Shown here: one piece after another, positions 1 to 64,000 of the stretch
Position numbering within the stretch: the first letter of the stretch is position 1
How the letters are laid out: every line of letters begins with the position of its first letter
From: a virus
Length of the DNA: 64,000 nt
Virus record (IMG/VR): IMGVR_UViG_3300003873_000007
Coordinates: 28,281-92,280 of that record
Direction: 5' to 3' (one strand)
Position numbers and translations under genes: made by a program
Notes under the pieces: generated by a model
The model's database searches: none
The model's input: only the letters and a program-made list of their open reading frames with translations
Told to the model about the DNA's origin: nothing

Positions 1-544
1 AAGCACTGGCAAAATTAATTTATTGGGATTAGTAAAAGACAATCCATATATAATTAGTGATAGAACAGGAGGACATAAGGCTGCGGCTGGTGTAAGTTTT
101 CCAGTCAAGGATCTAAATAATTTTTTTCTACAATTAGAAAAAGACACAGCTGCATTAGATCCTGATTTATATTACGATGAATCAAAAGAACCATTTGGTA
201 TGTTAAAACTTAGATTAGTTGATTATCAATTATTAGAGGATATTAATAAATTTCAACCATTTGGTGAACAATTTCAGAAGCCAAGTTTTATGGCGAGTGG
301 AAAATTTACAAAAGTTTCAAAGATAGGAAAGCAAAAAAATCATTATACTTTAGAAATACAAGATGGGCTTGGATGTAAACTTAGAGGAGTATGGTTTTTC
401 TTCGAAGAAGAATTAGAAAAAAATACAAATTATACTTTTATATTTACCATAAATAAAGATGATTTTAAAAACGATGATCCAGAAGCGATTGTACTCCATA
501 TAAAAGAAATCGTAAATGTTTTAGATTATAAATTTGAAGAATGA
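1..544 (+). CDS. recJ: RecJ-like ssDNA exonuclease, C-terminal part (gene begins upstream of the window)
   Basis: DHHA1 motif GGHKAAAG followed by a RecJ-type 'QPFGEQFQKPSF' segment and an OB-like C-terminus; the frame is open to the window edge. Confidence 0.75.
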   Translation, partial: STGKINLLGLVKDNPYIISDRTGGHKAAAGVSFPVKDLNNFFLQLEKDTAALDPDLYYDESKEPFGMLKLRLVDYQLLEDINKFQPFGEQFQKPSFMASGKFTKVSKIGKQKNHYTLEIQDGLGCKLRGVWFFFEEELEKNTNYTFIFTINKDDFKNDDPEAIVLHIKEIVNVLDYKFEE

Positions 545-1233
545 AACAAGTCGATAAATTTATAATCCGAGCTAATCAAAAATTTAATCAAAAGTTTTTA
601 TATGATAAAGACAGTTATGTATCATATAGAATTAATATGAAAATATATTGTCCTATTCATAAATGGTTTCTTCAGCAGCCTAATGTGCATATGAGATCAA
701 AATTTGGTTGTAAATTGTGTAGCGATGAATCATTTAAATATGATATATTAAAATTTACAACACAATCAAATGAAATACACAATAATCGATATAACTATAG
801 TAAAGTAATTTTAAAAAATTATAAAAGTGATATAATTATAATATGCCCAATTCATGGAGATTTTATATCAAGTGCAGATAGACATATAAATTCAAAAAAT
901 GGCTGTCCAAAATGTAATATATCAAAGGGAGAATTATGGACTAAAAAATTTTTAGAGAAGCATAAAATAAAATTTATAGAACAATATACATTTGCTGATT
1001 GTGTAAATGTGTTAACTATGAAAAAATTAAGATTTGATTTTTATTTAACAGATTATAATATTTGTATTGAATTTGATGGTATTCAACATTTTCAACATAA
1101 TATTTTTTTTGGAGACATAAAAAAATTTAAGTCGATGCAAATCAATGATTTGACAAAAGATCAATATTGTGATAAACACAATATTCAATTAATTAGAATT
1201 GATTACAATTTTAATCTAACTTTACAAACATAA
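541..1233 (+). CDS. Free-standing homing endonuclease-like protein (CPxHG..GCPKC repeats plus C-terminal PD-(D/E)xK/Vsr-like domain)
   Basis: Two CPIH...GCxxC repeats and FDFYLTDYNICIEFDGIQHF; paralogous to 16246, 23125 and 56129. Confidence 0.75.
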   Translation: MKQVDKFIIRANQKFNQKFLYDKDSYVSYRINMKIYCPIHKWFLQQPNVHMRSKFGCKLCSDESFKYDILKFTTQSNEIHNNRYNYSKVILKNYKSDIIIICPIHGDFISSADRHINSKNGCPKCNISKGELWTKKFLEKHKIKFIEQYTFADCVNVLTMKKLRFDFYLTDYNICIEFDGIQHFQHNIFFGDIKKFKSMQINDLTKDQYCDKHNIQLIRIDYNFNLTLQT

Positions 1234-1243
1234 GGAAAATGTA

Positions 1244-1684
1244 ATGGAAAATAAAGAAATAAAAGATAATGCGAAATTAGGTTTAAAAATAGGTTTAGCT
1301 TTTTTAATAGTTGTATTTATTTTATCAATTGTGATAAATATAATGGGATGGTTTGGTTCAGCTGCTGATGTAGCTAAAAAAGAATTTGGACCTCAAGCAT
1401 CATTAACAAAATACGAATGGTTTATAACTTCATCAGAAGAAATAAAAAAATTAGATTCAGATATCAATGTATATAGTGAGAAAATGAACACTATGTGCCA
1501 AACAAACGACAGAGGAACTTTAGATAGAATATCTAGAGAAGAGTGTATGATTTGGGCTCAAGAAGTAGCTGGATTAAAATCAGCATATAATGATTTAGTT
1601 GCTGAATATAACGCACAAGGTTCAAAATTTAACTGGAACATGTATAACACGAAACATATTGAAACATCGTTTAGAAGAAAATAA
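1244..1684 (+). CDS. Membrane-anchored hypothetical protein
   Basis: One N-terminal hydrophobic helix, then a helical soluble part; AAGGA RBS. Confidence 0.5.
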   Translation: MENKEIKDNAKLGLKIGLAFLIVVFILSIVINIMGWFGSAADVAKKEFGPQASLTKYEWFITSSEEIKKLDSDINVYSEKMNTMCQTNDRGTLDRISREECMIWAQEVAGLKSAYNDLVAEYNAQGSKFNWNMYNTKHIETSFRRK

Positions 1685-1914
1685 TGATTTATATTAACAT
1701 ATTATTATTATTATTTATATTGATATACGGTTTAGCAGTTGGGTTAAAAAATGTTTTTATAAGAATATATAGTATCTTAACTTTAACACACTTAAATCAA
1801 AGTTTAAGTGGTAGATTATTAGATGCAGGTTTTATTGTATCAATATTATATTTATATTTTTTTCAACTAGAGTTTATTACATTTGTAATTTCAAAAATTA
1901 ATTAAGGATATACA

Positions 1915-3933
1915 ATGACAGATTTAGAATTTAAATTATTTACAGACGCGGTAGAAAAACAGTATAATGTATTAGAAAAAAGTAGAGAACTATATGAAGT
2001 TGATGTAAATAGAGAATCGTTATATACATTTTATTTAAATGCATTTCCAGAAGGAACAAATGTTGTTTTTAAAGAACGATTAGAGTATGATTGTAACACA
2101 TGTAAAAATTTTATCAGAGATGTTGGAAATGTGGTTATGATTCAAGATGATAAACTTGTTACAGTTTGGGATGATTTGGATGTTCCTGGATATTATAAAA
2201 TTGTTGCTGATAAAATGGCAGAATTTGTAAAAAGTTTTAAAATTAAAAACATCTTTTCACATTTTGAAAAGAAAGTAGGATGTGCGGTAACACATGGAGA
2301 GCCAGATGAAACCGGTTTTGTTAAAGAATGGAATCATTTCCATGCTAAAATTGATAATAAATATTATAAACGAACTGCTGGTGAAGTTGGATTAACTAGA
2401 GATAAAGTTCATATTTTCAAGAGAGGATTAACAGAAATTCGCCTTTCTGATGTTGAATTGGTTTTAGAACTAATATCTCAAAAATCATTAGAGAGAGGAG
2501 AAGAAAAAAAAGATATTTTATTAGCATTTAAAAAATTAAAAGAAGAGATAGATCCAAATTTAGACGAAAATCAATATAATATTTTTATTTGGAAAAATTA
2601 TATGAAATTTGGTGCTCAAATTTTTAAAGATGTAATTGGAACATTATTAAAAGATTTGAAAGATGGTGAAGAATTAGATGTCGCTGCAAATAAATTTGAA
2701 TCAAAAATGGTTGGGTATAAAAGACCTATGACACATAAAGTTACTCCTCTGATGATAAAAAAAGCGCTAGAAAAAATTGATTCTCTAGGAATTAGAAAAT
2801 CATTATATAGAAGACCAGCTGTTATATCAGATGTGTCTGTAAATAATGTATTGTTTGTTGATAGAAATGTTTCTCCTTTAATGAAAGATGATTTACAAGA
2901 ATCTTTATTAAAAGAAGTAAAACAAAAACCAGTTAATTTATCAAAAGTTGAAGAAATTTCAATTGATGATTTTGTTAATAACGTGTTGCCAAATATTGAT
3001 TCAATGGAAGCATTGTTTGAAAATAAGCATGCTTCTAATTTGGTACAATTAATTGCTCCCTTACATGAGGATGCTCCAAATATTTTAAAATGGGATAATA
3101 ATTTTACTTGGAGCTACAAAGGAAATGTAACGGATTCAATTAAAGAAAGAGTAAAAGCTGCAGGTGGAAATATTGATGCAGTATTGCGTTTTAGTATCCA
3201 ATGGAACGATGGTGATAATAACCAAAATGATTTTGATGCACACTGTATTGAACCAAATAATCACTTAATATATTATTCTAATAAAGGAATTAAACATGAA
3301 TCATCAGGAATGTTAGATATTGATATTCAAAATCCTGGTAATTCAATAGCGGTTGAAAATATAACATGGACAAATTTAAATAGTATGCCTGATGGTAAAT
3401 ATGAAATGATTGTTCATAACTTCGCTCATAGAGGAGGTAAAACTGGATTTACTGCACAAATTGAATTTAATAATATTATTTATGATTTTACATATGATAA
3501 AGAATTGAATAATGATGAAAAAGTTAAAGTAGCAACAATCACAAAAACGGGTAATATATTAGAAATTGAATCACATATTCAATCAAATCACACTTCAACT
3601 GATACATGGAATATTAAATCAGAAATGTTTCAAAAAGTTAATTTATTAACAATTTCTCCAAATTATTGGGATGATCAAAAAATTGGAAATAAACATTTCT
3701 TTTTCATTTTAGAAAATGCTTTGAATGATGAAGCCCCACGTGGATTCTACAATGAATTTCTAAAAAGTGAATTTGATAAAGAACGAAAAGTATTTGAGAT
3801 GTTAGGTGATAAAACAAAATGTGAAATATCAGATAATCAATTAAGTGGATTAGGATTTTCTACAACTAAACGAAATACTTTAATTGTAAAAGTATCTGGT
3901 AATTTTACAAGAACATTAAAAATCAAATTTTAA
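1915..3933 (+). CDS. Large phage protein with C-terminal YfaP/DUF2135- or TerD-like domain
   Basis: 672 aa; CNTC near the N-terminus; LRFSIQWN..DFDAHCIEP..GMLDID..AVENITW pattern. Confidence 0.45.
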   Translation: MTDLEFKLFTDAVEKQYNVLEKSRELYEVDVNRESLYTFYLNAFPEGTNVVFKERLEYDCNTCKNFIRDVGNVVMIQDDKLVTVWDDLDVPGYYKIVADKMAEFVKSFKIKNIFSHFEKKVGCAVTHGEPDETGFVKEWNHFHAKIDNKYYKRTAGEVGLTRDKVHIFKRGLTEIRLSDVELVLELISQKSLERGEEKKDILLAFKKLKEEIDPNLDENQYNIFIWKNYMKFGAQIFKDVIGTLLKDLKDGEELDVAANKFESKMVGYKRPMTHKVTPLMIKKALEKIDSLGIRKSLYRRPAVISDVSVNNVLFVDRNVSPLMKDDLQESLLKEVKQKPVNLSKVEEISIDDFVNNVLPNIDSMEALFENKHASNLVQLIAPLHEDAPNILKWDNNFTWSYKGNVTDSIKERVKAAGGNIDAVLRFSIQWNDGDNNQNDFDAHCIEPNNHLIYYSNKGIKHESSGMLDIDIQNPGNSIAVENITWTNLNSMPDGKYEMIVHNFAHRGGKTGFTAQIEFNNIIYDFTYDKELNNDEKVKVATITKTGNILEIESHIQSNHTSTDTWNIKSEMFQKVNLLTISPNYWDDQKIGNKHFFFILENALNDEAPRGFYNEFLKSEFDKERKVFEMLGDKTKCEISDNQLSGLGFSTTKRNTLIVKVSGNFTRTLKIKF

Positions 3934-3986
3934 GGAGTATTTAAAAATTTTAGCTTGAGTTGAGAAGTATCTCTAAATTAAAAAAG

Positions 3987-4006
3987 GATCTTTATCGATA
4001 AAGATC
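3987..4006. repeat. Palindromic repeat copy 1 (GATCTTTATCGATAAAGATC)
   Basis: Perfect 20-bp palindrome, intergenic, just upstream of the RBS of 4030. Confidence 0.9.
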
Positions 4007-4029
4007 ATTTTAACAAAAAGGAATATAAA

Positions 4030-4425
4030 ATGGAAAAGAGATTTGAAAGAGCGATGAGAGAAGGAATTACATTTAACACAACAATCGGTTTACTAACAAC
4101 TGAAGATATGTGGAGAATCCCTCTTCGTTCAAATGATAAATTAAATTTAGATGAAATCACAAGTGCTGTTGATGAAGAAATTCAAAAGTCTTCTAAAAAA
4201 AGTTTTGTTGATAAACAAACCAATGCTGATGAAATACTTGAACTCAAGATGGATATATTAAAATATATTATTGATGTGAAATTGAAAGAAGAGGAAGAAA
4301 AGAAAAATGCTAATTTAAAAAAAGAAAAGAGAAAACGTTTATTAGCATTAAGAGCAGCAAAACAAAATGATTTGGATAGCAATAAATCATTAGAAGAAAT
4401 TGATGCTGAGTTAGCAGAGTTATAA
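4030..4425 (+). CDS. Hypothetical coiled-coil protein
   Basis: 131 aa with AAGGA RBS; flanked on both sides by the palindrome. Confidence 0.5.
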   Translation: MEKRFERAMREGITFNTTIGLLTTEDMWRIPLRSNDKLNLDEITSAVDEEIQKSSKKSFVDKQTNADEILELKMDILKYIIDVKLKEEEEKKNANLKKEKRKRLLALRAAKQNDLDSNKSLEEIDAELAEL

Positions 4426-4445
4426 AACATAAATATAAAAAAATG

Positions 4446-4463
4446 ATCTTTATCGATAAAGAT
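4446..4463. repeat. Palindromic repeat copy 2 (ATCTTTATCGATAAAGAT)
   Basis: Perfect 18-bp palindrome, intergenic, upstream of the RBS of 4480. Confidence 0.9.
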
Positions 4464-4479
4464 AAAAAAAGGAAATGAA

Positions 4480-5082
4480 ATGAAAAATTTTACAATATTA
4501 ATTACAATCGCAATAGCATTCTATTTTACCGGATGTAATTTCGAACAACATTCAACACCTAAATCAAATTCAGGCGTTAAACAAGCTAAGGCTCAAGTTA
4601 AAGTACAAAGCAATGGTTTAACATTCGAACAGAGTAATGTTAAAAAACGTGCAGAGTTTGAAAATAAACCAGGAAGCATTAAACATTTATATATTATTAG
4701 TCCATATACAGGACAAGTATTAATTTATAGTACAGTTAAAGGTAAAGTAACAAGCTCAGGAAAGAGATTAACACCACGTTCAGTATTAGTTGCAAATGCA
4801 AACTCTGGTGCGCATACACAAGGAATTTCAGTTAATATTGGTGGTTCTAATTATAAAACAGGAGAAGTTCTTGGTGATGATGGAACATATGGAAGTTCAA
4901 TTCCTTATATTTATTGGTGGGATGTAAATAATCGTTATCATCAACATTTTATCATGGGTGGACAAATTATTCATATTTCAAATAAACCAATTGCTGTAAA
5001 AAGTGTTACTATTAATATGGAATTGTCACAAACCAACGAAGATGATGATTTAAAATATAAGAATATAAAGCCAAAAAAATAA
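4480..5082 (+). CDS. Putative lipoprotein
   Basis: MKN + hydrophobic stretch + FTGC lipobox-like signal. Confidence 0.6.
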   Translation: MKNFTILITIAIAFYFTGCNFEQHSTPKSNSGVKQAKAQVKVQSNGLTFEQSNVKKRAEFENKPGSIKHLYIISPYTGQVLIYSTVKGKVTSSGKRLTPRSVLVANANSGAHTQGISVNIGGSNYKTGEVLGDDGTYGSSIPYIYWWDVNNRYHQHFIMGGQIIHISNKPIAVKSVTINMELSQTNEDDDLKYKNIKPKK

Positions 5083-5083
5083 T

Positions 5084-5632
5084 ATGAGTTTATTTATATG
5101 TTTCGAATGTGGATGTATAGAAAATACTAATTGTTGTCATCATGGAGTAAAATTTGATGACAACGGGAATAAGATTAAAAATGGTTTTAGAAATTGGGGA
5201 ATCATGCAGATGTATGGGTGGAGAGATGAAGAACATCGTGAGAAAAAAAATTATCCGACTCATATGTTATGTTCGGAATGTAACACTGGAACTTGGCACA
5301 ATGAATGGGAAAAAAGTTATCCAAATGATATAGAGATTGCTATGGCAAATGATTTAGAAGACAAGGTATATACTAGTCATCCCCTTTATAAAAAATTAGA
5401 GAAATCTAATAATTACACTTTAAAACAATTTGAAGAAGATAATAAAAATAGAAAACTTCAAGACAAAATTGGTAAAAAGGTAAAAAAAAGTTTTAAAGAA
5501 CATACTTCTGATATGTCTTGGATGTATCAGAGTCATGAACCATACATAAGAGAAGAACCAAAAATTGGAAGAAACTCTATATGTTTATGCGGGTCTGGTA
5601 AAAAATATAAAAAATGTTGCAAGGATAAATAA
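5084..5632 (+). CDS. Cys-rich protein with C-terminal SEC-C metal-binding motif
   Basis: KIGRNSICLCGSGKKYKKCC at the C-terminus; CFECGC and CSEC motifs. Confidence 0.75.
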   Translation: MSLFICFECGCIENTNCCHHGVKFDDNGNKIKNGFRNWGIMQMYGWRDEEHREKKNYPTHMLCSECNTGTWHNEWEKSYPNDIEIAMANDLEDKVYTSHPLYKKLEKSNNYTLKQFEEDNKNRKLQDKIGKKVKKSFKEHTSDMSWMYQSHEPYIREEPKIGRNSICLCGSGKKYKKCCKDK

Positions 5633-6045
5633 TGAAAAAAATTAGGAGATATAATGGTAAGATATGATCAAACGGATATAAAAAAAGATATAGAAGATAC
5701 GGATACAAAAGAATTGGTTACAATTGATCTAAAACATATGCAAAAAATTGTTCAATTGTTTAAAAAAGAAATATCTGCACTAGAAGTAAATAATGTAAAT
5801 ATTGTAAAAAATATATCAAAAGATACAATTGTATTAAATGATATAATAACACTTGATATGTTAATCAATAAGTTAGGAACTGCTGTTGAATCAAAAACTG
5901 AATTTATTAAAAATTTTTACATGTATAGACTTGATAGATATATTAATGAGGCATATGGTAAACCAGTTACAGCAATTCAAGAATTTCCATATAGTTTTAA
6001 TGTTGGAAATAATGAAAATATTATAAAATTTGAGTTTATTTAGTT

Positions 6046-6085
6046 ATCTAAAAAGATAACTAAAACTATTATAGAAATTATACAT
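6046..6085 (+). promoter_or_regulatory. Putative phage promoter ATCT-AWAA-AGAT-N14-TAGAAAT (copy 1)
   Basis: Same bipartite motif with an identical 14-nt spacer at 43333 and 53464, each upstream of an RBS. Confidence 0.55.
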
Positions 6086-6111
6086 ATCTACAAAAACTAA
6101 GGAAATATAAC

Positions 6112-7130
6112 ATGGAACAAATCACACCAGCCGGAATTCAAATAGACATTGAAGCAGCAACTCAAGTAGTAACTCCTCAACCAGTAGCTCAAGTAGTAAC
6201 TCCTCAACCAGTAGCTCAAGTAGTAACTCCTCAACCAGTAGCTCAAGTAGTACTCAAGTAGTAACTCCTCAACCAGTAGCAGTAGCTCAAACAATGGACC
6301 CTGAAAATCCATTACATGTGAAACCAACACCTGTTGGAGAAGAAGTAGCTGAACTAGTTAAACAAGAAGTCCTACAAAACGAAGAGTTAGAAGGAACGGA
6401 AATTGCTAGTATTGATAGTAGTTTCTGGGATTCTTTTTTAAAATTAATTGAAGTTGTTTCTACTGATTTAGAGCCTACCGATGTAGTTTCTATAAATAAA
6501 GGTAAATTATTGATCGCTAAAGGATCAGGCGCAATTTATGGTGACCTAACTGATATATTTGGCAATCATACGTGGAACATAAAAGATCCAAATAATACAT
6601 TAAAAAAATTAAAACTTATCTCAGGTGGTGAAAAAGTTACGATTATGGACGCAGCAAAATCAAATCTAGTATATTCATCAGTTAAAGGCGTAGTAAAATC
6701 AAATATCAATATTGTAAAAACTGATATTGATAATATCCAAACAGTTGAACGCATTGACCCAGGTGAACTAAAACATACATTTAAAATCAATAAAAATGAA
6801 GTATCTCGAATGTCAAATGCTAAAAAAGTTTTAGGAGCCCCATCTTTCAATATAATTATTGATGTTAATACATTTGAAGTGCTTAGTATAAATATCAACT
6901 CAGAGATCAGTTATAAATTTATTGATGCAGCAGGAAGAGAGACTATGAGATATAAAGCAATTACTTTATTTCCTGTACCAAAAGTTGATACAGATTTAGT
7001 ATTTGAAGTATATTCAAAAGACAAAGATATTTACATTAAAACTATATCTAACATTACAGTAACTGTATTAACTTACCAAGTTCGAGCAATCAAAAATCCA
7101 GACATTCAATTAGATTTTAACGATTATTAA
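6112..7130 (+). CDS. Putative sliding clamp (T4 gp45-like) with N-terminal QVVTPQPVA repeats; frameshifted at ~6252 as sequenced
   Basis: Directly upstream of the clamp loader, with a helix/strand pattern resembling gp45. ATG 6112 has an AAGGA RBS but stops at 6261 because of an 11-nt partial repeat; the downstream frame 6294..7130 is intact. Confidence 0.5.
6161..6279 (+). repeat. 27-bp tandem repeat CTCAAGTAGTAACTCCTCAACCAGTAG (4 full copies plus one 11-nt partial copy)
   Basis: Units start at 6161, 6188, 6215 and 6253; partial unit at 6242-6252. Confidence 0.9.
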
Positions 7131-7144
7131 GAATAGGTTTTATA

Positions 7145-8176
7145 ATGGAAAATTTAATGCAAAAACCATGGTTCGAAAAACATAGACCTCAAGTAATTGA
7201 TGATGTTGTTTTTGAATCACCTGAGGTTGAAAAAAAAATTAAAGGTTTTGTTGAACAAGGTTGGATTCAAGGAAATATTATTTCCTTTGGTCCAGGTGGG
7301 GTAGGAAAAACAACAATTAATAAAATATTATTACATAGTATAGTAAAAAGTACACATGATTATTTTATTTTAAGTAAAAGTGTTTCAGATATTGATAAAT
7401 TAAATTCATGGTTACTTGATGGTGCAGTATCATCGAAGCAACGTATTGTTATATGTGAAGAGTTTGATCGATTAAGCCCTCAAGCACAAACTGCTTTAAA
7501 AGATGGGTTAATGGAAAGGTATATGCCGAAAGTAGCATATATCGTTACGACGAATAATATTCATGGAATTGATAGCGCTTTACTTCAACGATTTAATGAA
7601 AAATTAAATTTTACAAGTTTTAACGTAGATGGTGTTTATTTTCGAATGAAAAAAATATTAGATCTAGAAAATGTTAAATATGAGGATAATGATCTATATG
7701 CTGTTGTGATGTCATTTGAACATAAAGGTATTAGAGAATTATTAAATAATCTACAAGGTGGAACAATCAATGGTGAATTTAAATCTAGCAATTTGACCAA
7801 TAATGTATTAAGTTCATCTGGAGTAGAAGAAGCAATTATTTCATATATAAAATTTTTTATCCAATACATAATGACATTAACACCAGATGTTATATATCCA
7901 ATATGTACTATACCAAATTCCGATCCAAATATAGCAAAACATTATAATCCTATGATTGAGTTTATGGAGAAAGATCCAAGTATTAATTATGAATATATTT
8001 ATAAAAATTTATTGAATGATGTTGATATTTTACTTCCATTGAAACATATTTTTACAAAATATTATCAAGAATTGAAATTGATACCTATGCCAAATATACA
8101 TCTACAGTCGTGTTTATTTGAAGTATTTACAACATTGTACACATTACGAGGTGGAGAAAAAAAGTTAATCCATTAA
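7145..8176 (+). CDS. Clamp loader AAA+ subunit (RFC small / T4 gp44-like)
   Basis: PWFEKHRP (RFC box II), Walker A GPGGVGKTT, Walker B ICEEFD, ALLQRF arginine finger. Confidence 0.9.
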   Translation: MENLMQKPWFEKHRPQVIDDVVFESPEVEKKIKGFVEQGWIQGNIISFGPGGVGKTTINKILLHSIVKSTHDYFILSKSVSDIDKLNSWLLDGAVSSKQRIVICEEFDRLSPQAQTALKDGLMERYMPKVAYIVTTNNIHGIDSALLQRFNEKLNFTSFNVDGVYFRMKKILDLENVKYEDNDLYAVVMSFEHKGIRELLNNLQGGTINGEFKSSNLTNNVLSSSGVEEAIISYIKFFIQYIMTLTPDVIYPICTIPNSDPNIAKHYNPMIEFMEKDPSINYEYIYKNLLNDVDILLPLKHIFTKYYQELKLIPMPNIHLQSCLFEVFTTLYTLRGGEKKLIH

Positions 8177-8239
8177 GAAATTGTAGAACTATAATTGAGA
8201 AATACAAAAAGTTAACATAGAAATATATATAACAAGAAG

Positions 8240-8384
8240 AAGACTTTTACAACTAATAGGTCTTATGCTATATAATATAGTTGGTCATCGATGACAACTA
8301 TATTACATTAGTATAAGTCGCTTGAAGTTATAGTAAGTCTTACTTATTTATTCAAAAAAATAATTTACCTGCCTGTCAGGTAAA
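8240..8384 (+). other. Structured leader or possible ncRNA: ~100-nt imperfect hairpin plus a small hairpin
   Basis: Nested inverted repeats AAGACTT/AAGTCTT, CTTATGCTA/TAGTATAAG, TAATATAGTT/AACTATATTA around GTCATCGATGAC; second stem TTTACCTG/CAGGTAAA at 8364-8384. Confidence 0.55.
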
Positions 8385-8405
8385 AATTAAACCAAGAGAG
8401 TTAAT

Positions 8406-8798
8406 ATGATAAATATTTTACAATTAGTTAAAGAACCAAAAGATTTTGATACTATGGTATCAAGAAAGACTGGAGCTATCGATTTTATAGTTGAAGGAGT
8501 TGTTGTTAATAAAAAATCTGGTAAAGGATATAATGTTGAGGTTCATATGGATACAAAAAAATTAGAGAAAACAAGCAATCTAAAAGTTGCTTGTTCTTGT
8601 GATGATTTTCAGTATAGATGGGCATATGTTTTATTTCAAAAAGGAGCATTACTTAATCCTAGAAAATATGTATTAGAACCTCCAAAAAAGACAAATCCTG
8701 ATCAAAATATAAATGCATGTAAACACATTCATACTTTTTTAAAGGTTGAATTAGATAAATCACTTAAAACTTTTAGTAATAAAAAAGGCAGTTTATAA
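8406..8798 (+). CDS. SWIM zinc-finger protein
   Basis: VACSCDDF...ACKHIH (CxC...CxH). Confidence 0.7.
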   Translation: MINILQLVKEPKDFDTMVSRKTGAIDFIVEGVVVNKKSGKGYNVEVHMDTKKLEKTSNLKVACSCDDFQYRWAYVLFQKGALLNPRKYVLEPPKKTNPDQNINACKHIHTFLKVELDKSLKTFSNKKGSL

Positions 8799-8814
8799 TG
8801 AATAAGGATATTAA

Positions 8815-11800
8815 ATGGCAATAGAATTATCATTCTCGTTATTTGAGAATGCAAATAAATTGAGAAGTGTTACAAACCCATCTTCTTTAAAAGCTGGAAA
8901 ATTTAAGTTTACAGAAGATGGATTATATTCCGAGTCTATATTTGGACCATTAAAAAATAATTCATGTTCATGTGGAGCCATTTTCTCAAAAGAAAATTTA
9001 GGAGTTCGATGTGAAACATGTGATGTATTATGTGATACAAATATGCTTCGTAGTTCCACTTTTGGAAGAATTGATTTGCCTAAAAATATATATATTATAT
9101 TACCAATTTTTCAAAACTTGTTAGGTAATATTTTCGGTCAGACTGCAATTAAAAGCATATTATCATATCAAAAATATGAAGATAATAAACAGAAGCCATA
9201 CTATTATTCGATTCAGCAACAGAAATTAGTTAAAATTAATAATTTTAAAGATAATGAAAAACGCATATTGAAAAAAGTTTATGATATAACAACACTACAT
9301 AAATTATACAGAAGTATGTTAAGAAATAAAGTTTTTAAAGAAAAGATTTTAGAACATTTATCAGATGATAGAATAGCTGATTATGTGTTTGTTAATTTTA
9401 TTCTAGTTATCCCGCCTGATTCTAGACCATTAATTCAATTAAATAAACAATATCAAGCGCATGCGATTACAGCTGCATATACTGAGATTTTAAAAAATAT
9501 CAAAAATAGTTTTATTGATAAATTGTTTCAAACAGATTCTGAAGGATTTGGACAAACAGTTTATAAGTATCAGTCAAGTATTAATAAATTATATGCTGAA
9601 ATAACTGATAAAAATTTTCAAAGAAAAAAAAGTATAGTTCGAGAATCATTAGCTGGAAAAACAGTAGAGACTTCTCAGCGAGCCACTATTGTACCGGAAC
9701 CTGTTCTTGCTCCAGGAAGCATAGCATTACATGAAGAAACTGTAAAAAAGATTTTTCAATTGGAACTTTTAAATTTTGTTAATTCTGAATATGAAAAACA
9801 AGAAAAAGATTCTAGTATTACGAACTTTGTACAAACTGTTCATAAACAAACAGCAAGTAATGGAGATATAAATATATCAGATGAGCTGTTTAAAAAATTC
9901 TTAGATGAAAAGGGTTCAGATCTAAGAATGCTATTAGAACGACCGCCTGTGCTATGGAGATATAATATTTCTGGGGCTTTACTAGGTCTAGTATATGCTG
10001 ATAATAAACACGTTGGAATTAAACAGGATCGTGTAACTGGTATGAATTCTTTAGTTGCACAAATGTATAATAGTGATTATGATGGAGATAATCTATCAGT
10101 TTATGCATTAACTAGTGAACAAGCAAAAAAAGATTTTTGGAACACCTATATGGAGAATTCAGTAGAGTTCGAACATCATAGAGGATTAATTGTAAATCCA
10201 GAACATGAAGCAATTTATGCTGCTTATATATTAAGTGTAAATGCTAACAAACGAACAATTAGAAAATATGATATTGAACAGTATGATTCATATGATGATT
10301 TTGAAGTTCAGATTGATACAATTAATCGTACCCCAGGCAGAATAGTTTCTATTGATGGAGACAAATTGCCGTATACAATCGCAGTTATAAATAAAGCATT
10401 GGGTCTAAATAAAAAGATATATGATGGAAGTTATATATTAAATAAAAAAAATTTACAAAAGCTATTAAAAGTTTTAAGAGAAAATGTTGATGATAAAGAA
10501 TTTTATACATATGTTCATAATTTTGATAAATTTTTATTAGAATGTTCAACTATAATTCAAGATTGTAATCCAACATTTGATTTAGATGACTTTGCAATTG
10601 GTAGTGATGAGATTGATAATTATAAAAAGACCTTGGTAAATGAACCTTATATAGCATTTCATCAAAACGATATTTTATTTCAAGAAATTGTTACACCTAA
10701 AGTAAAAGAAAGAGATACTAATATTTTAGCAAAAGTTTTTGATTCTGGAGCAAGAATCAAATCAGTTCAGTTATTAAAAGCTGTTTCAAATAATGGTATC
10801 CCTACGAATATTTACGGTAAAGCTTTTCAAGAAAATATTAAAAATTCATTGCTTGATGGCTTAACTAAACGTGAATTTTTTATGGGAGGAGATAGTGCTA
10901 GATTAGCATTAGCCCAACGACAGGAAGCTATTCCAAAAGGAGGAGAACTTCAGCGTAAATTTTATTATGCGACAGGATTTTTAAAATTAGACACCTTAGA
11001 CGATTGTGGATCTGATAGAGGTTTTGAGTTTAAGATACTTGATAAACAACATTTAGAATCATTGTATTCAAGGTATTATGTAACAGGTGAAGAAATTGAT
11101 ACAACAGATTTAAGTCTTATTGGCACATATGTTAATTTAAGAAGTCCAATTTATTGTGAATCTAAGAATTATAAAGTATGTAAAAAATGTTTTGGTCATA
11201 AACAACCGCAAAGTGTTGCATTAGGCGCAAGTATCGGCGCGTATATATCAGAAAGTATTATCCAAAGTGTTTTACGAACACATCACTTTTCAGGTGCTTT
11301 TATTACACAAATAAATGAAACAATGACTAAACTTATTAAAAAATTAAGATTTGTTTCACCAAATAAAATTTATTACAATGATGAAAATGACGTTTTAAAA
11401 TTGCAAGAATTACTTAATTCTTCAAAATATTATGATGATCCGAATCATGTTGAATTAATAAAAAAGGAAGATTACTATGAAATAATAATAAACGAGTTAC
11501 CATTTAATGATGATAGTGTTAAACAATTAAATAATATTGTTAGCATAATTGACAGGAATCGTGATAATGAAAACATGTTATCTCTCAATGAAATGTATAA
11601 TTTTTTATTAGATAACGTTGTGTTACCTAATGGAATTTTAAGTATTTTTATTGAATTAGTTATAGGAATATTATATTATGATGAAAATAAAGTAATGATA
11701 CGCTATAGTAAATTACCAATAGATCATCAAATTGCATTAAAAACTGTTATCGATAGATTAGATCCGAAATTATCAATCTTTCACAATTTCAGCAATAAAG

Positions 11801-11880
11801 CAATTAATAGAATATACACTACAAAAATTAAAGAGAATCTGGATCATATGTATTCAGATTTAATCTCTTGTTACCATTAA
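8815..11880 (+). CDS. rpoC: Phage multisubunit RNA polymerase beta'-like subunit
   Basis: GLYSESIFGP plus CSCG/CETC Zn site, VIPPDSRPL, catalytic NSDYDGD, bridge-helix-like ARLALAQ..GELQRK, second Zn site (DCG, RSPIYC, CKKCFG), trigger loop QSVLRTHHFSG. Confidence 0.93.
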   Translation: MAIELSFSLFENANKLRSVTNPSSLKAGKFKFTEDGLYSESIFGPLKNNSCSCGAIFSKENLGVRCETCDVLCDTNMLRSSTFGRIDLPKNIYIILPIFQNLLGNIFGQTAIKSILSYQKYEDNKQKPYYYSIQQQKLVKINNFKDNEKRILKKVYDITTLHKLYRSMLRNKVFKEKILEHLSDDRIADYVFVNFILVIPPDSRPLIQLNKQYQAHAITAAYTEILKNIKNSFIDKLFQTDSEGFGQTVYKYQSSINKLYAEITDKNFQRKKSIVRESLAGKTVETSQRATIVPEPVLAPGSIALHEETVKKIFQLELLNFVNSEYEKQEKDSSITNFVQTVHKQTASNGDINISDELFKKFLDEKGSDLRMLLERPPVLWRYNISGALLGLVYADNKHVGIKQDRVTGMNSLVAQMYNSDYDGDNLSVYALTSEQAKKDFWNTYMENSVEFEHHRGLIVNPEHEAIYAAYILSVNANKRTIRKYDIEQYDSYDDFEVQIDTINRTPGRIVSIDGDKLPYTIAVINKALGLNKKIYDGSYILNKKNLQKLLKVLRENVDDKEFYTYVHNFDKFLLECSTIIQDCNPTFDLDDFAIGSDEIDNYKKTLVNEPYIAFHQNDILFQEIVTPKVKERDTNILAKVFDSGARIKSVQLLKAVSNNGIPTNIYGKAFQENIKNSLLDGLTKREFFMGGDSARLALAQRQEAIPKGGELQRKFYYATGFLKLDTLDDCGSDRGFEFKILDKQHLESLYSRYYVTGEEIDTTDLSLIGTYVNLRSPIYCESKNYKVCKKCFGHKQPQSVALGASIGAYISESIIQSVLRTHHFSGAFITQINETMTKLIKKLRFVSPNKIYYNDENDVLKLQELLNSSKYYDDPNHVELIKKEDYYEIIINELPFNDDSVKQLNNIVSIIDRNRDNENMLSLNEMYNFLLDNVVLPNGILSIFIELVIGILYYDENKVMIRYSKLPIDHQIALKTVIDRLDPKLSIFHNFSNKAINRIYTTKIKENLDHMYSDLISCYH

Positions 11881-12069
11881 AGGAATTAAAAATGAAAGAG
11901 TTAAAAAAATTTATGAAAATTAAAGCAGTGAAACTAGTTCTACTTTTTATTATTATCGGAATGTTAGTTGTAAATTTAGGAAGTATTGCTTATTATATTT
12001 TTATTGGAGCAGTTGTTGTATTCTTTGGAATTATGGGATATTCATATTACAAAATTAAAACTTCAGGAG

Positions 12070-12096
12070 AAGAATAGGAGTTCTTCTCCTATTCTT
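12070..12096 (+). terminator. Hairpin, possible terminator
   Basis: 11-bp stem AAGAATAGGAG/CTCCTATTCTT overlapping the stop of 11868..12077. Confidence 0.5.
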
Positions 12097-12101
12097 GTCG
12101 C

Positions 12102-12695
12102 ATGATTCAAGGATTACTAATCTTTAAATTAAAAGTATTTGTCTTTATTTTGAAAGTTTTGAAAGTTTTGAAAGTATTAATTAAATTATCTATACCTTTA
12201 TTATTTATATATGGTATAATTTATTATACTTTTTATACTTTGATTGGAATCGTATTTATATTATTTTTTAAATTAAGTTATATTCTATATATAATATATA
12301 AATTTAAAAAATATGAAAATGAAATATTAGACTTGTTGTCTCAGGCATCTTTTAAAAATAATACAAAAATAGCAAAAGACTTTTTTAAATATGATCTATT
12401 TGCAAGATATATTTTAAAATTATTGCTAGATAAACAAGTAAAAGAGAAAAACGAAGCGAAGGACGGTGCATCGAAGGATGATAATCCTTCTAAAATTTTA
12501 GGAATTGATGATTGTTTTAAAATATTAAATTTAAACATATCTAATTATAACGAAAAAGATATAAAAAAAAATTGGAAGAAGTTAGCTAAAATATATCATC
12601 CTGATAAATTTCAGAATGAATATGAAAAAAATAAAGCTCAAAAAAAATTTATTGAAATAACGGAATGTAAAGATAAGTTATTGAAATCATTATAA
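12102..12695 (+). CDS. Membrane-anchored J-domain protein (DjlA-like architecture)
   Basis: Hydrophobic N-terminus; C-terminal IKKNWKKLAKIYHPDK J-domain. Confidence 0.8.
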   Translation: MIQGLLIFKLKVFVFILKVLKVLKVLIKLSIPLLFIYGIIYYTFYTLIGIVFILFFKLSYILYIIYKFKKYENEILDLLSQASFKNNTKIAKDFFKYDLFARYILKLLLDKQVKEKNEAKDGASKDDNPSKILGIDDCFKILNLNISNYNEKDIKKNWKKLAKIYHPDKFQNEYEKNKAQKKFIEITECKDKLLKSL

Positions 12696-12704
12696 AGGAT
12701 TAAT

Positions 12705-13979
12705 ATGTGTAGTTTTGTAAAAGTATATGGGAAAGCGTCAAAAGTTAAAGATATAATACCCGAAATATATGAAATGTTGAAAATAAAAGGTGGTGATGAA
12801 TCAGCTGTTATAATTGAGAGACAAAAATTTACGAGTAGAATATCATATAATAATCTACCAGAAGATAATATATGGGAAGATAATATTTCACAAATATGTT
12901 CAAATGAATCATATTATAATTTTTTCTTTTTTAGCAGATTGACTCCTGAAATGGAAGAACCCTCGACATTTAAACAGCCATACATTACATCAAATAATGA
13001 TATAGTTATGGTTCATGGTACAATACCTAGAGCAGAAGAGATTGCAAAAGAAAAAAATATTAATATCTCAGTAGATACTGAGATATTTCAGCATTTACCA
13101 TTTTATGATGCGATTGAACAAGTACAAAATACAGGTGGAAAAATTAGTGCTGTATCATTGAAACATCATTATAATTCTGGTCTAGGTTTATATAAATATT
13201 CATATAAAGATTTAGAACTTATATCTAATATAGATATCGGATATTTTAATAAAAAAGAATTACCAATCGATACAATTGATGATTCAACTATTAAATTAGT
13301 ATCTTTATATTCAGGTGGATTAGATATAACGTGTGCAACTCAAAAAGCTTTAGCTGAGAATGATTATGAATCAGCGGAATTATGGTATTTTGATTGGGGT
13401 ACGGTAGCAAATGCTGAAGAAATTAAAGCAGGTGAATTAGCAGCTAAAGAATATAGTAAGATATATTATTTGTCAGTGGATTTTAAAATCATTGATGTTA
13501 AAGATTATTTTAGTAATTTACTTGAAGTTTGTGGATTAAAAGATATTAGACTAATGAATAAAAATTCAATTGGAGCAGGTGAAGCGGAAGCTGAAGCAGC
13601 TATTTCATATGTACCTTTTAGAAATACACAACTATTAACATTAGCAGCTGCTCGATGTGAACAGCTTTATCCAAATGAATTGGTTGATATTTGTATAGGT
13701 GCAAATTTATCAGAAGGCATGATTTACTTAGATAACTCAGAAACTTTTGTAACAACAATGAGTAAGTTAGTAAAAGTTGGTGGACAAGAGTGTTCAGGTT
13801 TTAATGTAATTGCTCCATATGTTAATAGAACTAAGACAGCAATGGTTAAAGATGCGAATGAAAATCATTATTTATTATCAAGTTTTAGTTGTTATTTTCC
13901 AGTTAATGGTGAACCATGCGGAAAATGCGGTTCATGTTTACTTAAAGAAAATGCTTTAAAAAGAGCGGAAAATGATTAA
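12705..13979 (+). CDS. queC: Gat-QueC fusion (Ntn glutamine amidotransferase plus preQ0 synthase)
   Basis: N-terminal Met-Cys, KGGD, SRLTP, QP, VHGTI, DTE (Ntn-like); SGGLDI PP-loop, YVPFRN, CY...CGKCGSC Zn site. Confidence 0.85.
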   Translation: MCSFVKVYGKASKVKDIIPEIYEMLKIKGGDESAVIIERQKFTSRISYNNLPEDNIWEDNISQICSNESYYNFFFFSRLTPEMEEPSTFKQPYITSNNDIVMVHGTIPRAEEIAKEKNINISVDTEIFQHLPFYDAIEQVQNTGGKISAVSLKHHYNSGLGLYKYSYKDLELISNIDIGYFNKKELPIDTIDDSTIKLVSLYSGGLDITCATQKALAENDYESAELWYFDWGTVANAEEIKAGELAAKEYSKIYYLSVDFKIIDVKDYFSNLLEVCGLKDIRLMNKNSIGAGEAEAEAAISYVPFRNTQLLTLAAARCEQLYPNELVDICIGANLSEGMIYLDNSETFVTTMSKLVKVGGQECSGFNVIAPYVNRTKTAMVKDANENHYLLSSFSCYFPVNGEPCGKCGSCLLKENALKRAEND

Positions 13980-15113
13980 ATTAGAATTAGAAGAATTTCA
14001 AGAAATTAATAAAGATGACTTAAATTGCATCTTTGGTGAATCTGGGTCAAATAGAGAACCTGATTTTGATTATGATCAACAATGTGAATATTTATTACAT
14101 AATGATGATGAATATTCATATTTAATTAGAGAAAAGGAAGAATAATGTTTGATTCATATCCAAAAACTATACAATCGATAGAAAATAAATTAGGATGTGA
14201 TTGCTACCAATTATTAACACTTGAAGGTGATGATTTTAGTCAAATAAAAGGATTAACTGAAATAGGAAATACTTTATTAAAAGAATTTCCTAAGGTATCA
14301 TTATTTATTTCAAGTAATGCTCATGATTTTGGAACTTATTATGGCTTAGAAGTTTCTGAAAAAGATTTAGAAACAACTGATATAGAAGATCGCAGCATTG
14401 TAGTTGCAGAAGAACTTGGGTTCGAGATTTAAAGGAAAAATTATGAAAAAATATAAATATGTATTACCAGAAAGAGTTGAACATTTATTTTTAGATGATA
14501 ATATAACAGGAATAACTTACAACGGGACTCGATACAATAAGTTATTATCTAAAAAATTAAAAGAAGCTGGTGAATTATCAGAATTGGAAATATATGATGC
14601 TTTACATGATCATATTAATCTTAAAAAAGAAGATTTTCATGAAATTGTTGCAAAAGAAGATTTATTTGCAAAAAAATTAGATGAATTAATAAATGTTGTA
14701 GATGCATTATCAAATGAAGATTATGAGGATGATGTTATAGGGACATTGATTACTATTGAAAGCAATTATCGACAAACAATGTATTTTAAAAAGACTGACG
14801 TTATATGTGCAATTAATGATAATGCACAGGAAGGTATTGATAATAATCTTAGAACACATTTAAAAAATAAATTACAAGGAAATTCATTTAATTGGACAAT
14901 TGGTAAATTATATGCGGATGATTTACAACCAGTTTATAAATTTTATTATTATGATGAAAATTATCGATATAACTCATCTACTGGTGCTGGAACATTAACC
15001 GGATGGTTAACAACGGAAGAGATTGAAAAACGAGCAAAAGATAAGGCAATTATAACATTGAATGGTAATTATAAATTATCTGGCAGTTTTTTTAATAGAA
15101 TAAAAGGTTAAAT

Positions 15114-16286
15114 ATGAATTTGATTAAATTCGAACCAAAAACAGTATCAAATGACAAATGGAAAATAGTAAAAGATTTTAGACAAATGGATCATGATAAA
15201 GTTTATGATATTTTAAGAAATATGATGAGTAACATTAAAAAAATATTACCTGATAATTTTAAAAGTGAAATCAAATCAGAGGATAGCTCCAGTGATTATT
15301 TAGGAGATTCTGGCTCATATTATGAGAAACTTATAATTAAAATGGAAGCAGATAACCATGAACAGAAATTAGAATTATTATATCCAAAATTATTACAAGG
15401 TAATTATTTTATAATGAATGGTTCTTTGTATGTTCCAATTCTTTTTTTAGAAAGATCACCAATTGATGTTTTAAAAAATGAAAAGAAGGGCAATAAAATA
15501 TTTATTAATTTACTTCCTACTTTTAACTTAACTTTCAATTTTCAAAAAAATGAAGTTTTATTTAGACGAAAAACTGTTGAATTAAATACATTTATGAAAA
15601 CATTGTTTGATGAAGAATATTATCAACAGTTGGTTGATAATGATATCATTTCTCCATGCGAAATGAAAGAGAATGATAGAATTGAACATGTTTATAAAAT
15701 GATGGGGTTCCATGAGACTGATTTTTTTATAAATAAAAATCTTGAATTACATACATTTTTTGATGAATATATCATATTAGATTATTTTAGAGGAATGTTT
15801 AAAGATTATTTCGGAGTAGATAATATTCGAGATATTGTTAAATTAGTAATTAAGCATCATGTCGATGATGCTGTAATTGATATGAGCGATTTAAATAATC
15901 GTCGAATCGTTATGAATGAATATTTAATTAATCCGATTTATGAAATGTATTTAAGATTATTATATGGAGCAATTGATAAAAATGAAAAACAAGCATTTTT
16001 ACCTACTATGAATTCTAGAGTGTTAATTACATCAGGATTTAGGGGATTGATGCACGCAGGCCAGTATTTTAATATTTCTTTACCGTATACTAATCCAGTT
16101 ATAAATAAAGTATCACAAGATATTTATATTATTAATGATAGTAGAATACCAAAATCATGGACAGCAAATCATCCATCTGGTTTTGGTAAATTGTGTCCTA
16201 TTAGTGTATCAGCTCAAAAAATGGGTAGTAATCTAATTTTTACAAATGATACTCGGCTTAATTATTATGGCAGAGTTGAAGAATAG
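15114..16286 (+). CDS. rpoB: RNA polymerase beta-like subunit, N-terminal half
   Basis: GNYFIMNGSLYV, DLNNRRI, HPSGFGKLCPI (cf. HPSHYGRICPI). Confidence 0.8.
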   Translation: MNLIKFEPKTVSNDKWKIVKDFRQMDHDKVYDILRNMMSNIKKILPDNFKSEIKSEDSSSDYLGDSGSYYEKLIIKMEADNHEQKLELLYPKLLQGNYFIMNGSLYVPILFLERSPIDVLKNEKKGNKIFINLLPTFNLTFNFQKNEVLFRRKTVELNTFMKTLFDEEYYQQLVDNDIISPCEMKENDRIEHVYKMMGFHETDFFINKNLELHTFFDEYIILDYFRGMFKDYFGVDNIRDIVKLVIKHHVDDAVIDMSDLNNRRIVMNEYLINPIYEMYLRLLYGAIDKNEKQAFLPTMNSRVLITSGFRGLMHAGQYFNISLPYTNPVINKVSQDIYIINDSRIPKSWTANHPSGFGKLCPISVSAQKMGSNLIFTNDTRLNYYGRVEE

Positions 16287-17346
16287 CAAGGATCTTAAAT
16301 ATATTAAATATTTAGATAAAGCAAATAAAATACATGATGGAAAATATACATATATTTCTATAGTAAAACCAGACACTGTTTTAGAAATAAACTGTCCCAT
16401 ACATGGAATGTTTTATCAAAAATATTATAATCATATTTATAGAAAGAATGGATGTTTTGAATGTTCAAAAACTAAATTATCAACAGAAGAGTTTACTAAA
16501 CGAGCAAATATAATTCATAGGAATAAATATGATTATTCAGTTACCATTTATCAAGGACGAAAAAAAAGATTAAAAATCAAATGTTTAATACATGGCATAT
16601 TTGAAACATATGCTGAAAATCATATCGGGTCGCAAAAAAGTGGATGTCCTAAATGTGCGGATATCTCCTATAACACGGATAGTTTTATATCATTAGCTAA
16701 TAAAATTCATAAAAATAAATATAATTATATTAAAGTTAATTATAAAAACATTCGTGAAAAAATTATTATTGGATGTCCTGAACACGGAGATTTTAAACAA
16801 GACCCAAATTCACATATAAATATTAAATGTGGTTGTCCTAAATGTGCTGATACAACTTCAAATACAGACGAATTTATTAAAAAAAGTGTAATAGTCCATT
16901 ATGATAAGTACAATTATGATAAAGTACAATATACAAATGCTAAAAATAAAGTTGAAATTATTTGTGATTCTCATGGATTGTTTCATCAGACACCTAATGA
17001 TCATTTACAAGGACACGGATGTCCTAAATGCAATTCGAGTAAGGGTGAAATATATATTAAAAATATATTAGAGGCAAATGATATAAGTTTTATTGAACAA
17101 TATAAGTTTGAAGATTGTGTTAATCTAATGACGCATAAAAAATTAATATTTGATTTTTATTTACCTAAATTAAATATATGTATTGAATACGATGGTATTC
17201 AACATTTTAAACCAATCGAATATTTTGGAGGTGAAAAAGTTTTTAAACAACAACAATTAAATGATTTATATAAATCACAATATTGTGATAAATATAATAT
17301 TAAATTAATACGATTTGATTACAAGGAAAGAATATGGATAACTTAA
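16246..17346 (+). CDS. Free-standing homing endonuclease-like protein (four Cys/His repeats plus Vsr-like domain)
   Basis: Four CxxHG..GCxxC repeats; FDFYLPKLNICIEYDGIQHF; overlaps the end of beta-N. Confidence 0.75.
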   Translation: MILGLIIMAELKNSKDLKYIKYLDKANKIHDGKYTYISIVKPDTVLEINCPIHGMFYQKYYNHIYRKNGCFECSKTKLSTEEFTKRANIIHRNKYDYSVTIYQGRKKRLKIKCLIHGIFETYAENHIGSQKSGCPKCADISYNTDSFISLANKIHKNKYNYIKVNYKNIREKIIIGCPEHGDFKQDPNSHINIKCGCPKCADTTSNTDEFIKKSVIVHYDKYNYDKVQYTNAKNKVEIICDSHGLFHQTPNDHLQGHGCPKCNSSKGEIYIKNILEANDISFIEQYKFEDCVNLMTHKKLIFDFYLPKLNICIEYDGIQHFKPIEYFGGEKVFKQQQLNDLYKSQYCDKYNIKLIRFDYKERIWIT

Positions 17347-17846
17347 ATAAAAATTTTGGGAATGTCTTATATATTTTAAAACAGCATGACATTGTGCCTA
17401 AATATATAAATAAATTTATGTATTTAATAGAGTGGAAATACATTTTATTATATAATAAACGATTATTTAATTGTAAATGGGAGAGATCTCAATCAAATAT
17501 TATAGCAAAAAAAAGTGATATTATAATAAAAAACTCATCAAGTGAATCAGATGATATAATAGAAAATATTGTATTATTTACACTTGAGAAGTTAGAACGG
17601 CTTGGATATTTTGAGATAGATAGATTAGTAATGAGCACATATCCATTTATAATTAGTAATGATTTTGATACATTAGATTTATTGCATTTATCAAAAGATT
17701 ATAAAAGTATCTTAAATAGAAAAGAGAAAAAATCTTTAGAAAATGTGATTTTTGGAGATAAAACAACCTCAAATAAAAAGAATAATGTTAGTGTATTATT
17801 CTATAAAATACAAAATATATTAAAGGAAATAAAATGGACATTTTAA
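17334..17846 (+). CDS. Possible Panacea/SocA (DUF4065)-like antitoxin-domain protein
   Basis: NKFMYLIEW..Y.KRL...W and LVMSTYPF segments resemble the family pattern; the usual GP motif is not seen. Confidence 0.4.
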   Translation: MDNLNKNFGNVLYILKQHDIVPKYINKFMYLIEWKYILLYNKRLFNCKWERSQSNIIAKKSDIIIKNSSSESDDIIENIVLFTLEKLERLGYFEIDRLVMSTYPFIISNDFDTLDLLHLSKDYKSILNRKEKKSLENVIFGDKTTSNKKNNVSVLFYKIQNILKEIKWTF

Positions 17847-18291
17847 ATATGAAAAAAGCGTTTGATTTAAATGCAGAGTTAGATAGATTAAACCGTGATA
17901 TTAGAACAGCTGAAAAAATATTGGAATCTGGAGATGGATTTCATATGATTACTGAGAAAGATTTCTCAGGTTATAATTTACATATAATGTTCGATAAAGA
18001 TGGTAACTATCATCCAGTTTATAAAAAATTATTAAATGTTTATTTAGAAGAATTATCATCAAGAATTCTTGAAATACATAAAGAAATAGAATTATTATAA
18101 GGACATAAAATGTATAAATTAAAATTTTTAGGATTAATATTTTTAATATTTTTAGCAGGATTTGTCGCAGCAATTAATATATTACCATTGATAGACATAA
18201 GTCAATATCATCAAGAGCCTTATAAATCATTATTTGCAATAATAATTAGCATTTATTTAGGAATTACATTGTATGAATTAAAGGATAATTA

Positions 18292-20697
18292 GTGCAAAAT
18301 TTTGGAAATTTAGAAGACGTATTAGAAGAGGCTGAGCAATTAGATCAAATAAATGCGTTGAGCAAAGAAGAAATAGATGACGCTATTGAATTAGGAAAAT
18401 TGGATTTAACAGATCTATATAAAAATATTGACGATTCGAAGATATTATTTTCACCACAAATTGAAATATTTGAATCATTTGCTGCGCATGTTGATGCATC
18501 AAGAACAAACATGTCTGCAAAACAGTTACTACAAGTTTGTACAAGTGATAATAATGATACACCTTATATATTAAATAAAAATTATCAAGCATTGACAAAT
18601 ATTGATTCTCCTTTTGTTGAGTATGCAGCAGAAGATGGAATTGTTTTATATAGCAATTACAATTATCTTGTATTGTATTATTTAAAAAGTAATTCATTTA
18701 AAACTGTATATTGTCCTTCAATTAAAAGAATGACTAATAATACTATAACTTTAAAATATAAAATGTCTGTTGAAAAGAATGTTGAATTTAAAAAGGGTGA
18801 TGTATTATATGATTATACTGGACAAACAATAGACAATGTTCCAAGAATTGGATACAGGACTAATATTTTATATGGTTCATTTTATGGATATACTGCAGAT
18901 GATGCGTTTGTTATGAGTGAATCATATGCAGATAAAACCAGAATAGATTATTCAAAGAAAATATTTATTCCTATCAGTAAAGAAATTAAATATTTACAAA
19001 ATTCAAAAAAGAATTATTTTTTTAAATTAGGAGAGATAAGTGATGAAAATTATATAGAATATTTTAAAATTGATTCGAGTGATAATATGCTGAGTGAATT
19101 TAACAATACTAGTAAAAAACAATCAAAAATATATGGAAAAAGTGTTGATAGTATAAATGGAGGAACAATAAAAGAATTTAAAGTTCACCGAATCACAGAT
19201 AAGACTTTTGATGAGCTAGAAGAAGAATATATTTACACTGATGGAATGATTAAAGAAGTACAATCACAATATCTTAGACAAATAGAAATCAAAAAAGATA
19301 TATATAATAAACTTTCAACCGTATATGTTAATAAAGAAGAAGCTGTTGAAATGACAAATACAATTTTTAATCAGTGGGAAAGCACTGAGTCATTTCCAAA
19401 TTTAAAACTTGAAGGAATAGCTACAGATTATCGAATTGAAAAAGATTCTATCGATTATGTATTAGAAATCGAAATATATAAATCTGAGCCAACATGTGTC
19501 GGGGATAAATTTGCAAATGTGTATGCTGGTAAAGGTGTTGTAAGTTTAATCTTACCTGACCATTTAATGCCAGGAGGATCAGATATTATTTTTAATCCTC
19601 TCGGTTTATTTGGAAGAAATAACTGGGGAACTGTATTTGAGATAGGATTGGCTAAAATCATTACCGATGTTGAACAACATATTGATAATGCGGAAGATAT
19701 TGTATTAAGATTAACATTTATAAATAAAAACTTTATTAAATTATATGATAAAGAATATTATGATAGAGTGGATGATATGATACAAGAGATTGCTGAAAAT
19801 GGTTCTATTTACGAAAAATTTAAAGCTTCTGTAAAAGAATATGGTTTTTATCTTTTAGTTGATAATTTTCCAGGAATTTCTTTTAAAGATTATATTGATA
19901 AATTTTTAAAAATTTATCAAGAAACTTTTGATATAAATATTACAGAAAAAACAGAGATTATTTATTCAAAAGAATTGATGCAATATATGAGAGATCGTGG
20001 ATTTACTAGTAATGTTTTTGGTAGTACAGTAGTACAAGAAGTCAAACAGAATGTATATATTGGACAAAATTATTGGATCAAATTATTTCATACAAGTTAT
20101 TCTAAATATAATGCTATTGCATTTGCTAATAATTATAGTAAAAGTACAGGAGAGCCTCCTAGAGGTCGAACAAAGAATGGTGGTTGTCATATTAGTTGGC
20201 AAACAACAGCTGCTTTAATTGGACATTCTGCTAATAATATGTGTTCTGTTGAATTAAGAACAATTAAAAGTGATGCTATACAAGATAAGAATAATCTTAA
20301 TAGTAAGATGATACAACATGGCAAATATGTTATGAAAGATAAGTATATGTCTCCAACCGTTAATACGTTAAATAACGGATTAAATATGCTATTGTTAAGA
20401 TTTATGAGTATATATGATAATAATTCGGAAGATTTTTTCAAAGATGAAATTATTGATATTAATGGACAAGACGATGAAGAGTTTGATATAGATACATTAT
20501 TCACAGGCAAAACAGAAGATTGTGAAATTGATAATACTGAAACTGCTTTATGTGATGATGAAGATATACTAGATGATGTAACAGAAGAAGTTGTTATAGA
20601 AATTGAAAGTGTTTTAATTGATAATGTAAATGTATCTACTGAAGTAGAATGTGATAGTTGTGATCAAGTAACGATTAATTTAGATCTTGATGAATAG
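18292..20697 (+). CDS. rpoB: RNA polymerase beta-like subunit, C-terminal half, with acidic tail (GTG start)
   Basis: DASRTNMSAKQLLQ, GYTADDAFVMS, GDKFANVYAGKGVVS, DIIFNPLGLFGRNNWG, KLFH...K, PRGRTKNGG. Confidence 0.9.
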   Translation: MQNFGNLEDVLEEAEQLDQINALSKEEIDDAIELGKLDLTDLYKNIDDSKILFSPQIEIFESFAAHVDASRTNMSAKQLLQVCTSDNNDTPYILNKNYQALTNIDSPFVEYAAEDGIVLYSNYNYLVLYYLKSNSFKTVYCPSIKRMTNNTITLKYKMSVEKNVEFKKGDVLYDYTGQTIDNVPRIGYRTNILYGSFYGYTADDAFVMSESYADKTRIDYSKKIFIPISKEIKYLQNSKKNYFFKLGEISDENYIEYFKIDSSDNMLSEFNNTSKKQSKIYGKSVDSINGGTIKEFKVHRITDKTFDELEEEYIYTDGMIKEVQSQYLRQIEIKKDIYNKLSTVYVNKEEAVEMTNTIFNQWESTESFPNLKLEGIATDYRIEKDSIDYVLEIEIYKSEPTCVGDKFANVYAGKGVVSLILPDHLMPGGSDIIFNPLGLFGRNNWGTVFEIGLAKIITDVEQHIDNAEDIVLRLTFINKNFIKLYDKEYYDRVDDMIQEIAENGSIYEKFKASVKEYGFYLLVDNFPGISFKDYIDKFLKIYQETFDINITEKTEIIYSKELMQYMRDRGFTSNVFGSTVVQEVKQNVYIGQNYWIKLFHTSYSKYNAIAFANNYSKSTGEPPRGRTKNGGCHISWQTTAALIGHSANNMCSVELRTIKSDAIQDKNNLNSKMIQHGKYVMKDKYMSPTVNTLNNGLNMLLLRFMSIYDNNSEDFFKDEIIDINGQDDEEFDIDTLFTGKTEDCEIDNTETALCDDEDILDDVTEEVVIEIESVLIDNVNVSTEVECDSCDQVTINLDLDE

Positions 20698-20715
20698 CTC
20701 GTTAAACACGAGCTA
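20695..20715 (+). terminator. Hairpin after beta-C
   Basis: 8-bp stem TAGCTCGT/ACGAGCTA; no clear U-tract. Confidence 0.4.
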
Positions 20716-21196
20716 TGTAAGGATTATGAATATACAATAAGAGGAAAAGATATGACAGATATAACAAAAGATATAATAAATGAAAGTAATTATAATTTAA
20801 TAAAAAATTTTATATTAAATAACATCTCATTTGCAATGATTTTAGATAATCATAATAACTGGGATTATGAATTTCCAGAAAGATTGAAAAGCCAAAAAAG
20901 ATTTATAATAGATATCAAAGAACAGGCATTGGAAGATTCATATATCGAAAATGATAAAATTATAATTGTGATTGAAATTGATAATATAACATATTCTAAA
21001 GAGTTAGAATATGCTGATATATTTGCAATAAAAGAAAAAGCTGATTCTGAGATTCCTATAAGTACTCGACCATTTGCAATGGCACCAAAACCAATTAAAA
21101 GAGAAGGAAATTCATTCATTTTCCCCTCAGAAGAGGATATACAAAGCTCTATGAAAATGTTCAAAAAATACAATCCAAAATTATTTAAGGATAACC

Positions 21197-23125
21197 ATGA
21201 GTGATTCAAAAGTAAAAAAAATCAGACATGCAATCAAGGACGATAGATGGTGGGTACTAAATAGGCCTGCCTCGTTTATTGGTGCTATTACTGAGGGTGA
21301 GCATGAAGAGTATTTTTTAGACACAAAACTGAAAAAAATTGTCAAACAAAAAGTTAGTTACGTACCGGCCTTAGTAAAGATTATTAATGAAATTATTGAT
21401 AATTCAGTTGATGTATTGAAAAATCAAAAACGTAAAGCAATATTAGATATTAAGATATCTGGTAAAGCTGTTCAAGTAACAGATAATGGTGATGGTATTC
21501 CGATTGAAATGATTCCTGATTTACAAGGAAATGATATAATTATTCCCAAATCATGTTGGGGATTAGCAAAAGCTGGTAGTAACTTTAATGATGATGAAAT
21601 AGATGCAACGACAATTGGTACAAATGGTGTAGGGAGTTACGCTTGTATGGTATGGTCAAATGTATTTACAGGCAAAACATGTGACGGAAAAAAAGAGTAT
21701 ATTGGAACATGGAAAGATAACGATTTAAATTATAATGAAAATATTAAAGATGTTAAACCTGGAACTAAAAGAGGAACAACTGTTTATTTTGAACCTGATT
21801 TAAAAAGGTTTAATATCACACAACTTCCTAACCAAGAAGATTTAAAAATCGATCAAGTTGTTATTCAAGTTATTCGACAAAGAATTATTAATTTATCAGT
21901 TCTTTATAAGAACATTAATTTTTCATTTAATAATGAAGAAATTAAATATTCAACAAAAGAATTTATGCAGTTTATTGGAACAGGTGGTGAAGTATTTGAA
22001 ACTGATACATATAGTATTGGAGTGTTTCCAACAGAAATTGATGACTTTGAAATATTCAGTTTAGTTAACGGGTTAAACATTAAAGGCGGAACGCATGTTG
22101 ATTATATTTTAAAATATGTTCAAGCAGAAATTAAAAATAAATTACCAAAAAAGTTTTCAAATATTCGACCAGGAGATATAAAAAATAAATTAAAAATTAT
22201 TTTTATAGGAAGTGATTTTCCTACAATTGTGTGGGATGGTCAAACTAAGGAACGCATAAAAAACTCAGATAAAGATATTCGAAATTATCTTGGAGAAGAT
22301 TGGAAAACGATTTTACCAAGAGTTGCAAAAAATAAGAATATCATTGAACCTATAACATTTTTACATGATGCTAAGCTTGATGCAGAAGAAAAAAAAGCAG
22401 CAGCAAATGCAGACAAAGAATTAAAAAAAACAAAAGTTCTTAAAGTCAGACATGCGAGTACACAAAAAAAATTTTTATTATTAACAGAAGGCGATTCAGC
22501 ATTAAAAGGTATTATAAAAGCACTAGGTCGAGTACTTAATGGTTTTTTACCGTTACGAGGTGTTGTAGCAAACCCATTTACAAATAAAATTCAAAAGATT
22601 ATTACAAATGCGGAGTATAAAGATATTATGAATATACTTGGTTTAAAATTTTCAAGTGAAACCAATTCCTGTTTAAATATGACTTATGAATATGTAGTTA
22701 TTACAACTGACGCGGACGTGGATGGTAGTCATATTCAAGGATTATTATTAGGATTCTTTTACAAATTTGTACCAGATATTTTTGAACATAAAAAGATACT
22801 TATATTAAGAACTCCTATTAAAGTTGCTAAAGATAAAAAAGAAAATATGGTAGCAGCATTCATAACGGAATCTGAATATATAGAATTTATGAAAAAGAAA
22901 AGCAATCATAAATATACAATTGAATATAAAAAAGGATTAGGATCATTGAATCCTAAAGAATATGAACAATTTTTTGAACTTAGACCATTTGAAGAATGTT
23001 TAGTACAACTTGATTATACAGAAGATGATTTAAAATTGATGGTTAAATGGTTAGAAGATGATTCTGATTTTAGAAAAGATAAGATTCAACTAAGAATTAA
23101 AGAGTTTGATATAGGAAATACCTAA
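21197..23125 (+). CDS. Type IIA topoisomerase ATPase/TOPRIM subunit (T4 gp39+60-like)
   Basis: EIIDNSVD, DNGDGIP, GTNGVG, TEGDSA, PLRG, TDADVDGSHI, YKKGLGS. Confidence 0.95.
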   Translation: MSDSKVKKIRHAIKDDRWWVLNRPASFIGAITEGEHEEYFLDTKLKKIVKQKVSYVPALVKIINEIIDNSVDVLKNQKRKAILDIKISGKAVQVTDNGDGIPIEMIPDLQGNDIIIPKSCWGLAKAGSNFNDDEIDATTIGTNGVGSYACMVWSNVFTGKTCDGKKEYIGTWKDNDLNYNENIKDVKPGTKRGTTVYFEPDLKRFNITQLPNQEDLKIDQVVIQVIRQRIINLSVLYKNINFSFNNEEIKYSTKEFMQFIGTGGEVFETDTYSIGVFPTEIDDFEIFSLVNGLNIKGGTHVDYILKYVQAEIKNKLPKKFSNIRPGDIKNKLKIIFIGSDFPTIVWDGQTKERIKNSDKDIRNYLGEDWKTILPRVAKNKNIIEPITFLHDAKLDAEEKKAAANADKELKKTKVLKVRHASTQKKFLLLTEGDSALKGIIKALGRVLNGFLPLRGVVANPFTNKIQKIITNAEYKDIMNILGLKFSSETNSCLNMTYEYVVITTDADVDGSHIQGLLLGFFYKFVPDIFEHKKILILRTPIKVAKDKKENMVAAFITESEYIEFMKKKSNHKYTIEYKKGLGSLNPKEYEQFFELRPFEECLVQLDYTEDDLKLMVKWLEDDSDFRKDKIQLRIKEFDIGNT

Positions 23126-24045
23126 TGAAAAAATTAACAACAGAAGAATTTATAATTAGAGCTAAAAAAGTTCATGGTGATAACTATGATTATTCCGAAG
23201 TTGTTTATTTAGGTATAAAATCAAAAGTGAAAATAAAATGTTTAATATGTGGAAATATATTTTGGCAGACACCAAATTCTCATATAGGAAAGTGTGTTGG
23301 GTGTACACTCTGTGGATATAAAAAAGCATCAAATAAGCAAATTAGAAAATTATCAAATGTTATTTTAGAAGCGAATAAAATACACAATTTTAAGTATGAT
23401 TATTCTTTAATATTTTCAAGAACTTATAAAGGACTGAAGCAAAAAGTTCCTATAGTTTGTCCAATACATGGGATATTTAAACAACAATTAAATTGGCATA
23501 TTTCAGGCAAAAATGGATGCCCTGAATGTGGAGGAAATATTAAATTAGAAACATCTGAATTCATAGAACGATCTAAAAAAGTTCATGGGGATAAATATGT
23601 GTACGATGATATAGTATATAAAAATGAAAAAACGAAAGTACAAATTTTTTGTAAATTACACAATTCGTTTTTTTATCAGAAACCGTTTGCGCATGTAAGA
23701 CTTAAACAAGGTTGTCCGAAATGTAATGAATCAAGGGGTGAAAAAGGAATAAGATTATTTTTAGAAAATAATAATATAGAATACATTAAAGAATATATTA
23801 TTAAAGATTTAGGAAATTATAGATTTGATTTTTATTTACCTAATTATAATTTAATAATTGAGTTTGATGGTAAGCAACATTTTCAACCAGTTGAATTTTT
23901 TGGAGGTCTTGTAGCTTTAAGAAAAACAAAATATAATGATTATATCAAAACAATGTATTGTTTAAATAATGCTATTAATATAATTAGAATCAAATATTTA
24001 GATATTGATAAAATTGATTATATTTTATCAAGTTTAAAATTTTAA
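23125..24045 (+). CDS. Free-standing homing endonuclease-like protein (three Cys/His repeats plus Vsr-like domain)
   Basis: Repeats of FIxRAKKVHGD.Y.Y...GCPxC; FDFYLPNYNLIIEFDGKQHF. Confidence 0.75.
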   Translation: MKKLTTEEFIIRAKKVHGDNYDYSEVVYLGIKSKVKIKCLICGNIFWQTPNSHIGKCVGCTLCGYKKASNKQIRKLSNVILEANKIHNFKYDYSLIFSRTYKGLKQKVPIVCPIHGIFKQQLNWHISGKNGCPECGGNIKLETSEFIERSKKVHGDKYVYDDIVYKNEKTKVQIFCKLHNSFFYQKPFAHVRLKQGCPKCNESRGEKGIRLFLENNNIEYIKEYIIKDLGNYRFDFYLPNYNLIIEFDGKQHFQPVEFFGGLVALRKTKYNDYIKTMYCLNNAINIIRIKYLDIDKIDYILSSLKF

Positions 24046-24102
24046 AATTTTAATATTTCTATCTTTATCGATAAAGATAGAAAATATAGAAAATAGTTTA
24101 AT

Positions 24103-24378
24103 ATGAAAATATTTATGAAGATGCTTAGAATAAAGGAAATAAAAATGGAATTAGAATTACACAAAAGATATAAAATTGAAGAATTGATAAATAGTAAGAA
24201 TGAAAGTTTTAAATTAATAAATAGTAAAAATATTACAACAGGTAATACTAATATAAATGAAACTTTTAGAAAGAATGATATAATACTATTAAAAAATATA
24301 TATGTAACGATTTATATAAAAATTATTTCAACTAAATATTGCACTATTCAACATATAACGAGTGAAAATCAAGTTTAA
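24103..24378 (+). CDS. Small hypothetical protein in palindrome-bounded unit
   Basis: Begins MKIFMKMLRI, nearly identical to the start of 24519; an internal AAGGA-ATG at ~24145 may be the real start. Confidence 0.45.
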   Translation: MKIFMKMLRIKEIKMELELHKRYKIEELINSKNESFKLINSKNITTGNTNINETFRKNDIILLKNIYVTIYIKIISTKYCTIQHITSENQV

Positions 24379-24518
24379 AATTTTAATATTTCTATCTTTA
24401 TCGATAAAGATAGAAAATATAAGCAGGAATATTTAATGTCAATTAAAAAAGTTTTAGGTTTTAATATTTCTATCTTTATCGATAAAGATAGAAAATATAA
24501 ATATGAGCAGGAATATAA

Positions 24519-24728
24519 ATGAAAATATTTATGAAGATGGTTAGAATAGAAGAAGATATCGAAGTGTTCACAAGTGAAAAAGCATTTAATGATTGGTTAC
24601 AAGATGTTAATAATGAACATTTTGAATTTTTAATCGAAGATGGAGTACTTCCAGAAGATGCTTGTGCACAAAAAGGCTATGATTACAAATGGAAAGACTT
24701 AGAAGAGTGTTCTGTTCATTTTGAATAA
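24519..24728 (+). CDS. Small acidic hypothetical protein in palindrome-bounded unit
   Basis: AGGA RBS; begins MKIFMKMVRI. Confidence 0.5.
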   Translation: MKIFMKMVRIEEDIEVFTSEKAFNDWLQDVNNEHFEFLIEDGVLPEDACAQKGYDYKWKDLEECSVHFE

Positions 24729-24804
24729 TAAATTTTAAAAAAATAATTTTCTATCTTTATCGATAAAGATAGAAAAATAAAAGTTTAAGAGAAAAGGAAA
24801 TATA

Positions 24805-25053
24805 ATGAAAATTGATTTAAACACGCATGCAAGTGCAAGTGCAATTGCAAAAGTTTTGGGAATACCATTTGAAAAAAATAAAGAATTTAAAGAATTATTA
24901 GAAGGCTCAGATTTAGAAACCGTTTCTAAATCATATGTTGTAAAAAACAGAACTGTTAATTATCAAGCATATGATATAATATCAGCGATTAAATATGCAT
25001 CTGAAAATATAAATGGAGAACACATTCAAAGTATTGGTATTGATATTAATTAA
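24805..25053 (+). CDS. Hypothetical protein
   Basis: AAGGA RBS, follows a palindrome copy. Confidence 0.5.
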   Translation: MKIDLNTHASASAIAKVLGIPFEKNKEFKELLEGSDLETVSKSYVVKNRTVNYQAYDIISAIKYASENINGEHIQSIGIDIN

Positions 25054-25062
25054 GGAAATAAA

Positions 25063-25407
25063 ATGAATAAAATTATACAATCAGTTCACGCAGCAATAAA
25101 ACCTGAGGTTGCTATGCCCGCGACTTTTCTATCATATTCTGATAGAAATCCTGGAACGGTTATAAGAATTATATCTGATAAATGTATCGAAGTAGAAACT
25201 TGTGATTGGAAAGTTGTTGGTGGTCCTTATGAAATAGGAGAAGAAAGAAAGTATAAATATTTTCCAAATAAAATCACAGAGAAAAGTAATGGTCGTTTAT
25301 TTACTTTACGTAAAAATGGTAAATGGATTGAAAAAGGTTCTGCAATGAATACTGGCACTGCTATTATGTTAGGAACTAGAGAGAGGTATCAAGATCCTTC
25401 TTTTTAA
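25063..25407 (+). CDS. Hypothetical phage protein
   Basis: AAGGA RBS, 114 aa, ends R..YQDPSF. Confidence 0.5.
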   Translation: MNKIIQSVHAAIKPEVAMPATFLSYSDRNPGTVIRIISDKCIEVETCDWKVVGGPYEIGEERKYKYFPNKITEKSNGRLFTLRKNGKWIEKGSAMNTGTAIMLGTRERYQDPSF

Positions 25408-25433
25408 GACATACGAAAAATTAAGGAGAATAT

Positions 25434-26828
25434 ATGAATTTAAAAAAATTGAATCAAGTTTATAATGAAATAAATCTTGGCGAATTTTACAATACAGATT
25501 ACTGTGACTATGCCATTTATCGAGCGTTACAACGAATACCTCATTTGGTTGACGGTTTTGCTCAGACACAAAGAAAAGTTGTCTATACAATGATCGATAA
25601 AAATATAGATAAAAAAACTAAAGTTTCTGATCTAGCAGCAATTATTTCTTTGCATACTGCGTATCATCATGGGTCAGGAAGCATTGAAAGCACAATTACA
25701 AATCTTGTTCCACAGTACAATAATCAGATACCTCTTTTAAAAGAGGATGGTACATATGGTAATAGGAGTGATAGAGGAGCTGCAGCTTCAAGATATATTG
25801 AGACAAGATTATATAAATATAGCAAAATAATGTTCAATGATATAGATAATAAGCATTTTGTTAATACCCAAGAAGTTGAAGGGAAGTTAATTGAACCAGA
25901 ATTTATGATTCCAATTGTTCCTTTATTATTAATAAATGGGCAAAGTCAGATTGGTGTAGGTTATGCTAGTGATGTTTTACCGAGAAAAACCGAGGATATA
26001 TTGAAGATATTGAAAGATATTTTATCAGGAAAACGTAAAGATATTCCTACAAATATCCCACCACATGCGCCTTTATTTAAGGGTACAATAACTCCTCACG
26101 AAAAAGGAGGATGGTTATATACTGGTATAGTAAAAGAAGAGAAAAATACTATCCACATAACAGAAGTTCCTCCCAATTATACAAGAGAATCTTATATGAA
26201 AGTATTAGAAGCTTTAAAAGACGCTGAAAAAATAAAATCATATGTTGAAGATATTAATGGTGATGAATTTGACATTATAATTAAAATGCCTTTGAATTGG
26301 ACAAAAATCGATAAAAAAAATACAGAAGAAAGAAGATTAGTCTTAATAAAACTTTTTAAATTAGAAGGAAAGCGTTCTGAAAATTTAACAGTAATAAACA
26401 CAAAAGATAATATATTTCGATATAACAATATCGCAGAAATCTTTTTTGAGTATATAATGTATGTTTTGAATATATATAAACAACGCAAACAATTTATTCT
26501 CGATAAAATGATTAAAGATACTAAAATGAATAAGGAGAAAATTCGATTTATTCAACTGGTAAACACAGATGTTATTATATTAAAAAATCGTAAAATCAGT
26601 GAAATTTCAAAAGATTTAGAAGACCATAATTTTGAACTATTTGATGATAGCTATAATTATCTTTTAAATATGAGAATTAGTAATTTAACTTTAGATAAAA
26701 TTATTGAATTGGAAAAAATAATATCGGATACAGATGAAGAGATTAAAACATATTCAAATATAACAGCTGCAAATTTGTGGTTAAATGATTTAGTTGAATT
26801 TGAAAAATATTTAAAAAAGGGAGAGTAA
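25434..26828 (+). CDS. Type IIA topoisomerase breakage-reunion subunit (T4 gp52/GyrA-like)
   Basis: IPHLVDGFAQTQRK, YHHG, catalytic AASRYI, PLLLING..IGVG. Confidence 0.95.
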   Translation: MNLKKLNQVYNEINLGEFYNTDYCDYAIYRALQRIPHLVDGFAQTQRKVVYTMIDKNIDKKTKVSDLAAIISLHTAYHHGSGSIESTITNLVPQYNNQIPLLKEDGTYGNRSDRGAAASRYIETRLYKYSKIMFNDIDNKHFVNTQEVEGKLIEPEFMIPIVPLLLINGQSQIGVGYASDVLPRKTEDILKILKDILSGKRKDIPTNIPPHAPLFKGTITPHEKGGWLYTGIVKEEKNTIHITEVPPNYTRESYMKVLEALKDAEKIKSYVEDINGDEFDIIIKMPLNWTKIDKKNTEERRLVLIKLFKLEGKRSENLTVINTKDNIFRYNNIAEIFFEYIMYVLNIYKQRKQFILDKMIKDTKMNKEKIRFIQLVNTDVIILKNRKISEISKDLEDHNFELFDDSYNYLLNMRISNLTLDKIIELEKIISDTDEEIKTYSNITAANLWLNDLVEFEKYLKKGE

Positions 26829-27056
26829 ATGAGTTTAACAATAGAATATTTAAGAAGTTGTGTAGATCATTATTCATCTATGAAAGCTTATTCATGTGAC
26901 ACATTAAAAAGTTTAGTAGATGAGGATGATTATTACAATATTGTTGAAGATTTATTAGAATATGAAGATATTATTATTTCTGAAGATCTTTTAAAAGATA
27001 ACGAAGATAAAAGTTTAAGTGATATCGCAGATATAATAGATGAATTAGGAGAGTAA
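26829..27056 (+). CDS. Small very acidic protein
   Basis: 75 aa, D/E-rich; loose acyl-carrier-like pattern without the DSL serine. Confidence 0.45.
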   Translation: MSLTIEYLRSCVDHYSSMKAYSCDTLKSLVDEDDYYNIVEDLLEYEDIIISEDLLKDNEDKSLSDIADIIDELGE

Positions 27057-27781
27057 AAATGATAGTCGATTTAAAAGATATAAAATTATTAATTAAAGAT
27101 GCAGATCTATCAAAGACTGTAAAATTGACATATGAGGAAGATGACTATGATGTGATATATTTTAAATATTTTGATACAAAAGGTAATCAATTATCACTAT
27201 ATTATACTATACAATCGGATTTATTACCTAGTTTATTCTCAATTGATTATAAATCAAATACAAATGATATAACTGAAATAATATTAAATGAGCAGTTGAA
27301 TATGAGTACAAATATATTTTACAATGCTCATGTTGAGATGGATTCTGATATTGTATTTGGTAAATATATAGTTGATATGAAAAAAGAGAATTTTGAAACA
27401 GTTGAAGCAGTTGAAGCAGTTGAAGCATGATAGATTACAAATTGACAATTGATAAATCAAGTACTAAAAAGATTGAAGCTCAAAATCGTAGAATAACTGA
27501 AGGTGAAAAATTAGAAAATGAAATCACTTCTGATATTTGGAAAAAAGCTTTAAAAATTTTAGAACCGCACAGTAAGGTTAATCGATTTTACTGTGATGTG
27601 TTTTATAAAAGACAACTGGTTAGAATAAAATTTGAAATAAATAAAGTTCAAAATTATAAATTAATTTGTGAAGAAATTTATAATTCAGTAAAAAAGGATT
27701 ATCGCATAAAAGAGATTAGTTATCTAGAAAAATTGGATGAAAATAAAAGTTTATTAATTATATGGTTATAAAGGAAAATAA

Positions 27782-28443
27782 ATGACATTAAAAACAATTA
27801 AAAAAGTTGGTACGCAGACAGGTAGATTTAAATTAAAAATAAATTATTTAAAAAAAGAACTCTATATAACATTTCCGAAAGATTGTGAATATGAAGATCG
27901 TCAGAATTGGATAGAAAAATGTATGATCATAAAACATTTATTAAAAGATTTTACATTTATTAAACCTATCTCCGCTTCTAGTAAAAATATGAGATACAAC
28001 ACTGTCCGAATTAATCAAAAAATTAATAACCAATGGGTTGTTTTACACACGGTTGATTTTAATGATAATACATTACATAAAGGAATATTATAATGTTTGA
28101 TTACAAAAAACAAGTTCAACATAATGAGGGTAAACATTTTAAGTTTACTATTGATAGAGAACACAACCTTAGAATTAAGATACCTAAAGGAGCAAAAGAA
28201 GAAGAAGAAATAATTTGGATAGAAAAATGTCAAATAATTCAGTCCATGTTAGAATCTGAAGATATTCAATTTACACTTCGAATGAAAACATCTCATCCAA
28301 ACAATTTAACTTTTAACTTGATGTCTCAGCATGGACCTAAAAACAAAAAGTTTACAATTAGTAGATATAGTATTGATTTATCTGATAATACAATACTAAA
28401 ATTAGATGTTCCAGACGAACTAAAATACAATAAGGAAATATGA
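27782..28443 (+). CDS. Pair of tandem paralogous hypothetical proteins (27782..28093 and 28093..28443)
   Basis: Shared FKxxI..LxIxxPK..WIEKCxII and DxxDNT motifs. Confidence 0.6.
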
Positions 28444-29558
28444 TGAAAAGAATGATTAAGTATAATGATATAAGAGATTTTAAAAGTGCTACTATAAATT
28501 TAAAAAAGCAACTTAAATATGAAGGTGTTATAACTGCACCTATTTGTGAAGTAACATTCACTGAAAAAATACATGGTACAAATGCAGCAGTATGTTATTC
28601 TGAACCAGATGGTTTCTGGGTACAAAGTAGAGAGCGAATATTAACGATTGAATCAGATAATGCTGGGTGTGCATTTGCTGCTTATTCTATTAAAGATGTA
28701 TGGATATCTTTACTCAAAGAGTTAGCAATTTATCATAATATTGATTTAAATAATAATATTATTAGCCTATATTATGAGTGGAGTGGTGGTAGAATTCAAC
28801 AAAAATCTGCAGTAACTGGTTTATCGAAAAGAAGTATTATTTTTCAACATTTTAAAGTGTCTCCACTTGAGCCATTATATGATGAGCATAATGAAATTTT
28901 ACGAACCGATGAACAACCATCCCGTTGGTTACCTACTATTATAGCAGAGGAAAAGGTTCAAGGAACAATAGGAATAGAAACAAGATTTTTATATGCTGCA
29001 AATGAAGAACATAATATTTATAATATTATGAATTATAAAGTCTGGTACTATAGAGTCGATTTTAACACACCGTTGTTGTTTAATAATACATTTAATTCGT
29101 TAGTTTCTGAAATTGAAAATGAATCTCCTATTGGAAAAGAAATGGGTGTTGAAAATAATATAGGTGAAGGAATTGTTGGAACATTCAAATATAACGATAC
29201 TTTATTTAAATTTAAAGTAAAGGGTGAAAAGCATCAAAATAGTAAAATTAAAAAGTTGAAAGTAGTAGATGAAGCTAAAGAACAAGCAAAAAACACATTA
29301 GCTGAAAAAGTAGCAACCGCTGGTCGATGTGAGCAAGCGTGGCAATATGTATTTGGGATCGAAAATGAAAAAGCTGAGCCTTCTAAAAAAGGTTTAGGTG
29401 ATTTTATGCGATGGATACATAAGGATATTATGAAAGAATGTATGGATGATTATATAGAAGCTGAGATTGCACCAAAAGAGATTAATAATAGAATTAGTCA
29501 AATTGCTAGATCATGGTTTGAAGAAGAATTATTAAAAGAATCACAAAAGGAAATTTAA
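28440..29558 (+). CDS. RNA ligase, Rnl2 family
   Basis: Motif I FTEKIHGTN, QSR, YYEW.G..IQ, GEGIV, FKVK. Confidence 0.85.
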   Translation: MMKRMIKYNDIRDFKSATINLKKQLKYEGVITAPICEVTFTEKIHGTNAAVCYSEPDGFWVQSRERILTIESDNAGCAFAAYSIKDVWISLLKELAIYHNIDLNNNIISLYYEWSGGRIQQKSAVTGLSKRSIIFQHFKVSPLEPLYDEHNEILRTDEQPSRWLPTIIAEEKVQGTIGIETRFLYAANEEHNIYNIMNYKVWYYRVDFNTPLLFNNTFNSLVSEIENESPIGKEMGVENNIGEGIVGTFKYNDTLFKFKVKGEKHQNSKIKKLKVVDEAKEQAKNTLAEKVATAGRCEQAWQYVFGIENEKAEPSKKGLGDFMRWIHKDIMKECMDDYIEAEIAPKEINNRISQIARSWFEEELLKESQKEI

Positions 29559-30100
29559 TGATAGTATTTGATGGAGAAACCTGCGAAGATAAAATTATCT
29601 TCGCAGAGGATATGGTTAGAAAATATAAGTATGATTCAATGACTAGATTAAAAGGTAGATTAGATTTTGATGAAGCTTTTGAAAGAATGGTTGATTCAAG
29701 AATCTATGACGGCCGTAGATTTATTTTTGCATTAATTGATATTAATGGTTTAAAATATACAAATGATAATTTTGGATACTTAGCAGGTGATAAATTAATA
29801 AAAAAAGTTGCTTATAATCTATCAGAAGAGTTTAAAGATATTGCAACAATTTATAGATTTGGCGGAGATGAATTTGCATTATTGTGTACTGGTAATTTAA
29901 CTCGTGTGATAGCAAAAGAAAAATTAAATAATATTAATTCAGATAAACATTTTTGTTACGGTATTATGGATTCAGAAGAAGTAAATTGGAAAGATCATAA
30001 TTATAGATCAATTTTTACATTTGTAAATAATTTATTAGTGGATAAGAAATCACAATTTAAAGAAGATAATCAAAATAATCAAAAATATAATAGGATATAA
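29558..30100 (+). CDS. Stand-alone GGDEF protein (putative diguanylate cyclase)
   Basis: IDINGLKYTNDNFGYLAGD and YRFGGDEF. Confidence 0.9.
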   Translation: MIVFDGETCEDKIIFAEDMVRKYKYDSMTRLKGRLDFDEAFERMVDSRIYDGRRFIFALIDINGLKYTNDNFGYLAGDKLIKKVAYNLSEEFKDIATIYRFGGDEFALLCTGNLTRVIAKEKLNNINSDKHFCYGIMDSEEVNWKDHNYRSIFTFVNNLLVDKKSQFKEDNQNNQKYNRI

Positions 30101-30102
30101 AA

Positions 30103-31269
30103 ATGGTAGATACAATATTAGACGTTCAAGAAGTACAAGAAGTACAAGAAGTACAAGAAGTACAAGAAGTACAAGAAGTTCAAGAAGTACAGAACCTTTT
30201 AAACATTAATGATATTAAAGACCGATATAATGAATATATAAAAAATTCATATGTTTCAGATTCAATTGGTGATGTTTTAGATATTCCTGGTATTCAGGAA
30301 ATTGAAAAAATAATTCAAGATTTTTATAACAGATTAGAAGGTACTACTTCAGAAAGAGAAGTAACAACCTTTGAAAAAACGCTTGAAAAAACGCAAGAAA
30401 TATTAATTTCAATCCCTTATGTTGAAAAATTTATAGAAAAGGATTACAAAGAAACAAAAAAAAATAATAATGATAAAAAATCTACACAAAAGATTCTACA
30501 TGAAATGTTTGATTTTTTTACTAAAAAAAGCGAAGAATTAGAAAATAATTATAAAAAAGCTTTAGAATTAAAAAGCTTTTTATTAGAAAAGGAAAAAACT
30601 TTATCCGTTTTTTCAAAAGAAATTAAACAAGTAATTTTAGCATCGAATGAATCAATGGATAAAATTACAGCTATTAAACTTGGAGGAATAGTTGAAAGTA
30701 ATTATTTAAAAACAAAAGATAAAATATATAATAAAATTGATTTTATTTTGCAATTTATAGAAGAACAATTAACAAACATCGCAGCTTCAATGCCTAGTAT
30801 TGAAGCTAGTTTAGGAGAGGATACTGAAATTAGTAAATTTTTAGTATCTGTAGCAGAAATGAATAAATCATTTAAAGCATTGACAACAGTAAGTAATAAA
30901 GTTGGTAGAATGTCGAGTGAAGCAGTTTTAAATTTAATAACAGAAGTTAGTGACTCTATGGGTGAAACCATCGACATAGATCATATGCGAAAATTAGAAG
31001 AAACTAATAAAAAATTTACGAGACAAATAATTTCAAGCACAGAAAAAAAGATTATGTCGGATGCTAATACATATGCAGAGATGATGAAAATAGGAGAGTC
31101 TTTAGATAATAATATTTTAGAATATACGACATCAAATGCGAAAATGTTGAAACATGCACATAAAAAAATTGATGGTATAGATAAAGTCATTGCGTCCAAG
31201 AATGAGACAATACATACAAATGACAGCTTAAAAGGTTCAACTGAACCTTTAGTGTTTAATGATGAATAA
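30103..31269 (+). CDS. Coiled-coil protein with N-terminal (VQE)7 repeat
   Basis: 9-bp repeat GTACAAGAA at 30124-30192; long helical body. Confidence 0.5.
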   Translation: MVDTILDVQEVQEVQEVQEVQEVQEVQEVQNLLNINDIKDRYNEYIKNSYVSDSIGDVLDIPGIQEIEKIIQDFYNRLEGTTSEREVTTFEKTLEKTQEILISIPYVEKFIEKDYKETKKNNNDKKSTQKILHEMFDFFTKKSEELENNYKKALELKSFLLEKEKTLSVFSKEIKQVILASNESMDKITAIKLGGIVESNYLKTKDKIYNKIDFILQFIEEQLTNIAASMPSIEASLGEDTEISKFLVSVAEMNKSFKALTTVSNKVGRMSSEAVLNLITEVSDSMGETIDIDHMRKLEETNKKFTRQIISSTEKKIMSDANTYAEMMKIGESLDNNILEYTTSNAKMLKHAHKKIDGIDKVIASKNETIHTNDSLKGSTEPLVFNDE

Positions 31270-34200
31270 TAAATAATAAGGAAACAAAAATGATTTATAC
31301 AGAAAAAGAAATTGCACAATTATCAGAAGAAGAACTAATGGATATTATATCAATTATATTAATGAATGGTCAAATATTATACTTTGATCAAGTTTTTTCA
31401 ATTGATGAAGAATCAGTTATTTTAAAAAATGATGAGCGAATTTATTTTTCAAATGATGAGAGTAAAAAATCAACTATTGAAAAATATAAAAAATATAAAA
31501 TGTTTACAATCATTCATGATTCACGTGAACGAGTAAGCACTTTAAAATTAGCAGAGAACCATTTAGAAGAAATGATGAATAAGAAGATTAATAAATTTGA
31601 TAAAATGGCTCAAGAATCAACAAAATTGATGACTGATACAATGATCAAATCTATTTCAAATATTAAAACCTTTTTAATACAAGAAATTGATCCATCTATA
31701 AAAAGATTAAATAATATATCTATTCAACTAGAGAATGAATTACATTCAAAACTTCCTGAGATAAATAGACAAATTTCTAATATAAAAACTGATGAGTTGA
31801 ATATTATATTAGATAAATTAGGAAATATAACAAAAATGTTACATGAAGTAGTTGAGTGATGTCATTTTTTGATAATATTGTAAATCCTTTTAAAAAAGAT
31901 TTACGTTTAAAACTGTTAGATCAAATCCATTTTTTAAAAAAAGAAAAATTTGAAACAATATCATTAGCAGTTGATGACTTAGTTAATGACGGTTTAAAAG
32001 AAGCTATATTAAATAAAATTGATGAAGATTTATCTTTATTGATTTTTGCTTTAGATAAAATAAATGCAAAGTACAATAACACGTATACCAAGCTATCAGA
32101 TTTGGATTGGTATGAAAAACATAGAATGCCATTTGAAGCGAAAGGTATTTTATTAAATATTAAACATAATGATGAAACAAAATTTTTTAAAATGTTAGAT
32201 TTAAAAAAATTCATTGATCATGTTGATATAAAAATCAATTTAAATAATAACCTAAAATTTTTTGAGAAAAGTAAATTGTCAAAAAAAATGACATTGTTAT
32301 ATTTTCGAAAAATGATTCAAAAAATAATAGATGAATACGGATTTAATATCGAGGAGACTTGTAATATATGGATAAATGATAATATAAAAAAATCTGAATT
32401 TAATAAAAAAATGATGATTGAATATCTAAGAAATGTCCTTTATGCTATAGCACTATATGATTATTTATTATATAGAAATGTGAATGTATTACAAAATACT
32501 GTAATACACGAAATTGATAATGCTGATTTTTTAATCAATTTTATATTAAATTGTAACAATTTTAAAGCAATGGTTTTTGTAAGGAGAGAAAAATGAATTC
32601 AGAGATAATTATTAATATTGTGGTGCTTGGATGGATTTGGAATTTTATTATATTTTTGAAACATTCAGCAGATATCGGAAGATATATGAGTTACAAGGAT
32701 GATGCGCGATTGGATAATTTACCAATGAATAAGATTATTAATAAATTATATACGAAAGGATATATACCATATTATACATTATTTAAATATAAATCTTTTC
32801 GAAAAAGATTATTTGAATATCAAGAAGATTTTCCGAACGCGGATTCAATTGATTATTTATATTATATTATAACTAAAAAGGATTAAATATGTTTTTACAA
32901 AAAATTAAATACGAGTTAGAGATGATGAGTACTCTCGTATATTTATTAGGATTGTTATTGCTTAATAGTTATATATTAGATTTAAGCATCTTAACAATAG
33001 GAGGAGTGTTATTAATTTTTGGTTCAGTTTATGTATATATGGGAAATGTTTATTTTAGTATCATAAACTATACATTAGCGGATATGTGTTGGTTATATAA
33101 TGCATATTCTAATCATGATGTTATAGGAACTGTGTCCGTGTCAATTGGGATATTAACAGGTTTTATAGTTACATATAAAATGAAATCAGGCGAGTTTAGA
33201 AAAAGCATAAGGAAATAGAATGATTAGAGTATTATTTAGCATATTATTTATAGGCATTTTAGGTATTGAAACATATACTATATCAGTAGATCATAAAAAT
33301 TTTGAAGCAACTCAAAAAGATTTGATAAAATTATCTAAATATAACAATAAGTTGTTTAAATTAACTAAAAATAAACACAATGTTTATAAATTAACATCAA
33401 TTGATGATAATACACATTATATTTTAAAAAGAGGTAACTAAATGAAAAAATTTAAAAATGTTATTATAACAGAAATATCATACAAGCATCAATTAGAAGA
33501 AGTTTTTATATTTATAAATACAAAATTTAATATTGGATTTAATCCTCAAGATTTAGAAGCATTATTCAATACTTTTTTGAATGAACACGATAATTCACAA
33601 ATGAATTTTAAACTAAATTTCAAAGCAATTGAAAGCAAAGACTTATATAAAGCATTGACTCCTATACCAAAGGATATGAAATGTAAAGATTTTAAATATG
33701 TAAAATATTATAAATTAAAATATCATGATAAAAGTGATACATATAAAAAATTAGTTGATCTTACAATGCAGTCGTGTCCTATATCAGAAAAACAAGACAA
33801 ACTTAATTCAATAATGGAAAATGAATTAACTGAAGAGGAACTTGATATATCATTGTTGATAGATAGAGTTTTAAAATTGAATAGAAAAATTGATATATAT
33901 AATAAATATATTGAAAAGATGTTAGATACAAATGAATTTGCAGCAAAAACGTTAGAAATTGTAAAACGTATTTCCAATAATGATAAAGAATTTTTATTAG
34001 GGATTATTGAGATTGGTAATTTTGATTATACTGCACATGAATTAATATTAATTCTGCAATTAGATTATTTAAACGTTGATATATCAGAAAAAAATATATA
34101 TTATGAAGGTACCGCGATGATGGCTGATATATACATTAGACATAATTCTTACATTCATAAATTTGAAAAATTTATCCAGAACATAACAGATTCAGTAAAT

Positions 34201-34408
34201 AATTTTTGTTTATTGCAATCTACTTTTACAATTGATTCCACACATGATATCAATCATACCGAACAATTCTTTTTATCTGATGAAGAATTTGAATGTGTTC
34301 TAAATAGACAATTTTATAATATTGAGCAAAAAGCTAATGTTATATTTAAAAATTTATATAAGCTTCTAGTTTTGTTAGAAGCTGATATTATAGCAAGGAT
34401 AGATTAAT

Positions 34409-35992
34409 ATGAAAGCAAAAGAATTATGGACAGTGATTGATACATTACAAAATACATCTGGTTCAAATGATAAAAAAGAATATTTAAAGAAATTTACAGG
34501 AAATGAAGTACTATACAAATATTTAAGATATGTTTATGATGAAGTTCATTATGTTTATGGTAAAAGTAAAGTTCCTGAAATTCCACAAGTAATAAATAAA
34601 GTTGAGGATGATTCAGAATTAGTTGAATTCTTTGAATTAATAGATGATATGAATTCAGGTGTATTAAAAGGTAATTTAGCTGACGAAGCAATGATAGATT
34701 ATTGTATATTAAAAGATCTTTATTATGAAGATCTTTTATTTTACGTTGTTAAGCGCAATATAAAAGCGAATATAAACGCAAAAGGAATTAATGAGGTATT
34801 TGGTCATATTATACCTATCGCCTCGTATATGCGATGTGAGAGTGAATCATATATGAAAAAAAGAATTAGATACTCAACTAAAAATGAAAAAGGAGAGATT
34901 ATATTACACGGAGCCTTAGCTGAATCAAAAGCTGATGGTGCATTTTTAAATACTCAAATTTTTAAAAATTATGATGACGTTGTATCAACTACTCGTTACG
35001 GTAGAGAAGTTCCTCCTGATAAGTTTCTAAATACATTATCCGCAATTCCTGTACTATTAAAATGGGAAAATGATTATGTAATGCATGGTGAGTTATTATT
35101 AAAACATCCAGATGGTACAATAATGGATAGACAAACTGGTAATGGAAAAATAAATAAATATATAAAAAGAAAGACGACTGAAATCGAATTACAAAAAAAG
35201 ATAGACACAGCAAAAAGTGTAAAATCAGAAGTATCAGCAACTAAAAAATATAATGAGCATGTTAAAGAATGGGATTATATTTCTAAAAACTTAGTGTATG
35301 AAGTATGGGATCTTGTGTTGTTAGAAGATTGGAAAAATTTATATTCAGATGAAACTACCATAAAACGTTTTTTGCATGTTAAACAAGCTGTTGATTTATA
35401 CAATGAAATGAAAAATATTTTACAATTAGATTTAGGAAATTGTGAATTGAGATTAATTGATCATAAATTAGTATTTAATGATGATGAAGCAATGATTTTT
35501 TATCAAGAGCAATTAGATGCTGGACTAGAAGGAATGGTTATAAAAAATTTAGATATTCCTTGGTGTCATGATGTAAATAGAGACGGTATTATAAAATTAA
35601 AAGATTTTAAAGAAAGTGATTTTATAATTACTGGTATTAAAATGGCAGATGAAGATTCAGATTTTGCTGGAGGAATTGGTTCTTATATTATGGAATCAAG
35701 TGATGGTTTAGTTCAAGTAAATGTTTCAGGGATGAAACGACATGAACGTGGATTAGAACGAGTGGATTCAACTGATTCAAGTAAAGGTTTACAGTTAATT
35801 GAAGATTTTGATTTCGAACAGAACATTGGAAAAATAGCAGCTGTTAAATATAATGAATTAATTAAAAGTAAAAATAGTGATTATTATAGTCTATTTCTTC
35901 CAAATGTTTTAGAAATTAGAGAATCTAGTGATAAAACACAAGCGGATGATATAAGTAAAATAAAAAAAGTATCAAAATATAAAGGAAAATAA
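34409..35992 (+). CDS. lig: ATP-dependent DNA ligase (T4 gp30-like)
   Basis: ESKADG (KxDG), MHGELL, VWDLV, LEGMVIKN, IKLK, OB-domain SLFLP. Confidence 0.92.
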   Translation: MKAKELWTVIDTLQNTSGSNDKKEYLKKFTGNEVLYKYLRYVYDEVHYVYGKSKVPEIPQVINKVEDDSELVEFFELIDDMNSGVLKGNLADEAMIDYCILKDLYYEDLLFYVVKRNIKANINAKGINEVFGHIIPIASYMRCESESYMKKRIRYSTKNEKGEIILHGALAESKADGAFLNTQIFKNYDDVVSTTRYGREVPPDKFLNTLSAIPVLLKWENDYVMHGELLLKHPDGTIMDRQTGNGKINKYIKRKTTEIELQKKIDTAKSVKSEVSATKKYNEHVKEWDYISKNLVYEVWDLVLLEDWKNLYSDETTIKRFLHVKQAVDLYNEMKNILQLDLGNCELRLIDHKLVFNDDEAMIFYQEQLDAGLEGMVIKNLDIPWCHDVNRDGIIKLKDFKESDFIITGIKMADEDSDFAGGIGSYIMESSDGLVQVNVSGMKRHERGLERVDSTDSSKGLQLIEDFDFEQNIGKIAAVKYNELIKSKNSDYYSLFLPNVLEIRESSDKTQADDISKIKKVSKYKGK

Positions 35993-37459
35993 AATGGTTT
36001 TATATAATAAAGTAGTAGGTTTTTTAAAAGTCAATCAGAAAGAATTAGATGAAATTAATGCAATTAATGACACATCATATGGAGATGGTGATTTTATATG
36101 GGAGGATATGGAATTAAGAGATACTGAAGAAATTCAAGAGTCAAAAGAAGATTTAGCAAAATGTGAAATTATACATTTAACATTGGTTGATTAAAATGAA
36201 ATTTGATTTAATTAGTTCAAAACAATCAGATAATCGAAACAAGGATGATTATACAACAAAATATGATAAATCAAATACATATAGAGTTAAATACAATGGG
36301 AAGTTTTTTATTATACGTATAAATTATTATCAGAATAATCATAATAGTTCTTCACCAATTGATCGTTCATTACATTTCTTAACACCTGATGGTTGGAAGT
36401 TATTAGGAACATCTTATAATATTAATCAAAAAAGATTTCCAACAAGTGATCAATATGATTGTAGAATAAAAGGGATTGTTGAAAATTGTGATCTATGGAT
36501 TGAGTCATGTAAAGAGTATTTTGAAGAAATTTCAATAGTTTTATAAAGAAAATAAGGAAAAATAATGAAAGAAGATATTAAAAATATATTAGAAGAGTCA
36601 ATGCATGATGTTATAATTGATGCAATTAAGGATGTTGATATCAAAGGTATCATGAAGAAACAAATTGAATTAGTTACAGAAGGTATTGCTAGAGACATGT
36701 TTAGTTCTTATGGAGATTTTCAAAAAGAACTACAAGAAAAAATTAAAAAAGAAGTTTCTTTTAATATTGATAATTTATCTGTACCAAATTTTGGTCAGTT
36801 AGCAATTGATTCAATACAAGCTGAATTAAAAAAAGTTGAATCAGATGAAATGGTAAAATTTGAGAAAGGAGTAGCAAATCGAATTGCTTCACTTTTCGGC
36901 ACAAATAATGAAACATTAACCTTAGATAAACTACAAAATGCATTTGGATATGCTATGTACCAAGAACATTTAGAATATGAATTTGATGGATGTCAATTCA
37001 ATGATTTAAATTTTGAAAGTCTTGATGAATTAATAGAAGAAATTAGTAATCGTGGATTAAATTATGAATTTGTATTTACTCTACAAGAACGCGATAGAAA
37101 TTGGGGAAGTGACTGGGATGCTGTTACAACTCATATTATAATGGAATTTAAAAAAGATGATAAAATCATCAATGCTATAAATTTACATATATCTCGAGAG
37201 TCACAAAAGGGTGAATCATATAGAACATATAGTCGATATAACCCACACTCAGAAAATATATATAAAGTGATTGGTGTTGAGATTAATGGTAAAAATATAA
37301 TGAAAGATGGAACTATTATTTTAACTCAATTAAATAATGAAGCTGAACAATTAACTAGTTCAATGTTATTAAATTCTACATTGTTAGATTGTACTAATTT
37401 ATTTGATTTTGAAATAGATAATGATTAAAGGATATTTTAAAATTATTCGTCGATATAAT

Positions 37460-37477
37460 ATCATTATCGATAAAGAT
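37460..37477. repeat. Palindromic repeat, one-mismatch copy (ATCATTATCGATAAAGAT)
   Basis: Intergenic, upstream of 37522. Confidence 0.75.
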
Positions 37478-37521
37478 AAAAGTGATGGTTATATGAATAT
37501 AGTTAATACAAAGGAAAAATA

Positions 37522-38619
37522 ATGACATTTAATAAAACTAAGTTTAAAAAATTTTTAAGTAAATACAACATAGAAATTAATTCGGAGATTAAATTTGATT
37601 CAGAATTTTATACAACGTTCGGCGATAATATGATGAATGATATCATTTCAGGAAATTTAAAAAATCGTCATGGTCTCTCAACATCTGATTTTTTAAATAA
37701 AATTAAAAATAAATATGGAAGTTTAATATCATCTTTTACATATTTTTGTATGTTAAATGATAACTTATATACTGAGCCTAGTTACGGTCCAGGAGGATAT
37801 GAATATCTATTTGAAATAGAAATATTATCTTCAAATTATAAATCTGTTGATGGAAAGCATATATATTTAGAAACATTAATTAATGAAGGTTCTAGAATTG
37901 TAGATTTTTTAGATCACATAGGATTATCACATAGGGCTAGTAAACTTAAAAAACATTTTGAGAATGTTAAAATCAAGGTGTATGATAGAGATGATATAAT
38001 AACACTCGAAGATTTTCCAGAAAAACATGAACAACTTGTAGATAATTTACAAGAAATTCTTGACAAGCAAGGTCAAGATGAAATACATATAAATAATCTG
38101 GAAGATATTGAATTTACATGTACGTGTGAAGGAGAAATTTTTAATATATCAGAAACATATGAATACACGAGTGAATTAATTGATGTTTTTAATTCAATGG
38201 ATGTTATATATCGAGATCATATAATTAAACAATTAAATAAGAAAAAGGTTCCTAAAATAGAACTAAGGGTTTGTTCAATTTTAGAGGGTCAGTGCTATAA
38301 TCAACATTATTTTTCAGATATGGTAGGACATCCAAAAGAAGTTTTAAATGAATTTATTAAAAGTTATGAGAGATACAAAGATTCAGATTCTGATATAATG
38401 ATAGTTGAAACATATTCTGATCATATTGTAAATTATATTAGATGGTTAGTTGTAAAAGAAAATGTTGAATTAGTTGATGATATTTTCAGTTATTGGGATA
38501 ATGAAGGTAAATTATACGAAATGTCTATAAATAATAAAGGTGATTTTATCCCAGAATTTCCTTCTGGTTTTTATGATATAACTCTAAAAAATATATATGA
38601 TTTAAAAAAGAAGGATTAA
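37522..38619 (+). CDS. Hypothetical protein with DUF3696-like C-terminus (degenerate ABC-ATPase tail)
   Basis: HPK...IMIVETYSDHIVNYIR...INNKGDF..FPSGFYD; no Walker A seen. Confidence 0.5.
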   Translation: MTFNKTKFKKFLSKYNIEINSEIKFDSEFYTTFGDNMMNDIISGNLKNRHGLSTSDFLNKIKNKYGSLISSFTYFCMLNDNLYTEPSYGPGGYEYLFEIEILSSNYKSVDGKHIYLETLINEGSRIVDFLDHIGLSHRASKLKKHFENVKIKVYDRDDIITLEDFPEKHEQLVDNLQEILDKQGQDEIHINNLEDIEFTCTCEGEIFNISETYEYTSELIDVFNSMDVIYRDHIIKQLNKKKVPKIELRVCSILEGQCYNQHYFSDMVGHPKEVLNEFIKSYERYKDSDSDIMIVETYSDHIVNYIRWLVVKENVELVDDIFSYWDNEGKLYEMSINNKGDFIPEFPSGFYDITLKNIYDLKKKD

Positions 38620-39105
38620 TATGAAAATTACATTACCTCAAAAAAAAGATGCATTAAAATGTAAGGAAAACACTTTTTATCTAATACAAGACGAATTGTC
38701 TTATTTTAGATGTAATCGTCATCATATTTTTTGTGCAAAAGAAAATACATTTGTTGAATACAATGAAGAATTTTATAAAAATGATAATAAAATAGAAGTA
38801 TCTGTTGAAATCGATTATAAGATCCCAAAAAAATATAAATCAATCAGTAAAAAAATTTCAAGTGAGTATAATGACATCGAAGATATGAAAAATGCTAATA
38901 TCTCAGGGATTTATGTGGGTATTTCTATATTAAATAATAGTAAAAAATTATTCATCGTCAATTCTGCGAGTTCGGATGTATTAATGATATTTGATAATAA
39001 ATTATCATTAATACCATTAGAAACTCTTCAGTTTGCATTTGATTTATTTTTAATTGCGGATGATGTTGATGATTATCCATCAACGTTTGAAATAAAGGTT
39101 GCGTA

Positions 39106-39684
39106 ATGGATATATTTATTTATGAAATGTTATTAAATATTGTATTGATGTTAGCTCTGTTAGTTGCGTATCATAAGATGATAACTGCACCAGGTGAATT
39201 AATGCAAGGTATAGTATTTGTTATTATTGTATTAGTATTTTTGGGAAATTCAGGCAGAAGTTATTCAAAAATGAAAATGGATTATACACATATTATCAAA
39301 GTATGTGTTGATAATAATATAACATTAGAACCAAAATATGATGATTTTGTGAAATATATAAAAACTGAAGAATTTAAAAAAGGATTATGAATGACTCCAG
39401 GTTTAGAAATTTTAGCAAATGTAATTTTAGTAGTTTTTATGTTAATAACATATCATTTAATGGTAACCATAAAAAGAAATATGTTTACATCATTTAAACT
39501 GATAAGTACAATCTTATTTGGATTAATAACTACATTTTATTTAACATTTAATGTTTATAATATAAACCATCATTTTAAAGAAAAAACTGATTTGTTGCAA
39601 TTATGCATGGATAATAAAATAAAGTTAGATTATAAATACAGTGATGTAATTGAGTACATGAGGAAAAGAAATGAAAATAATTAG
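39106..39684 (+). CDS. Pair of tandem paralogous two-TM membrane proteins (39106..39390 and 39391..39684)
   Basis: Shared N..L...L..YH.M and C.DN.I.L..KY.D...Y motifs. Confidence 0.6.
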
Positions 39685-40080
39685 ACCTGAATTAGAATTT
39701 GATTCATGTATTATAAAAGGCATTTCTTTTTCAAAAAAAGAAATGTCTTTAGAATTGATATCTAATATATATATAACATACCTCTTAAAGATATTGAAGA
39801 GAGGTGGAATTCATCTGAATATAAAGGGTATAATGATTATTTAAATTTTGTGGATGCTTATGATGATTATGAAAACAATAAATTAAAATTACATTGGCCA
39901 GATGACTGTGATGAAAATGTTTATTGTTATGTAGATATATGGATTTCACTTGAAGATTTTAACATAGAAGAATATCCATTTACCAGTAAAGAAGAAGAAA
40001 TTCTTTATACATTTATAAAAAAATATGGGATAGATAAGAAAGAGGTGCTTGATATGATAAGTATTGGTACAGAAGATTAA
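39671..40080 (+). pseudogene. Hypothetical gene frameshifted in an (AT)5 tract
   Basis: ATG 39671 has an AGGA RBS; removing one AT unit at 39765-39774 joins it in frame to 39850..40080. Confidence 0.55.
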
Positions 40081-40098
40081 AATTAAAAGGAAAATTAA

Positions 40099-41121
40099 AT
40101 GAATAAAAAAAAAGTAATTGAGTTTATCAACAACATTAAGTCAACAGATAAAGTTATACATTTAAGTCATAATGATATGGATGGTTTTGGTTCAAGTTAT
40201 ATGGTTAAAAAATATTTAGATTGTAATTTAATTCAAGGTAACACAGATTATGGTAAGATTCTTTCAAAATTGGAAGAACTTGGAATCGAGAAAAATGATA
40301 AAGTTATAATAACTGATTTAAATCTCACTATTGCGGAATGTAATTTATTGAACTCTACCACAACTAATTGGATGGTTATTGATCATCATATAACAGGAGA
40401 GTCATCTGCTAAATTATTTAACAATAATTATTATTTAAACACAGAATATTGTGCAACATATTTAATACATGATATATTACATAATAGTAATGCATCTACA
40501 GATTTAGATAAAATGAAAGAAATTGCTGAGTTAGTAAATGCGTATGATCTTTGGCATAAAGAAAGTTTATTATTTAAGAAAGGAATGTTATTATCATATT
40601 ATATCCATTCTATGTTATTTGAATTTAACAATTTACAATTAAAATATACAGAATGGTTATTTGATAATATTGCTGTACTTCTATTAATTAGTGATGTAGA
40701 AAATACAGAGTTGAATTATAATAAATTATTCAGACATTGGATAATGAACATAAATGATTCTGAAACAATAAAAGATAATTTTCTTCCGACAAATATTAAA
40801 TGTGCAATTATGCATGTTGATGGAATTGAAAAGTATATAGTTCACTCAACTGATAATTATATAATTTTTAGTGGATTAAGTTCAAAAGTGACTCAATACG
40901 CTTTTGATGAACTATTTAACGATGTATCATATAAAGATAAAGTCTTAATTAACCTAAATTCAAAAGGTAAATGTACTTTTAGAAGTGTAAACGAGAAATC
41001 AAAAACATATGCTACTTTATGTGGTGGCGGTGGACATCCAAATGCAGCGGGCTGTAATTTAAATGAAGCGGATGGATCGTATTTAAAACAATTAATTGAA
41101 ATATTGAAATATGAATCATGA
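40099..41121 (+). CDS. DHH/DHHA1 phosphoesterase (nanoRNase-like)
   Basis: SHNDMDG, ITDL, IDHH, GGGGHPNAAG. Confidence 0.88.
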   Translation: MNKKKVIEFINNIKSTDKVIHLSHNDMDGFGSSYMVKKYLDCNLIQGNTDYGKILSKLEELGIEKNDKVIITDLNLTIAECNLLNSTTTNWMVIDHHITGESSAKLFNNNYYLNTEYCATYLIHDILHNSNASTDLDKMKEIAELVNAYDLWHKESLLFKKGMLLSYYIHSMLFEFNNLQLKYTEWLFDNIAVLLLISDVENTELNYNKLFRHWIMNINDSETIKDNFLPTNIKCAIMHVDGIEKYIVHSTDNYIIFSGLSSKVTQYAFDELFNDVSYKDKVLINLNSKGKCTFRSVNEKSKTYATLCGGGGHPNAAGCNLNEADGSYLKQLIEILKYES

Positions 41122-42198
41122 TTCTATCAACATCTGAAATTATTGATTTAATTCAACATAATAAAGTAATCAAAATATCAGAATATATAATTGAAAATAA
41201 ATTATCCATTTCACAATTAAATTGGGAAACTGAAGATTTTTTAGCTGGTGATTATACTGAATTTTGGTTAGAAGTAGCTGATCATATAATAGGAGGAATG
41301 TAAATGTTTACGTTTGAAAATCGACAATTAAAAAAGGGTGATGCAGTAACGTTGATTGATAATATTGAAAAGAATCAGGAATATGGAGAGAACAAAGAAT
41401 TTTTAATGACAAGTAATATACTATATGCTTTAAAAAGATTACCTTCCGTATTTTATGTGTATTTTATATCTAAAGATCTTTACTATTGTAAAGTGCAATC
41501 AAAAAAAACAGCAGGTAAAAAATTAGATATATTAATTCCTCGAGAGATATTAAAAATCATAAAAGTTCCAAAAATGAATGATATTGTAAATTGGTTATTT
41601 GATAATCAGTTAGTACAATACCCTGAACAATGGAGAGCATTTCCAAATGAAATACAATCAATTTCAAGATATATTGTTAAAATATTTCAAAATAATTTAA
41701 AAGCTATTTATTTAGTGAATAAAAATTGTAATCACTTATATTACAATAATGATAGATATGAAGTCCTAATGTTTTATAAAACATTAGTTCAACAGTTAGG
41801 GATCACAATATCATCATATTACAATAAATATAATCAATTAACAATTAGAAAAAAATTTATTGACACGTGTTTAAAATTAAATCCTATGTGGCATACACTG
41901 GATGCGATTTCTATCTATGATATGAATAACCATAATGTATTTAAGGATGAAGATTATATATCAAATGATGATAGACTTAATTGGTATTTGAATCCTTCAA
42001 GTAAATTACGGGCAGATAATACAAAAGAAAAAAAAGAAGAAGTAAAGGCGTTAATCGAAAAATATGCTGTCCGTAATTTAGCAGAAAGAACAAAAAATGA
42101 TAAACGATACATCTCAGAAATTAATCAACAAGTGATTGATGAGTTGGAATTAGTAATTTTTAATGTAAAAACAATTCCTCATCGAAATCAAATACTTT

Positions 42199-42220
42199 TT
42201 ATCTTTATCGATAAAGATAA
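42199..42220. repeat. Palindromic repeat copy inside a CDS (TTATCTTTATCGATAAAGATAA)
   Basis: Perfect 22-bp palindrome within 41304..42422, in the stretch encoding FIFIDKDN. Confidence 0.8.
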
Positions 42221-42780
42221 TAATAAAAGATTTTTCATAGATAATTTTGAATTTATCTTTTACGTTTCGAATGTCTCAAATATCATTGAGAATGATTATA
42301 TTGTTAATTTTAATAAAGATAAACACATACCATTTATTGTAAAAAATTTTGAAGTTCTACGAAATTTAAAATTTGCAATCAATGATAACCATAAAAGGTT
42401 TATGAAAAAAGGGAGTTTTTAATGGAAATATATAAATTAAAAGATAGATTAGATGCGCACAAATTATTAGAATTAACATTATCTGGTTTATCTAATAATC
42501 AGATGGATCTAGATGAACCATTGTTTTCTGATGAACAGGAGTTATTTGATTATTTTGATGTAACAGACCTAGCAATTCAAGAATTATATGATAATGATTA
42601 TCCTGATACTTTGAATCTATTACCATTTATTTGGTTAGATGAAAATATAATATCAAAATTAGTAAAAAATAAAAAGTTTCCATTATACGCAATAATTGGT
42701 GGACATACAGGATATAGAAATTATCAAGGACAAGAAAAAAGTATAATTTTTAAAATTGTTGAAAATATAAAGGAGGTATA

Positions 42781-43326
42781 ATGGATATTTTATGGTATAA
42801 TTATGATCTTTCTGATGAAAGACAAGTTATAAAATGTGTTAAACAAATTGAGCGCATCTGTAGAGATTCTTTAGAATATGATGACTGGCAAAGAAAATGT
42901 AAATACACTGACTCCACAGATTGCCCAATCTGTGGAGATAATTATTATGATAATAATTCAAAGTGTGAAAGTCATCATCATCCAAAAACATTATTTGATA
43001 TTGTTGAAAATGTTATTGATGACCATCTTGAAAAAAACGATTTAGATGATGTGACAGGATTAAGTGTAGTCCAAGAAGTCATGGATAAACATTTATTTCA
43101 AAAAGTTTCATATATAAATTTATGTCAACATTGTCACAAAAAATATCATGCTGGTCATCCGGATGTTAAATCAAAAATGGATCTGATTTTTAAAAAACGT
43201 GTAGAAGATGCAATGAAAGAAGAGGTCGTTGAGGAAATTGATACTGAAATAAAAATATCATCAAATATTTCAACATTAAACATTGAAACAACTAACGATT
43301 TTATCTCTATCGATATAGATAATTAA
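42781..43326 (+). CDS. HNH-like zinc-binding protein
   Basis: CPICG...ESHHHP...NLCQHCHKKYH. Confidence 0.55.
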   Translation: MDILWYNYDLSDERQVIKCVKQIERICRDSLEYDDWQRKCKYTDSTDCPICGDNYYDNNSKCESHHHPKTLFDIVENVIDDHLEKNDLDDVTGLSVVQEVMDKHLFQKVSYINLCQHCHKKYHAGHPDVKSKMDLIFKKRVEDAMKEEVVEEIDTEIKISSNISTLNIETTNDFISIDIDN

Positions 43327-43332
43327 AAAATT

Positions 43333-43370
43333 ATCTATAAAGATAATAATATTTTACATAGAAATAATAT
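43333..43370 (+). promoter_or_regulatory. Putative phage promoter (copy 2)
   Basis: ATCTATAAAGAT-N14-TAGAAATAATAT upstream of 43399. Confidence 0.55.
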
Positions 43371-43924
43371 TCATCATATTATCACAAAGGAAAGAAATAT
43401 GAAAAGACAACGGAAATATATAGGAAATTTACCTATATATGAAAAAAATCATAGTAATAAATTTACAGGTTCGTATGTTCCTATGGGGTGTCTATTTGTA
43501 ATAAATTCTTATGTTGAATCTAACATTTGTGTTTTACAATTTAGTCTACAAAATAATCCAACATTGCAAAGTTTTAATAATTTTGAAGTGCATATGGATT
43601 TAGCTTCATTGCTTCGATTAAAGCATTTTTTATATATTGGATTAGATTCTGATAGAAGCATAAATGGTCATCTTCACGTAACAAGCACAAAAATTAATCA
43701 AAAATTGAATGAACAAAATGCAGCTTATGTTAGTATAGATGATAATATTTTAAAAATTATAATTGATAATTCTAGTCAAACCGAATTTAAAATAAAATCA
43801 CCATATCAAATCAATGTTTTCGCTGAGTTGATAAATACAATAATTGATATATTGAAAATGAATATGTATTCTAATCAAATATCAAATAAAATAGATATAT
43901 CTGCACCAGCTCTTAAATCGCATA

Positions 43925-45019
43925 ATGTATCATCTAATGTTCCTTCTCCTGTATCAGGAGGAACTATTATCACATGATATGTTATCAAAATATAATAAAT
44001 TAGTAAAATGCAATAAGTTACGACCAAATATTTTATTCTCAGAAGATCTTGTTGTACAACAACAGTTGTATTTATTATTTAATAATACGTCTTTTTGTAC
44101 ATCATACGATATAAGAGCGAGATGGAAAATTGTTAAAGATTCTTTAACCTATGATACAGTTAAATGTCCAGTCTGTGAAAATACAGCGGTATTTGATAGA
44201 TTTAAATTTTTAAAATACTGTTCAAAAGAATGTATGTATAAAGATAAACCTGTTCAAAAAAAATGGTCAAAACTAGGAATTCAAAACATTTCACAATTAC
44301 CTGAACATAAGAAAAAGGTTAAACAAAGTTGGAAAAATAAAACACAACAAGATAAAAAAGATATTTTAAAAAAACGTAAAAAAACAATTTCTGAAAAACA
44401 TTTAAGTTATAAAAAATATTGTATTCAAAACAACTTAAAAGGTCAACAAACATGCTTTACAAGATATGGTGTAAAAAGTTATTTAGAACTTATAAATAAT
44501 AATGGTTTATCAAATATTAATTATGAACATTTTAAAAATATTGATCTATATTTTGATAAAAAATTTATTATTGACAAATTCATAATTGATGATTTATTTG
44601 ATTACCATGCATTTATGAATTTTTTTAATTGTTGTCAACCGACAGCACACAATCATTTAAAGAAAATGAATATTGATTACACTAAAAAATCTGGAGGAAT
44701 AGATGTTTTAAAACCTGGGAAATTGTATTATTTAGAGATACAACATCACGAAAAATTATACTATAAGATTGGTATTACAAACTTTGATGTAAAGTCTCGA
44801 TTTAAAAGTAAAAACGATATGGATAAAATCAAAATCATTTTTGAAATAGATTTCGATTTAGCAATTAATGCATTAATTATTGAACAAAAAATAATTAAGA
44901 AAAATAAACAATATATCACGGATCAAAATATATTATCTTCAGGTAACACTGAAATTTTTAATATTGATATTAATGATATTAATTTACAAAAGGAAATAAA
45001 TGCAAACAGAACAAGATAA
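43925..45019 (+). CDS. Putative homing endonuclease with C-terminal GIY-YIG/T5orf172-like domain
   Basis: CPVC..YCSKEC finger; LYYL...YKIGIT....RF...IEQ...GNTEIF; the true start may be ~43974-43979. Confidence 0.6.
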   Translation: MYHLMFLLLYQEELLSHDMLSKYNKLVKCNKLRPNILFSEDLVVQQQLYLLFNNTSFCTSYDIRARWKIVKDSLTYDTVKCPVCENTAVFDRFKFLKYCSKECMYKDKPVQKKWSKLGIQNISQLPEHKKKVKQSWKNKTQQDKKDILKKRKKTISEKHLSYKKYCIQNNLKGQQTCFTRYGVKSYLELINNNGLSNINYEHFKNIDLYFDKKFIIDKFIIDDLFDYHAFMNFFNCCQPTAHNHLKKMNIDYTKKSGGIDVLKPGKLYYLEIQHHEKLYYKIGITNFDVKSRFKSKNDMDKIKIIFEIDFDLAINALIIEQKIIKKNKQYITDQNILSSGNTEIFNIDINDINLQKEINANRTR

Positions 45020-45746
45020 AACAAAAAGCTTTCTTAAAGGATTATCTGATGCTCATCGAGAAGACATCAAGAGAAATTTAGAGAATATAGAACCGTATCC
45101 TGGTCATGAAAATTATAGAATTTCTGAATTATCTCGAGCAGTAATGGCTGAACAAGTTTCAGAAAAAATGAAAGAGATATTTGATATTATGAAGTTAGAT
45201 TATAGAAATGATCCAAATCTTAAAGATACACCTATGCGAATATCTAGCATGTGGGTAAATGAATTAATGATAGGCAGATATCAAAATAAGCCTAGAATGG
45301 AATCTTTTCCACTACAGTTTGGAGGAGACGGAGGAATATTAATTGATGATACTCCATTAGAGCCAGGCATGATGATTACAAAAAAAGTCGATATTCGAAG
45401 TCTATGTTCTCATCATTTTATGCCATTTTTTAATAATGAAGATGGGTATGGATTAATTGCATATATGCCAACTGATAAACTTTTAGGCATTAGTAAACTT
45501 CAAAGATTAGTAAATTGGTACGGAGCTCGTCCTCAATTACAAGAACAATTAACATATCAAATCTATAAAGAAGTATGTGATACAATTGGTACAAATGATG
45601 TATTAGTTATTATGGAAAACATTGAACATACATGTGAAAGTCTTAGAGGTGTAGAATCCGTATGTGGTAGAACAAACACTGTTCAATATGGTGGAGCATT
45701 TAACGATGCGGCTTTACGTCGAGAAGTAATTCTCGGATCAAAATAA
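45000..45746 (+). CDS. folE: GTP cyclohydrolase I
   Basis: LKDTPMR, SLCSHHFMPF, GISKLQR, RPQLQEQLT, HTCESLRG. Confidence 0.95.
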   Translation: MQTEQDKTKSFLKGLSDAHREDIKRNLENIEPYPGHENYRISELSRAVMAEQVSEKMKEIFDIMKLDYRNDPNLKDTPMRISSMWVNELMIGRYQNKPRMESFPLQFGGDGGILIDDTPLEPGMMITKKVDIRSLCSHHFMPFFNNEDGYGLIAYMPTDKLLGISKLQRLVNWYGARPQLQEQLTYQIYKEVCDTIGTNDVLVIMENIEHTCESLRGVESVCGRTNTVQYGGAFNDAALRREVILGSK

Positions 45747-46351
45747 AAAATAAAATAATAGGAAACAGAATGGAAATGGAAAAAATGAAAGAACAAGTAC
45801 AAAAAATGATAGATTGGATCAATAAAGTTTTAAATATTGGTGTTTTTAATAATTTAGAAGAATCCACTACATCTGTGTCAGAGATAAAAGTTAGTAATAA
45901 AAGTACAGGTAAAGTAATGCCTGAGCCTTTAGTCGAAGAAGAAGCACAATATTGTTTAGATGAAGAAACTTTTGTTCCTAACATATCAGGAAAATATTCA
46001 GAACAAGAAGTTGATACAATTAAATTATTTTTAAAAAATAAAAATTTTAAAGATATATCATTAGAAGAATTTATAGGATTAGCATTTAAATTGAATCGTA
46101 AAGTATCTTCAGTTAAAACTAAAGCTAAAAAATTATATGATTCAAAGTAATATAATGAAAAAAATTATATGTTACGAAATAAAATATGGAGTGTTGACAA
46201 ATAATCGTTTTGAAATATCAGAAGAAGATTTTAAATTAGATATTAAAAAATGTGCTAAGACACATATTAAAAATGGTTATAAAATTTATTTAGATACGGC
46301 GACTTTTAATGATTTAAAAGTCTTTTAGCATCTAAATAAAAAAGGAGTTAT

Positions 46352-46804
46352 ATGGAAATTGATGAAAAACATGAATGGTTTCTTCCTGACCATTTTATAG
46401 AGAAAACTGATAATGATGAAGTATTACTATACGCCGATACAGATAGTTGTGTAGGTTCGACTAAAATTAGTATTAATAATAAACACATTTCAATTGAAGA
46501 TTTTTATGAGCAGTCAGATGGGCGAGTTGAAAAGAAATCAAAAGAAAATTTTGTAAAGTATTTAAACTCAAAATATATAACACCATCATTGAGTAAAAAA
46601 TTAGATATTGAAAATAACGATGTTATATATATTATGAAACATTTAGTAAAAAAAAGGATGTTTAAAATAATAGTTGATAGAAATGAAGTTATTATAACAG
46701 AAGATCATTCGATTATGGTTTTACGAAATTCCAAACTGATTAAAATTAAACCAGATAAGGTACAAAAGAATGATAGAATTATTACAATTTGTGAGCCGTC
46801 CTAA
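46352..46804 (+). CDS. polB: DNA polymerase B motif-C N-extein (31 aa, ...YADTD) fused to split-intein N-fragment
   Basis: YADTD followed by SCVGSTKI (intein block A) and ITEDHSI (block B TxxH); stops after 119 intein residues; AAGGAG RBS. Confidence 0.88.
   Translation: MEIDEKHEWFLPDHFIEKTDNDEVLLYADTDSCVGSTKISINNKHISIEDFYEQSDGRVEKKSKENFVKYLNSKYITPSLSKKLDIENNDVIYIMKHLVKKRMFKIIVDRNEVIITEDHSIMVLRNSKLIKIKPDKVQKNDRIITICEPS
46445..46801 (+). mobile_element. Split intein, N-fragment (Ser1)
   Basis: Blocks A and B present, no blocks F/G. Confidence 0.85.
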
Positions 46805-47891
46805 ATGCATTGAATGTAATTTATCTGAAATATCTGATAAAGTATGGACAAAATATAGTTTAAATCGAAAAAATATTGGCTCAGATGGATGTTGGTTAAA
46901 ACCAAAACTTATAAATGGTCATCCATATTATAGAAAAAGATGCTTGAATTGTTTTAAAAAATTATATAAAAGAGATGCTAAAAAATTAAATACATTAAGT
47001 TATGATTTTATATATCTATTTGATATATCAGAAGATGTTTTAAAAAAAGCAAATGCGAATCGAGCAGTAACTCTTAAAAATATGGTTAAGAAATATGGTG
47101 AAATTGAAGGAACCTTAAAGTTTGAAACGTATTGTAAAAAACAAGCACATAGCAATAGTCTAGAATTTTTTTTAAATAAAGGATATACAAAACAAGATTT
47201 TATAGATTATAATAAAAATCGAGCGGTAACCCTTGAAAATATGATCAAAAGATATGGTGAAATTGAAGGAACTTTAAAATTTGAAAATTATTGTGAGAGA
47301 CAACGATACACAAAATCATTAGATTATTATGAAGATAAGTTTGGAAAAACCTCAGCAAAACTTGAATTTGATAAAACTAATAAATTAAAAGCAATAACTC
47401 TTAAAAACATGATTATGAAATATGGGAAAATTGAAGGAACCTTAAAGTTCAACAATTTTGCTAAAAAATCACAATCTGGATATTCTGAGATGGCTTCTAA
47501 TGTTTTCATATTTTTGTTTGAAAAAATAATTCACGACTTTCCAAATTTAAAGGATAGTATTCAATTTCAACCATTAACACAAGAATATTTTTTATCAAAT
47601 ACTGATGGAATATATTTTTACGATTTTACAATTAAGAATCTTAAAATTATCATAGAATTTAATGGGGATGTGTATCATGCAAATCCATTAATTTATAAAA
47701 AATCAGATAAACCAATACATTGGTTTTATCCAGATTTAACTGCGAATGAAATCTGGAATAAAGACAAACTAAAAAAAGATCGAGCTATAAATAACGGCTT
47801 TACATTTTTTACAATTTGGGAGTCAGATTTAAAGCAAACTCAATTTTTAGAAAATTTTTATTTAACATTAAAAAGGAAATTGGTATGTTAG
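46770..47891 (+). CDS. Free-standing Vsr-like homing endonuclease between the split-intein halves
   Basis: Three repeats of (R/K)A(V/I)TL(K/E)NM.K.YG.IEGTLKF; FYDF...IIIEFNGDVYHANP...IWESD; lies in a different frame from both intein halves. Confidence 0.8.
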   Translation: MIELLQFVSRPKCIECNLSEISDKVWTKYSLNRKNIGSDGCWLKPKLINGHPYYRKRCLNCFKKLYKRDAKKLNTLSYDFIYLFDISEDVLKKANANRAVTLKNMVKKYGEIEGTLKFETYCKKQAHSNSLEFFLNKGYTKQDFIDYNKNRAVTLENMIKRYGEIEGTLKFENYCERQRYTKSLDYYEDKFGKTSAKLEFDKTNKLKAITLKNMIMKYGKIEGTLKFNNFAKKSQSGYSEMASNVFIFLFEKIIHDFPNLKDSIQFQPLTQEYFLSNTDGIYFYDFTIKNLKIIIEFNGDVYHANPLIYKKSDKPIHWFYPDLTANEIWNKDKLKKDRAINNGFTFFTIWESDLKQTQFLENFYLTLKRKLVC

Positions 47892-48007
47892 TTAAATATC
47901 ATGATGATTACACAGTTGAAGATTTAGGTATTTGTGAGGAATGGGTTTATGATATCGAGGTTAAGAATAATCATAATTTCTTTGCAAATTCAATTCTTAT
48001 TCATAAT
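47885..48007 (+). mobile_element. Split intein, C-fragment
   Basis: Blocks F/G ending His-Asn, with +1 Ser. Confidence 0.88.
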
Positions 48008-48889
48008 AGTGCTTATTTACTTTATGATTTACCATTTAATAAATATGAAGATATTCACCAACTCGTCAATTATGTTCAATCTATTGCTCGAGAATTAGGG
48101 GAAATATATAATAATGCATTAGAATATTATTTATGTAATTTTGCTGGATTAAATCCTGAATATAACACAATGGATTTTAAATCTGAGGTTATTGCATATA
48201 AAGGTTTCTTTAACACTAAAAAGTTTTACTCACTTGCTAAATGTTGGGACGAAGGAGTATTCTTTGAAGAGAAGCCTAAATTAAAAACAACAGGTGGACA
48301 AATAAAAAAATCTGATGTTACACAGATCACCAAAAAGTTATTAACTGAAATTTATCATATTTTAGTTACAGATATAAATCAAAACGATATTATAAAAATG
48401 TATAGAATGATTTTTATTGGTTTAAAAAATAAATACAAATTACAAATATCAGAAGATATTGAAAATATGGAATTTACAAGTTTTAGTGTTCCAAAAAAAT
48501 GGGGAAGTACAGAAAAAAGTATTCCTCCGTTTGTAACAGGAGCTAAATTATACAATGCTATAATAGGGGATACTTTTCGTCCATCCGATGCATTTATTGT
48601 TGTAAAAGTTATTATTGATGTTGAGAAATTATTAGATTTTTATATACAAAATAATGTTAATGATGATAAATTTACATTACAGCGGACAGAAGTACAAGAA
48701 TTGAAAAATAAAATAAATGTGATTAGTATACCTCCAATTTTAAGTGATGAAGAAAAAACAAAGTTGTTGGATGTAATGAAAAAATTAAATATTAGATTAA
48801 ATTTAACAGAAATAATTGAATATAATATCGATTTAAAAATCGATCCGTTTGAAAAATTATTTGATGAAGAGACAAGGCTAAGTGCATGA
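47885..48889 (+). CDS. polB: Split-intein C-fragment (41 aa) fused to DNA polymerase B C-terminal palm/thumb
   Basis: AAGGA RBS before ATG 47885; VYDIEV.NNHNFFANSILIHN/SAYL; then MDFKSE, TKKFY and KTTGGQIKKSD PolB-type motifs. Confidence 0.88.
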   Translation: MLVKYHDDYTVEDLGICEEWVYDIEVKNNHNFFANSILIHNSAYLLYDLPFNKYEDIHQLVNYVQSIARELGEIYNNALEYYLCNFAGLNPEYNTMDFKSEVIAYKGFFNTKKFYSLAKCWDEGVFFEEKPKLKTTGGQIKKSDVTQITKKLLTEIYHILVTDINQNDIIKMYRMIFIGLKNKYKLQISEDIENMEFTSFSVPKKWGSTEKSIPPFVTGAKLYNAIIGDTFRPSDAFIVVKVIIDVEKLLDFYIQNNVNDDKFTLQRTEVQELKNKINVISIPPILSDEEKTKLLDVMKKLNIRLNLTEIIEYNIDLKIDPFEKLFDEETRLSA

Positions 48890-49950
48890 TACAACATAAT
48901 AGTTTAAATCCGATCAACGTTGATAACATTCAAGAAATCGTTAAACATTTAAAAGATAATAATTACAAATTTTATCAATTTTATAATATTGAAATCGAAG
49001 CGGATGAATATAGTTTTATTCAATATATGTTGAAATATAAAGATTCACCAAGAAGCAAGGTCTTAAATAAAACATATTATGATATTGAAACTTTTGTTAA
49101 CGAAGATGGTGATTTTACTGATCCGGAAAAGGTTGATAGACCAGTAAATAGTATTGCTCTTTATAATAATATCTCAAATACAGCTTATGTTATAGCATAT
49201 GTTACAGAATGCAATATTACAGATCCTGATGAAATTTCATCAGGGATTCATAAACTGTTTACAGAAAAAGTTGCAGAAAATGAAACTTATAACATCCCTG
49301 ACATTACTTTAGATATTCGAATTTTATCTGATGAAAAAGAATTGATAAAAGAATTTTGGTCTTTAATGCAAGAACAAAATACTTTAGCTTTAATTGGATT
49401 TAATAGTAATACATTTGATGATGTTTTTATGTTTAATAGGACTGCTAAATTATTTGGAAAAGATGCTCGAGATAATATGGTATCAGAATTCGGTATTGTT
49501 GAACAATATGGTCAGCAATTCGAAATTCCTGATTATTTATTAGTAGATTTATTAAAATTGTATAAACCTGTTGGGTCAGGAGGGGGAGGATTAGGAAAGT
49601 CACTTCCTGACTTTAAATTAAATACTGTTGCTTATGAAGAATTAGGTATAACAAAATTAGATTTACCTGGCGGGTTTAGATGGAATTATTTAAATGATAT
49701 AGTAGGATATTTAACATATAATATATTTGATACATTATTAACATTTAAAATGGATGAAAAATTAATGTTTATGGAATTAATGTTTGACTTATCAAAATAT
49801 AATAATGCTAGTATGGGAGCGACAATTAATGGTCGATCAATATTATATTTATATAGGAATGATCTAATGTATTGCTCACAAGATAAAATTATTAGATCAA
49901 AAAAATTTTCGAGAGAAGTGCTTTTTGAACCAAAAATAAAAGATATTTAA
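48886..49950 (+). CDS. polB: DNA polymerase B 3'-5' exonuclease domain as a separate gene
   Basis: ExoI YYDIET, ExoII GFNSNTFDD, KLNTVAYEELG, ExoIII YNIFD. Confidence 0.88.
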   Translation: MIQHNSLNPINVDNIQEIVKHLKDNNYKFYQFYNIEIEADEYSFIQYMLKYKDSPRSKVLNKTYYDIETFVNEDGDFTDPEKVDRPVNSIALYNNISNTAYVIAYVTECNITDPDEISSGIHKLFTEKVAENETYNIPDITLDIRILSDEKELIKEFWSLMQEQNTLALIGFNSNTFDDVFMFNRTAKLFGKDARDNMVSEFGIVEQYGQQFEIPDYLLVDLLKLYKPVGSGGGGLGKSLPDFKLNTVAYEELGITKLDLPGGFRWNYLNDIVGYLTYNIFDTLLTFKMDEKLMFMELMFDLSKYNNASMGATINGRSILYLYRNDLMYCSQDKIIRSKKFSREVLFEPKIKDI

Positions 49951-50401
49951 AGGAGAAAATGTTAATGACAAACAGTGAAGTGCTACAGAAAATAAATGAT
50001 TTAAAATTAGAAATAGATGAACAAACACTACTATGTAAAAATATAGTAAAGGTAGAAAATGTTACATCAAAAGATATACAAAACTTATTAGATTCAACTT
50101 TGGAAAAAATTGATACTTTGAAAAAGTATCAACAAATAATTTTAAATAGAAATTATTTAGAATTCATAGAATATAATTCTGAAAATATAAATATCCAAAC
50201 TTTAATTAAAAGAAAAGAAAAATTATTATTAAAGAAGAAATTTGAAACAATTTTAATTAATTCATATAATGACACAGAAGGACTTGTGAAAATATCAATA
50301 GATGCTTTTCAACACGTTCAAGAATATAAAAAAGAATTATCAAAAATTCATAGTATATTAAATATTTTTAATAATACACAATTCAAATTAGAGGAATATA
50401 A

Positions 50402-51709
50402 ATGAAAAAAATAACAGAACTTAGACTCGAACCACTTGATAGAAAACCACAATTAGTACAACATTTTGTATCATTAGAAGGGGAGGGTGGCACAATCGGA
50501 AGAAGTGCATTGTATATCAGAACAGGTGAATGCTCATTACGTTGTAATTTTTGTTTCGGCTCACCTAAAGGTAAAAGAGAACCTAAAATTACAACATTAA
50601 ATCAAAAGCGTAAAAAATTAACAAAAATTGAAGTCGGTGATAAATTATTAACATATAATGATGACCAAGAACTGGTTGAAACAGAAGTGTATAATGTAGT
50701 TGATAGAGAAGTTGATAAATATTTAAAAATTAAAATTGACGATAAATTTTATTATGTTACACATGAACATCCATTTTTTACAACAAACGGTTTAAAAAGA
50801 GCAGATGAATTAAAAATTGGTGATGATATTATACACGGAAATGAGGAAGAATATAATATTCTTCGTATGAAAATAAATAATTCAATACATAATGAATCTA
50901 ATCAAAAACGATTAAATAAAACTGTTCAAAAAATTGAAGAAATTTCTGATAAATTAAAAGTTTATAATATATCATGTGCACCATATAATACATATCTGAT
51001 TGATGATATGTGGGTACATAATTGTGACACCGCTTATAGTGTAGAAGGGAAAGATGAACATAATATTGTTGATATGACAAGTGAAGAATATGTTAATTTA
51101 TTAAGAAAAGAATATTCTAGATCGCAACGCCAAAACATTTCAAATTTATCAATTACTGGCGGCGAACCTCTTTTAAATTTAAATTATATGAGAAAACTTA
51201 TACAATCAACATTAAAAGCATTCCCAAAAATTACTCAAATTATTTTTGAAACAAATGGTACAATGTTAAGTAAAGAACAAAACGCTTTTAAATTGATAGA
51301 ACAACTCGGATGTTTTCATCCACATCTAAAATTTATGTTGAGTATTTCTCCTAAACTTTCAGGAAAAATTAGCTACAGTAATATTAAAAATGATGAAGAA
51401 ATTTTAGATATATACAAAAATGTTCTTAATAATTACAAAGGTATATTAGATGCACATTTTGATATTCAATTAAAATTTGTACATAGTAATGTTCTAAGTA
51501 AATGGAATGAGACTTTAATTGATTATGCTTTATCTATGATTGACCCGTTACATAAAAATCAAATATTAATTATGCCGTTTACACCAGTTGACCCTTTAGG
51601 TAGAGATAAAGATTCTTGGAATTCATCAAAAGATGATGCTGCTAGATATGCAATGGATAATTATTTTAGATATAGTCCTAGAGTTCATGTTGATAGACGA
51701 TTAGATTAA
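50402..51709 (+). CDS. queE: 7-carboxy-7-deazaguanine synthase (radical SAM) containing a mini-intein
   Basis: SLEGEG...G, CSLRCNF[intein]CDT, ITGGEP, FETNGT, ISPKL, SPRVH. Confidence 0.9.
   Translation: MKKITELRLEPLDRKPQLVQHFVSLEGEGGTIGRSALYIRTGECSLRCNFCFGSPKGKREPKITTLNQKRKKLTKIEVGDKLLTYNDDQELVETEVYNVVDREVDKYLKIKIDDKFYYVTHEHPFFTTNGLKRADELKIGDDIIHGNEEEYNILRMKINNSIHNESNQKRLNKTVQKIEEISDKLKVYNISCAPYNTYLIDDMWVHNCDTAYSVEGKDEHNIVDMTSEEYVNLLRKEYSRSQRQNISNLSITGGEPLLNLNYMRKLIQSTLKAFPKITQIIFETNGTMLSKEQNAFKLIEQLGCFHPHLKFMLSISPKLSGKISYSNIKNDEEILDIYKNVLNNYKGILDAHFDIQLKFVHSNVLSKWNETLIDYALSMIDPLHKNQILIMPFTPVDPLGRDKDSWNSSKDDAARYAMDNYFRYSPRVHVDRRLD
50552..51022 (+). mobile_element. 157-aa mini-intein inside the CxxxCxxC motif of QueE
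   Basis: Starts Cys (CFG), IEVGD, VTHEHPF, LKIGD, VYNI, ends WVHN followed by Cys; no endonuclease domain. Confidence 0.9.
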
Positions 51710-53463
51710 GGATTTATTAAATGATAAATCCGTATGATAACAGTATACAATCGGACTATTACATAAAACCATCAATTGATTATTACGATAATGAATTAAA
51801 ACGTCGCGACACATTTAGAATTGATACTTATAATATTTTGATATATGAAGTTTCAAAAGACTCAATGCATTATAATCACAATTTACATTTGCTAACTCTT
51901 ACTAATATGGATATACGAATGTATACTCTTTTACAGTTACCAGATACTCGATTATTTTTAGACGTACTTGAAAATAGTGATATTAAATCATCAACCAGAT
52001 TTAAAATTACAAATGTTCACTTAATTAATGAGGAAGATGGTTTATACAATATTCAATTATCAATGATTAGTGATTATGTTTTTGATATGTTAAATTCAAA
52101 TAAATATGCTAGTATATCCATATCAGATGTAAATGTTCAACTGACATCATTTGAACTGATTTCTAAAATTATTCAACAAATGGTATCCGATCATGGAACA
52201 AAAGTTGATGCAAACTATACAAATGCTGGAGAATTAAAGAATTTATTATCATATGTTAGGATCCCTGATAATTTAAATGATTTTGAGATTTTTAATTATT
52301 TATTTGATACTTATCCTCCTTATCTTTTAGCTCCTTATCTTATCTTCGATGACTTTAATATTAGACAAAATAGTAAAAGTGACTTTAGTATAATCCTTTT
52401 AAATATTTGTGATATTAATGGGAGCTATCCTTTAAAAAATATTAAAAGCATACCTGGTACAGTAACTGGTTATGTTGAACATTTAGACAGTAAACCGTTG
52501 CTAAATTATAATGAAGTTTTTGAAGAATTACAAGCAACTTTAATAATAAAAAATGAGAATGAGAATAAAGTATTTGAATTGAAACCTGCTCAAACATCAA
52601 GACATTCAAATAAGATTAAACACATAAACAGTTCGCTAACAATCGAATCATTTAAACAAAAAATGATTATGCGAAAAATTTTAGCGGAATATGAAGCAAG
52701 TATAGAAACATATATTTATGATGATATAAATTTATCTGATATTATATTTGGTGAAGTATACAATATAAATAATAGTTTAATTTATAATTATTTACCAGTT
52801 AGTTTCTTTTATAAATTTATAAAAAAACAAGATAATAGTTTTAAATTGGAAACAAAAATAGAATTTCTTAGACTTCCAGGGAGTCTAATAACAAAAGGAT
52901 GGTGATGGCAAAACAAAACGATGCAATCAGCAGTCTAATTAATCCTTTATATTTTAAAATGATTAAAAATGCTGTTGTAAAACATGGTAGAATTAATGTT
53001 CAAGCTCTTTCTGAAAAGTTTAATATTCTACCAGGAAATACATATTTTCGAAACTTTATAAAAGACAATGATCAAAATTATCTAGGAACCAATGGATTAA
53101 AAAGTATTTTAAATGTATGTGGATATACTATTCGATTAGTTCCTGTTAAAAAAAGTGATATTGATACGATGACATATATTGAAAAGTTGACAGCTGAATC
53201 GTTTACTGATATTAGTGAAAAAATTAGTAAACAAGCAGAGATGTTAAAACGACCTCCAAAAAAAGAAAAGAAAAATAGTCCAAGAATAATAGCAAACGCT
53301 AAATTAATTAATGATAGTATAATGGGAATTTCATCTGATGATATTAACGATATATTTGATGATGATAACGATGATTTAATTATAGGAACATTTGATGATT
53401 TGGATGATTTACCGGACATTGAAATCGATCCTATAAAATTAGCGGAACATCTAAAAGAAAACG

Positions 53464-53506
53464 ATCTATAAAGATATTTTATATTAATATAGAAATAATA
53501 TATAAC
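53464..53506 (+). promoter_or_regulatory. Putative phage promoter (copy 3)
   Basis: ATCTATAAAGAT-N14-TAGAAATAATATATAAC upstream of 53519. Confidence 0.55.
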
Positions 53507-53518
53507 TAAAGGATATAA

Positions 53519-55063
53519 ATGAAATATATTAGCGTAACTTCTCCAGGAACTGATATGGCAAAACCTATATTTAATTATTTTAATAAATATTTAATTTCGT
53601 TAGGTGAACCAATCACGAATAATTCATGGGATGCATTAAAATTGATGAAACATTTAGATAAAATTCTTGAAGAGAAACCTGAAGATTATAAATTATATAT
53701 TGATTCGGGTGGGTTTCAAATTATAGTAGGATATGTTGAATCTGATAGAATTTATAGTTACATAAATGTTTATCATACATTGTTAAAAAAATATAAAGAT
53801 AAAATTGAAACAATTTTTGGGTTAGATGTTTATTCTGATAGTTTTATGAAAACTTTTAAAACGCTTCCTCCAATTTATAGAGAATCTGAGCATTCACTTG
53901 GTAAGATTATTGCAAAACCGTCACGAAATGTTCCAATTTTTCCGGATACATATATTAAAGAAGATATGTTAGATTTTTATGATGCAAATAAATATAGCAT
54001 GTTAAAATCAATAGAACTAATAAAAGAATTTCCAGAGATTGCAAATAAACAAATTTTTATTTTACAGTCATCAAATATCATAACATTTAACATATGGAAA
54101 GATCTTTTTGATGAATTAGAAGTTTATAAATATTATAAAAGATGGTCAATTGGTGGATTGGTTGGATTAAAAAAATCAACAAATGCTAGATTTAGCCACG
54201 CTGTTCCAGCAACTCTTTGGTTACTTACCCAACAGAGATTACATAATTTTGAAATTGATCAAATCCACTGGCTAGGTCAAAGTTCAAGACTCAGTTTTTT
54301 AAGCATGGCGTTATTTGAAAAAATATATGGAATTAACATGACTAGTGATAGTTCTCAGTTAGTTCGATTTGCTCCTCTCGAAGCAAAATTACCATACATA
54401 ATTAAACAAGATGATGATTTTGAATTAATTTCAAGTAAATCTGAAGTAGTTAAAATGTTTAATAACCATTCAATTAAGGATGCAAAATGTTTTATAAAAG
54501 TAACCAGTGCTAGCAATATTGTTGAGATGAAGAGTCCACAACAATTAAAAATTATTGAAAATAATCTAAAAGATGGAAAGGTTTTTTATTTTGATCAAAT
54601 AATATATGATCAAATATTAAATTCAAAAGAAGAGATGTATTTTCAATTAACAACTGAACAGTATTTTAAATTAACTGGTAAATTAGATAATCAAACATTT
54701 ATCGAATTTCAATCTCAAAATTTATCAGCTGACTTAGAATTTGGAAATTTTATTATTAACAAGATTATGAAACTAGTAAAATATAAAATTAATGATGAAG
54801 AAGTTTCATTTGAAGATTTTAAAAGTTCCTCTGATCAAAAAAAATTTACAATCTCAACGGGGATTGATGCAATTGATACAGTTGAAGATATAAAATGTTT
54901 ACATCCGATTATGAATAGAGGCAGAACATCGTTAGAGTTATTTAACAATATTAAATATTTTAAACAATTTGCTCCTATCATTAAAGAAAAAGATATACAA
55001 AAAGCTAATCATATCATGGATACAATTGTTTTAAATTATAATAAATATTTTAAAAGTAAATAA
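53519..55063 (+). CDS. dpdA: TGT-fold transglycosylase, DpdA-like (7-deazaguanine insertion)
   Basis: YIDSGGFQ, FILQ, SIGGLVG, IHWLG, TSDSS motifs, in the context of que genes. Confidence 0.7.
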   Translation: MKYISVTSPGTDMAKPIFNYFNKYLISLGEPITNNSWDALKLMKHLDKILEEKPEDYKLYIDSGGFQIIVGYVESDRIYSYINVYHTLLKKYKDKIETIFGLDVYSDSFMKTFKTLPPIYRESEHSLGKIIAKPSRNVPIFPDTYIKEDMLDFYDANKYSMLKSIELIKEFPEIANKQIFILQSSNIITFNIWKDLFDELEVYKYYKRWSIGGLVGLKKSTNARFSHAVPATLWLLTQQRLHNFEIDQIHWLGQSSRLSFLSMALFEKIYGINMTSDSSQLVRFAPLEAKLPYIIKQDDDFELISSKSEVVKMFNNHSIKDAKCFIKVTSASNIVEMKSPQQLKIIENNLKDGKVFYFDQIIYDQILNSKEEMYFQLTTEQYFKLTGKLDNQTFIEFQSQNLSADLEFGNFIINKIMKLVKYKINDEEVSFEDFKSSSDQKKFTISTGIDAIDTVEDIKCLHPIMNRGRTSLELFNNIKYFKQFAPIIKEKDIQKANHIMDTIVLNYNKYFKSK

Positions 55064-55066
55064 TCT

Positions 55067-55151
55067 ACGTCAATGATATGTGACGTTAAACTATCCGGAT
55101 ATAAGGTGTGATATAAATCATTAACAATATTTAAACGTTGCAACGTTTAAA
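55067..55151 (+). promoter_or_regulatory. ssb leader: possible H-type pseudoknot plus a 22-bp palindrome
   Basis: ACGTCA/TGACGT stem whose loop GATA can pair with TATC at 55092-55095; TTTAAACGTTGCAACGTTTAAA at 55130-55151 just before the RBS. Confidence 0.45.
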
Positions 55152-55170
55152 ATTTTAAAGGAAAAATATA

Positions 55171-56076
55171 ATGGCAAAAAATTTAACAATCAACAACGCA
55201 ATCATCCAGTACGCTTTTTTAGAAAGAGTAAACCCAATTTCAAACAAGTATAGCTTTGAGTGTTTAATTCCACAAGATCATCCACAAATTCAAGAAGTTA
55301 TGGCAGCGTGTTCTGCAGAATGGGCAACTGTTGGCGCAGGTCAACCAGAAACATCTGCTCAATCAATTGGATACAATTGGACTCTACCAAATGATGTAAA
55401 ACATATTCATGCTGATGTTGCTCCTATGCTTAATCCAAATTTACAATATTTACGTTTTAGAGGTGTACAAGAAGCTAATGTTGCACCAGAAAAAAATACT
55501 AAAATTTATGCAAATATGTTAGCTGAAGATGGAGTAACTTTAGTATCTGCTGAGGTTCCTAATCGTTCAATTATTGGTGATGGTACAATTGCAAATGTAA
55601 ATGTAAATGCTTTTGGTTATCAAGCATCTGGTCAAAAAGGAGTGAAATTCTACGGGCAATGGCTTCAAATTGTAGATTTAAAAGAATCTAAGTATGCTGG
55701 AGCGGGCGTTCCACCAGCACCTGCTGCTAATGGTTACGTAGCTCCAGCTGAACTATTCGCAGCTCCTGTTAATGCTGCTCCTGTGGTACCTGTTAATGCC
55801 GCTCCAGTGACTACACCTGTAGCACCTGTTAATGCTGCTCCTACTGCACCTGTGACTACACCTGTAGTACCGGTTAATGCTGCTCCTACCGCTCCTGTTA
55901 ATACTGCACCTGTAGCACCTGTAGCACCTGTAGCACCGGTTAATGCTGCTCCTACTGCACCTGTAGCACCTGTTAATGCTGCTCCTACTGCTCCTACTGC
56001 TCCTACTGCACCTGTAGCACCTGTAGCACCTGTAGCACCTGTAGCACCTGTAGCACCTGTAGCACCTACTGCATAA
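55171..56076 (+). CDS. ssb: Single-stranded DNA-binding protein (T7 gp2.5/DUF2815-like) with long Ala-Pro-Val-Thr tail
   Basis: [27 protein letters not shown]....KGVKFY...LQIVDL; ~110-aa low-complexity tail. Confidence 0.65.
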
Positions 56077-56081
56077 TCAAG

Positions 56082-56119
56082 ATAAGAAACTTTTAAAATT
56101 TTTAAAAAAAGTTTCTTAT
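56082..56119 (+). terminator. Hairpin after ssb
   Basis: ATAAGAAACTTTT/AAAAGTTTCTTAT inverted repeat. Confidence 0.5.
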
Positions 56120-56128
56120 TTAAAAAAC

Positions 56129-56977
56129 GGATATGATTATTCAAAAGTTAATTATATTAATTCAACAACAAAAGTTGAAATAATATGTCAATTACATGGC
56201 AGTTTTTGGCAGAGACCTAAAGATCATATTAATCAAAAACAAGGATGTCCTATATGTGTAGGGCATTCTTTAACAACAAAAGATTGGATTCATAGATTTA
56301 TAGAAATACATAAAGATGAATATGATTATTCAAAAGTTAATTATATTAATTCAACAACAAAAGTTGAAATAATATGTCAATTACATGGTAGTTTTTTTTC
56401 AACACCTATAAATCATTATCATAATAAATCAAAATGTTCAAAATGTTATGGTAATGATCAAGACTTTAAAAAATTATTTATACAAAAAGCGACAAAAATT
56501 CATAATTATGATTATTCAAAAGTTAATTATATTAATTCAACAACAAAAGTTGAAATAATATGTCAATCACATGGTAGTTTTTGGCAGCGACCGAAAGATC
56601 ATATTAATCAAAAAAATGGATGTCCTATTTGTAATGAAAGTTCAGGTGAAAAACAAATACGATTAATTTTAGAGTCATTGAATATCCAATATATACAAGA
56701 AAAACGATTTGATGATTGTAAACATATCAATACTTTACCATTTGATTTTTATTTACCAGATTATGATATTTGTATAGAATTTGATGGTATTCAACATTTT
56801 GAAGAAATTAGTTTTTTTAATACAAATGATAGTTTTGATAATATTCAAAAACGTGATGATATAAAAACTAAATATTGTTTAGATAACAATATTAAATTAA
56901 TTAGAATAAAATATTCTGATATAGTATTAGATAAATTAAAATTTTTGGAGAAATTCAAAATAAAGGAAAATATATGA
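56129..56977 (+). pseudogene. Homing endonuclease-like gene lacking a start codon (5'-truncated)
   Basis: Frame is open from ~56063 with three [22 protein letters not shown] repeats, in frame with 56678..56977 (FDFYLPDYDICIEFDGIQHF); no in-frame ATG. Confidence 0.7.
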
Positions 56978-57576
56978 AATGGATAATAGATAAATCATTT
57001 AGTTTTTGCTATGGTCATAGAGTACATAATCAGAGATTAAATACAAAATTTACAGAATCAGGTGATGCATGTTTAGCGTGCAGACATTTACATGGACATG
57101 AAGGACTAGTAAAAGTATTTTTAGAAGAATCTGATGAAGGTTCTAATATAAAAGATACTGGAATGGTCACAGATTTTAAACATTTAGGTTGGTTTAAAAA
57201 CTTTCTTGATGATGCATTAGATCATAAATTTATTATGGATATTAAAGACCCACTATTTAAAGAAGAATTTAATTATTGTTTAACACATAATGATATTTTA
57301 TCAAATGTTGTTAAATTGAAAGAAGGTTTTTGGGTTCCAGACCTTACACAAATTCGAGAATTTTTAGATTTAAAAGGTCTATCAGAAAACGAATCAAATG
57401 CAATATTTGAAAAGTATGAAGGTGCTATTTTCGTAGACTTTGTTCCTACCTCCGAAAATCTTAGTGCTTGGTTACTTTCAGTTGTCCAAGAAAAAATGAA
57501 AGATCTTCCAAACGTCAGAGTTAAAGCTGTTGAATACTGGGAAACTCCTAAGAGTCATTGTAGAGTAGAATCGTGA
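56974..57576 (+). CDS. queD: 6-carboxy-5,6,7,8-tetrahydropterin synthase
   Basis: FCYGHR, CRHLHGH, DF, LDHKF, PTSENL, WETPKS. Confidence 0.92.
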   Translation: MKWIIDKSFSFCYGHRVHNQRLNTKFTESGDACLACRHLHGHEGLVKVFLEESDEGSNIKDTGMVTDFKHLGWFKNFLDDALDHKFIMDIKDPLFKEEFNYCLTHNDILSNVVKLKEGFWVPDLTQIREFLDLKGLSENESNAIFEKYEGAIFVDFVPTSENLSAWLLSVVQEKMKDLPNVRVKAVEYWETPKSHCRVES

Positions 57577-57825
57577 TACATAAAGGATTTAAAAGAGATA
57601 TATCGATAGGTGATCAACAATTTAGATTTCTTGTAAATGATCAAACTTATATTGTTGTTATAACTAAAAAAGGATATAATTTAATTATATTTGAAGAATC
57701 TGATATATTACATGAGTATAAAAAAATGAACTTAGATAAATTGAATACTTTATTACCTAAAGATATGCAGATTACCAAAGATCATATAATTTATATATTA
57801 ACAGCAGATAAAGATATATAATTCG

Positions 57826-57857
57826 AAAAGTAATTGCGTTTAAACGCAATTACTTTT
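57826..57857. terminator. Perfect 32-bp palindrome, probable intrinsic terminator
   Basis: AAAAGTAATTGCGTTTAAACGCAATTACTTTT right after the stop of 57573..57821, ending in a T-tract. Confidence 0.7.
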
Positions 57858-58532
57858 TCTTGTCGATGATTTCATTGATCAAGGAAATATGAAGCTAATT
57901 TCTATATTAAAAGGATATATAATGTTAGATTGTTTATCAAATGAATACATACATACCATGTTAATGTCTTTATATGAAGATAGTTATAGTGTACCTGAAA
58001 TAGAACCAGGTAAATTTAAATTTGAGAAATCGTTTTATAATGAATTTACAGATTTTAATAATGAATATTATAATTATTTTTTAGGACAATTACATATATT
58101 GTATGATTTAAACGAAGATTGTGTAGATAAAGAATATCGAAAATTATTAGAAGATGCTCATGAATTTTCAATATTAGAAAAAATGTAAAGGAATAAAATG
58201 AAGAGAAAGTTTATTTTAAAATTTGATATAAAAAATGGTAACATAAGATGTGATATGTATCAAGCGGAAAGTATTCGAATACAAGGTCGAGCAGAAACAA
58301 TACTACTTGATGATATCACAAAAGGTGCAGTTCATCATTCATTAAATTATTTATTAATGAAACTAGATGATGAATTTGATATTGGATTTAAAAAAAATTC
58401 TATAAATAATATCAAAACATGGATTCATATAAATATTTTTAAAGTTTATATTAAACACGATATGCCTAATATGTTAAAAGATGGCATTAAGAAGTTATTA
58501 AATAAAAACACAATAATAGTTGAGGATTAAAT

Positions 58533-59003
58533 ATGCAATTAAATATGCAAATAAATAATACAGCGGATAAAAATAAAGAATATCAAAATACAAATATATG
58601 TTTTAGAACAGTGCTAAAAAATACGGGTCCAAACATAAGAGGTTATGTATATACACCGTCATTATTAAAGTCAATTGAATCTCAATTAGAAAATAAATCA
58701 ATACTAGCGGAATACAATATACCTGATGTAAAAAAAGCTACAATTATTGATTTAAATAATGTTTGTGCAAGAATATCTGGAGTCACATATGATGATACAA
58801 ATGAACAACTAATTGGTGAGATAACAGTACTCAATAATGTTAAAGGAGAATTGTTAAAAGATCATATTTCGAATGAATTTCCTATTAGTTTTGGAGTACG
58901 AGGACTTATAAAAACAAGTAGTCCAACAGAAATAAAAGAAATTAATATTTTAACATTTGATGTTATAACTGAACCTGAAAATATATGGCCGAAACATGAA
59001 TAA
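58533..59003 (+). CDS. Prohead protease (T4 gp21-like) homolog, probably catalytically inactive
   Basis: N.RG.VY, LAEYNIP (cf. LGELNHP), ID...V...I, G.LLK, FGVRG (cf. VSSRG), TFDVITEP. Confidence 0.6.
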   Translation: MQLNMQINNTADKNKEYQNTNICFRTVLKNTGPNIRGYVYTPSLLKSIESQLENKSILAEYNIPDVKKATIIDLNNVCARISGVTYDDTNEQLIGEITVLNNVKGELLKDHISNEFPISFGVRGLIKTSSPTEIKEINILTFDVITEPENIWPKHE

Positions 59004-59083
59004 TGTAGAAATCTTATATATAATAATTAGTGCATATGTTATTTTTAAAAGTTATTATATCTATAAATTAAAATGAGAATAAA

Positions 59084-60340
59084 ATGGGAATTGAATATAA
59101 ACAAAATGACATAAAAAGATTAGCTGCCCATTTGAAAACATTAGGGGCTTATGTTCAGGCACCTAAGCCTCAATTAATTGGATTAAGTGACTATCAAGTA
59201 GTTGGGAGCCAAGATGCTAAATCACTGTATCCAACTATTATGGTATTATTAAATATTGGATATGATACGTTAAGAGGTCGATTATATGATTATGACATAG
59301 TTGGTAATTTATATAATATGCTATTAAAAGTTTTTGAAATAAAAAAAGAAAGAGATGATACTGTAGAAATTGCAACTAATAACTTTAAAGGAGCTTTAAG
59401 AAATTTAGCAAAAGATTATACCAATCGTGAGAAATTAAAAGAATCTAAAAAAGAATTCATTGAATTTACAACTGATTTTTATGGCGAATGTTTTAGAAAA
59501 ATTGTAAATTATAACGGTTCATTTGAAGAAATTTTAACTCCACATAATGATGAAACTTATTATTTATTAAAAAGTGCATTGTATCCTTTATTCGAAGCAT
59601 TCACTTGGATTAGTCCTAGAAATAAAGGTTATAGTACAATCATTATTGATCATGTTTTTTATAACTCAACTTTTGATGAAAAATATAAAGATAAAAAATT
59701 TATATTTTTTGAAAATATAAATTCAAGTAAGACGCAAGTAAAAATATATAATTTAGAAGAATTTCATACAAATGTTAGTTCAAAATATATTCTTAATCCA
59801 TACGGAACAGTTTTTGACAAACATGATGATAATAAGAGTTTTGAAGTAGATTTAATTCTTGGAGGAATGTCTGATAGAGGATATGTAAAAAATCAAATGT
59901 TAATTATCGAAGCGATTGTTCAAAACTGGGGAAAATTATCACAGATTCAACAAGCAGCTTTCATATTAGATCATGAAAAATTAAACCCTGTAATAGCAGA
60001 AGAAGTTATCTCTTTGGTTGGTGCCTCAGATGAGAAAACGAAAAAGTGGCAACTAAATAATTTATTAAGTATTACATTTGAAACGGTTGTAACCGAAGAA
60101 AAATTGAATGCTAGATTAGAATTAGCAGCTTCTCAAAGAAACTCAAAGAGTAATGGTATTAAAGTAACATTAAACTCTGGATACGGAATATACGGAATGG
60201 CAACTTGGAATTATGGAAATAACCTTATAGCAAATTCGATAACAACTGGAGGGAAAATATATGGTATTAAATTGTTCCAACAAGTTGCAAGTAATAAACT
60301 TAAAGTTGAACGAGCTAAAATTCAAAGTATTGCCAGTTAA
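59084..60340 (+). CDS. polB: DNA polymerase B palm motif A plus fingers motif B as a separate gene
   Basis: GAYVQAP, DAKSLYPTIM..LNI, KVTLNSGYG, ANSITTGG; ends before motif C. Confidence 0.9.
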   Translation: MGIEYKQNDIKRLAAHLKTLGAYVQAPKPQLIGLSDYQVVGSQDAKSLYPTIMVLLNIGYDTLRGRLYDYDIVGNLYNMLLKVFEIKKERDDTVEIATNNFKGALRNLAKDYTNREKLKESKKEFIEFTTDFYGECFRKIVNYNGSFEEILTPHNDETYYLLKSALYPLFEAFTWISPRNKGYSTIIIDHVFYNSTFDEKYKDKKFIFFENINSSKTQVKIYNLEEFHTNVSSKYILNPYGTVFDKHDDNKSFEVDLILGGMSDRGYVKNQMLIIEAIVQNWGKLSQIQQAAFILDHEKLNPVIAEEVISLVGASDEKTKKWQLNNLLSITFETVVTEEKLNARLELAASQRNSKSNGIKVTLNSGYGIYGMATWNYGNNLIANSITTGGKIYGIKLFQQVASNKLKVERAKIQSIAS

Positions 60341-61046
60341 TAAATATATTAAAAAAGGGAAAATTTCAAAAAAAATAAGATATATGATAGATCGCGATAA
60401 TGAACAATATCAAATAATAAAAAAATATTCAAAAAGTAATGGTATAATTTTTAAAAATTATAAATTTGCAGCAGAAGTCTATTGTTATATAAACAATATT
60501 AAATTTCCGAGATGCAAAGTTTGTAAAAATATAGTAAGATTTGTATCGACTATTTCAGGATTTAAAAAGTATTGTAGTTCAAAATGTAGAGCTAAAGACA
60601 AACATTGGCGCGTTCAACATTCTAAAATGTGGAAACTTAAAAATATCGATAAAAACAAAACAAGACAATCATACAGAAGTAATAATAAAGAATTGTTTAA
60701 AAGATATTCTAGAAAATATTTTAAAACAGAAAAAGGGTTGTTGCAAAAAAGAGTTCAAAATGCAAAAAGACGAGCTATGCGAAAAAAAGTAAAAGAAAAT
60801 TTTTCGGCTAATGATCGATTAAATGTGTTTAAAAGATTTAATTTTAAATGTTTTAATTGTTTATCTACTAAACAATTAGAGATTGATCATCATTTGGCGT
60901 TAAGTACAGGAACTCCTCTTACAAATGGCAACGCTGTATTATTGTGCAAAAAATGTAATGTTTCTAAATCGAATATTCATCCATCAAATTTTTATGATAA
61001 TAATAAATTAAAACTATTATTTATCAAATATAATATAGGTTTATAA
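60261..61046 (+). CDS. HNH homing endonuclease-like protein
   Basis: CKVC..YCSSKC finger; CFNC...LEIDH......G.....N...LCKKCN.SK; overlaps the end of the polB fragment. Confidence 0.8.
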   Translation: MVLNCSNKLQVINLKLNELKFKVLPVNKYIKKGKISKKIRYMIDRDNEQYQIIKKYSKSNGIIFKNYKFAAEVYCYINNIKFPRCKVCKNIVRFVSTISGFKKYCSSKCRAKDKHWRVQHSKMWKLKNIDKNKTRQSYRSNNKELFKRYSRKYFKTEKGLLQKRVQNAKRRAMRKKVKENFSANDRLNVFKRFNFKCFNCLSTKQLEIDHHLALSTGTPLTNGNAVLLCKKCNVSKSNIHPSNFYDNNKLKLLFIKYNIGL

Positions 61047-61532
61047 AGGAAAAATAAATGACAAAACTAGAAGAATATCAAGCAAAGAAGAATCAAATTA
61101 ATGCCGAGATTGAAAAGGTAAATAGGGATATAATCTTAACAGAGCAGTCTATAAAAACAAATGAAGATTTGTTTCTACAACAATTTGGTACAACTAATAT
61201 CGAAGAATTAAAAGTGATTGCACAACAATACCAAGACACAATAATAGCAAAAGAAGCTGAATTGCAAGTATTGGAACAATCATGAGAATTGAAACAAAAG
61301 CAGATATTGGAAATACTGTTTATTTCATGGAAAATAATAAAATACAATCCGCAGACATCCATGAAATTTCAGCAAAAGTCTTCTCAGATGGGACGAATTT
61401 ATCTAAAATTAAATATAAAACAAAATATCAAAACGGAGGAATGAATTCCGCATGGCTTCTTGAAGAGGAAGTTTTTTTAACAAAAGAATTGTTATTAGAG
61501 AATTTATTAAAGGCTTAATTAAAGGATTAATT

Positions 61533-62789
61533 TTGAAGAAAATGTTAATTTTTGTAGACACAAAGAATAATAGAAACAAGTATTATCAATTAGAATTAAT
61601 TGGAGATACTGTTCATGTTGAATATGGTCGAGTTGGAAGCTCACCACAAAAAACATCTTATTCAGGTGGTGAAAAGATGTTTAATAAAAAAATGAAAGAG
61701 AAAATTAAAAAGGGGTACACAGAAGCAAAAGTTGATTTAGAATTATTAGAAGAAACATCTGATAGAAAAGGTAATATTTTAGAGATTGCTATGGAACAGA
61801 TTAAAACAGATGATGTAAGTAAACTTTTTATCGACACCATAGTTAAGCAAAATATTCATAATATCACAAGTAATACAAAAATAAAATATGATATAAAAAC
61901 AGGTTATTTTAAAACAGCTTTAGGTATTATAACAAAAGAAGGTGTCGAAGAAGCAATTAATTTATTAGAGTTAATTGATACTTTTCAAGATAGTATGGGA
62001 AAATTATCAGATATAAAATATGATGAATTTGTAAGATTAAATGAACAATATTTTAGCATAATTCCTACAAAAATTAAAGATCTTCGTAATTACAAGAATC
62101 TTTTAATTACTAATAAAAAAGTAGAAGAACAATTAGATATATGTACATCTTTATTAAAATCTTTAGATATTATCAATTCAGAGAAATCAATAAAGAATGA
62201 TAATTCTTCAAATAAAGTAGATAAAATATTTAGTGCAAGTGTGCTACATTTAAAAGATAAAGTTGAATATAAACGATTAGAAAAGTTGTTTAATAATTCA
62301 AAGAATAATAGGCATGGTCATAATTCTTATAAAATAAGTAATATTTTTAAGGTAAGTCTTGGTAAAGAGGAAGAAAATTACAGATATGATTTAAATAATC
62401 AAATGGAATTATTTCATGGAACGAGAGTAGCTAATTTATTGAGTATTTTAAAAAGTGGTTTGTTAATGCCAAAATATAGTCCAGGTCAAAGTACTGGTTA
62501 TATGTTTGGACAAGGTTTATATTTTGCAAATCAAAGTACAAAAAGTTTAAATTATTGTGATGGTATGTACTGGAACAATTCACAAAAAAAGGATAAAATC
62601 TATATGTTTATTGCTGATGTAGCATTAGGTAATTATCAAGTACCTAGTAGAAGCAGAAGTAAAAAACCAGATAAAGGGTATGACTCATATTGGGCACAGC
62701 CAGGTAAGAGTGGAATACAGAATGATGAAATGATTGTGTTCAACAATGATCAAATTAAATTAAAATATATATTGGAGATTACAAAATGA
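61533..62789 (+). CDS. PARP-like ADP-ribosyltransferase (WGR, helical and catalytic domains; TTG start)
   Basis: NRNKYYQL...YGRVG (WGR), YFSIIP (regulatory domain), LFHGT, GYMFGQGLYFA, NDEMIVF (H-Y-E triad). Confidence 0.9.
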   Translation: MKKMLIFVDTKNNRNKYYQLELIGDTVHVEYGRVGSSPQKTSYSGGEKMFNKKMKEKIKKGYTEAKVDLELLEETSDRKGNILEIAMEQIKTDDVSKLFIDTIVKQNIHNITSNTKIKYDIKTGYFKTALGIITKEGVEEAINLLELIDTFQDSMGKLSDIKYDEFVRLNEQYFSIIPTKIKDLRNYKNLLITNKKVEEQLDICTSLLKSLDIINSEKSIKNDNSSNKVDKIFSASVLHLKDKVEYKRLEKLFNNSKNNRHGHNSYKISNIFKVSLGKEEENYRYDLNNQMELFHGTRVANLLSILKSGLLMPKYSPGQSTGYMFGQGLYFANQSTKSLNYCDGMYWNNSQKKDKIYMFIADVALGNYQVPSRSRSKKPDKGYDSYWAQPGKSGIQNDEMIVFNNDQIKLKYILEITK

Positions 62790-63651
62790 CTTACGGTTTA
62801 AATAAAGAAGAGAACTTAAAAATTTTTAAAAGAATGGATGGTTTAAAAGACATAGATTTATACAATTTTGTATGGACAGTTACACGAGAAGAAGAATTAT
62901 ATAGAACATGTTTGAGTGATTATAAGTTATTCTCTGAAAATAACAAAGTTAAACCAGATGAATATGGTGTATTAGATTCAATTAATCAGTTCTTTAAATC
63001 TCTTAAAACAGATAATGTTAATAATGATAAAATAGAAGATGTTTCAAATTATGTTGATAAATTTCGAGATTTAATTTTATCAAATTCTAAAATTAAAAAA
63101 GCTGCACATGCATTAAATATTAGTGATGATAAACTTCTAGCGGAAATTGATGAAAATTTTATATCAATTGTTAATGTATTAAAAAATAAAATTATTGATA
63201 AAAATAAAGATAGACCAGAATTTATAAAAGAGTTCATAAAAGAATTTAATGATAGTAATTTATTATCTATTTTAGAGGGAAGTCCTATATTATTAGAATT
63301 CAAAAAAACTTTAATAGAACTCGATTTAATATCATCTGATGTATCTAATCCTATTAAATCGGGAATTCGAAAACTTATTATTTTAGATAAAGAAAACACT
63401 AGAACTAAAATTAATAATCAAATGTTAGAATTAGCTAATGCTGTTATAACTTTGGTATATGATAAGATTTCATCATTTGGAGATTATAATAAATCAGATT
63501 TTAATTTTGCTCTAGATCAACATCGAAAACGGGAAATTAATTTATTTGTTGGACAAGCAATTGCATTAAAATCAACAATTGAAATGTTAGATATTAGAGT
63601 AGAAGATATTGGACATAAAATGCTATCATATTTAATTGAGCAGCAAGTATA

Positions 63652-64000
63652 ATGGTATTTGAATTCATTACAATGAAAGATCCTCATCTTTCATTTGGAT
63701 TCCAAAACCGTATTAGAAAAAATTACGAAAAAGCTATTACTAATAAATTAAATTTTATAAAGGATTATAGTGTAAAGAATAATATTGTACATTGTATATT
63801 TACAGGAGATGTTTTTGATTCAAGCACAGAAGATAAATGGTCATTTAAAAAATATAGAAAAAACAAAAGAGTTTTAGAATCATTTAAATCACAGGGATTA
63901 CAATTATTTTCAAATGTGGGAAATCATGATATGTTTCATGGCTATGAGGGATCAGATGAAACTATTTTTGGTGAGATGGTACATGATAAAATTTTATCAT
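63652..64000 (+). CDS. Metallophosphoesterase, Mre11/SbcD/gp47-like (runs off the window)
   Basis: Manual translation: MVFEFITMKDPH..., FTGDVFD, VGNHD. Confidence 0.8.
   Translation, partial: MVFEFITMKDPHLSFGFQNRIRKNYEKAITNKLNFIKDYSVKNNIVHCIFTGDVFDSSTEDKWSFKKYRKNKRVLESFKSQGLQLFSNVGNHDMFHGYEGSDETIFGEMVHDKILS

Follow-up and report, generated by a model that had tools for sequence, protein, structure and literature searches.

A candidate promoter family of a giant phage with a nearly invariant core and two alternative upstream elements

The window (the whole 64,000-nucleotide stretch of viral DNA that was analyzed) encodes an intact RNA polymerase beta' subunit with the DYDGD motif (8815-11880) and a piece of a beta subunit with the Rpb2_6 domain (18292-20697). 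A second beta' C-terminal piece is located in a minus-strand block, beside a primase-helicase gene; its Rpb1_5 match is weak (E = 4e-4, below the Pfam cut-off). Altogether, two multisubunit RNA polymerase gene sets were found in this phage. The closest beta' proteins are encoded on contigs of 260 kb and 179 kb, and the nearest isolate relatives of the window's beta' are among the AR9-like phages.

The pattern ATCT-N4-AGAT-N14-TAGAAAT matches the window three times, whereas 0.04 matches were expected and none of 100 shuffles reached three. All three sites are on the plus strand, with the upstream box at 6046-6057, 43333-43344 and 53464-53475 and TAGAAAT at 6072-6078, 43359-43365 and 53490-53496, respectively; the exact 14-nt spacing and the location at gene boundaries, as described in the first-pass annotation, hold for every copy. 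At site 1, the box ATCTAAAAAGAT lies in the middle of a longer inverted repeat (6040-6063), and the core element (TAGAAAT with its flanks, 6066-6081) is followed by the ATG of a repeat-rich ORF at 6112. The box of site 2, ATCTATAAAGAT, lies within an inverted repeat (43330-43347) just 3' of a degenerate long palindrome (43303-43320, see below), with the core element at 43353-43368 and an ATG at 43399. Site 3 has the same box, ATCTATAAAGAT, which overlaps the stop codon of the upstream ORF (52899-53471) and has a stem of only 4 bp without a stable hairpin (MFE -1.2 kcal/mol); its core element (53484-53499) precedes an ATG at 53519. Among the downstream genes named earlier, those for an AAA+ clamp-loader-like protein, GTP cyclohydrolase I and a PolB piece were confirmed, whereas Pfam and PHROGs searches of the ORFs named clamp (6294), dpdA (53519) and ssb (55171) returned no match.

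TAGAAAT is the centre of a nearly invariant 13-nt core, TTA-M-Y-ATAGAAAT. The heptamer alone is not enriched in the window as a whole (41 observed versus 41.7 expected). In intergenic DNA, however, ATAGAAAT exceeds dinucleotide shuffles in all four genomes compared, with 12 copies against 1.66 in this genome and 10 against 0.83, 32 against 3.19 and 4 against 0.27 in three relatives. This comparison with chance, in which a lack of excess would have refuted the promoter according to the first-pass annotation, amounts to a 7-12 times enrichment of the core in intergenic DNA. The sequence logo reveals extra conservation at positions -6 to -2, which lie outside the search pattern. Intergenic cores are mostly exact (35, versus 10 with one mismatch), and 18 exact cores fall inside ORFs as delimited by crude ORF calls. 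The motif is also oriented: 54 of 72 intergenic copies are aimed at the next gene (p = 3e-5); in the relative with genes on two strands, 31 of 40 are. The distance from core to start codon is at least 19 nt, and many copies lie 19-40 nt from it with a ribosome-binding site between. Cores are retained in relatives with beta' identity down to about 40%, where they take the form CATAGAWAT.

Relatives were found through exact matches of the bipartite pattern in viral contigs, most of which were single chance matches; an 84-kb record had two. A 182-kb relative, which is a continuation of this genome, was picked once the palindrome scan matched a contig that the bipartite pattern had also matched. 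A search of genome contigs found no relatives, and a scan of viral contigs with a single protein gave no match. All three copies of the window are present at orthologous positions in the 84-kb relative, and there the box is identical at 31 of 36 positions and TAGAAAT at 21 of 21, versus 21 of 42 for the spacer and 15 of 60 for the upstream flank. The spacer is 14 nt long in all three pairs, whereas the distance from motif to ATG differs by 3, 8 and 1 nt. For the box of site 1, 10 of 12 positions are identical to the ortholog, and its palindromic flanks have changed yet are still complementary. The two-part motif occurs 6 times in the 84-kb and 18 times in the 182-kb relative, versus none for the backward-read control in each.

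In the pooled set of 37 copies from four genomes (a count that overstates independent observations, since the three orthologous pairs and paralogs share ancestry), spacers of 13, 14, 15, 16 and 17 nt were found 2, 20, 6, 6 and 3 times, and none at 10-12 or 18-19 nt. While the mode is kept at 14 nt (20/37), spacer sequence and leader length drift. At this spacing GAT and ATC occur together in 15 copies, GAT alone in two and ATC alone in one. Overall, roughly 40% of the core sites have a symmetric 12-bp box, ATC-N6-GAT with ATCTWWAAAGAT as its typical form, on their 5' side. These results support the earlier proposal that the upstream box is an element of its own, with a predicted function exerted at a fixed distance.

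The boxes sit at gene ends, CGTTTT comes after several of the copies in relatives, and some boxes extend into long complementary flanks, with as many as 10 further pairs, that differ between orthologs yet still pair, all of which would suit a terminator or an RNA-stability hairpin of the upstream gene with a promoter adjacent by chance. That this is the only role of the box seems to us quite improbable, because in 13 of 37 copies no pairing extends past the box and many have folds weaker than -2 kcal/mol, site 3 among them, while the sequence of the box shows conservation and not covariation and its distance to TAGAAAT is fixed. Moreover, recognizable terminators in these genomes look different (a GC-containing hairpin, then TTCTTGTC), and a terminator scan called none of the boxes. 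One pair of back-to-back cores uses a single common box, where no transcript arrives to be terminated; mirror pairs have one box each. One mirror pair in the 182-kb relative sits between same-strand genes, so that one of its members would fire antisense, or else the pair has another role. Boxes with long flanks may double as hairpins.

Two kinds of element occur upstream of the core, the palindromic box ATC-N6-GAT and TTGAGA-N17. The second class is represented on the plus strand at 8195-8227, with TTGAGA at 8195-8200, a spacer of 17 nt and TAGAAAT at 8218-8224. This putative promoter, which contains GAGAAATACAA and AGTTAACA upstream, heads a hairpin RNA and the SWIM/beta' operon, and it is kept in relatives whose beta' proteins are 39-77% identical. 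Several box-less copies have TTGAGA or TTGGGA exactly 17 nt 5' of TAGAAAT. The rod-like, conserved hairpin RNA with a U-rich tail (8237-8356, plus strand) begins about 12 nt past the core; of its 47 pairs, 13 have compensatory changes among three sequences, and a separate calculation for the RNA gave z = -5.07. An Rfam search of the window and of the hairpin RNA gave no family match. Of the two box-less copies reported before, the one at 8218 is real and conserved, with another upstream element, whereas the isolated TAGAAAT before the PolB palm gene (59006-59012, plus strand) is a doubtful member of the family, since it is without TTA at -6 to -4 and without A at -1, and the 182-kb relative has no counterpart before the orthologous gene.

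The geometry resembles that of -35 and -10 elements, and the TTGAGA or TTGGGA hexamers of the box-less copies, exactly 17 nt before TAGAAAT, invite the interpretation of a host sigma70-family promoter with the box or TTGAGA as its -35 element. We give this reading a small chance. TAGAAAT yields no hexamer with A at position 2 plus T at position 6, and the sigma70 scan called no site with TAGAAAT as the -10 element, its matches being near background. Host -10 elements are degenerate, whereas the 8-mer hardly varies; the box does not resemble TTGACA, and TTGAGA at 17 nt is confined to the box-less class. In addition, the phage has two polymerases of its own. Judged from sequence, the sites behave as the phage-specific, non-sigma70 promoters that had been proposed. 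Among the sequencing runs listed as containing window positions 5000-12000 were two DNA runs from one sample, perhaps the origin of this DNA, and no RNA run.

It is scarcely credible that the copies are not promoters at all and serve instead as sites for replication, partition or packaging proteins, or represent a small mobile repeat. They do cluster in gene-free control regions with tandem iterons and mirror-image pairs, and three of them accompany homing-endonuclease genes. Yet the orientation bias, the short leaders with ribosome-binding sites, the retention of copies at orthologous gene boundaries and the conserved RNA that begins right past the copy at 8218 all argue for promoters.

A further repeat is the 18-bp long palindrome ATCTTTATCGATAAAGAT (3988-4005, no strand assigned), which reads as two overlapping ATC-N6-GAT boxes and so bears out the half-site previously suggested to be common to it and the box. 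Additional copies lie at 4446, 24061, 24394, 24472, 24753, 42201 and, with one mismatch, 37460; the window has 9 matches versus 0.04 expected, and the 84-kb relative has six identical copies of the 18-mer. We rejected the long palindromes as members of the same promoter class, for no core-like element follows 13-17 nt on and a start codon may be as near as 14 nt. A literature search for the box palindrome or the long palindrome found neither in the papers listed, and among the matches listed for the core words none concerned phage promoters.

A second motif, TAACAAAT, was found in upstream regions without TAGAAAT (15 versus 0.42 expected), and all 15 of its intergenic copies in the 182-kb relative are co-oriented with the next gene. 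The late promoters of phage AR9, which are read by its non-virion polymerase with gp226, have the consensus AACA-N6-TA/G (PMC5312081, PMC5449584). By hand count, 12 of 17 copies of TAACAAAT-NN-TA fit AACA-N6-TA. The motif precedes the genes of the tail sheath, the major head protein, the prohead protease and an adaptor protein, so that it is like the AR9 late promoters in lying before structural genes as well as in containing their consensus. In this genome, TAACAAAT also occurs before the split second beta' block. The AR9 likeness concerns TAACAAAT-NN-TA and not the TAGAAAT family, where a check for the AR9 late consensus found that it is not contained.

The genes behind the box class are more varied than the replication genes to which the first-pass annotation had assigned it. 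The same architecture in a relative heads homing-endonuclease and radical-SAM genes and one helicase gene, as well as the terminase and one virion-protein operon. A terminase/virion-protein operon behind such sites is unusual for early promoters. The beta' operon, for its part, stands behind the core at 8218, and the minus-strand block with the genes of the second polymerase has a box-like site on its upstream side.

Where jumbo phages have two such polymerases, the virion enzyme recognizes an early motif that is AT-rich, conserved and located near -10, whereas the known promoters of non-virion polymerases are short and weakly conserved (PMC7598289); the early promoters of phiKZ and 201phi2-1 are conserved at -10, -20 and -30 (PMC11512511). 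The core described here is, like the early motifs of virion polymerases, conserved, AT-rich, at least 10 nt long, over-represented and detectable from sequence. We consider it probable that TAGAAAT marks a conserved promoter family of a giant phage, whose core is read by an injected virion polymerase and whose box defines a second class. By analogy, the virion-packaged enzyme may be the second polymerase set. The reader of the core would then be this polymerase, injected with the DNA, rather than the window's enzyme, because a TAGAAAT promoter also heads the window's own polymerase operon, and the head and tail genes and those of the second polymerase have a motif of their own that resembles the AR9 late promoters. 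Given that late-like motif, the analogy with AR9 and phiKZ would also make the TAGAAAT family an early or middle class.

The opposite assignment, with the window-encoded non-virion polymerase as the reader and the box as its activator site, had been favored originally. It draws on the box-like site upstream of the second polymerase's block and on the terminase/virion-protein operon that a relative has behind the box class, as the non-virion enzyme transcribes such genes in phiKZ-like phages. We regard it as rather unlikely. With the beta' operon behind the same core (TTGAGA class, 8218), the reader must exist before the window's enzyme is made; the structural genes have a distinct motif available, TAACAAAT-NN-TA, which matches late promoters (PMC5312081); and the promoters known so far for non-virion polymerases are short and of weak conservation.

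Under the preferred reading of an injected polymerase, transcription would start within about 7 nt past TAGAAAT, since the Shine-Dalgarno sequence can begin 7 nt past the motif (the shortest leaders have 19 nt to the ATG and a ribosome-binding site from 7 nt on). With such a start, the heptamer would span approximately -13 to -7, and the centre of the box would fall at about -33. The box would mark a second class, probably delayed-early or middle, and may work through a dimeric phage factor that contacts the polymerase or as a direct upstream polymerase contact; the 18-bp long palindrome would bind the same putative factor. A further idea is that recognition depends on DNA modification, with the G of TAGAAAT and of the GAT half-sites replaced by 7-deazaguanine and only modified self DNA being read by the phage polymerase or the box factor. 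The genes of a 7-deazaguanine pathway are present (QueC, GTP cyclohydrolase I and a QueD-like gene). The model for such recognition is the AR9 non-virion polymerase, which needs promoter uracil; AR9 requires uracil in the template strand, and this phage has the 7-deazaguanine pathway instead. We think it improbable that modification governs recognition here.

Jumbo phages that encode two polymerases do without host sigma factors in transcription. To our knowledge, how such polymerases find promoters is only partly understood, most of the work having been done on phiKZ and AR9. The present lineage would provide a code defined by sequence, consisting of one invariant core, two alternative upstream elements and a separate motif that matches AR9 late promoters. 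The constant 14 nt that separate the symmetric box from the core are a hint that a polymerase lacking sigma factors might switch between classes with the help of a factor, and with the three motifs it may be possible to predict operons and temporal classes in the clade's numerous metagenomic contigs.

Compared with known systems, the family most resembles the early promoters of phiKZ-like and AR9-like phages (in AR9, AAATATATATTAT-N6-G). These phages likewise have two split or diverged beta/beta' sets, and their early promoters are also long, AT-rich, nearly invariant, detectable in sequence and placed in the -10 region (a placement predicted here), lying before small unknown genes and non-virion polymerase genes beside a short late motif. 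In contrast, the sequence here, TTA-M-Y-ATAGAAAT with a single invariant G, has no relation to theirs, a symmetric 12-bp box stands at a fixed 14 nt from about 40% of the sites, at least two classes share one core, terminase and replication genes are among those behind the box class, and the system is known from sequence alone. The T4 middle promoters, with a MotA box near -30 and a sigma70 -10 element, offer a second parallel, as there, too, a box at fixed distance stands in for the ordinary upstream element, another class uses the same downstream element and the arrangement yields a temporal class. The fixed box-core spacing and the common core of MotA-type middle promoters are seen here, with the box factor putative; the polymerase, however, would be the phage's own and not a remodelled host enzyme, and the palindromic box has a sequence unrelated to the MotA box.

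The first-pass annotation had described three copies of a bipartite motif, an ATCT-N4-AGAT box followed after 14 nt by TAGAAAT. All three lie exactly where reported (window 6046, 43333 and 53464, hereafter sites 1 to 3) with a 14-nt spacer in each, whereas 0.04 copies would be expected. TAGAAAT alone is not enriched across the whole window. Within intergenic DNA (5% of the genome), a frequency test against dinucleotide shuffles of that DNA showed the motif to be enriched: ATAGAAAT was observed 12 times in this genome versus 1.66 in the shuffles, and 10, 32 and 4 times in three relatives versus 0.83, 3.19 and 0.27, respectively. The logo built from sixty intergenic ATAGAAAT sites reads TTA-M-Y-ATAGAAAT-W-A-W, and core positions -6 to -2 are strongly conserved although they were outside the search pattern. 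Exact cores outnumber one-mismatch cores in intergenic DNA by 35 to 10, and in relatives with beta' subunits 39-50% identical the core takes the form TTAnCATAGAWAT. The copy proposed at 59006 probably does not belong to the family.

An 84-kb relative (G2), whose beta' is 77% identical, carries six bipartite copies, and a control with the motif read backward gave none. Three of the six occupy orthologous gene boundaries. Identity across these three pairs is 31/36 in the box, 21/21 in TAGAAAT, 21/42 in the spacer and 15/60 in the upstream flank; the spacer is 14 nt in every pair, and the leader to the ATG shifts by 3, 8 and 1 nt. A 182-kb IMG/VR relative (G3; 181,622 bp) contains 18 copies of ATC-N6-GAT-N(13-17)-TAGAAAT, compared with 0 in the control. 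Pooling four genomes gives 37 copies, which share ancestry and are thus not independent counts, with spacers of 13 nt (2 copies), 14 nt (20), 15 nt (6), 16 nt (6) and 17 nt (3); none of the pooled copies has a spacer of 10-12 or 18-19 nt. The half-sites co-occur at spacer 14, where both are found 15 times, GAT alone twice and ATC alone once.

Intergenic copies are oriented toward the next gene in 54 of 72 cases (p = 3e-5), and in 31 of 40 in G3, where genes lie on both strands. Many copies are followed after 19-40 nt by a start codon, with an AAAGGA ribosome-binding site between. In the shortest leaders this site begins 7 nt past the motif, which bounds the transcription start to within about 7 nt; TAGAAAT would lie near -13 to -7 and the centre of the box near -33. 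Mirror pairs of the form ACCATAGAAAT-N11-ATTTCTATGGT, each member with its own box, occur at strand-switch and control regions, and in one back-to-back core pair a single box is common to both. Some minus-strand cores (L161:8592-8598 (-); G2 35073 (-), 10067 (-)) have ATCCCTARAG... about 11-14 nt downstream, and a small antisense or divergent RNA may be made there.

We considered the box as a mere hairpin and judged this explanation unlikely. Complementary flanks are missing in 13 of 37 copies, and many, including site 3, fold more weakly than -2 kcal/mol. The box is kept in sequence instead of covarying, its distance to the core is fixed, and one box serves two divergent cores. Recognisable terminators are also different, being a GC-containing hairpin and then TTCTTGTC. 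This terminator-like signature, a GC-containing hairpin plus (T)TTCTTGTC(G/C)C, was found at window 57835-57880 and at the loci L161:7945-7980, L001:2195-2230 and L081:9140-9175, and it often stands directly before a TAGAAAT site or a site of a second motif, TAACAAAT, described below. The symmetry of the box, its fixed spacing and its presence at only some sites are most compatible with a dimeric factor, which would bind near -33 as an activator or repressor; alternatively, the box could be a direct polymerase contact. The dimeric factor, which we prefer, may also bind the 18-bp long palindrome, which is the same in this genome and G2 and can be read as two overlapping ATC-N6-GAT boxes. The palindrome itself falls outside the promoter class, because it is not followed by a core at 13-17 nt. 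One exact copy (window 42201-42218) is within a coding region, at an orthologous coding position kept in G2, and a degenerate copy with two mismatches (43303-43320) falls within the terminal part of the ORF that directly precedes site 2.

Altogether, 61 core sites comprise 26 with the box at 12-18 nt, 11 with another upstream element, and 24 with neither, about 8 of which are flanks of extended palindromes. The other element is GAGAARTACAA, with TTGAGA or TTGGGA located 17 nt before TAGAAAT. The box class in the window heads the AAA+ clamp-loader region, the series of genes up to GTP cyclohydrolase I and the PolB pieces, and an ORF of 514 aa. The G3 copies head three HNH homing-endonuclease genes, radical-SAM genes, a helicase, a thymidylate-synthase-like gene, and a terminase that shares its operon with a virion protein; hence the box class has no specificity for replication genes. 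The first-pass reading of a phage-specific promoter class for replication genes is supported in its promoter-like character but not in the restriction to replication.

The TTGAGA class heads small unknown genes, a hairpin RNA and the SWIM/beta' operon. This conserved, rod-like RNA of ~110 nt with a U-rich tail (window 8237-8356; orthologs L081:9255-9375 and L083:1990-2110) begins about 12 nt past the box-less core at 8218, between a clamp-loader-like gene and SWIM/beta'. It has 47 pairs, 13 of them with compensatory changes among three sequences (z = -5.07), and a search against Rfam matched no family. More distant relatives have another structured segment in the same place.

Within a gene-free control region between divergent gene blocks (L161:6918-7293), ACCATAGAAAT-N11-ATTTCTATGGT forms a mirror pair (7074-7104). 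The long palindrome follows in nearly complete form (7113-7130), and then come TATTTTAAGTA, repeated four times in tandem (about 7170-7215), and another copy of the promoter at 7243. The 59-aa ORF called in it is probably spurious, and the region could be an origin or switch region. At window 6112-6300, the ORF after site 1 ends after 49 codons, having opened with 27-nt tandem repeats that encode VVTPQPVAQ three times, and the clamp-like ORF restarts at 6294 in a different frame. The repeat region and the clamp-like body look like one ORF in the nucleotide sequence of G2, a pattern that points to a frameshift through repeat length or to an assembly error. A 601-nt stretch of the window without a called ORF (56077-56677) holds three copies of a ~165-nt unit that resembles coding sequence for a repeated peptide; a repeat-domain endonuclease-type gene has probably decayed there or been mis-called.

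The whole virus record has 92,280 bp and 26% G+C, the window being its bases 28281-92280, and by crude longest-ORF calls its genes run almost entirely on the plus strand, apart from a block at the left end. The first genes of G3 (locus L293:800-9400) are syntenic with the right end of the window (56970-64000) at ~76% protein identity for the PolB pieces. The two records come from related genomes of ~270 kb each and overlap in the parts they cover, so the source is a jumbo phage with a genome of roughly 270 kb, about one third of which is present in the 92,280-bp record. Encoded in the window are a beta piece (Rpb2_6) and a beta'-like subunit (8815-11880) that is intact and carries the DYDGD catalytic motif. 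Next to a primase-helicase, the minus-strand block has another beta' piece, which matches Rpb1_5 weakly. The isolate relatives of the window beta' are distant (<=24% identity) and come from jumbo phages, AR9-like phages of Yersinia and Staphylococcus among them; its metagenomic family has 39-83% identity on contigs up to 260-272 kb.

The second motif, TAACAAAT, came from k-mer enrichment in gene-upstream regions without TAGAAAT (15 observed, 0.42 expected). Of 23 copies in G3, 15 fall in intergenic DNA; each of these points toward the next gene and stands 19-88 nt before a start codon. Genes headed by TAACAAAT encode tail sheath, major head protein, prohead protease, and adaptor or virion protein. 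It is absent from the intergenic DNA of the window and in this genome occurs only before the minus-strand block with the second beta' pieces. Copies of TAACAAAT-NN-TA precede this second (split) polymerase block (L161:6943-6950 (-) and L161:224-231 (-)) and the head, tail, protease and adaptor genes of G3 (loci L296-L301).

By our count, AACA-N6-TA fits 12 of 17 intergenic TAACAAAT copies. The non-virion polymerase of phage AR9 reads this sequence as its late consensus (PMC5312081), and the promoter-like TAACAAAT-NN-TA motif matches it. The layout of AR9 and phiKZ is also paralleled, with non-virion polymerase genes behind a long invariant AT-rich motif and virion components behind a short late motif (PMC7598289; PMC11512511). 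By analogy, we infer that the injected virion polymerase would read the TAGAAAT family and the polymerase of the window would read TAACAAAT. The TAGAAAT element is probably a jumbo-phage polymerase promoter in a form specific to this lineage, with a symmetric box upstream that is unusual.

Follow-up and report, generated by a model that had tools for sequence, protein, structure and literature searches.

Genes at the polymerase locus

The window, by which we mean the whole 64,000-nucleotide stretch of DNA analysed, is part of a 92-kb fragment of an uncultured jumbo phage of ~280 kb and 25% GC; the contig itself amounts to ~33% of one genome. Four of its ORFs jointly make up a T4/RB69-type family-B DNA polymerase (PolB), which they cover once, in order and without overlap. 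The genes themselves are out of order: p3 comes first, in two parts (p3a and p3b), then p1, and then, after a gap of 9.1 kb, p2 (Table 1). Usually, polymerases of this family are single polypeptides that carry all of the domains; the window has four ORFs, predicted to yield three chains. A first-pass annotation of this DNA had picked out the four ORFs, and all are present where it placed them, with the domains it described. It had also noted an ATGA overlap between p3 and p1, and a p2 gene some 9 kb away, and both observations hold: the stop codon of p3 overlaps the start of p1.

Table 1. Features of the polymerase locus (positions in the window)
Feature	Position	Strand	Description
p3a ORF	46352-46804	+	31-aa N-extein ending YADTD, then 119-aa intein N-half
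p3 N-extein	46352..46444	+	31 aa ending LLYADTD (motif C aspartates)
Split-intein N-half	46445..46804	+	119 aa; Ser1, block B TEDH, then stop
Putative Vsr-like (EDxHD-type) homing-endonuclease gene, free-standing	46770..47891	+	373 aa, in a different frame; overlaps both intein halves
p3b ORF	47885-48889	+	ATG at 47885; 41-aa intein C-half, then 293-aa C-extein
Split-intein C-half	47885..48007	+	41 aa ending NSILIHN
p3 C-extein	48008..48889	+	293 aa from Ser+1; rest of palm (KKFY, KxTGG), thumb, C-terminal FEKLF tail
p1	48886..49950	+	N-terminal domain and 3'-5' exonuclease
p2	59084..60340	+	Palm motif A and fingers motif B, with ~170-aa insertion between
HNH homing-endonuclease gene	60261..61046	+	Overlaps p2 3' end by 80 nt; PF01844, E = 7.5e-6

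The exonuclease piece, p1, carries the motifs Exo I (DIE), Exo II (FNSNTFD, of the form NSxxFD) and Exo III (YNIFD, of the form YNxxD), all of them invariant in 13 relatives, and it matches PF03104 above the cut-off (E = 1.4e-8). Its AF2 model has pLDDT below 50 at residues 1-58 and 295-354, and because the model is unreliable at both termini, the p1/p2 junction cannot be placed on the structure. In p2, motif A reads DAKSLYPT and motif B KVTLNSGYG; the D, L, Y and P of the former, and the K, N, Y and G of the latter, are invariant in 18 relatives. The match of p2 to PF00136 has E = 1.1e-5. The ~170-aa insertion is mostly helical. A Foldseek search of the AF2 model of p2 (pLDDT 80.7) against the PDB returned RB69 and T4 gp43 as the best, although weak, rows (E about 0.03), with no fold match to the insertion. 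A phmmer search of p2 against the PDB found no match, matches coming only from family profiles, and megablast and tblastn searches with the region and with p2 against 50,697 phage records gave nothing at E <= 1e-5.

Endonuclease genes are dense around the polymerase pieces. The HNH gene that overlaps the end of p2 also matches several HNH phrogs; a counterpart was sought beside p2 in the relatives L003 and L005 and was not found there. Genes of the 7-deazaguanine pathway (FolE, QueE and QueD) are interleaved with the polymerase pieces. Further along, ORF 61533-62789 was considered as a second DNA polymerase, since phrog_23333, which it matches, bears the label 'polymerase'; we rejected it, as it is a WGR-PARP protein.

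A split intein within motif C

The two p3 ORFs lie in the same reading frame with many stops between them, and each has its own ribosome-binding site (RBS): a strong one, aaaaaggag, upstream of p3a, and aaaggaaattggtATG for p3b, the start of which overlaps the stop of the endonuclease gene. The p3a N-extein aligns with the start of p3 in relatives that have no intein there (YADTDSAYLL). The sequences that follow it, and that precede the p3b C-extein, match the two ends of an intein. The N-half matches Pfam Intein_splicing (PF14890) with E = 6.9e-6, and the C-half matches positions 132-155 of the 155 in that profile with E = 1.5e-5, both below the gathering score; the N-half is in addition 39-50% identical to PolB inteins of Aeromonas and Campylobacter phages. 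Removal of the intein restores a conserved host-protein sequence: the predicted spliced product, YADTD-SAYLLYDLPF, equals the sequence of the intein-less L004 p3, and its length, 31 + 293 = 324 aa, is that of L004 p3 too. Motif C (YxDTDS) is thus divided, YADTD coming from the N-extein and S from the C-extein. In the alignment of relatives, motif C and the KKxY and KxTGG motifs are invariant.

The residues for class 1 splicing are all there in the window: Ser1 (in SCVGS), TEDH, IHN and Ser+1. Ser1 is kept in L006 (SLCRHS), L012 (SVVGNS) and the Aeromonas phage Aes508 (SVVGDT). TEDH, and the HN with Ser+1 (HN/S), are likewise shared by the window, L006 and L012, and the splicing residues of the Aes508 intein are intact. 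Judged from these sequences, p3a and p3b are probably joined by protein trans-splicing at DTD/S. Alternatively, the intein halves might simply hold p3a and p3b together and never splice, in which case the enzyme would consist of four chains, one of which, of 150 aa, would bear the motif C hairpin. Inteins that begin with serine can splice slowly, which counts for this, and there is a precedent in the fragmented NrdA of phage Aeh1, which is reported to assemble without splicing via remnants of mobile elements (PMC3045599). Retention of Ser1, TxxH, the terminal HN and Ser+1 in three lineages and in Aes508 as well, and purifying selection on the intein N-half (dN/dS 0.39), make such an arrangement distinctly improbable, and trans-splicing remains our preferred reading of p3.

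The gene between the intein halves (phrog_22677, E = 1.3e-52) has homologues that bear PF18741, PF04480 or the name very-short-patch-repair endonuclease. Its family profile matches Vsr (1vsr, 1cw0; E about 0.008), 3hrl (E = 0.002) and, weakly, I-Bth0305I (3r3p; E = 0.12). These matches come from family profiles only: a phmmer search of the endonuclease against the PDB, and a Pfam search of the window ORF, whole and in halves, found none. Catalytic cores of the Vsr or PD-(D/E)xK kind carry E..G(D)..H and, downstream, D/W-E motifs; the candidate core of this protein is IIEFNGDVYHANP ... IWESD, and E296, G299, H303, D332 and W350 are invariant among 21 homologues. The VSR-like ORF that separates the gp43B intein halves in Aes508 shares 30% identity with the protein (E = 1e-31). 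Like a homing endonuclease, the gene is free-standing within an intein and its presence varies among relatives. It is complete in the window, L006 and L012 retain only a remnant, and in L004, L005 and L007-L010 both the endonuclease and the intein are absent.

Coverage and constraint

Each piece accounts for a different part of one polymerase. On the phrog_262 profile, p1 covers positions 61-349, p2 382-549 and p3b 582-767, with no overlap of domains. Profile alignment to RB69 gp43 is collinear in the same sense, with residues 92-355 matched by p1 (E = 3e-25), 393-432 and 533-593 by p2, and 611-766 by the p3 family. Of the two breaks, that between p1 and p2 coincides with the junction of two domains, the N-terminal domain and the palm (RB69 residue ~380), and that between p2 and p3 cuts into the palm immediately ahead of the motif C hairpin. 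The concern that the pieces might belong to different PolB clades is not borne out: their identities co-vary, as expected of one lineage, being 62, 64 and 63% for p1, p2 and p3 between the window and L005, and 54, 52 and 49% between the window and G005.

Nor was a full-length polB found elsewhere, in relatives that are 100% and 97% complete. G005, G006 and G008 have exactly three phrog_262 matches per genome, at 55-374, 378-554 and 569-852. In each of two near-complete genomes every piece occurs exactly once, and no further PolB, nor any PolA or Pol III alpha, is present; searches for PolA and Pol III alpha in G000, G005, G006 and G008 returned none above the cut-off. By analogy with these complete relatives, the window phage itself presumably has no further polymerase, and the only DNA polymerase recognizable in its sequence is the one encoded by the four out-of-order genes.

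All three pieces are under purifying selection, with dN/dS of 0.16-0.29 for each, values that are rough because dS is near saturation. The density of endonuclease genes around the pieces, and the incompleteness of the window contig, might suggest that they are decaying remnants, broken by homing endonucleases, and that replication falls to the host or to an unrecognized polymerase. Against this, the ORFs are intact, the catalytic residues are invariant down to about 40% identity, the dN/dS values are low and the complete relatives have no other polymerase; we consider decay highly improbable.

Relatives: shared order and natural fusions

The order p3, p1, with p2 at a separate site, is seen again in at least 10 independent metagenomic contigs, down to ~40% identity; relatives that share the layout include L004-L012 and G005-G008. 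Among them p2 lies 2.7, 7, 9, 18, 24 or 38 kb downstream of p1, and in G008 it lies 72 kb from p1 on the opposite strand. Because the layout recurs in independent contigs it is not an effect of chance or of assembly, and misassembly, which the first-pass annotation had raised, is ruled against by its repetition across many assemblies. In every relative p1 is translationally coupled to p3, but the frame relation between the two differs; in L004, L008 and L009 they share a frame and are a single stop apart.

That single stop invites the idea of one chain, made after all by trans-splicing introns, frameshifting or readthrough, if the layout is not simply an artefact. Either is scarcely credible. 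More than 10 independent contigs, drawn from several samples, share the layout, the frame of p3 relative to that of p1 is not constant among relatives, p2 of G008 is on the other strand, and each piece has its own start codon, with a clear RBS for p3a and for p3b. A search for intron families across 44000-62000 found none at E <= 0.1, and Pfam detected no intein domain in p1 or p2, which agrees with the earlier statement that neither element marks the breaks outside p3. A fusion of p3 to p1 would, moreover, break the order of the protein anyway. Programmed frameshifting or readthrough from p3 into p1 was rejected in particular, given the differing frames.

More distant phages (L033, L037 and L042) have the p3 gene immediately upstream of a fused p1p2 gene, which encodes one chain of about 650-810 aa; p1-p2 fusion proteins of about 700 aa end at the same p2/p3 break. 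In a tree of p2 these two-gene permuted phages form the outgroup to the clade of the window. We found no description of such a two-gene permuted PolB in the literature. A natural p2-p3 fusion also exists: P0007, 745 aa, occurs on two contigs, and the exonuclease gene is not adjacent to it. A scan of viral contigs with P0007 found no match, and its gene context comes from a metagenome scan. The p2 tree suggests that P0007 is a secondary re-fusion.

A probable polymerase of three chains

We put the probability at about three in four that this is a replicative PolB of the T4/RB69 gp43 type composed of three polypeptides, of which p3 is trans-spliced and all three assemble non-covalently. Most likely, from the sequence evidence, the four genes yield three separate proteins; the number is three rather than four because two of the genes are probably joined by the split intein. 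We infer that the halves splice, that the chains assemble and that the three-chain polymerase is active. In outline, p3 (motif C, the rest of the palm, the thumb and a clamp-binding-like tail) would be translated as two halves and joined by the Ser1 split intein at DTD/S, the intein gene being interrupted by the Vsr-like endonuclease gene. Translation of p1, with its N-terminal domain and proofreading exonuclease, would be coupled to that of p3 via the ATGA overlap, and p2, with motif A and the fingers motif B, would be made from the unlinked gene 9 kb downstream. The chains would then associate without covalent links, and the palm sheet and two-metal active site would be completed across p2 and p3, the motif A Asp supplied by p2 and the motif C Asps by p3.

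How firmly p1 would be held is a separate matter. It might be that p2 and p3 form the polymerase core, and that p1 is a separate or transiently bound 3'-5' exonuclease rather than a stable subunit. The epsilon protein relates to Pol III alpha in this way, as a separate or loosely bound proofreader. The p1/p2 break is at a domain boundary, unlike the p2/p3 break within the palm, and in one lineage p2 and p3 are fused and the exonuclease gene is not adjacent, as such a relationship would allow. On the other hand, the coupling of p1 to p3 extends to every relative, and in the broader family p1 and p2 form one covalent chain; p1 also retains what we take to be the N-terminal-domain segments that in RB69 pack against the palm. 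We think a loosely bound p1 quite unlikely. Complex prediction for L005 p1, p2 and p3 (residues 1-230), with alignments, does not discriminate, as a control set with p1 replaced reached an equally high score.

For the three-chain polymerase, the p3-before-p1 order would have been inherited from the wider phage group, in which the two-gene permuted form occurs. The p1/p2 cut and the wandering of p2 would be specific to the ~280-kb clade, and the numerous homing endonuclease genes that sit at the break points probably favoured both. A bolder proposal, which we regard as unlikely, is that the fragments are more than endonuclease damage that the phage tolerates, and make up a stable, obligate heterotrimeric PolB, the modules of which have been repeatedly cut, moved and re-fused across a large radiation of uncultured phages, and in which separate expression of p2 is put to functional use. 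Made on its own, p2, the nucleotide-selecting piece, might govern stoichiometry or timing, or suit the enzyme to DNA modified with 7-deazaguanine, the pathway genes for which lie among the pieces.

Comparison with known split polymerases

A split intein paired with a Vsr-like endonuclease is familiar already, as a 'fractured gene'. In the fractured genes of Dassa et al. (2009), a free-standing endonuclease gene breaks a replication gene inside its intein, which is thereby left naturally split (PMC2677866). The window agrees with this model in that a replication gene is interrupted by an endonuclease of the Vsr-like family in another frame, and L006 and L012 match its predicted later stage, with the endonuclease lost but for a remnant and the intein still split. 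It departs from the model in that the fractured genes described there have a single fracture and are otherwise collinear, whereas here the fracture lies atop an older, three-way, permuted and intein-free fragmentation.

A close case is Aes508 (JN377894), the gp43 of which is arranged as gp43A, gp43B-1 (N-intein), a VSR-like ORF and gp43B-2 (C-intein). It resembles the window in its T4-type PolB, in a split intein that is homologous (39% identity) and occupies the same DTD/S position of motif C, in a homologous Vsr-like gene that stands free between the intein halves, and in an additional split without an intein. Unlike those of the window, its genes are collinear and adjacent, and its final chains number two rather than three. 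The intein-free split of Aes508 comes after motif A (gp43A, 498 aa, is phrog_2062), whereas in the window one break precedes motif A and the other separates motifs B and C, the gene order is permuted and the middle piece is unlinked.

That catalytic aspartates can be divided between chains, as the first-pass annotation inferred for the window, is known already from a chimallivirus. The PolB of PhiKZ consists of DNAP-N (gp82) and DNAP-C (gp50) in a stable, active 1:1 complex, and its motif A and motif C Asps are on different chains (PMC13648687). This too is a jumbo-phage PolB from unlinked genes, and of its two genes the one for the C-terminal piece is numbered lower, but it has two chains, is split in a palm insertion after motif A and lacks an intein; p2 has no sequence similarity to PhiKZ detectable by tblastn among the 50,697 phage records (E <= 1e-5). 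Archaeal family-B polymerases are also made from separate genes. In the Methanobacteriales, PolB3 is encoded by two non-adjacent genes and assembles non-covalently, and in Nanoarchaeum equitans the products of two non-adjacent PolB genes are rejoined by a split intein (PMC4104785; PMC2677866, introduction). These are in two pieces, belong to the cellular PolB3 lineage and have no described permuted adjacency. L033, L037 and L042 share the p2/p3 break point and the p3-first order with the window, but have p1 and p2 as one chain. The earlier remark that no described case of this layout was known stands: our literature searches for a three-chain or permuted PolB found none described. What is new is the presence of three predicted final chains, with two different break points, and genes that are both permuted and unlinked.

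Implications

Across this phage group, annotation pipelines will overlook the polymerase or give it the wrong label. The Ser1 split intein, with its 31-aa N-extein, joins the known natural split inteins, and the break points are candidate sites for the engineering of split polymerases. The natural forms are a series in which to study the fragmentation of an essential enzyme under homing-endonuclease pressure, and its re-fusion: p3 with fused p1p2, p3-p1 with distant p2, and fused p2p3 with distant p1, together with p3 in the states of intein plus endonuclease, split intein plus endonuclease remnant, and neither. If the three chains do assemble, a replicative PolB would tolerate two simultaneous breaks in its backbone, and neither the order of the genes nor their linkage would matter for making the enzyme.

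Organization of the polymerase genes

The four ORFs that the first-pass annotation had assigned to a family-B DNA polymerase (PolB) are borne out, at their coordinates, by ORF reading, motifs and Pfam domains. They encode three parts of the enzyme: p1, the N-terminal and exonuclease part; p2, with motifs A and B; and p3, with motif C, palm and thumb, which is cut by a split intein into p3a and p3b. Pfam identifies Intein_splicing in both p3 halves, DNA_pol_B_exo1 in p1 and DNA_pol_B in p2. The two p3 ORFs share a common frame, with many stops between, and the p1 ATG and the p3 stop overlap as ATGA. The conserved C-terminus of p3, FEKLF, may be a clamp-binding tail, by analogy with gp43.

Polymerase ORFs and neighbouring genes in the window
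Feature	Position	Strand	Remarks
Homing-endonuclease gene or fragment	43925-45019		adjoins polymerase pieces or pathway genes
7-deazaguanine pathway gene	45000-45746		interleaved with polymerase pieces
p3a	46352-46804	+	31 residues ending LLYADTD, then intein N-half (SCVGS..., block B TEDH)
Endonuclease, 373 aa	46770-47891	+	another frame; overlaps both p3a and p3b
p3b	47885-48889	+	41-residue intein C-half (...NSILIHN), Ser+1 at 48008, 293 residues of palm and thumb
p1	48886-49950	+	N-terminal and exonuclease part
148-aa ORF	49959-50405	+	no Pfam or PHROG match
QueE (7-carboxy-7-deazaguanine synthase, radical-SAM)	50402-51709	+	7-deazaguanine pathway gene, interleaved; mini-intein, ~156 aa, residues ~52-207
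Homing-endonuclease gene or fragment	56678-56977		adjoins polymerase pieces or pathway genes
7-deazaguanine pathway gene	56974-57576		interleaved with polymerase pieces
p2	59084-60340	+	motif A (DAKSLYPT), motif B (KVTLNSGYG)
PARP-like protein, 418 aa	61533-62789	+	WGR domain (E = 4.7e-10), PARP catalytic domain (E = 5.7e-34)

Positions of the breaks

The pieces proved collinear and non-overlapping in domain coverage, as had been predicted, both on phrog_262 (a T4-like PolB profile of 856 positions) and on the T4-type polymerase RB69 gp43. On phrog_262, p1 covers positions 61-349, p2 382-549 and p3b 582-767; the intein-less p3 of a related contig, L005, covers 568-832. Mapped to RB69 gp43 by family profiles, p1 corresponds to residues 92-355, p2 to 393-432 (motif A) and 533-593 (motif B), and p3 to 611-766. 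Break 1 (p1/p2) thus falls close to where the N-terminal domain meets the palm (~RB69 residue 380), and break 2 (p2/p3) within the palm, directly ahead of the motif C hairpin, at ~RB69 residues 595-610. Between motifs A and B, p2 carries ~170 additional residues, mostly helical. An AF2 model of p2 (pLDDT 80.7) folds this insertion with confidence but fails to do so for residues 22-46, the strand region of motif A, which might be expected if strands from p3 are needed to complete the sheet.

Conservation in related phages

The window (G+C 25%) is bases 28281-92280 of a 92,280-base IMG/VR virus contig with a completeness of 33% (CheckV). Related contigs are 272-281 kb and 97-100% complete, and so we take it for part of the ~280-kb genome of an uncultured jumbo phage. 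No close cultured phage was found; T4-type gp43 proteins match best, with identities of 22-28%. All genes examined in 44-62 kb of the window are on the + strand.

Besides the window, scans of viral contigs turned up nine contigs with the exonuclease gene and nine with p2. In every contig with both, p3 is upstream of p1, and at each junction that was read, in eight contigs as well as the window, the two are separate ORFs. They are tightly coupled in most; in three, one or two extra ORFs intervene, including at least one endonuclease gene. The place of p2 differs between contigs, from 2.7 kb (L011), 7 kb (L005) and 9 kb (the window) downstream of p1 to 18 kb (G007), 24 kb (G006) and 38 kb (G005); in G008 it is 72 kb from p1. 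Because the layout is conserved among relatives, the earlier doubt about misassembly can be set aside. Nor is there a full-length polB elsewhere in G006 (100% complete), G008 (97%) or G005 (81%): each has exactly three phrog_262 matches, at 55-374, 378-554 and 569-852. Neither in these genomes nor in the contig of the window did a PolA or Pol III alpha domain score above its cut-off.

The pieces belong to one lineage, for p1, p2 and p3 diverge in step: identities to the window are 73/76/69% for L004/L003, 62/64/63% for L005 and 54/52/49% for G005. All catalytic motifs are invariant among aligned relatives, and dN/dS is 0.16-0.29 per piece, with dS near saturation.

The split intein and its endonuclease

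The intein begins at Ser, not at the adjacent Cys, since Ser1 is common to L006 (SLCRHS), L012 (SVVGNS) and Aeromonas phage Aes508 (SVVGDT), and only this boundary yields YADTD-SAYLL, identical to the intein-less L004. Three states occur: intein and endonuclease gene both present (the window); split intein kept, with the endonuclease reduced to an N-terminal remnant of ~45 residues within a spacer of ~130 nt (L006, L012); and neither (L004, L005, L007-L010). All three correspond to stages in the ‘fractured gene’ model (Dassa et al. 2009; PMC2677866).

The endonuclease family is large and includes members with PF18741 or PF04480 or with the name very-short-patch-repair endonuclease; its profile weakly matches Vsr and I-Bth0305I. 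Related inteins occur in PolB genes of Campylobacter, Vibrio, Pseudomonas, Prevotella and Tenacibaculum phages. The intein part of the polymerase is of a known kind: Aes508 is annotated in GenBank as gp43A, a GIY-YIG gene, gp43B-1 (N-intein), a VSR-like ORF and gp43B-2 (C-intein). The Aes508 intein shares 39% identity with that of the window and occupies the same site, between DTD and S; the VSR-like ORF and the endonuclease ORF of the window are 30% identical (E = 1e-31). For Campylobacter phage CP21 (L115, HE815464, 174995-179333), the annotation around a homologous intein renders the T4-like polymerase as some nine short CDSs labelled ‘putative DNA polymerase’, suggesting either that the gene is heavily fragmented or that genes are poorly called in Firehammervirus records.

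Neighbouring genes

The interleaved 7-deazaguanine pathway genes are FolE (45000-45746), shortly before p3; QueE, shortly after p1; and QueD (56974-57576), before p2. The series FolE, p3, p1, 148-aa ORF, QueE is maintained in L004, L005, L006 and L012, where the 148-aa ORF, which could be a polymerase accessory protein, is 35-47% identical. The QueE mini-intein, supported by Pfam HINT and Intein_splicing, sits at the third Cys of the cluster motif CxxxCxxC; QueE of L004 and L006 has no intein. The further homing-endonuclease genes or fragments of the window include a 99-aa HNH fragment. The PARP-like protein bears the PHROGs label ‘polymerase’ and nothing more specific; it was rejected as a DNA polymerase on its WGR and PARP domains and its best PDB match, PARP2 (E = 2.6e-20), and is a phage-encoded PARP-like ADP-ribosyltransferase.

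Proposed assembly of the polymerase

The best-supported reading, from sequence, is a three-step route. p3a and p3b would be trans-spliced to a 324-aa p3; translational coupling would tie the production of p1 to that of p3; and p2, made separately, would join p1 and p3 non-covalently in an RB69-like enzyme, the motif A Asp (p2) facing the motif C Asps (p3) across a subunit interface. In PhiKZ, a direct precedent, the two catalytic aspartates are divided between DNAP-N and DNAP-C, which assemble into a 1:1 complex that is stable and active (PMC13648687).

Covalent or RNA-level joining at breaks 1 and 2 finds no support. Pfam detects no intein domain in p1 or p2, and an intron-family search of the polymerase region gave no match, in agreement with the first-pass annotation. 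Each piece has its own start codon, with a clear RBS also for p3a and p3b; the frame of p3 relative to p1 differs among relatives; and p2 is on the opposite strand in G008.

Two-chain PolBs are already known from Aeromonas T4-like phages, PhiKZ and Methanobacteriales, as are split-intein PolBs from N. equitans and Aes508, and Vsr-like fractured genes. In the searchable literature we found no description of a PolB with three final chains, of breaks 1 and 2 combined in one PolB, or of a conserved p3-before-p1 order with an unlinked p2.

Family history

When p2 was the query of an exhaustive HMMER search, the matches fell into three classes: stand-alone p2 proteins (~410-446 aa); p1 fused to p2 (‘p1p2’, ~620-850 aa), ending at the same p2/p3 break; and a single 745-aa protein, P0007, in which p2 continues seamlessly into p3. 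P0007 occurs on two contigs, both from a single metagenome; no exonuclease gene lies close to it, and a Vsr-like endonuclease gene sits shortly before it (L112:6241-7971). A Vsr-like ORF also lies between p3 and p1 in L011 (L011:214-1275). In a maximum-likelihood tree of p2 (one gene, midpoint root), p1p2 is the outgroup (support 100/100) and P0007 is nested (99/99) among the three-piece genomes L011 and G008; its p2-p3 fusion therefore looks secondary.

The distant L033 has a p3 gene of 667 aa (L033:5964-7967) with ~380 additional N-terminal residues, possibly another intein or domain, and, at L033:10193-11100, the motif B end of its p1p2 is apparently cut off by a 234-aa ORF; these forms point to yet more fragmentation variants. 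Among p1p2 contigs, p3 lies immediately upstream in L033, L037 and L042, and upstream with intervening ORFs in L040 and L041, the upstream gene covering phrog_262 positions 572-740 and the downstream gene 98-555. Since p3 is upstream here too, the permuted, p3-first order is older than the window's clade.

Follow-up and report, generated by a model that had tools for sequence, protein, structure and literature searches.

A putative naturally split Ser1 intein of the Aes123/CP21 PolB1 family, interrupted by a Vsr-like endonuclease gene, at motif C of a jumbo phage family-B DNA polymerase

A 64,000-nt stretch (the window) of a 92-kb viral contig, IMG/VR record IMGVR_UViG_3300003873_000007, most probably encodes, at roughly 85% by our estimate, a class-1 intein (Ser1/Ser+1, cysteine-independent) that is split by nature, is of the Aes123/CP21 'PolB1' type, lies at motif C (YADTD/S, after the second Asp) of the motif-C and thumb subunit of the family-B DNA polymerase (PolB) of an uncultured jumbo phage, and is broken at the canonical endonuclease-insertion site by the gene of a free-standing Vsr-like (EDxHD) homing endonuclease. 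Relatives, the solved Aes123 intein, the fold of the endonuclease and an independent assembly lend strong support to the split-intein reading, and we infer trans-splicing, cleavage specificity and subunit assembly at this locus. The intein would be a further member of the well-studied Aes123/CP21 PolB1 split-intein family. Published Ser1/Ser+1 split PolB inteins that have Vsr-like endonucleases were shown to splice in trans; several are biochemically characterised, the kind is common in metagenomes, and the locus leaves current understanding unchanged.

The two halves of the intein are encoded in one frame (frame 2) on either side of a third ORF in frame 0 (46770-47891), which overlaps the IntN gene by 35 nt and the IntC gene by 7 nt (Table 1). 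The upstream ORF of 150 aa (46352-46804) combines a 31-aa N-extein ending in YADTD with a 119-aa IntN, and the downstream ORF of 334 aa (47885-48889) a 41-aa IntC ending in IHN with a 293-aa C-extein starting with SAYL. This layout, with Ser1 and TEDH in IntN, IHN/S at the end of IntC, a ribosome-binding site for each half and a 373-aa ORF in another frame overlapping both, had been described in the first-pass annotation and was recovered in all its parts, TEDH occupying residues 85-88. The stop codon after IntN, an ATG and ribosome-binding site of its own for IntC and the 1.1-kb out-of-frame gene in between predict that the halves are synthesized as separate polypeptides. As an in-frame TAA (46337-46339) is located five codons upstream of the N-extein ATG, an N-extein longer than 31 aa is impossible. 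Between 45700 and 50000, promoter-like sites occurred at shuffle background and terminator-like sites were absent, and the fold of 46730-46810, upstream of the endonuclease start, was indistinct from shuffled sequences (z=0.52), with no significant hairpin predicted. Among the data sets listed as carrying the sequence, none is an RNA data set.

Table 1. Features of the split intein locus and of the polymerase genes in the window
Feature	Position	Strand	Basis
Shine-Dalgarno-like AAGGAG, N-extein/IntN gene	46342..46347	+	sequence
N-extein, 31 aa, ends at motif C aspartates (…LLYADTD)	46352..46444	+	sequence; intein-less homologues P0003 and P0005 begin alike
IntN, 119 aa + stop; Ser1, NX motif K65-H66, block B T85-E-D-H88, charge +7	46445..46804	+	PF14890 E=7e-6; PDB 9HTH E=5e-21
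Putative free-standing homing endonuclease gene, 373 aa, other frame	46770..47891	+	phrog_22677 E=1e-52
Shine-Dalgarno-like AAGGA, IntC gene	47873..47877	+	sequence
IntC, 41 aa; block F VYDIEV, block G …NSILIHN, charge -6	47885..48007	+	PF14890 E=1e-4; PDB 9HTH E=2e-8
C-extein, 293 aa + stop, Ser+1 first (SAYLLYDLPF…); remaining palm and thumb of PolB	48008..48889	+	phrog_262 positions 583-767; 69-80% identity to intein-less homologues
PolB N-terminal/exonuclease subunit gene, Exo I-III motifs; start inside thumb-gene stop codon	48886..49950	+	PF03104 E=1e-8; phrog_262 positions 61-349
PolB palm/fingers subunit gene, motif A (DAKSLYPT) and motif B (KVTLNSGYG)	59084..60340	+	phrog_262 positions 382-549

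The matches of IntN and IntC to the fused Aes123 PolB1 intein of PDB 9HTH (chain residues 2-119 and 133-170 respectively) exceed chance, and in the alignment the end of IntN and the start of IntC coincide with those of Aes123. All catalytic intein positions are present in the alignment, namely Ser1, the K-H of the NX motif, TxxH, VYDIEV, the terminal HN and Ser+1; T85-E-D-H88 (block B/N3, TxxH) and K65-H66, which corresponds to the [K/R]-H motif defined as specific to Ser1 inteins (PMC10189870), are kept in all aligned relatives. The C-terminal region of IntC reads VYDIEV…NHNFFANSILIHN/S and thus comprises blocks F and G, the terminal His-Asn and Ser+1, with IHN in the window versus VHN in the relatives. 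Net charges, computed as K+R-D-E, are +7 for IntN and -6 for IntC, exactly as counted earlier, while the emphasis laid on them is misplaced as a basic IntN and an acidic IntC are common to the whole PolB1 family (Aes123, +8/-11). The three cysteines of the window intein, Cys2 and another near the C-terminus of IntN and one in IntC, are probably non-catalytic, so that the intein is only putatively cysteine-independent.

Relatives of the window locus illustrate the stages of the fractured-gene model. Splicing in silico yields a product of 31+293 = 324 aa that aligns without gaps to two proteins that stand alone, P0003 (324 aa, 79.6% identity) and P0005 (77.5%), and the junction …LLYADTDSAYLLYDLPF… (…YADTDSAYL…) is identical in these intein-less homologues, the very splice product YADTD-SAYL that the first-pass annotation had proposed. 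About 64 intein-less members of the clade all possess a single Ser/Thr-type residue after DTD and none an extra one. The genomic context of P0015, P0005, P0011 and others was drawn from the IMG/VR loci L008, L009 and L010, of which the L008 type is the intein-less allele. In protein P0011 (476 aa, 68% identity), from a close relative, this intein is in one piece, a contiguous cis mini-intein of 159 aa, to the N- and C-terminal parts of which IntN and IntC of the window align (55% identity). At L010, on the other hand, the IntN and IntC ORFs are intact and 93 nt apart, and the spacer holds a remnant of endonuclease residues 1-36; this locus is a split form after loss of the endonuclease gene, and that both halves stayed intact after this loss argues for selection on splicing. 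The order of three ORFs with an out-of-frame endonuclease in the middle is also present in Aes123, L004 and PTm1, with overlaps of 16 and 17 nt in Aes123 and little or no overlap in L004 and PTm1, and F379 shares the layout with its middle ORF annotated in two pieces. One phage clade displays four states, the empty site, the contiguous intein, the split intein with endonuclease and the split intein without it, and so supplies the gene-fracturing model of Dassa et al. with a clean series from nature. Together with the solved Aes123 intein, the intein-less, cis-intein and endonuclease-less relatives bear out the earlier assignment as a Ser1/Ser+1 split intein in a fractured gene.

As a mechanism, we propose that one strand gives rise to three proteins, the 150-aa N-extein-IntN, the endonuclease and the 334-aa IntC-thumb protein, and that the basic IntN and the acidic IntC would associate to form one folded HINT domain. 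Ser1 would attack the D31-S1 peptide bond, assisted by the block-B His88 and the NX-motif His66, upon which the acyl group would pass to Ser+1, Asn41 of IntC would cyclise and an O-to-N shift would leave a 324-aa subunit with YADTDSAYL intact. The spliced subunit may then join the separately encoded exonuclease and palm/fingers subunits, while the endonuclease may cut endonuclease-free or intein-free alleles of co-infecting relatives, by which the element would spread.

The host protein is itself in pieces, as three genes, arranged C, N, M, specify the PolB of this clade, with ~9 kb of other genes between the N and M polymerase genes. The exonuclease and palm/fingers pieces of the window escaped tblastn with the F379 polymerase and were located from their motifs and from PHROG profiles. 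Literature searches turned up no relevant account of a three-piece or permuted phage PolB. Although the first-pass annotation gave the length of the N-extein correctly, its description as unusually small does not hold, since the 31 residues are the natural N-terminus of a small 324-aa motif-C and thumb subunit, which is kept in about 64 intein-less relatives, and not a truncated polymerase. The locus shows an active-site motif of a polymerase placed on a 31-residue extein. No second intact copy of the motif-C and thumb subunit is encoded on the 92-kb contig; as the contig covers only ~33% of the genome, a second polymerase elsewhere is possible. With both motif-C aspartates on a 31-residue extein that would need trans-splicing to the thumb in a three-subunit, permuted (C, N, M) replicative PolB, it is conceivable, if rather unlikely, that splicing is obligatory and possibly rate-limiting or condition-sensitive for the active site. 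On this reading, the short N-extein would turn the Ser1 split intein into a 'peptide-ligating' one found in nature, which may be orthogonal to Aes123/CLm. Cysteine-independent split inteins are sought after as tools for protein ligation, and to our knowledge few efficient ones exist. An identity of 42-51% to the Aes123 and CP21 inteins makes the window intein a reasonable candidate for an orthogonal pair.

In the 373-aa protein encoded between the halves, an N-terminal region with CxxC…CxxC and three helical repeats of ~45 aa precede a nuclease domain of the Vsr-like (EDxHD) kind at the C-terminus (residues 237-373, nt 47478-47888). The repeats (…RAVTL.NM..KYGEIEGTLKF..Y…), which may be DNA-binding repeats of the NUMOD type, are visible in the sequence and in the AF2 model (pLDDT 93), while Pfam gave no match to them. 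A Pfam search and single-sequence phmmer against PDB gave no matches for the endonuclease, profile matches to Vsr reached E=0.02 and Foldseek hits had poor E-values (0.06-0.4). VIA-align decided on the fold, as residues 237-373 of the model matched Vsr (1cw0; Z 10.4, rmsd 3.0, 117 aligned) and I-Bth0305I (3r3p; Z 9.7, rmsd 2.9, 97/97 aligned). D285, E296, G299, H303, D332 and W350 are invariant across 60 homologues and D300 in an alignment of five phages, and D285, H303 and D332 fall on Vsr catalytic positions in the HMM alignment. The endonuclease domain has a Vsr/I-Bth0305I (EDxHD) fold in the model and intact catalytic residues in the sequence, as anticipated when the ORF was first called Vsr-like, and the homologues in Aes123 and PTm1 carry the annotation VSR endonuclease. 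A paralogue was absent from the 92-kb contig.

One closely related system is PolB1 of Aes123, a T4-like phage of Aeromonas salmonicida (Bhagawati et al. 2019, PMC6825276; Humberg et al. 2025, PMC11923092; PDB 9HTH), which shares with the window the insertion point DTD/S, Ser1 and Ser+1, the break point (fragments of 120/39 aa versus 119/41 aa in the window), a basic IntN and an acidic IntC, the overlapping out-of-frame 'VSR endonuclease' gene between the halves and a polymerase that is additionally split into further genes. On the other hand, the inteins are only 42% identical, that of Aes123 has no cysteine versus three in the window intein, the Aes123 N-extein measures ~172 aa instead of 31 aa, and in the window's clade the other polymerase pieces lie downstream in permuted order. 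The closest relative in cultured phages is CP21 PolB1 (Campylobacter Firehammervirus CP21 and F379; PMC12707363), with identities of 51% for the intein and 38-39% for the endonuclease. Break point and architecture of F379/CP21 PolB1 are the same as in the window, and in both, genes for 7-deazaguanine (queuosine-type) modification adjoin the polymerase, but the N-extein of F379 is a contiguous 620-aa N-terminal polymerase, its fragments measure 115/39 aa and its endonuclease ORF is annotated in two pieces. Trans-splicing has been demonstrated experimentally for Aes123 and CP21 PolB1 (PMC11923092, PMC12707363), while splicing in vitro is inefficient in several relatives of the family, with ~30% for Aes123 and a tendency of CP21 to aggregate (PMC11923092, PMC12707363).

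The same order on one strand, host N-part with IntN, free-standing endonuclease and IntC with host C-part, characterizes the 'fractured genes' of Dassa et al. (2009, PMC2677866), in which the 3' end of the endonuclease gene overlaps the IntC gene by 6-69 bp, compared with 7 nt in the window. In Vsr-like (EDxHD) homing endonucleases such as I-Bth0305I (Taylor et al. 2011, PMC3239194), a DNA-binding region of helical repeats at the N-terminus is combined with the Vsr-like nuclease at the C-terminus; the window protein shares the nuclease, and its helical repeats may correspond to the DNA-binding region. While Dassa et al. (PMC2677866) described a hairpin and 27-51 nt of non-coding spacer upstream of the endonuclease gene, the window exhibits the 35-nt overlap with IntN and no significant hairpin, and in Aes123 the spacer is likewise replaced, by a 16-nt overlap; spacer and hairpin are a variable and not a defining feature of the fractured-gene arrangement. 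A polymerase in pieces has a further precedent in the split gp43A/gp43B of T4-related Aeromonas phages, a family-B replicative polymerase of separately encoded polypeptides that assemble non-covalently, as cited in PMC2988022 from Petrov, Ratnayaka and Karam (2010); according to that account two genes are collinear, as opposed to three host-protein genes in the window, which follow the order C, N, M.

That precedent also lends some plausibility to an improbable alternative, in which the intein is an inactive relic that has lost splicing and the proteins of 150 and 334 aa are non-covalent polymerase pieces, like the intein-free gp43A/gp43B of Aeromonas phages 25 and 44RR. The PolB of the clade already functions as separately encoded subunits, the subunits of split gp43 purify together and show activity with no intein involved, as PMC2988022 cites from Petrov et al. 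(2010), and in-vitro splicing of natural relatives can be poor (PMC11923092). However, the catalytic intein residues are all conserved, the intact halves of L010 argue for selection on splicing as set out above, and the break falls inside motif C, after the catalytic aspartates and before the next strand, where an unspliced HINT domain of 160 aa would be hard to tolerate.

Considerably less probable still is a Cys1 intein starting with CVGST, with Cys2 as nucleophile and an extra Ser kept in the product (YADTDS-SAYL). The window junction, DTD/S-C-V-G-S-T, does offer a Cys after the Ser, and Cys1 inteins are the commoner kind. Nevertheless, this Ser aligns with Ser1 of Aes123, F379, L004, PTm1 and L010, all of which carry Val or Leu at position 2, so that only Ser can act there; counting from this Ser puts the conserved Thr/Ser at position 6 as in the relatives, the intein-less homologues lack the extra residue, and the NX motif reads K-H, as is typical of Ser1 inteins (PMC10189870). 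On the alignment of relatives, Cys2 was rejected as nucleophile.

The weakest reading, that two indel errors in one contiguous intein-endonuclease ORF produced the split as an assembly or sequencing artefact, for which an AT-rich genome (~25% GC) with homopolymer runs and the presence of the sequence in one sample only could speak, is scarcely credible, since phages in culture that were sequenced separately (Aes123, PTm1 and the CP21/F379 group) possess the same out-of-frame three-ORF layout, the borders of IntN and IntC coincide with those of Aes123, genes for EDxHD endonucleases stand alone and have a start of their own (PMC2677866, PMC3239194) and two independent Logan contigs repeat the region. 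These contigs of 10.7 and 9.8 kb, a contig-level comparison with a different assembly of the same, probable source sample in which short joints (sides of 21-27 nt) were ignored as low-complexity matches, span 45198-55851 and 45200-54978 at ~20x depth with 0 gaps and <=1 mismatch to the window.

The motif C and thumb subunit of the PolB in the window is encoded by two ORFs which share one frame, are each preceded by AAGGAG or AAGGA and flank a third ORF in another frame, with the 31-aa N-extein, 119-aa IntN, 41-aa IntC, ribosome binding sites and out-of-frame 373-aa ORF being as the first-pass annotation had read them. A longer N-extein is ruled out, as a TAA lies in frame five codons upstream of the first ATG. 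IntN and IntC alone score 26 and 22 bits with PF14890, under the Pfam cut-off as expected for queries that are each half a domain, and both match a single solved chain, PDB 9HTH, the fused PolB1 intein of Aeromonas phage Aes123 (PMC11923092), at E=5e-21 (chain residues 2-119) and E=2e-8 (residues 133-170) respectively, with alignments extending into the flanking extein residues DTD and S.YL. When the IntC-thumb ORF was searched against 5.8 billion proteins, close relatives of 317-325 aa were retrieved which lack the intein and read …LLYADTDSAYLLYDLPF…; the joined exteins (324 aa) align without gaps to two of them, P0003 (79.6% identity) and P0005 (77.5% identity), and the identical junction in both confirms the splice site and the N-extein. 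In a further homologue, P0011 (476 aa, 68% identity), the same element is a contiguous 159-aa mini-intein, to the two ends of which IntN and IntC align. These matches, together with an endonuclease-less form in the related locus L010, bear out the split intein proposed at YADTD|SAYL and support, on sequence grounds, a further Ser1/Ser+1 PolB1 split intein of the already known fractured-gene family, with trans-splicing and cysteine independence predicted.

Features of the split intein, the polymerase genes and neighbouring elements in the window
Feature	Position	Strand	Description
N-extein + IntN ORF	46352-46804	+	150 aa: 31 aa ending …LLYADTD, then 119 aa starting S-C-V-G-S-T, with TEDH
Middle ORF	46770-47891	+	373 aa, other frame; overlaps IntN ORF by 35 nt and IntC ORF by 7 nt
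IntC + C-extein ORF	47885-48889	+	41 aa ending …NSILIHN, then 293 aa starting SAYLLYDLPF
C-extein	48008-48889	+	PHROG 262 positions 583-767
Exonuclease gene	48886-49950	+	PHROG 262 positions 61-349
Palm/fingers gene	59084-60340	+	PHROG 262 positions 382-549; motifs A and B
HNH endonuclease gene	60261-61046		PF01844, E=7.5e-6; overlaps 3' end of palm/fingers gene by 80 nt
364-aa ORF	43925-45019		weak T5orf172/MUG113-type C-terminal domain; phrog_681 'endonuclease' match; overlaps folE start
Mini-intein	50552-51019		contiguous, ~156 aa, inside ORF 50402-51709; Cys1 … VHN, Cys+1
PARP-like protein	61533-62789		WGR domain and PARP catalytic domain (PF00644, E=6e-34)

The split could be the product of two indel errors in one contiguous ORF. 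The sequence was found in one sample only, its probable source, where assembled Logan contigs of 10.7 and 9.8 kb (~20x) reproduce 45198-55851 and 45200-54978 without gaps; the out-of-frame layout also occurs in independently sequenced cultured phages, and both observations make such an artefact very unlikely. Cys2 as the nucleophile was rejected, since the residue after Ser is Val or Leu in Aes123, Campylobacter phage F379 (CP21 group), Tenacibaculum phage PTm1, L010 and L004, a further locus with the three-ORF layout, so that only Ser can serve, with the window Cys aligning with that Val, intein-less relatives having no extra residue at the junction, and the K-H 'NX' motif, a reported signature of Ser1 inteins (PMC10189870), being present as K65-H66 along with T85..H88, VYDIEV, HN and Ser+1. 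The Ser1/Ser+1 assignment thus holds.

Trans-splicing has been demonstrated for the Ser1/Ser+1 split inteins of Aes123 PolB1 (120/39 aa) and CP21 PolB1 (115/39 aa) (PMC11923092, PMC12707363), and jumbo phage MIJ3 carries a related split PolB intein with an HNH endonuclease (PMC6892783). Over the whole intein, identity is 42% to Aes123, 51% to F379, 49% to L004, 32% to PTm1 and 54-55% to L010 and P0011, and the break point falls in the same alignment column in all of them. The GenBank annotation of Aes123 lists gp43A, gp43B1 (N-intein), a putative VSR endonuclease and gp43B2 (C-intein); its endonuclease overlaps the two neighbours by 16 and 17 nt. The net charges counted earlier, +7 for IntN and -6 for IntC, were reproduced by computation, but do not distinguish this intein, as IntN is basic and IntC acidic in every family member examined (e.g. 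Aes123 +8/-11, L004 +8/-12) and this polarity is a trait of the PolB1 family. The intein is better conserved than the thumb extein in the comparison with F379, which is distant (51% versus 32%), and less well conserved in that with L010, which is close (54% versus 62%), a pattern that would be expected of a horizontally moving element.

The middle ORF has no Pfam match and is assigned to phrog_22677 (E=1e-52); homologues occupy the same position in Aes123, CP21/F379, PTm1, L004 and Lak megaphages, and 4081 cluster representatives match it at E<=1e-3 in an exhaustive HMMER search. In its AlphaFold model (60 homologues, mean pLDDT 93), the region of residues 237-373 can be superposed both on Vsr of E. 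coli (1cw0; 117 residues, Z 10.4, rmsd 3.0 Å) and on the catalytic domain of I-Bth0305I (3r3p; 97/97 residues, Z 9.7, rmsd 2.9 Å). Profile searches match only Vsr and one Vsr-superfamily protein (E ~0.02), and D285, E296, G299, H303, D332 and W350 are invariant among the homologues. Fold, profile matches and invariant residues uphold the Vsr-like nature suggested before and indicate an EDxHD/Vsr-like homing endonuclease (PMC2677866, PMC3239194), apparently intact and with a putative cleavage specificity.

L010 belongs to the same phage clade; in its region 9410-11014 the IntN and IntC ORFs are intact and separate, with only 93 nt between them, and this spacer still contains what is left of endonuclease codons 1-36. 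The split form thus persists after loss of the endonuclease gene, and L010 represents the stage that the fractured-gene model calls 'endonuclease loss'. In another relative (proteins P0024, 495 aa, and P0084) a shortened endonuclease, consisting of an N-terminal CxxC region and the Vsr domain without the repeats, runs in frame straight into IntC and thumb, which suggests a decaying or fused endonuclease. Among the 82 C-subunit homologues of the clade, 64 are intein-less, eight have a contiguous intein and six, including that of the window, are IntC-thumb proteins. The same search returned 29 more IntC-thumb proteins outside the clade, so that split PolB1-type inteins are common in metagenomes. 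The window intein is of use as a tool candidate and as part of a natural evolutionary series, but will not surprise specialists.

Three separate genes together tile PHROG 262, the T4-type gp43 profile of 856 positions, in the order motif C and thumb, exonuclease, ~9 kb of other genes, palm/fingers, with the thumb gene stop overlapping the exonuclease gene start. This permuted order is kept in the three clade loci L008, L009 and L010 at 55-73% protein identity and is hence not a misassembly. The 31-aa N-extein had been considered unusually small; its size, confirmed by P0003 and P0005, stands, but not its oddity, as the intein-less C subunits of the clade usually have 23-40 residues up to and including DTD (74-84 in one subclade, 9 in one apparently truncated protein). 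The palm/fingers subunit takes 375 residues to cover 168 positions of the PHROG 262 profile, which implies an insertion of ~200 aa in the fingers region. The HNH endonuclease gene, for which no match was found in L009, lies at the point where this polymerase piece ends.

The window spans positions 28281-92280 of an IMG/VR virus contig of 92 kb; GC content is ~25%, almost every gene lies on the + strand, and the CheckV completeness estimate of 33% for the contig points to a jumbo phage. The 364-aa ORF is endonuclease-like and missing from L008, L009 and L010, and is thus probably another mobile endonuclease. The contiguous mini-intein sits in a QueE-like radical-SAM enzyme, where it interrupts the iron-sulfur motif CxxxCxxC and the third cluster cysteine would act as the +1 nucleophile; the gene is uninterrupted in L008 and L010. 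The phage also encodes a protein combining WGR and PARP catalytic domains.
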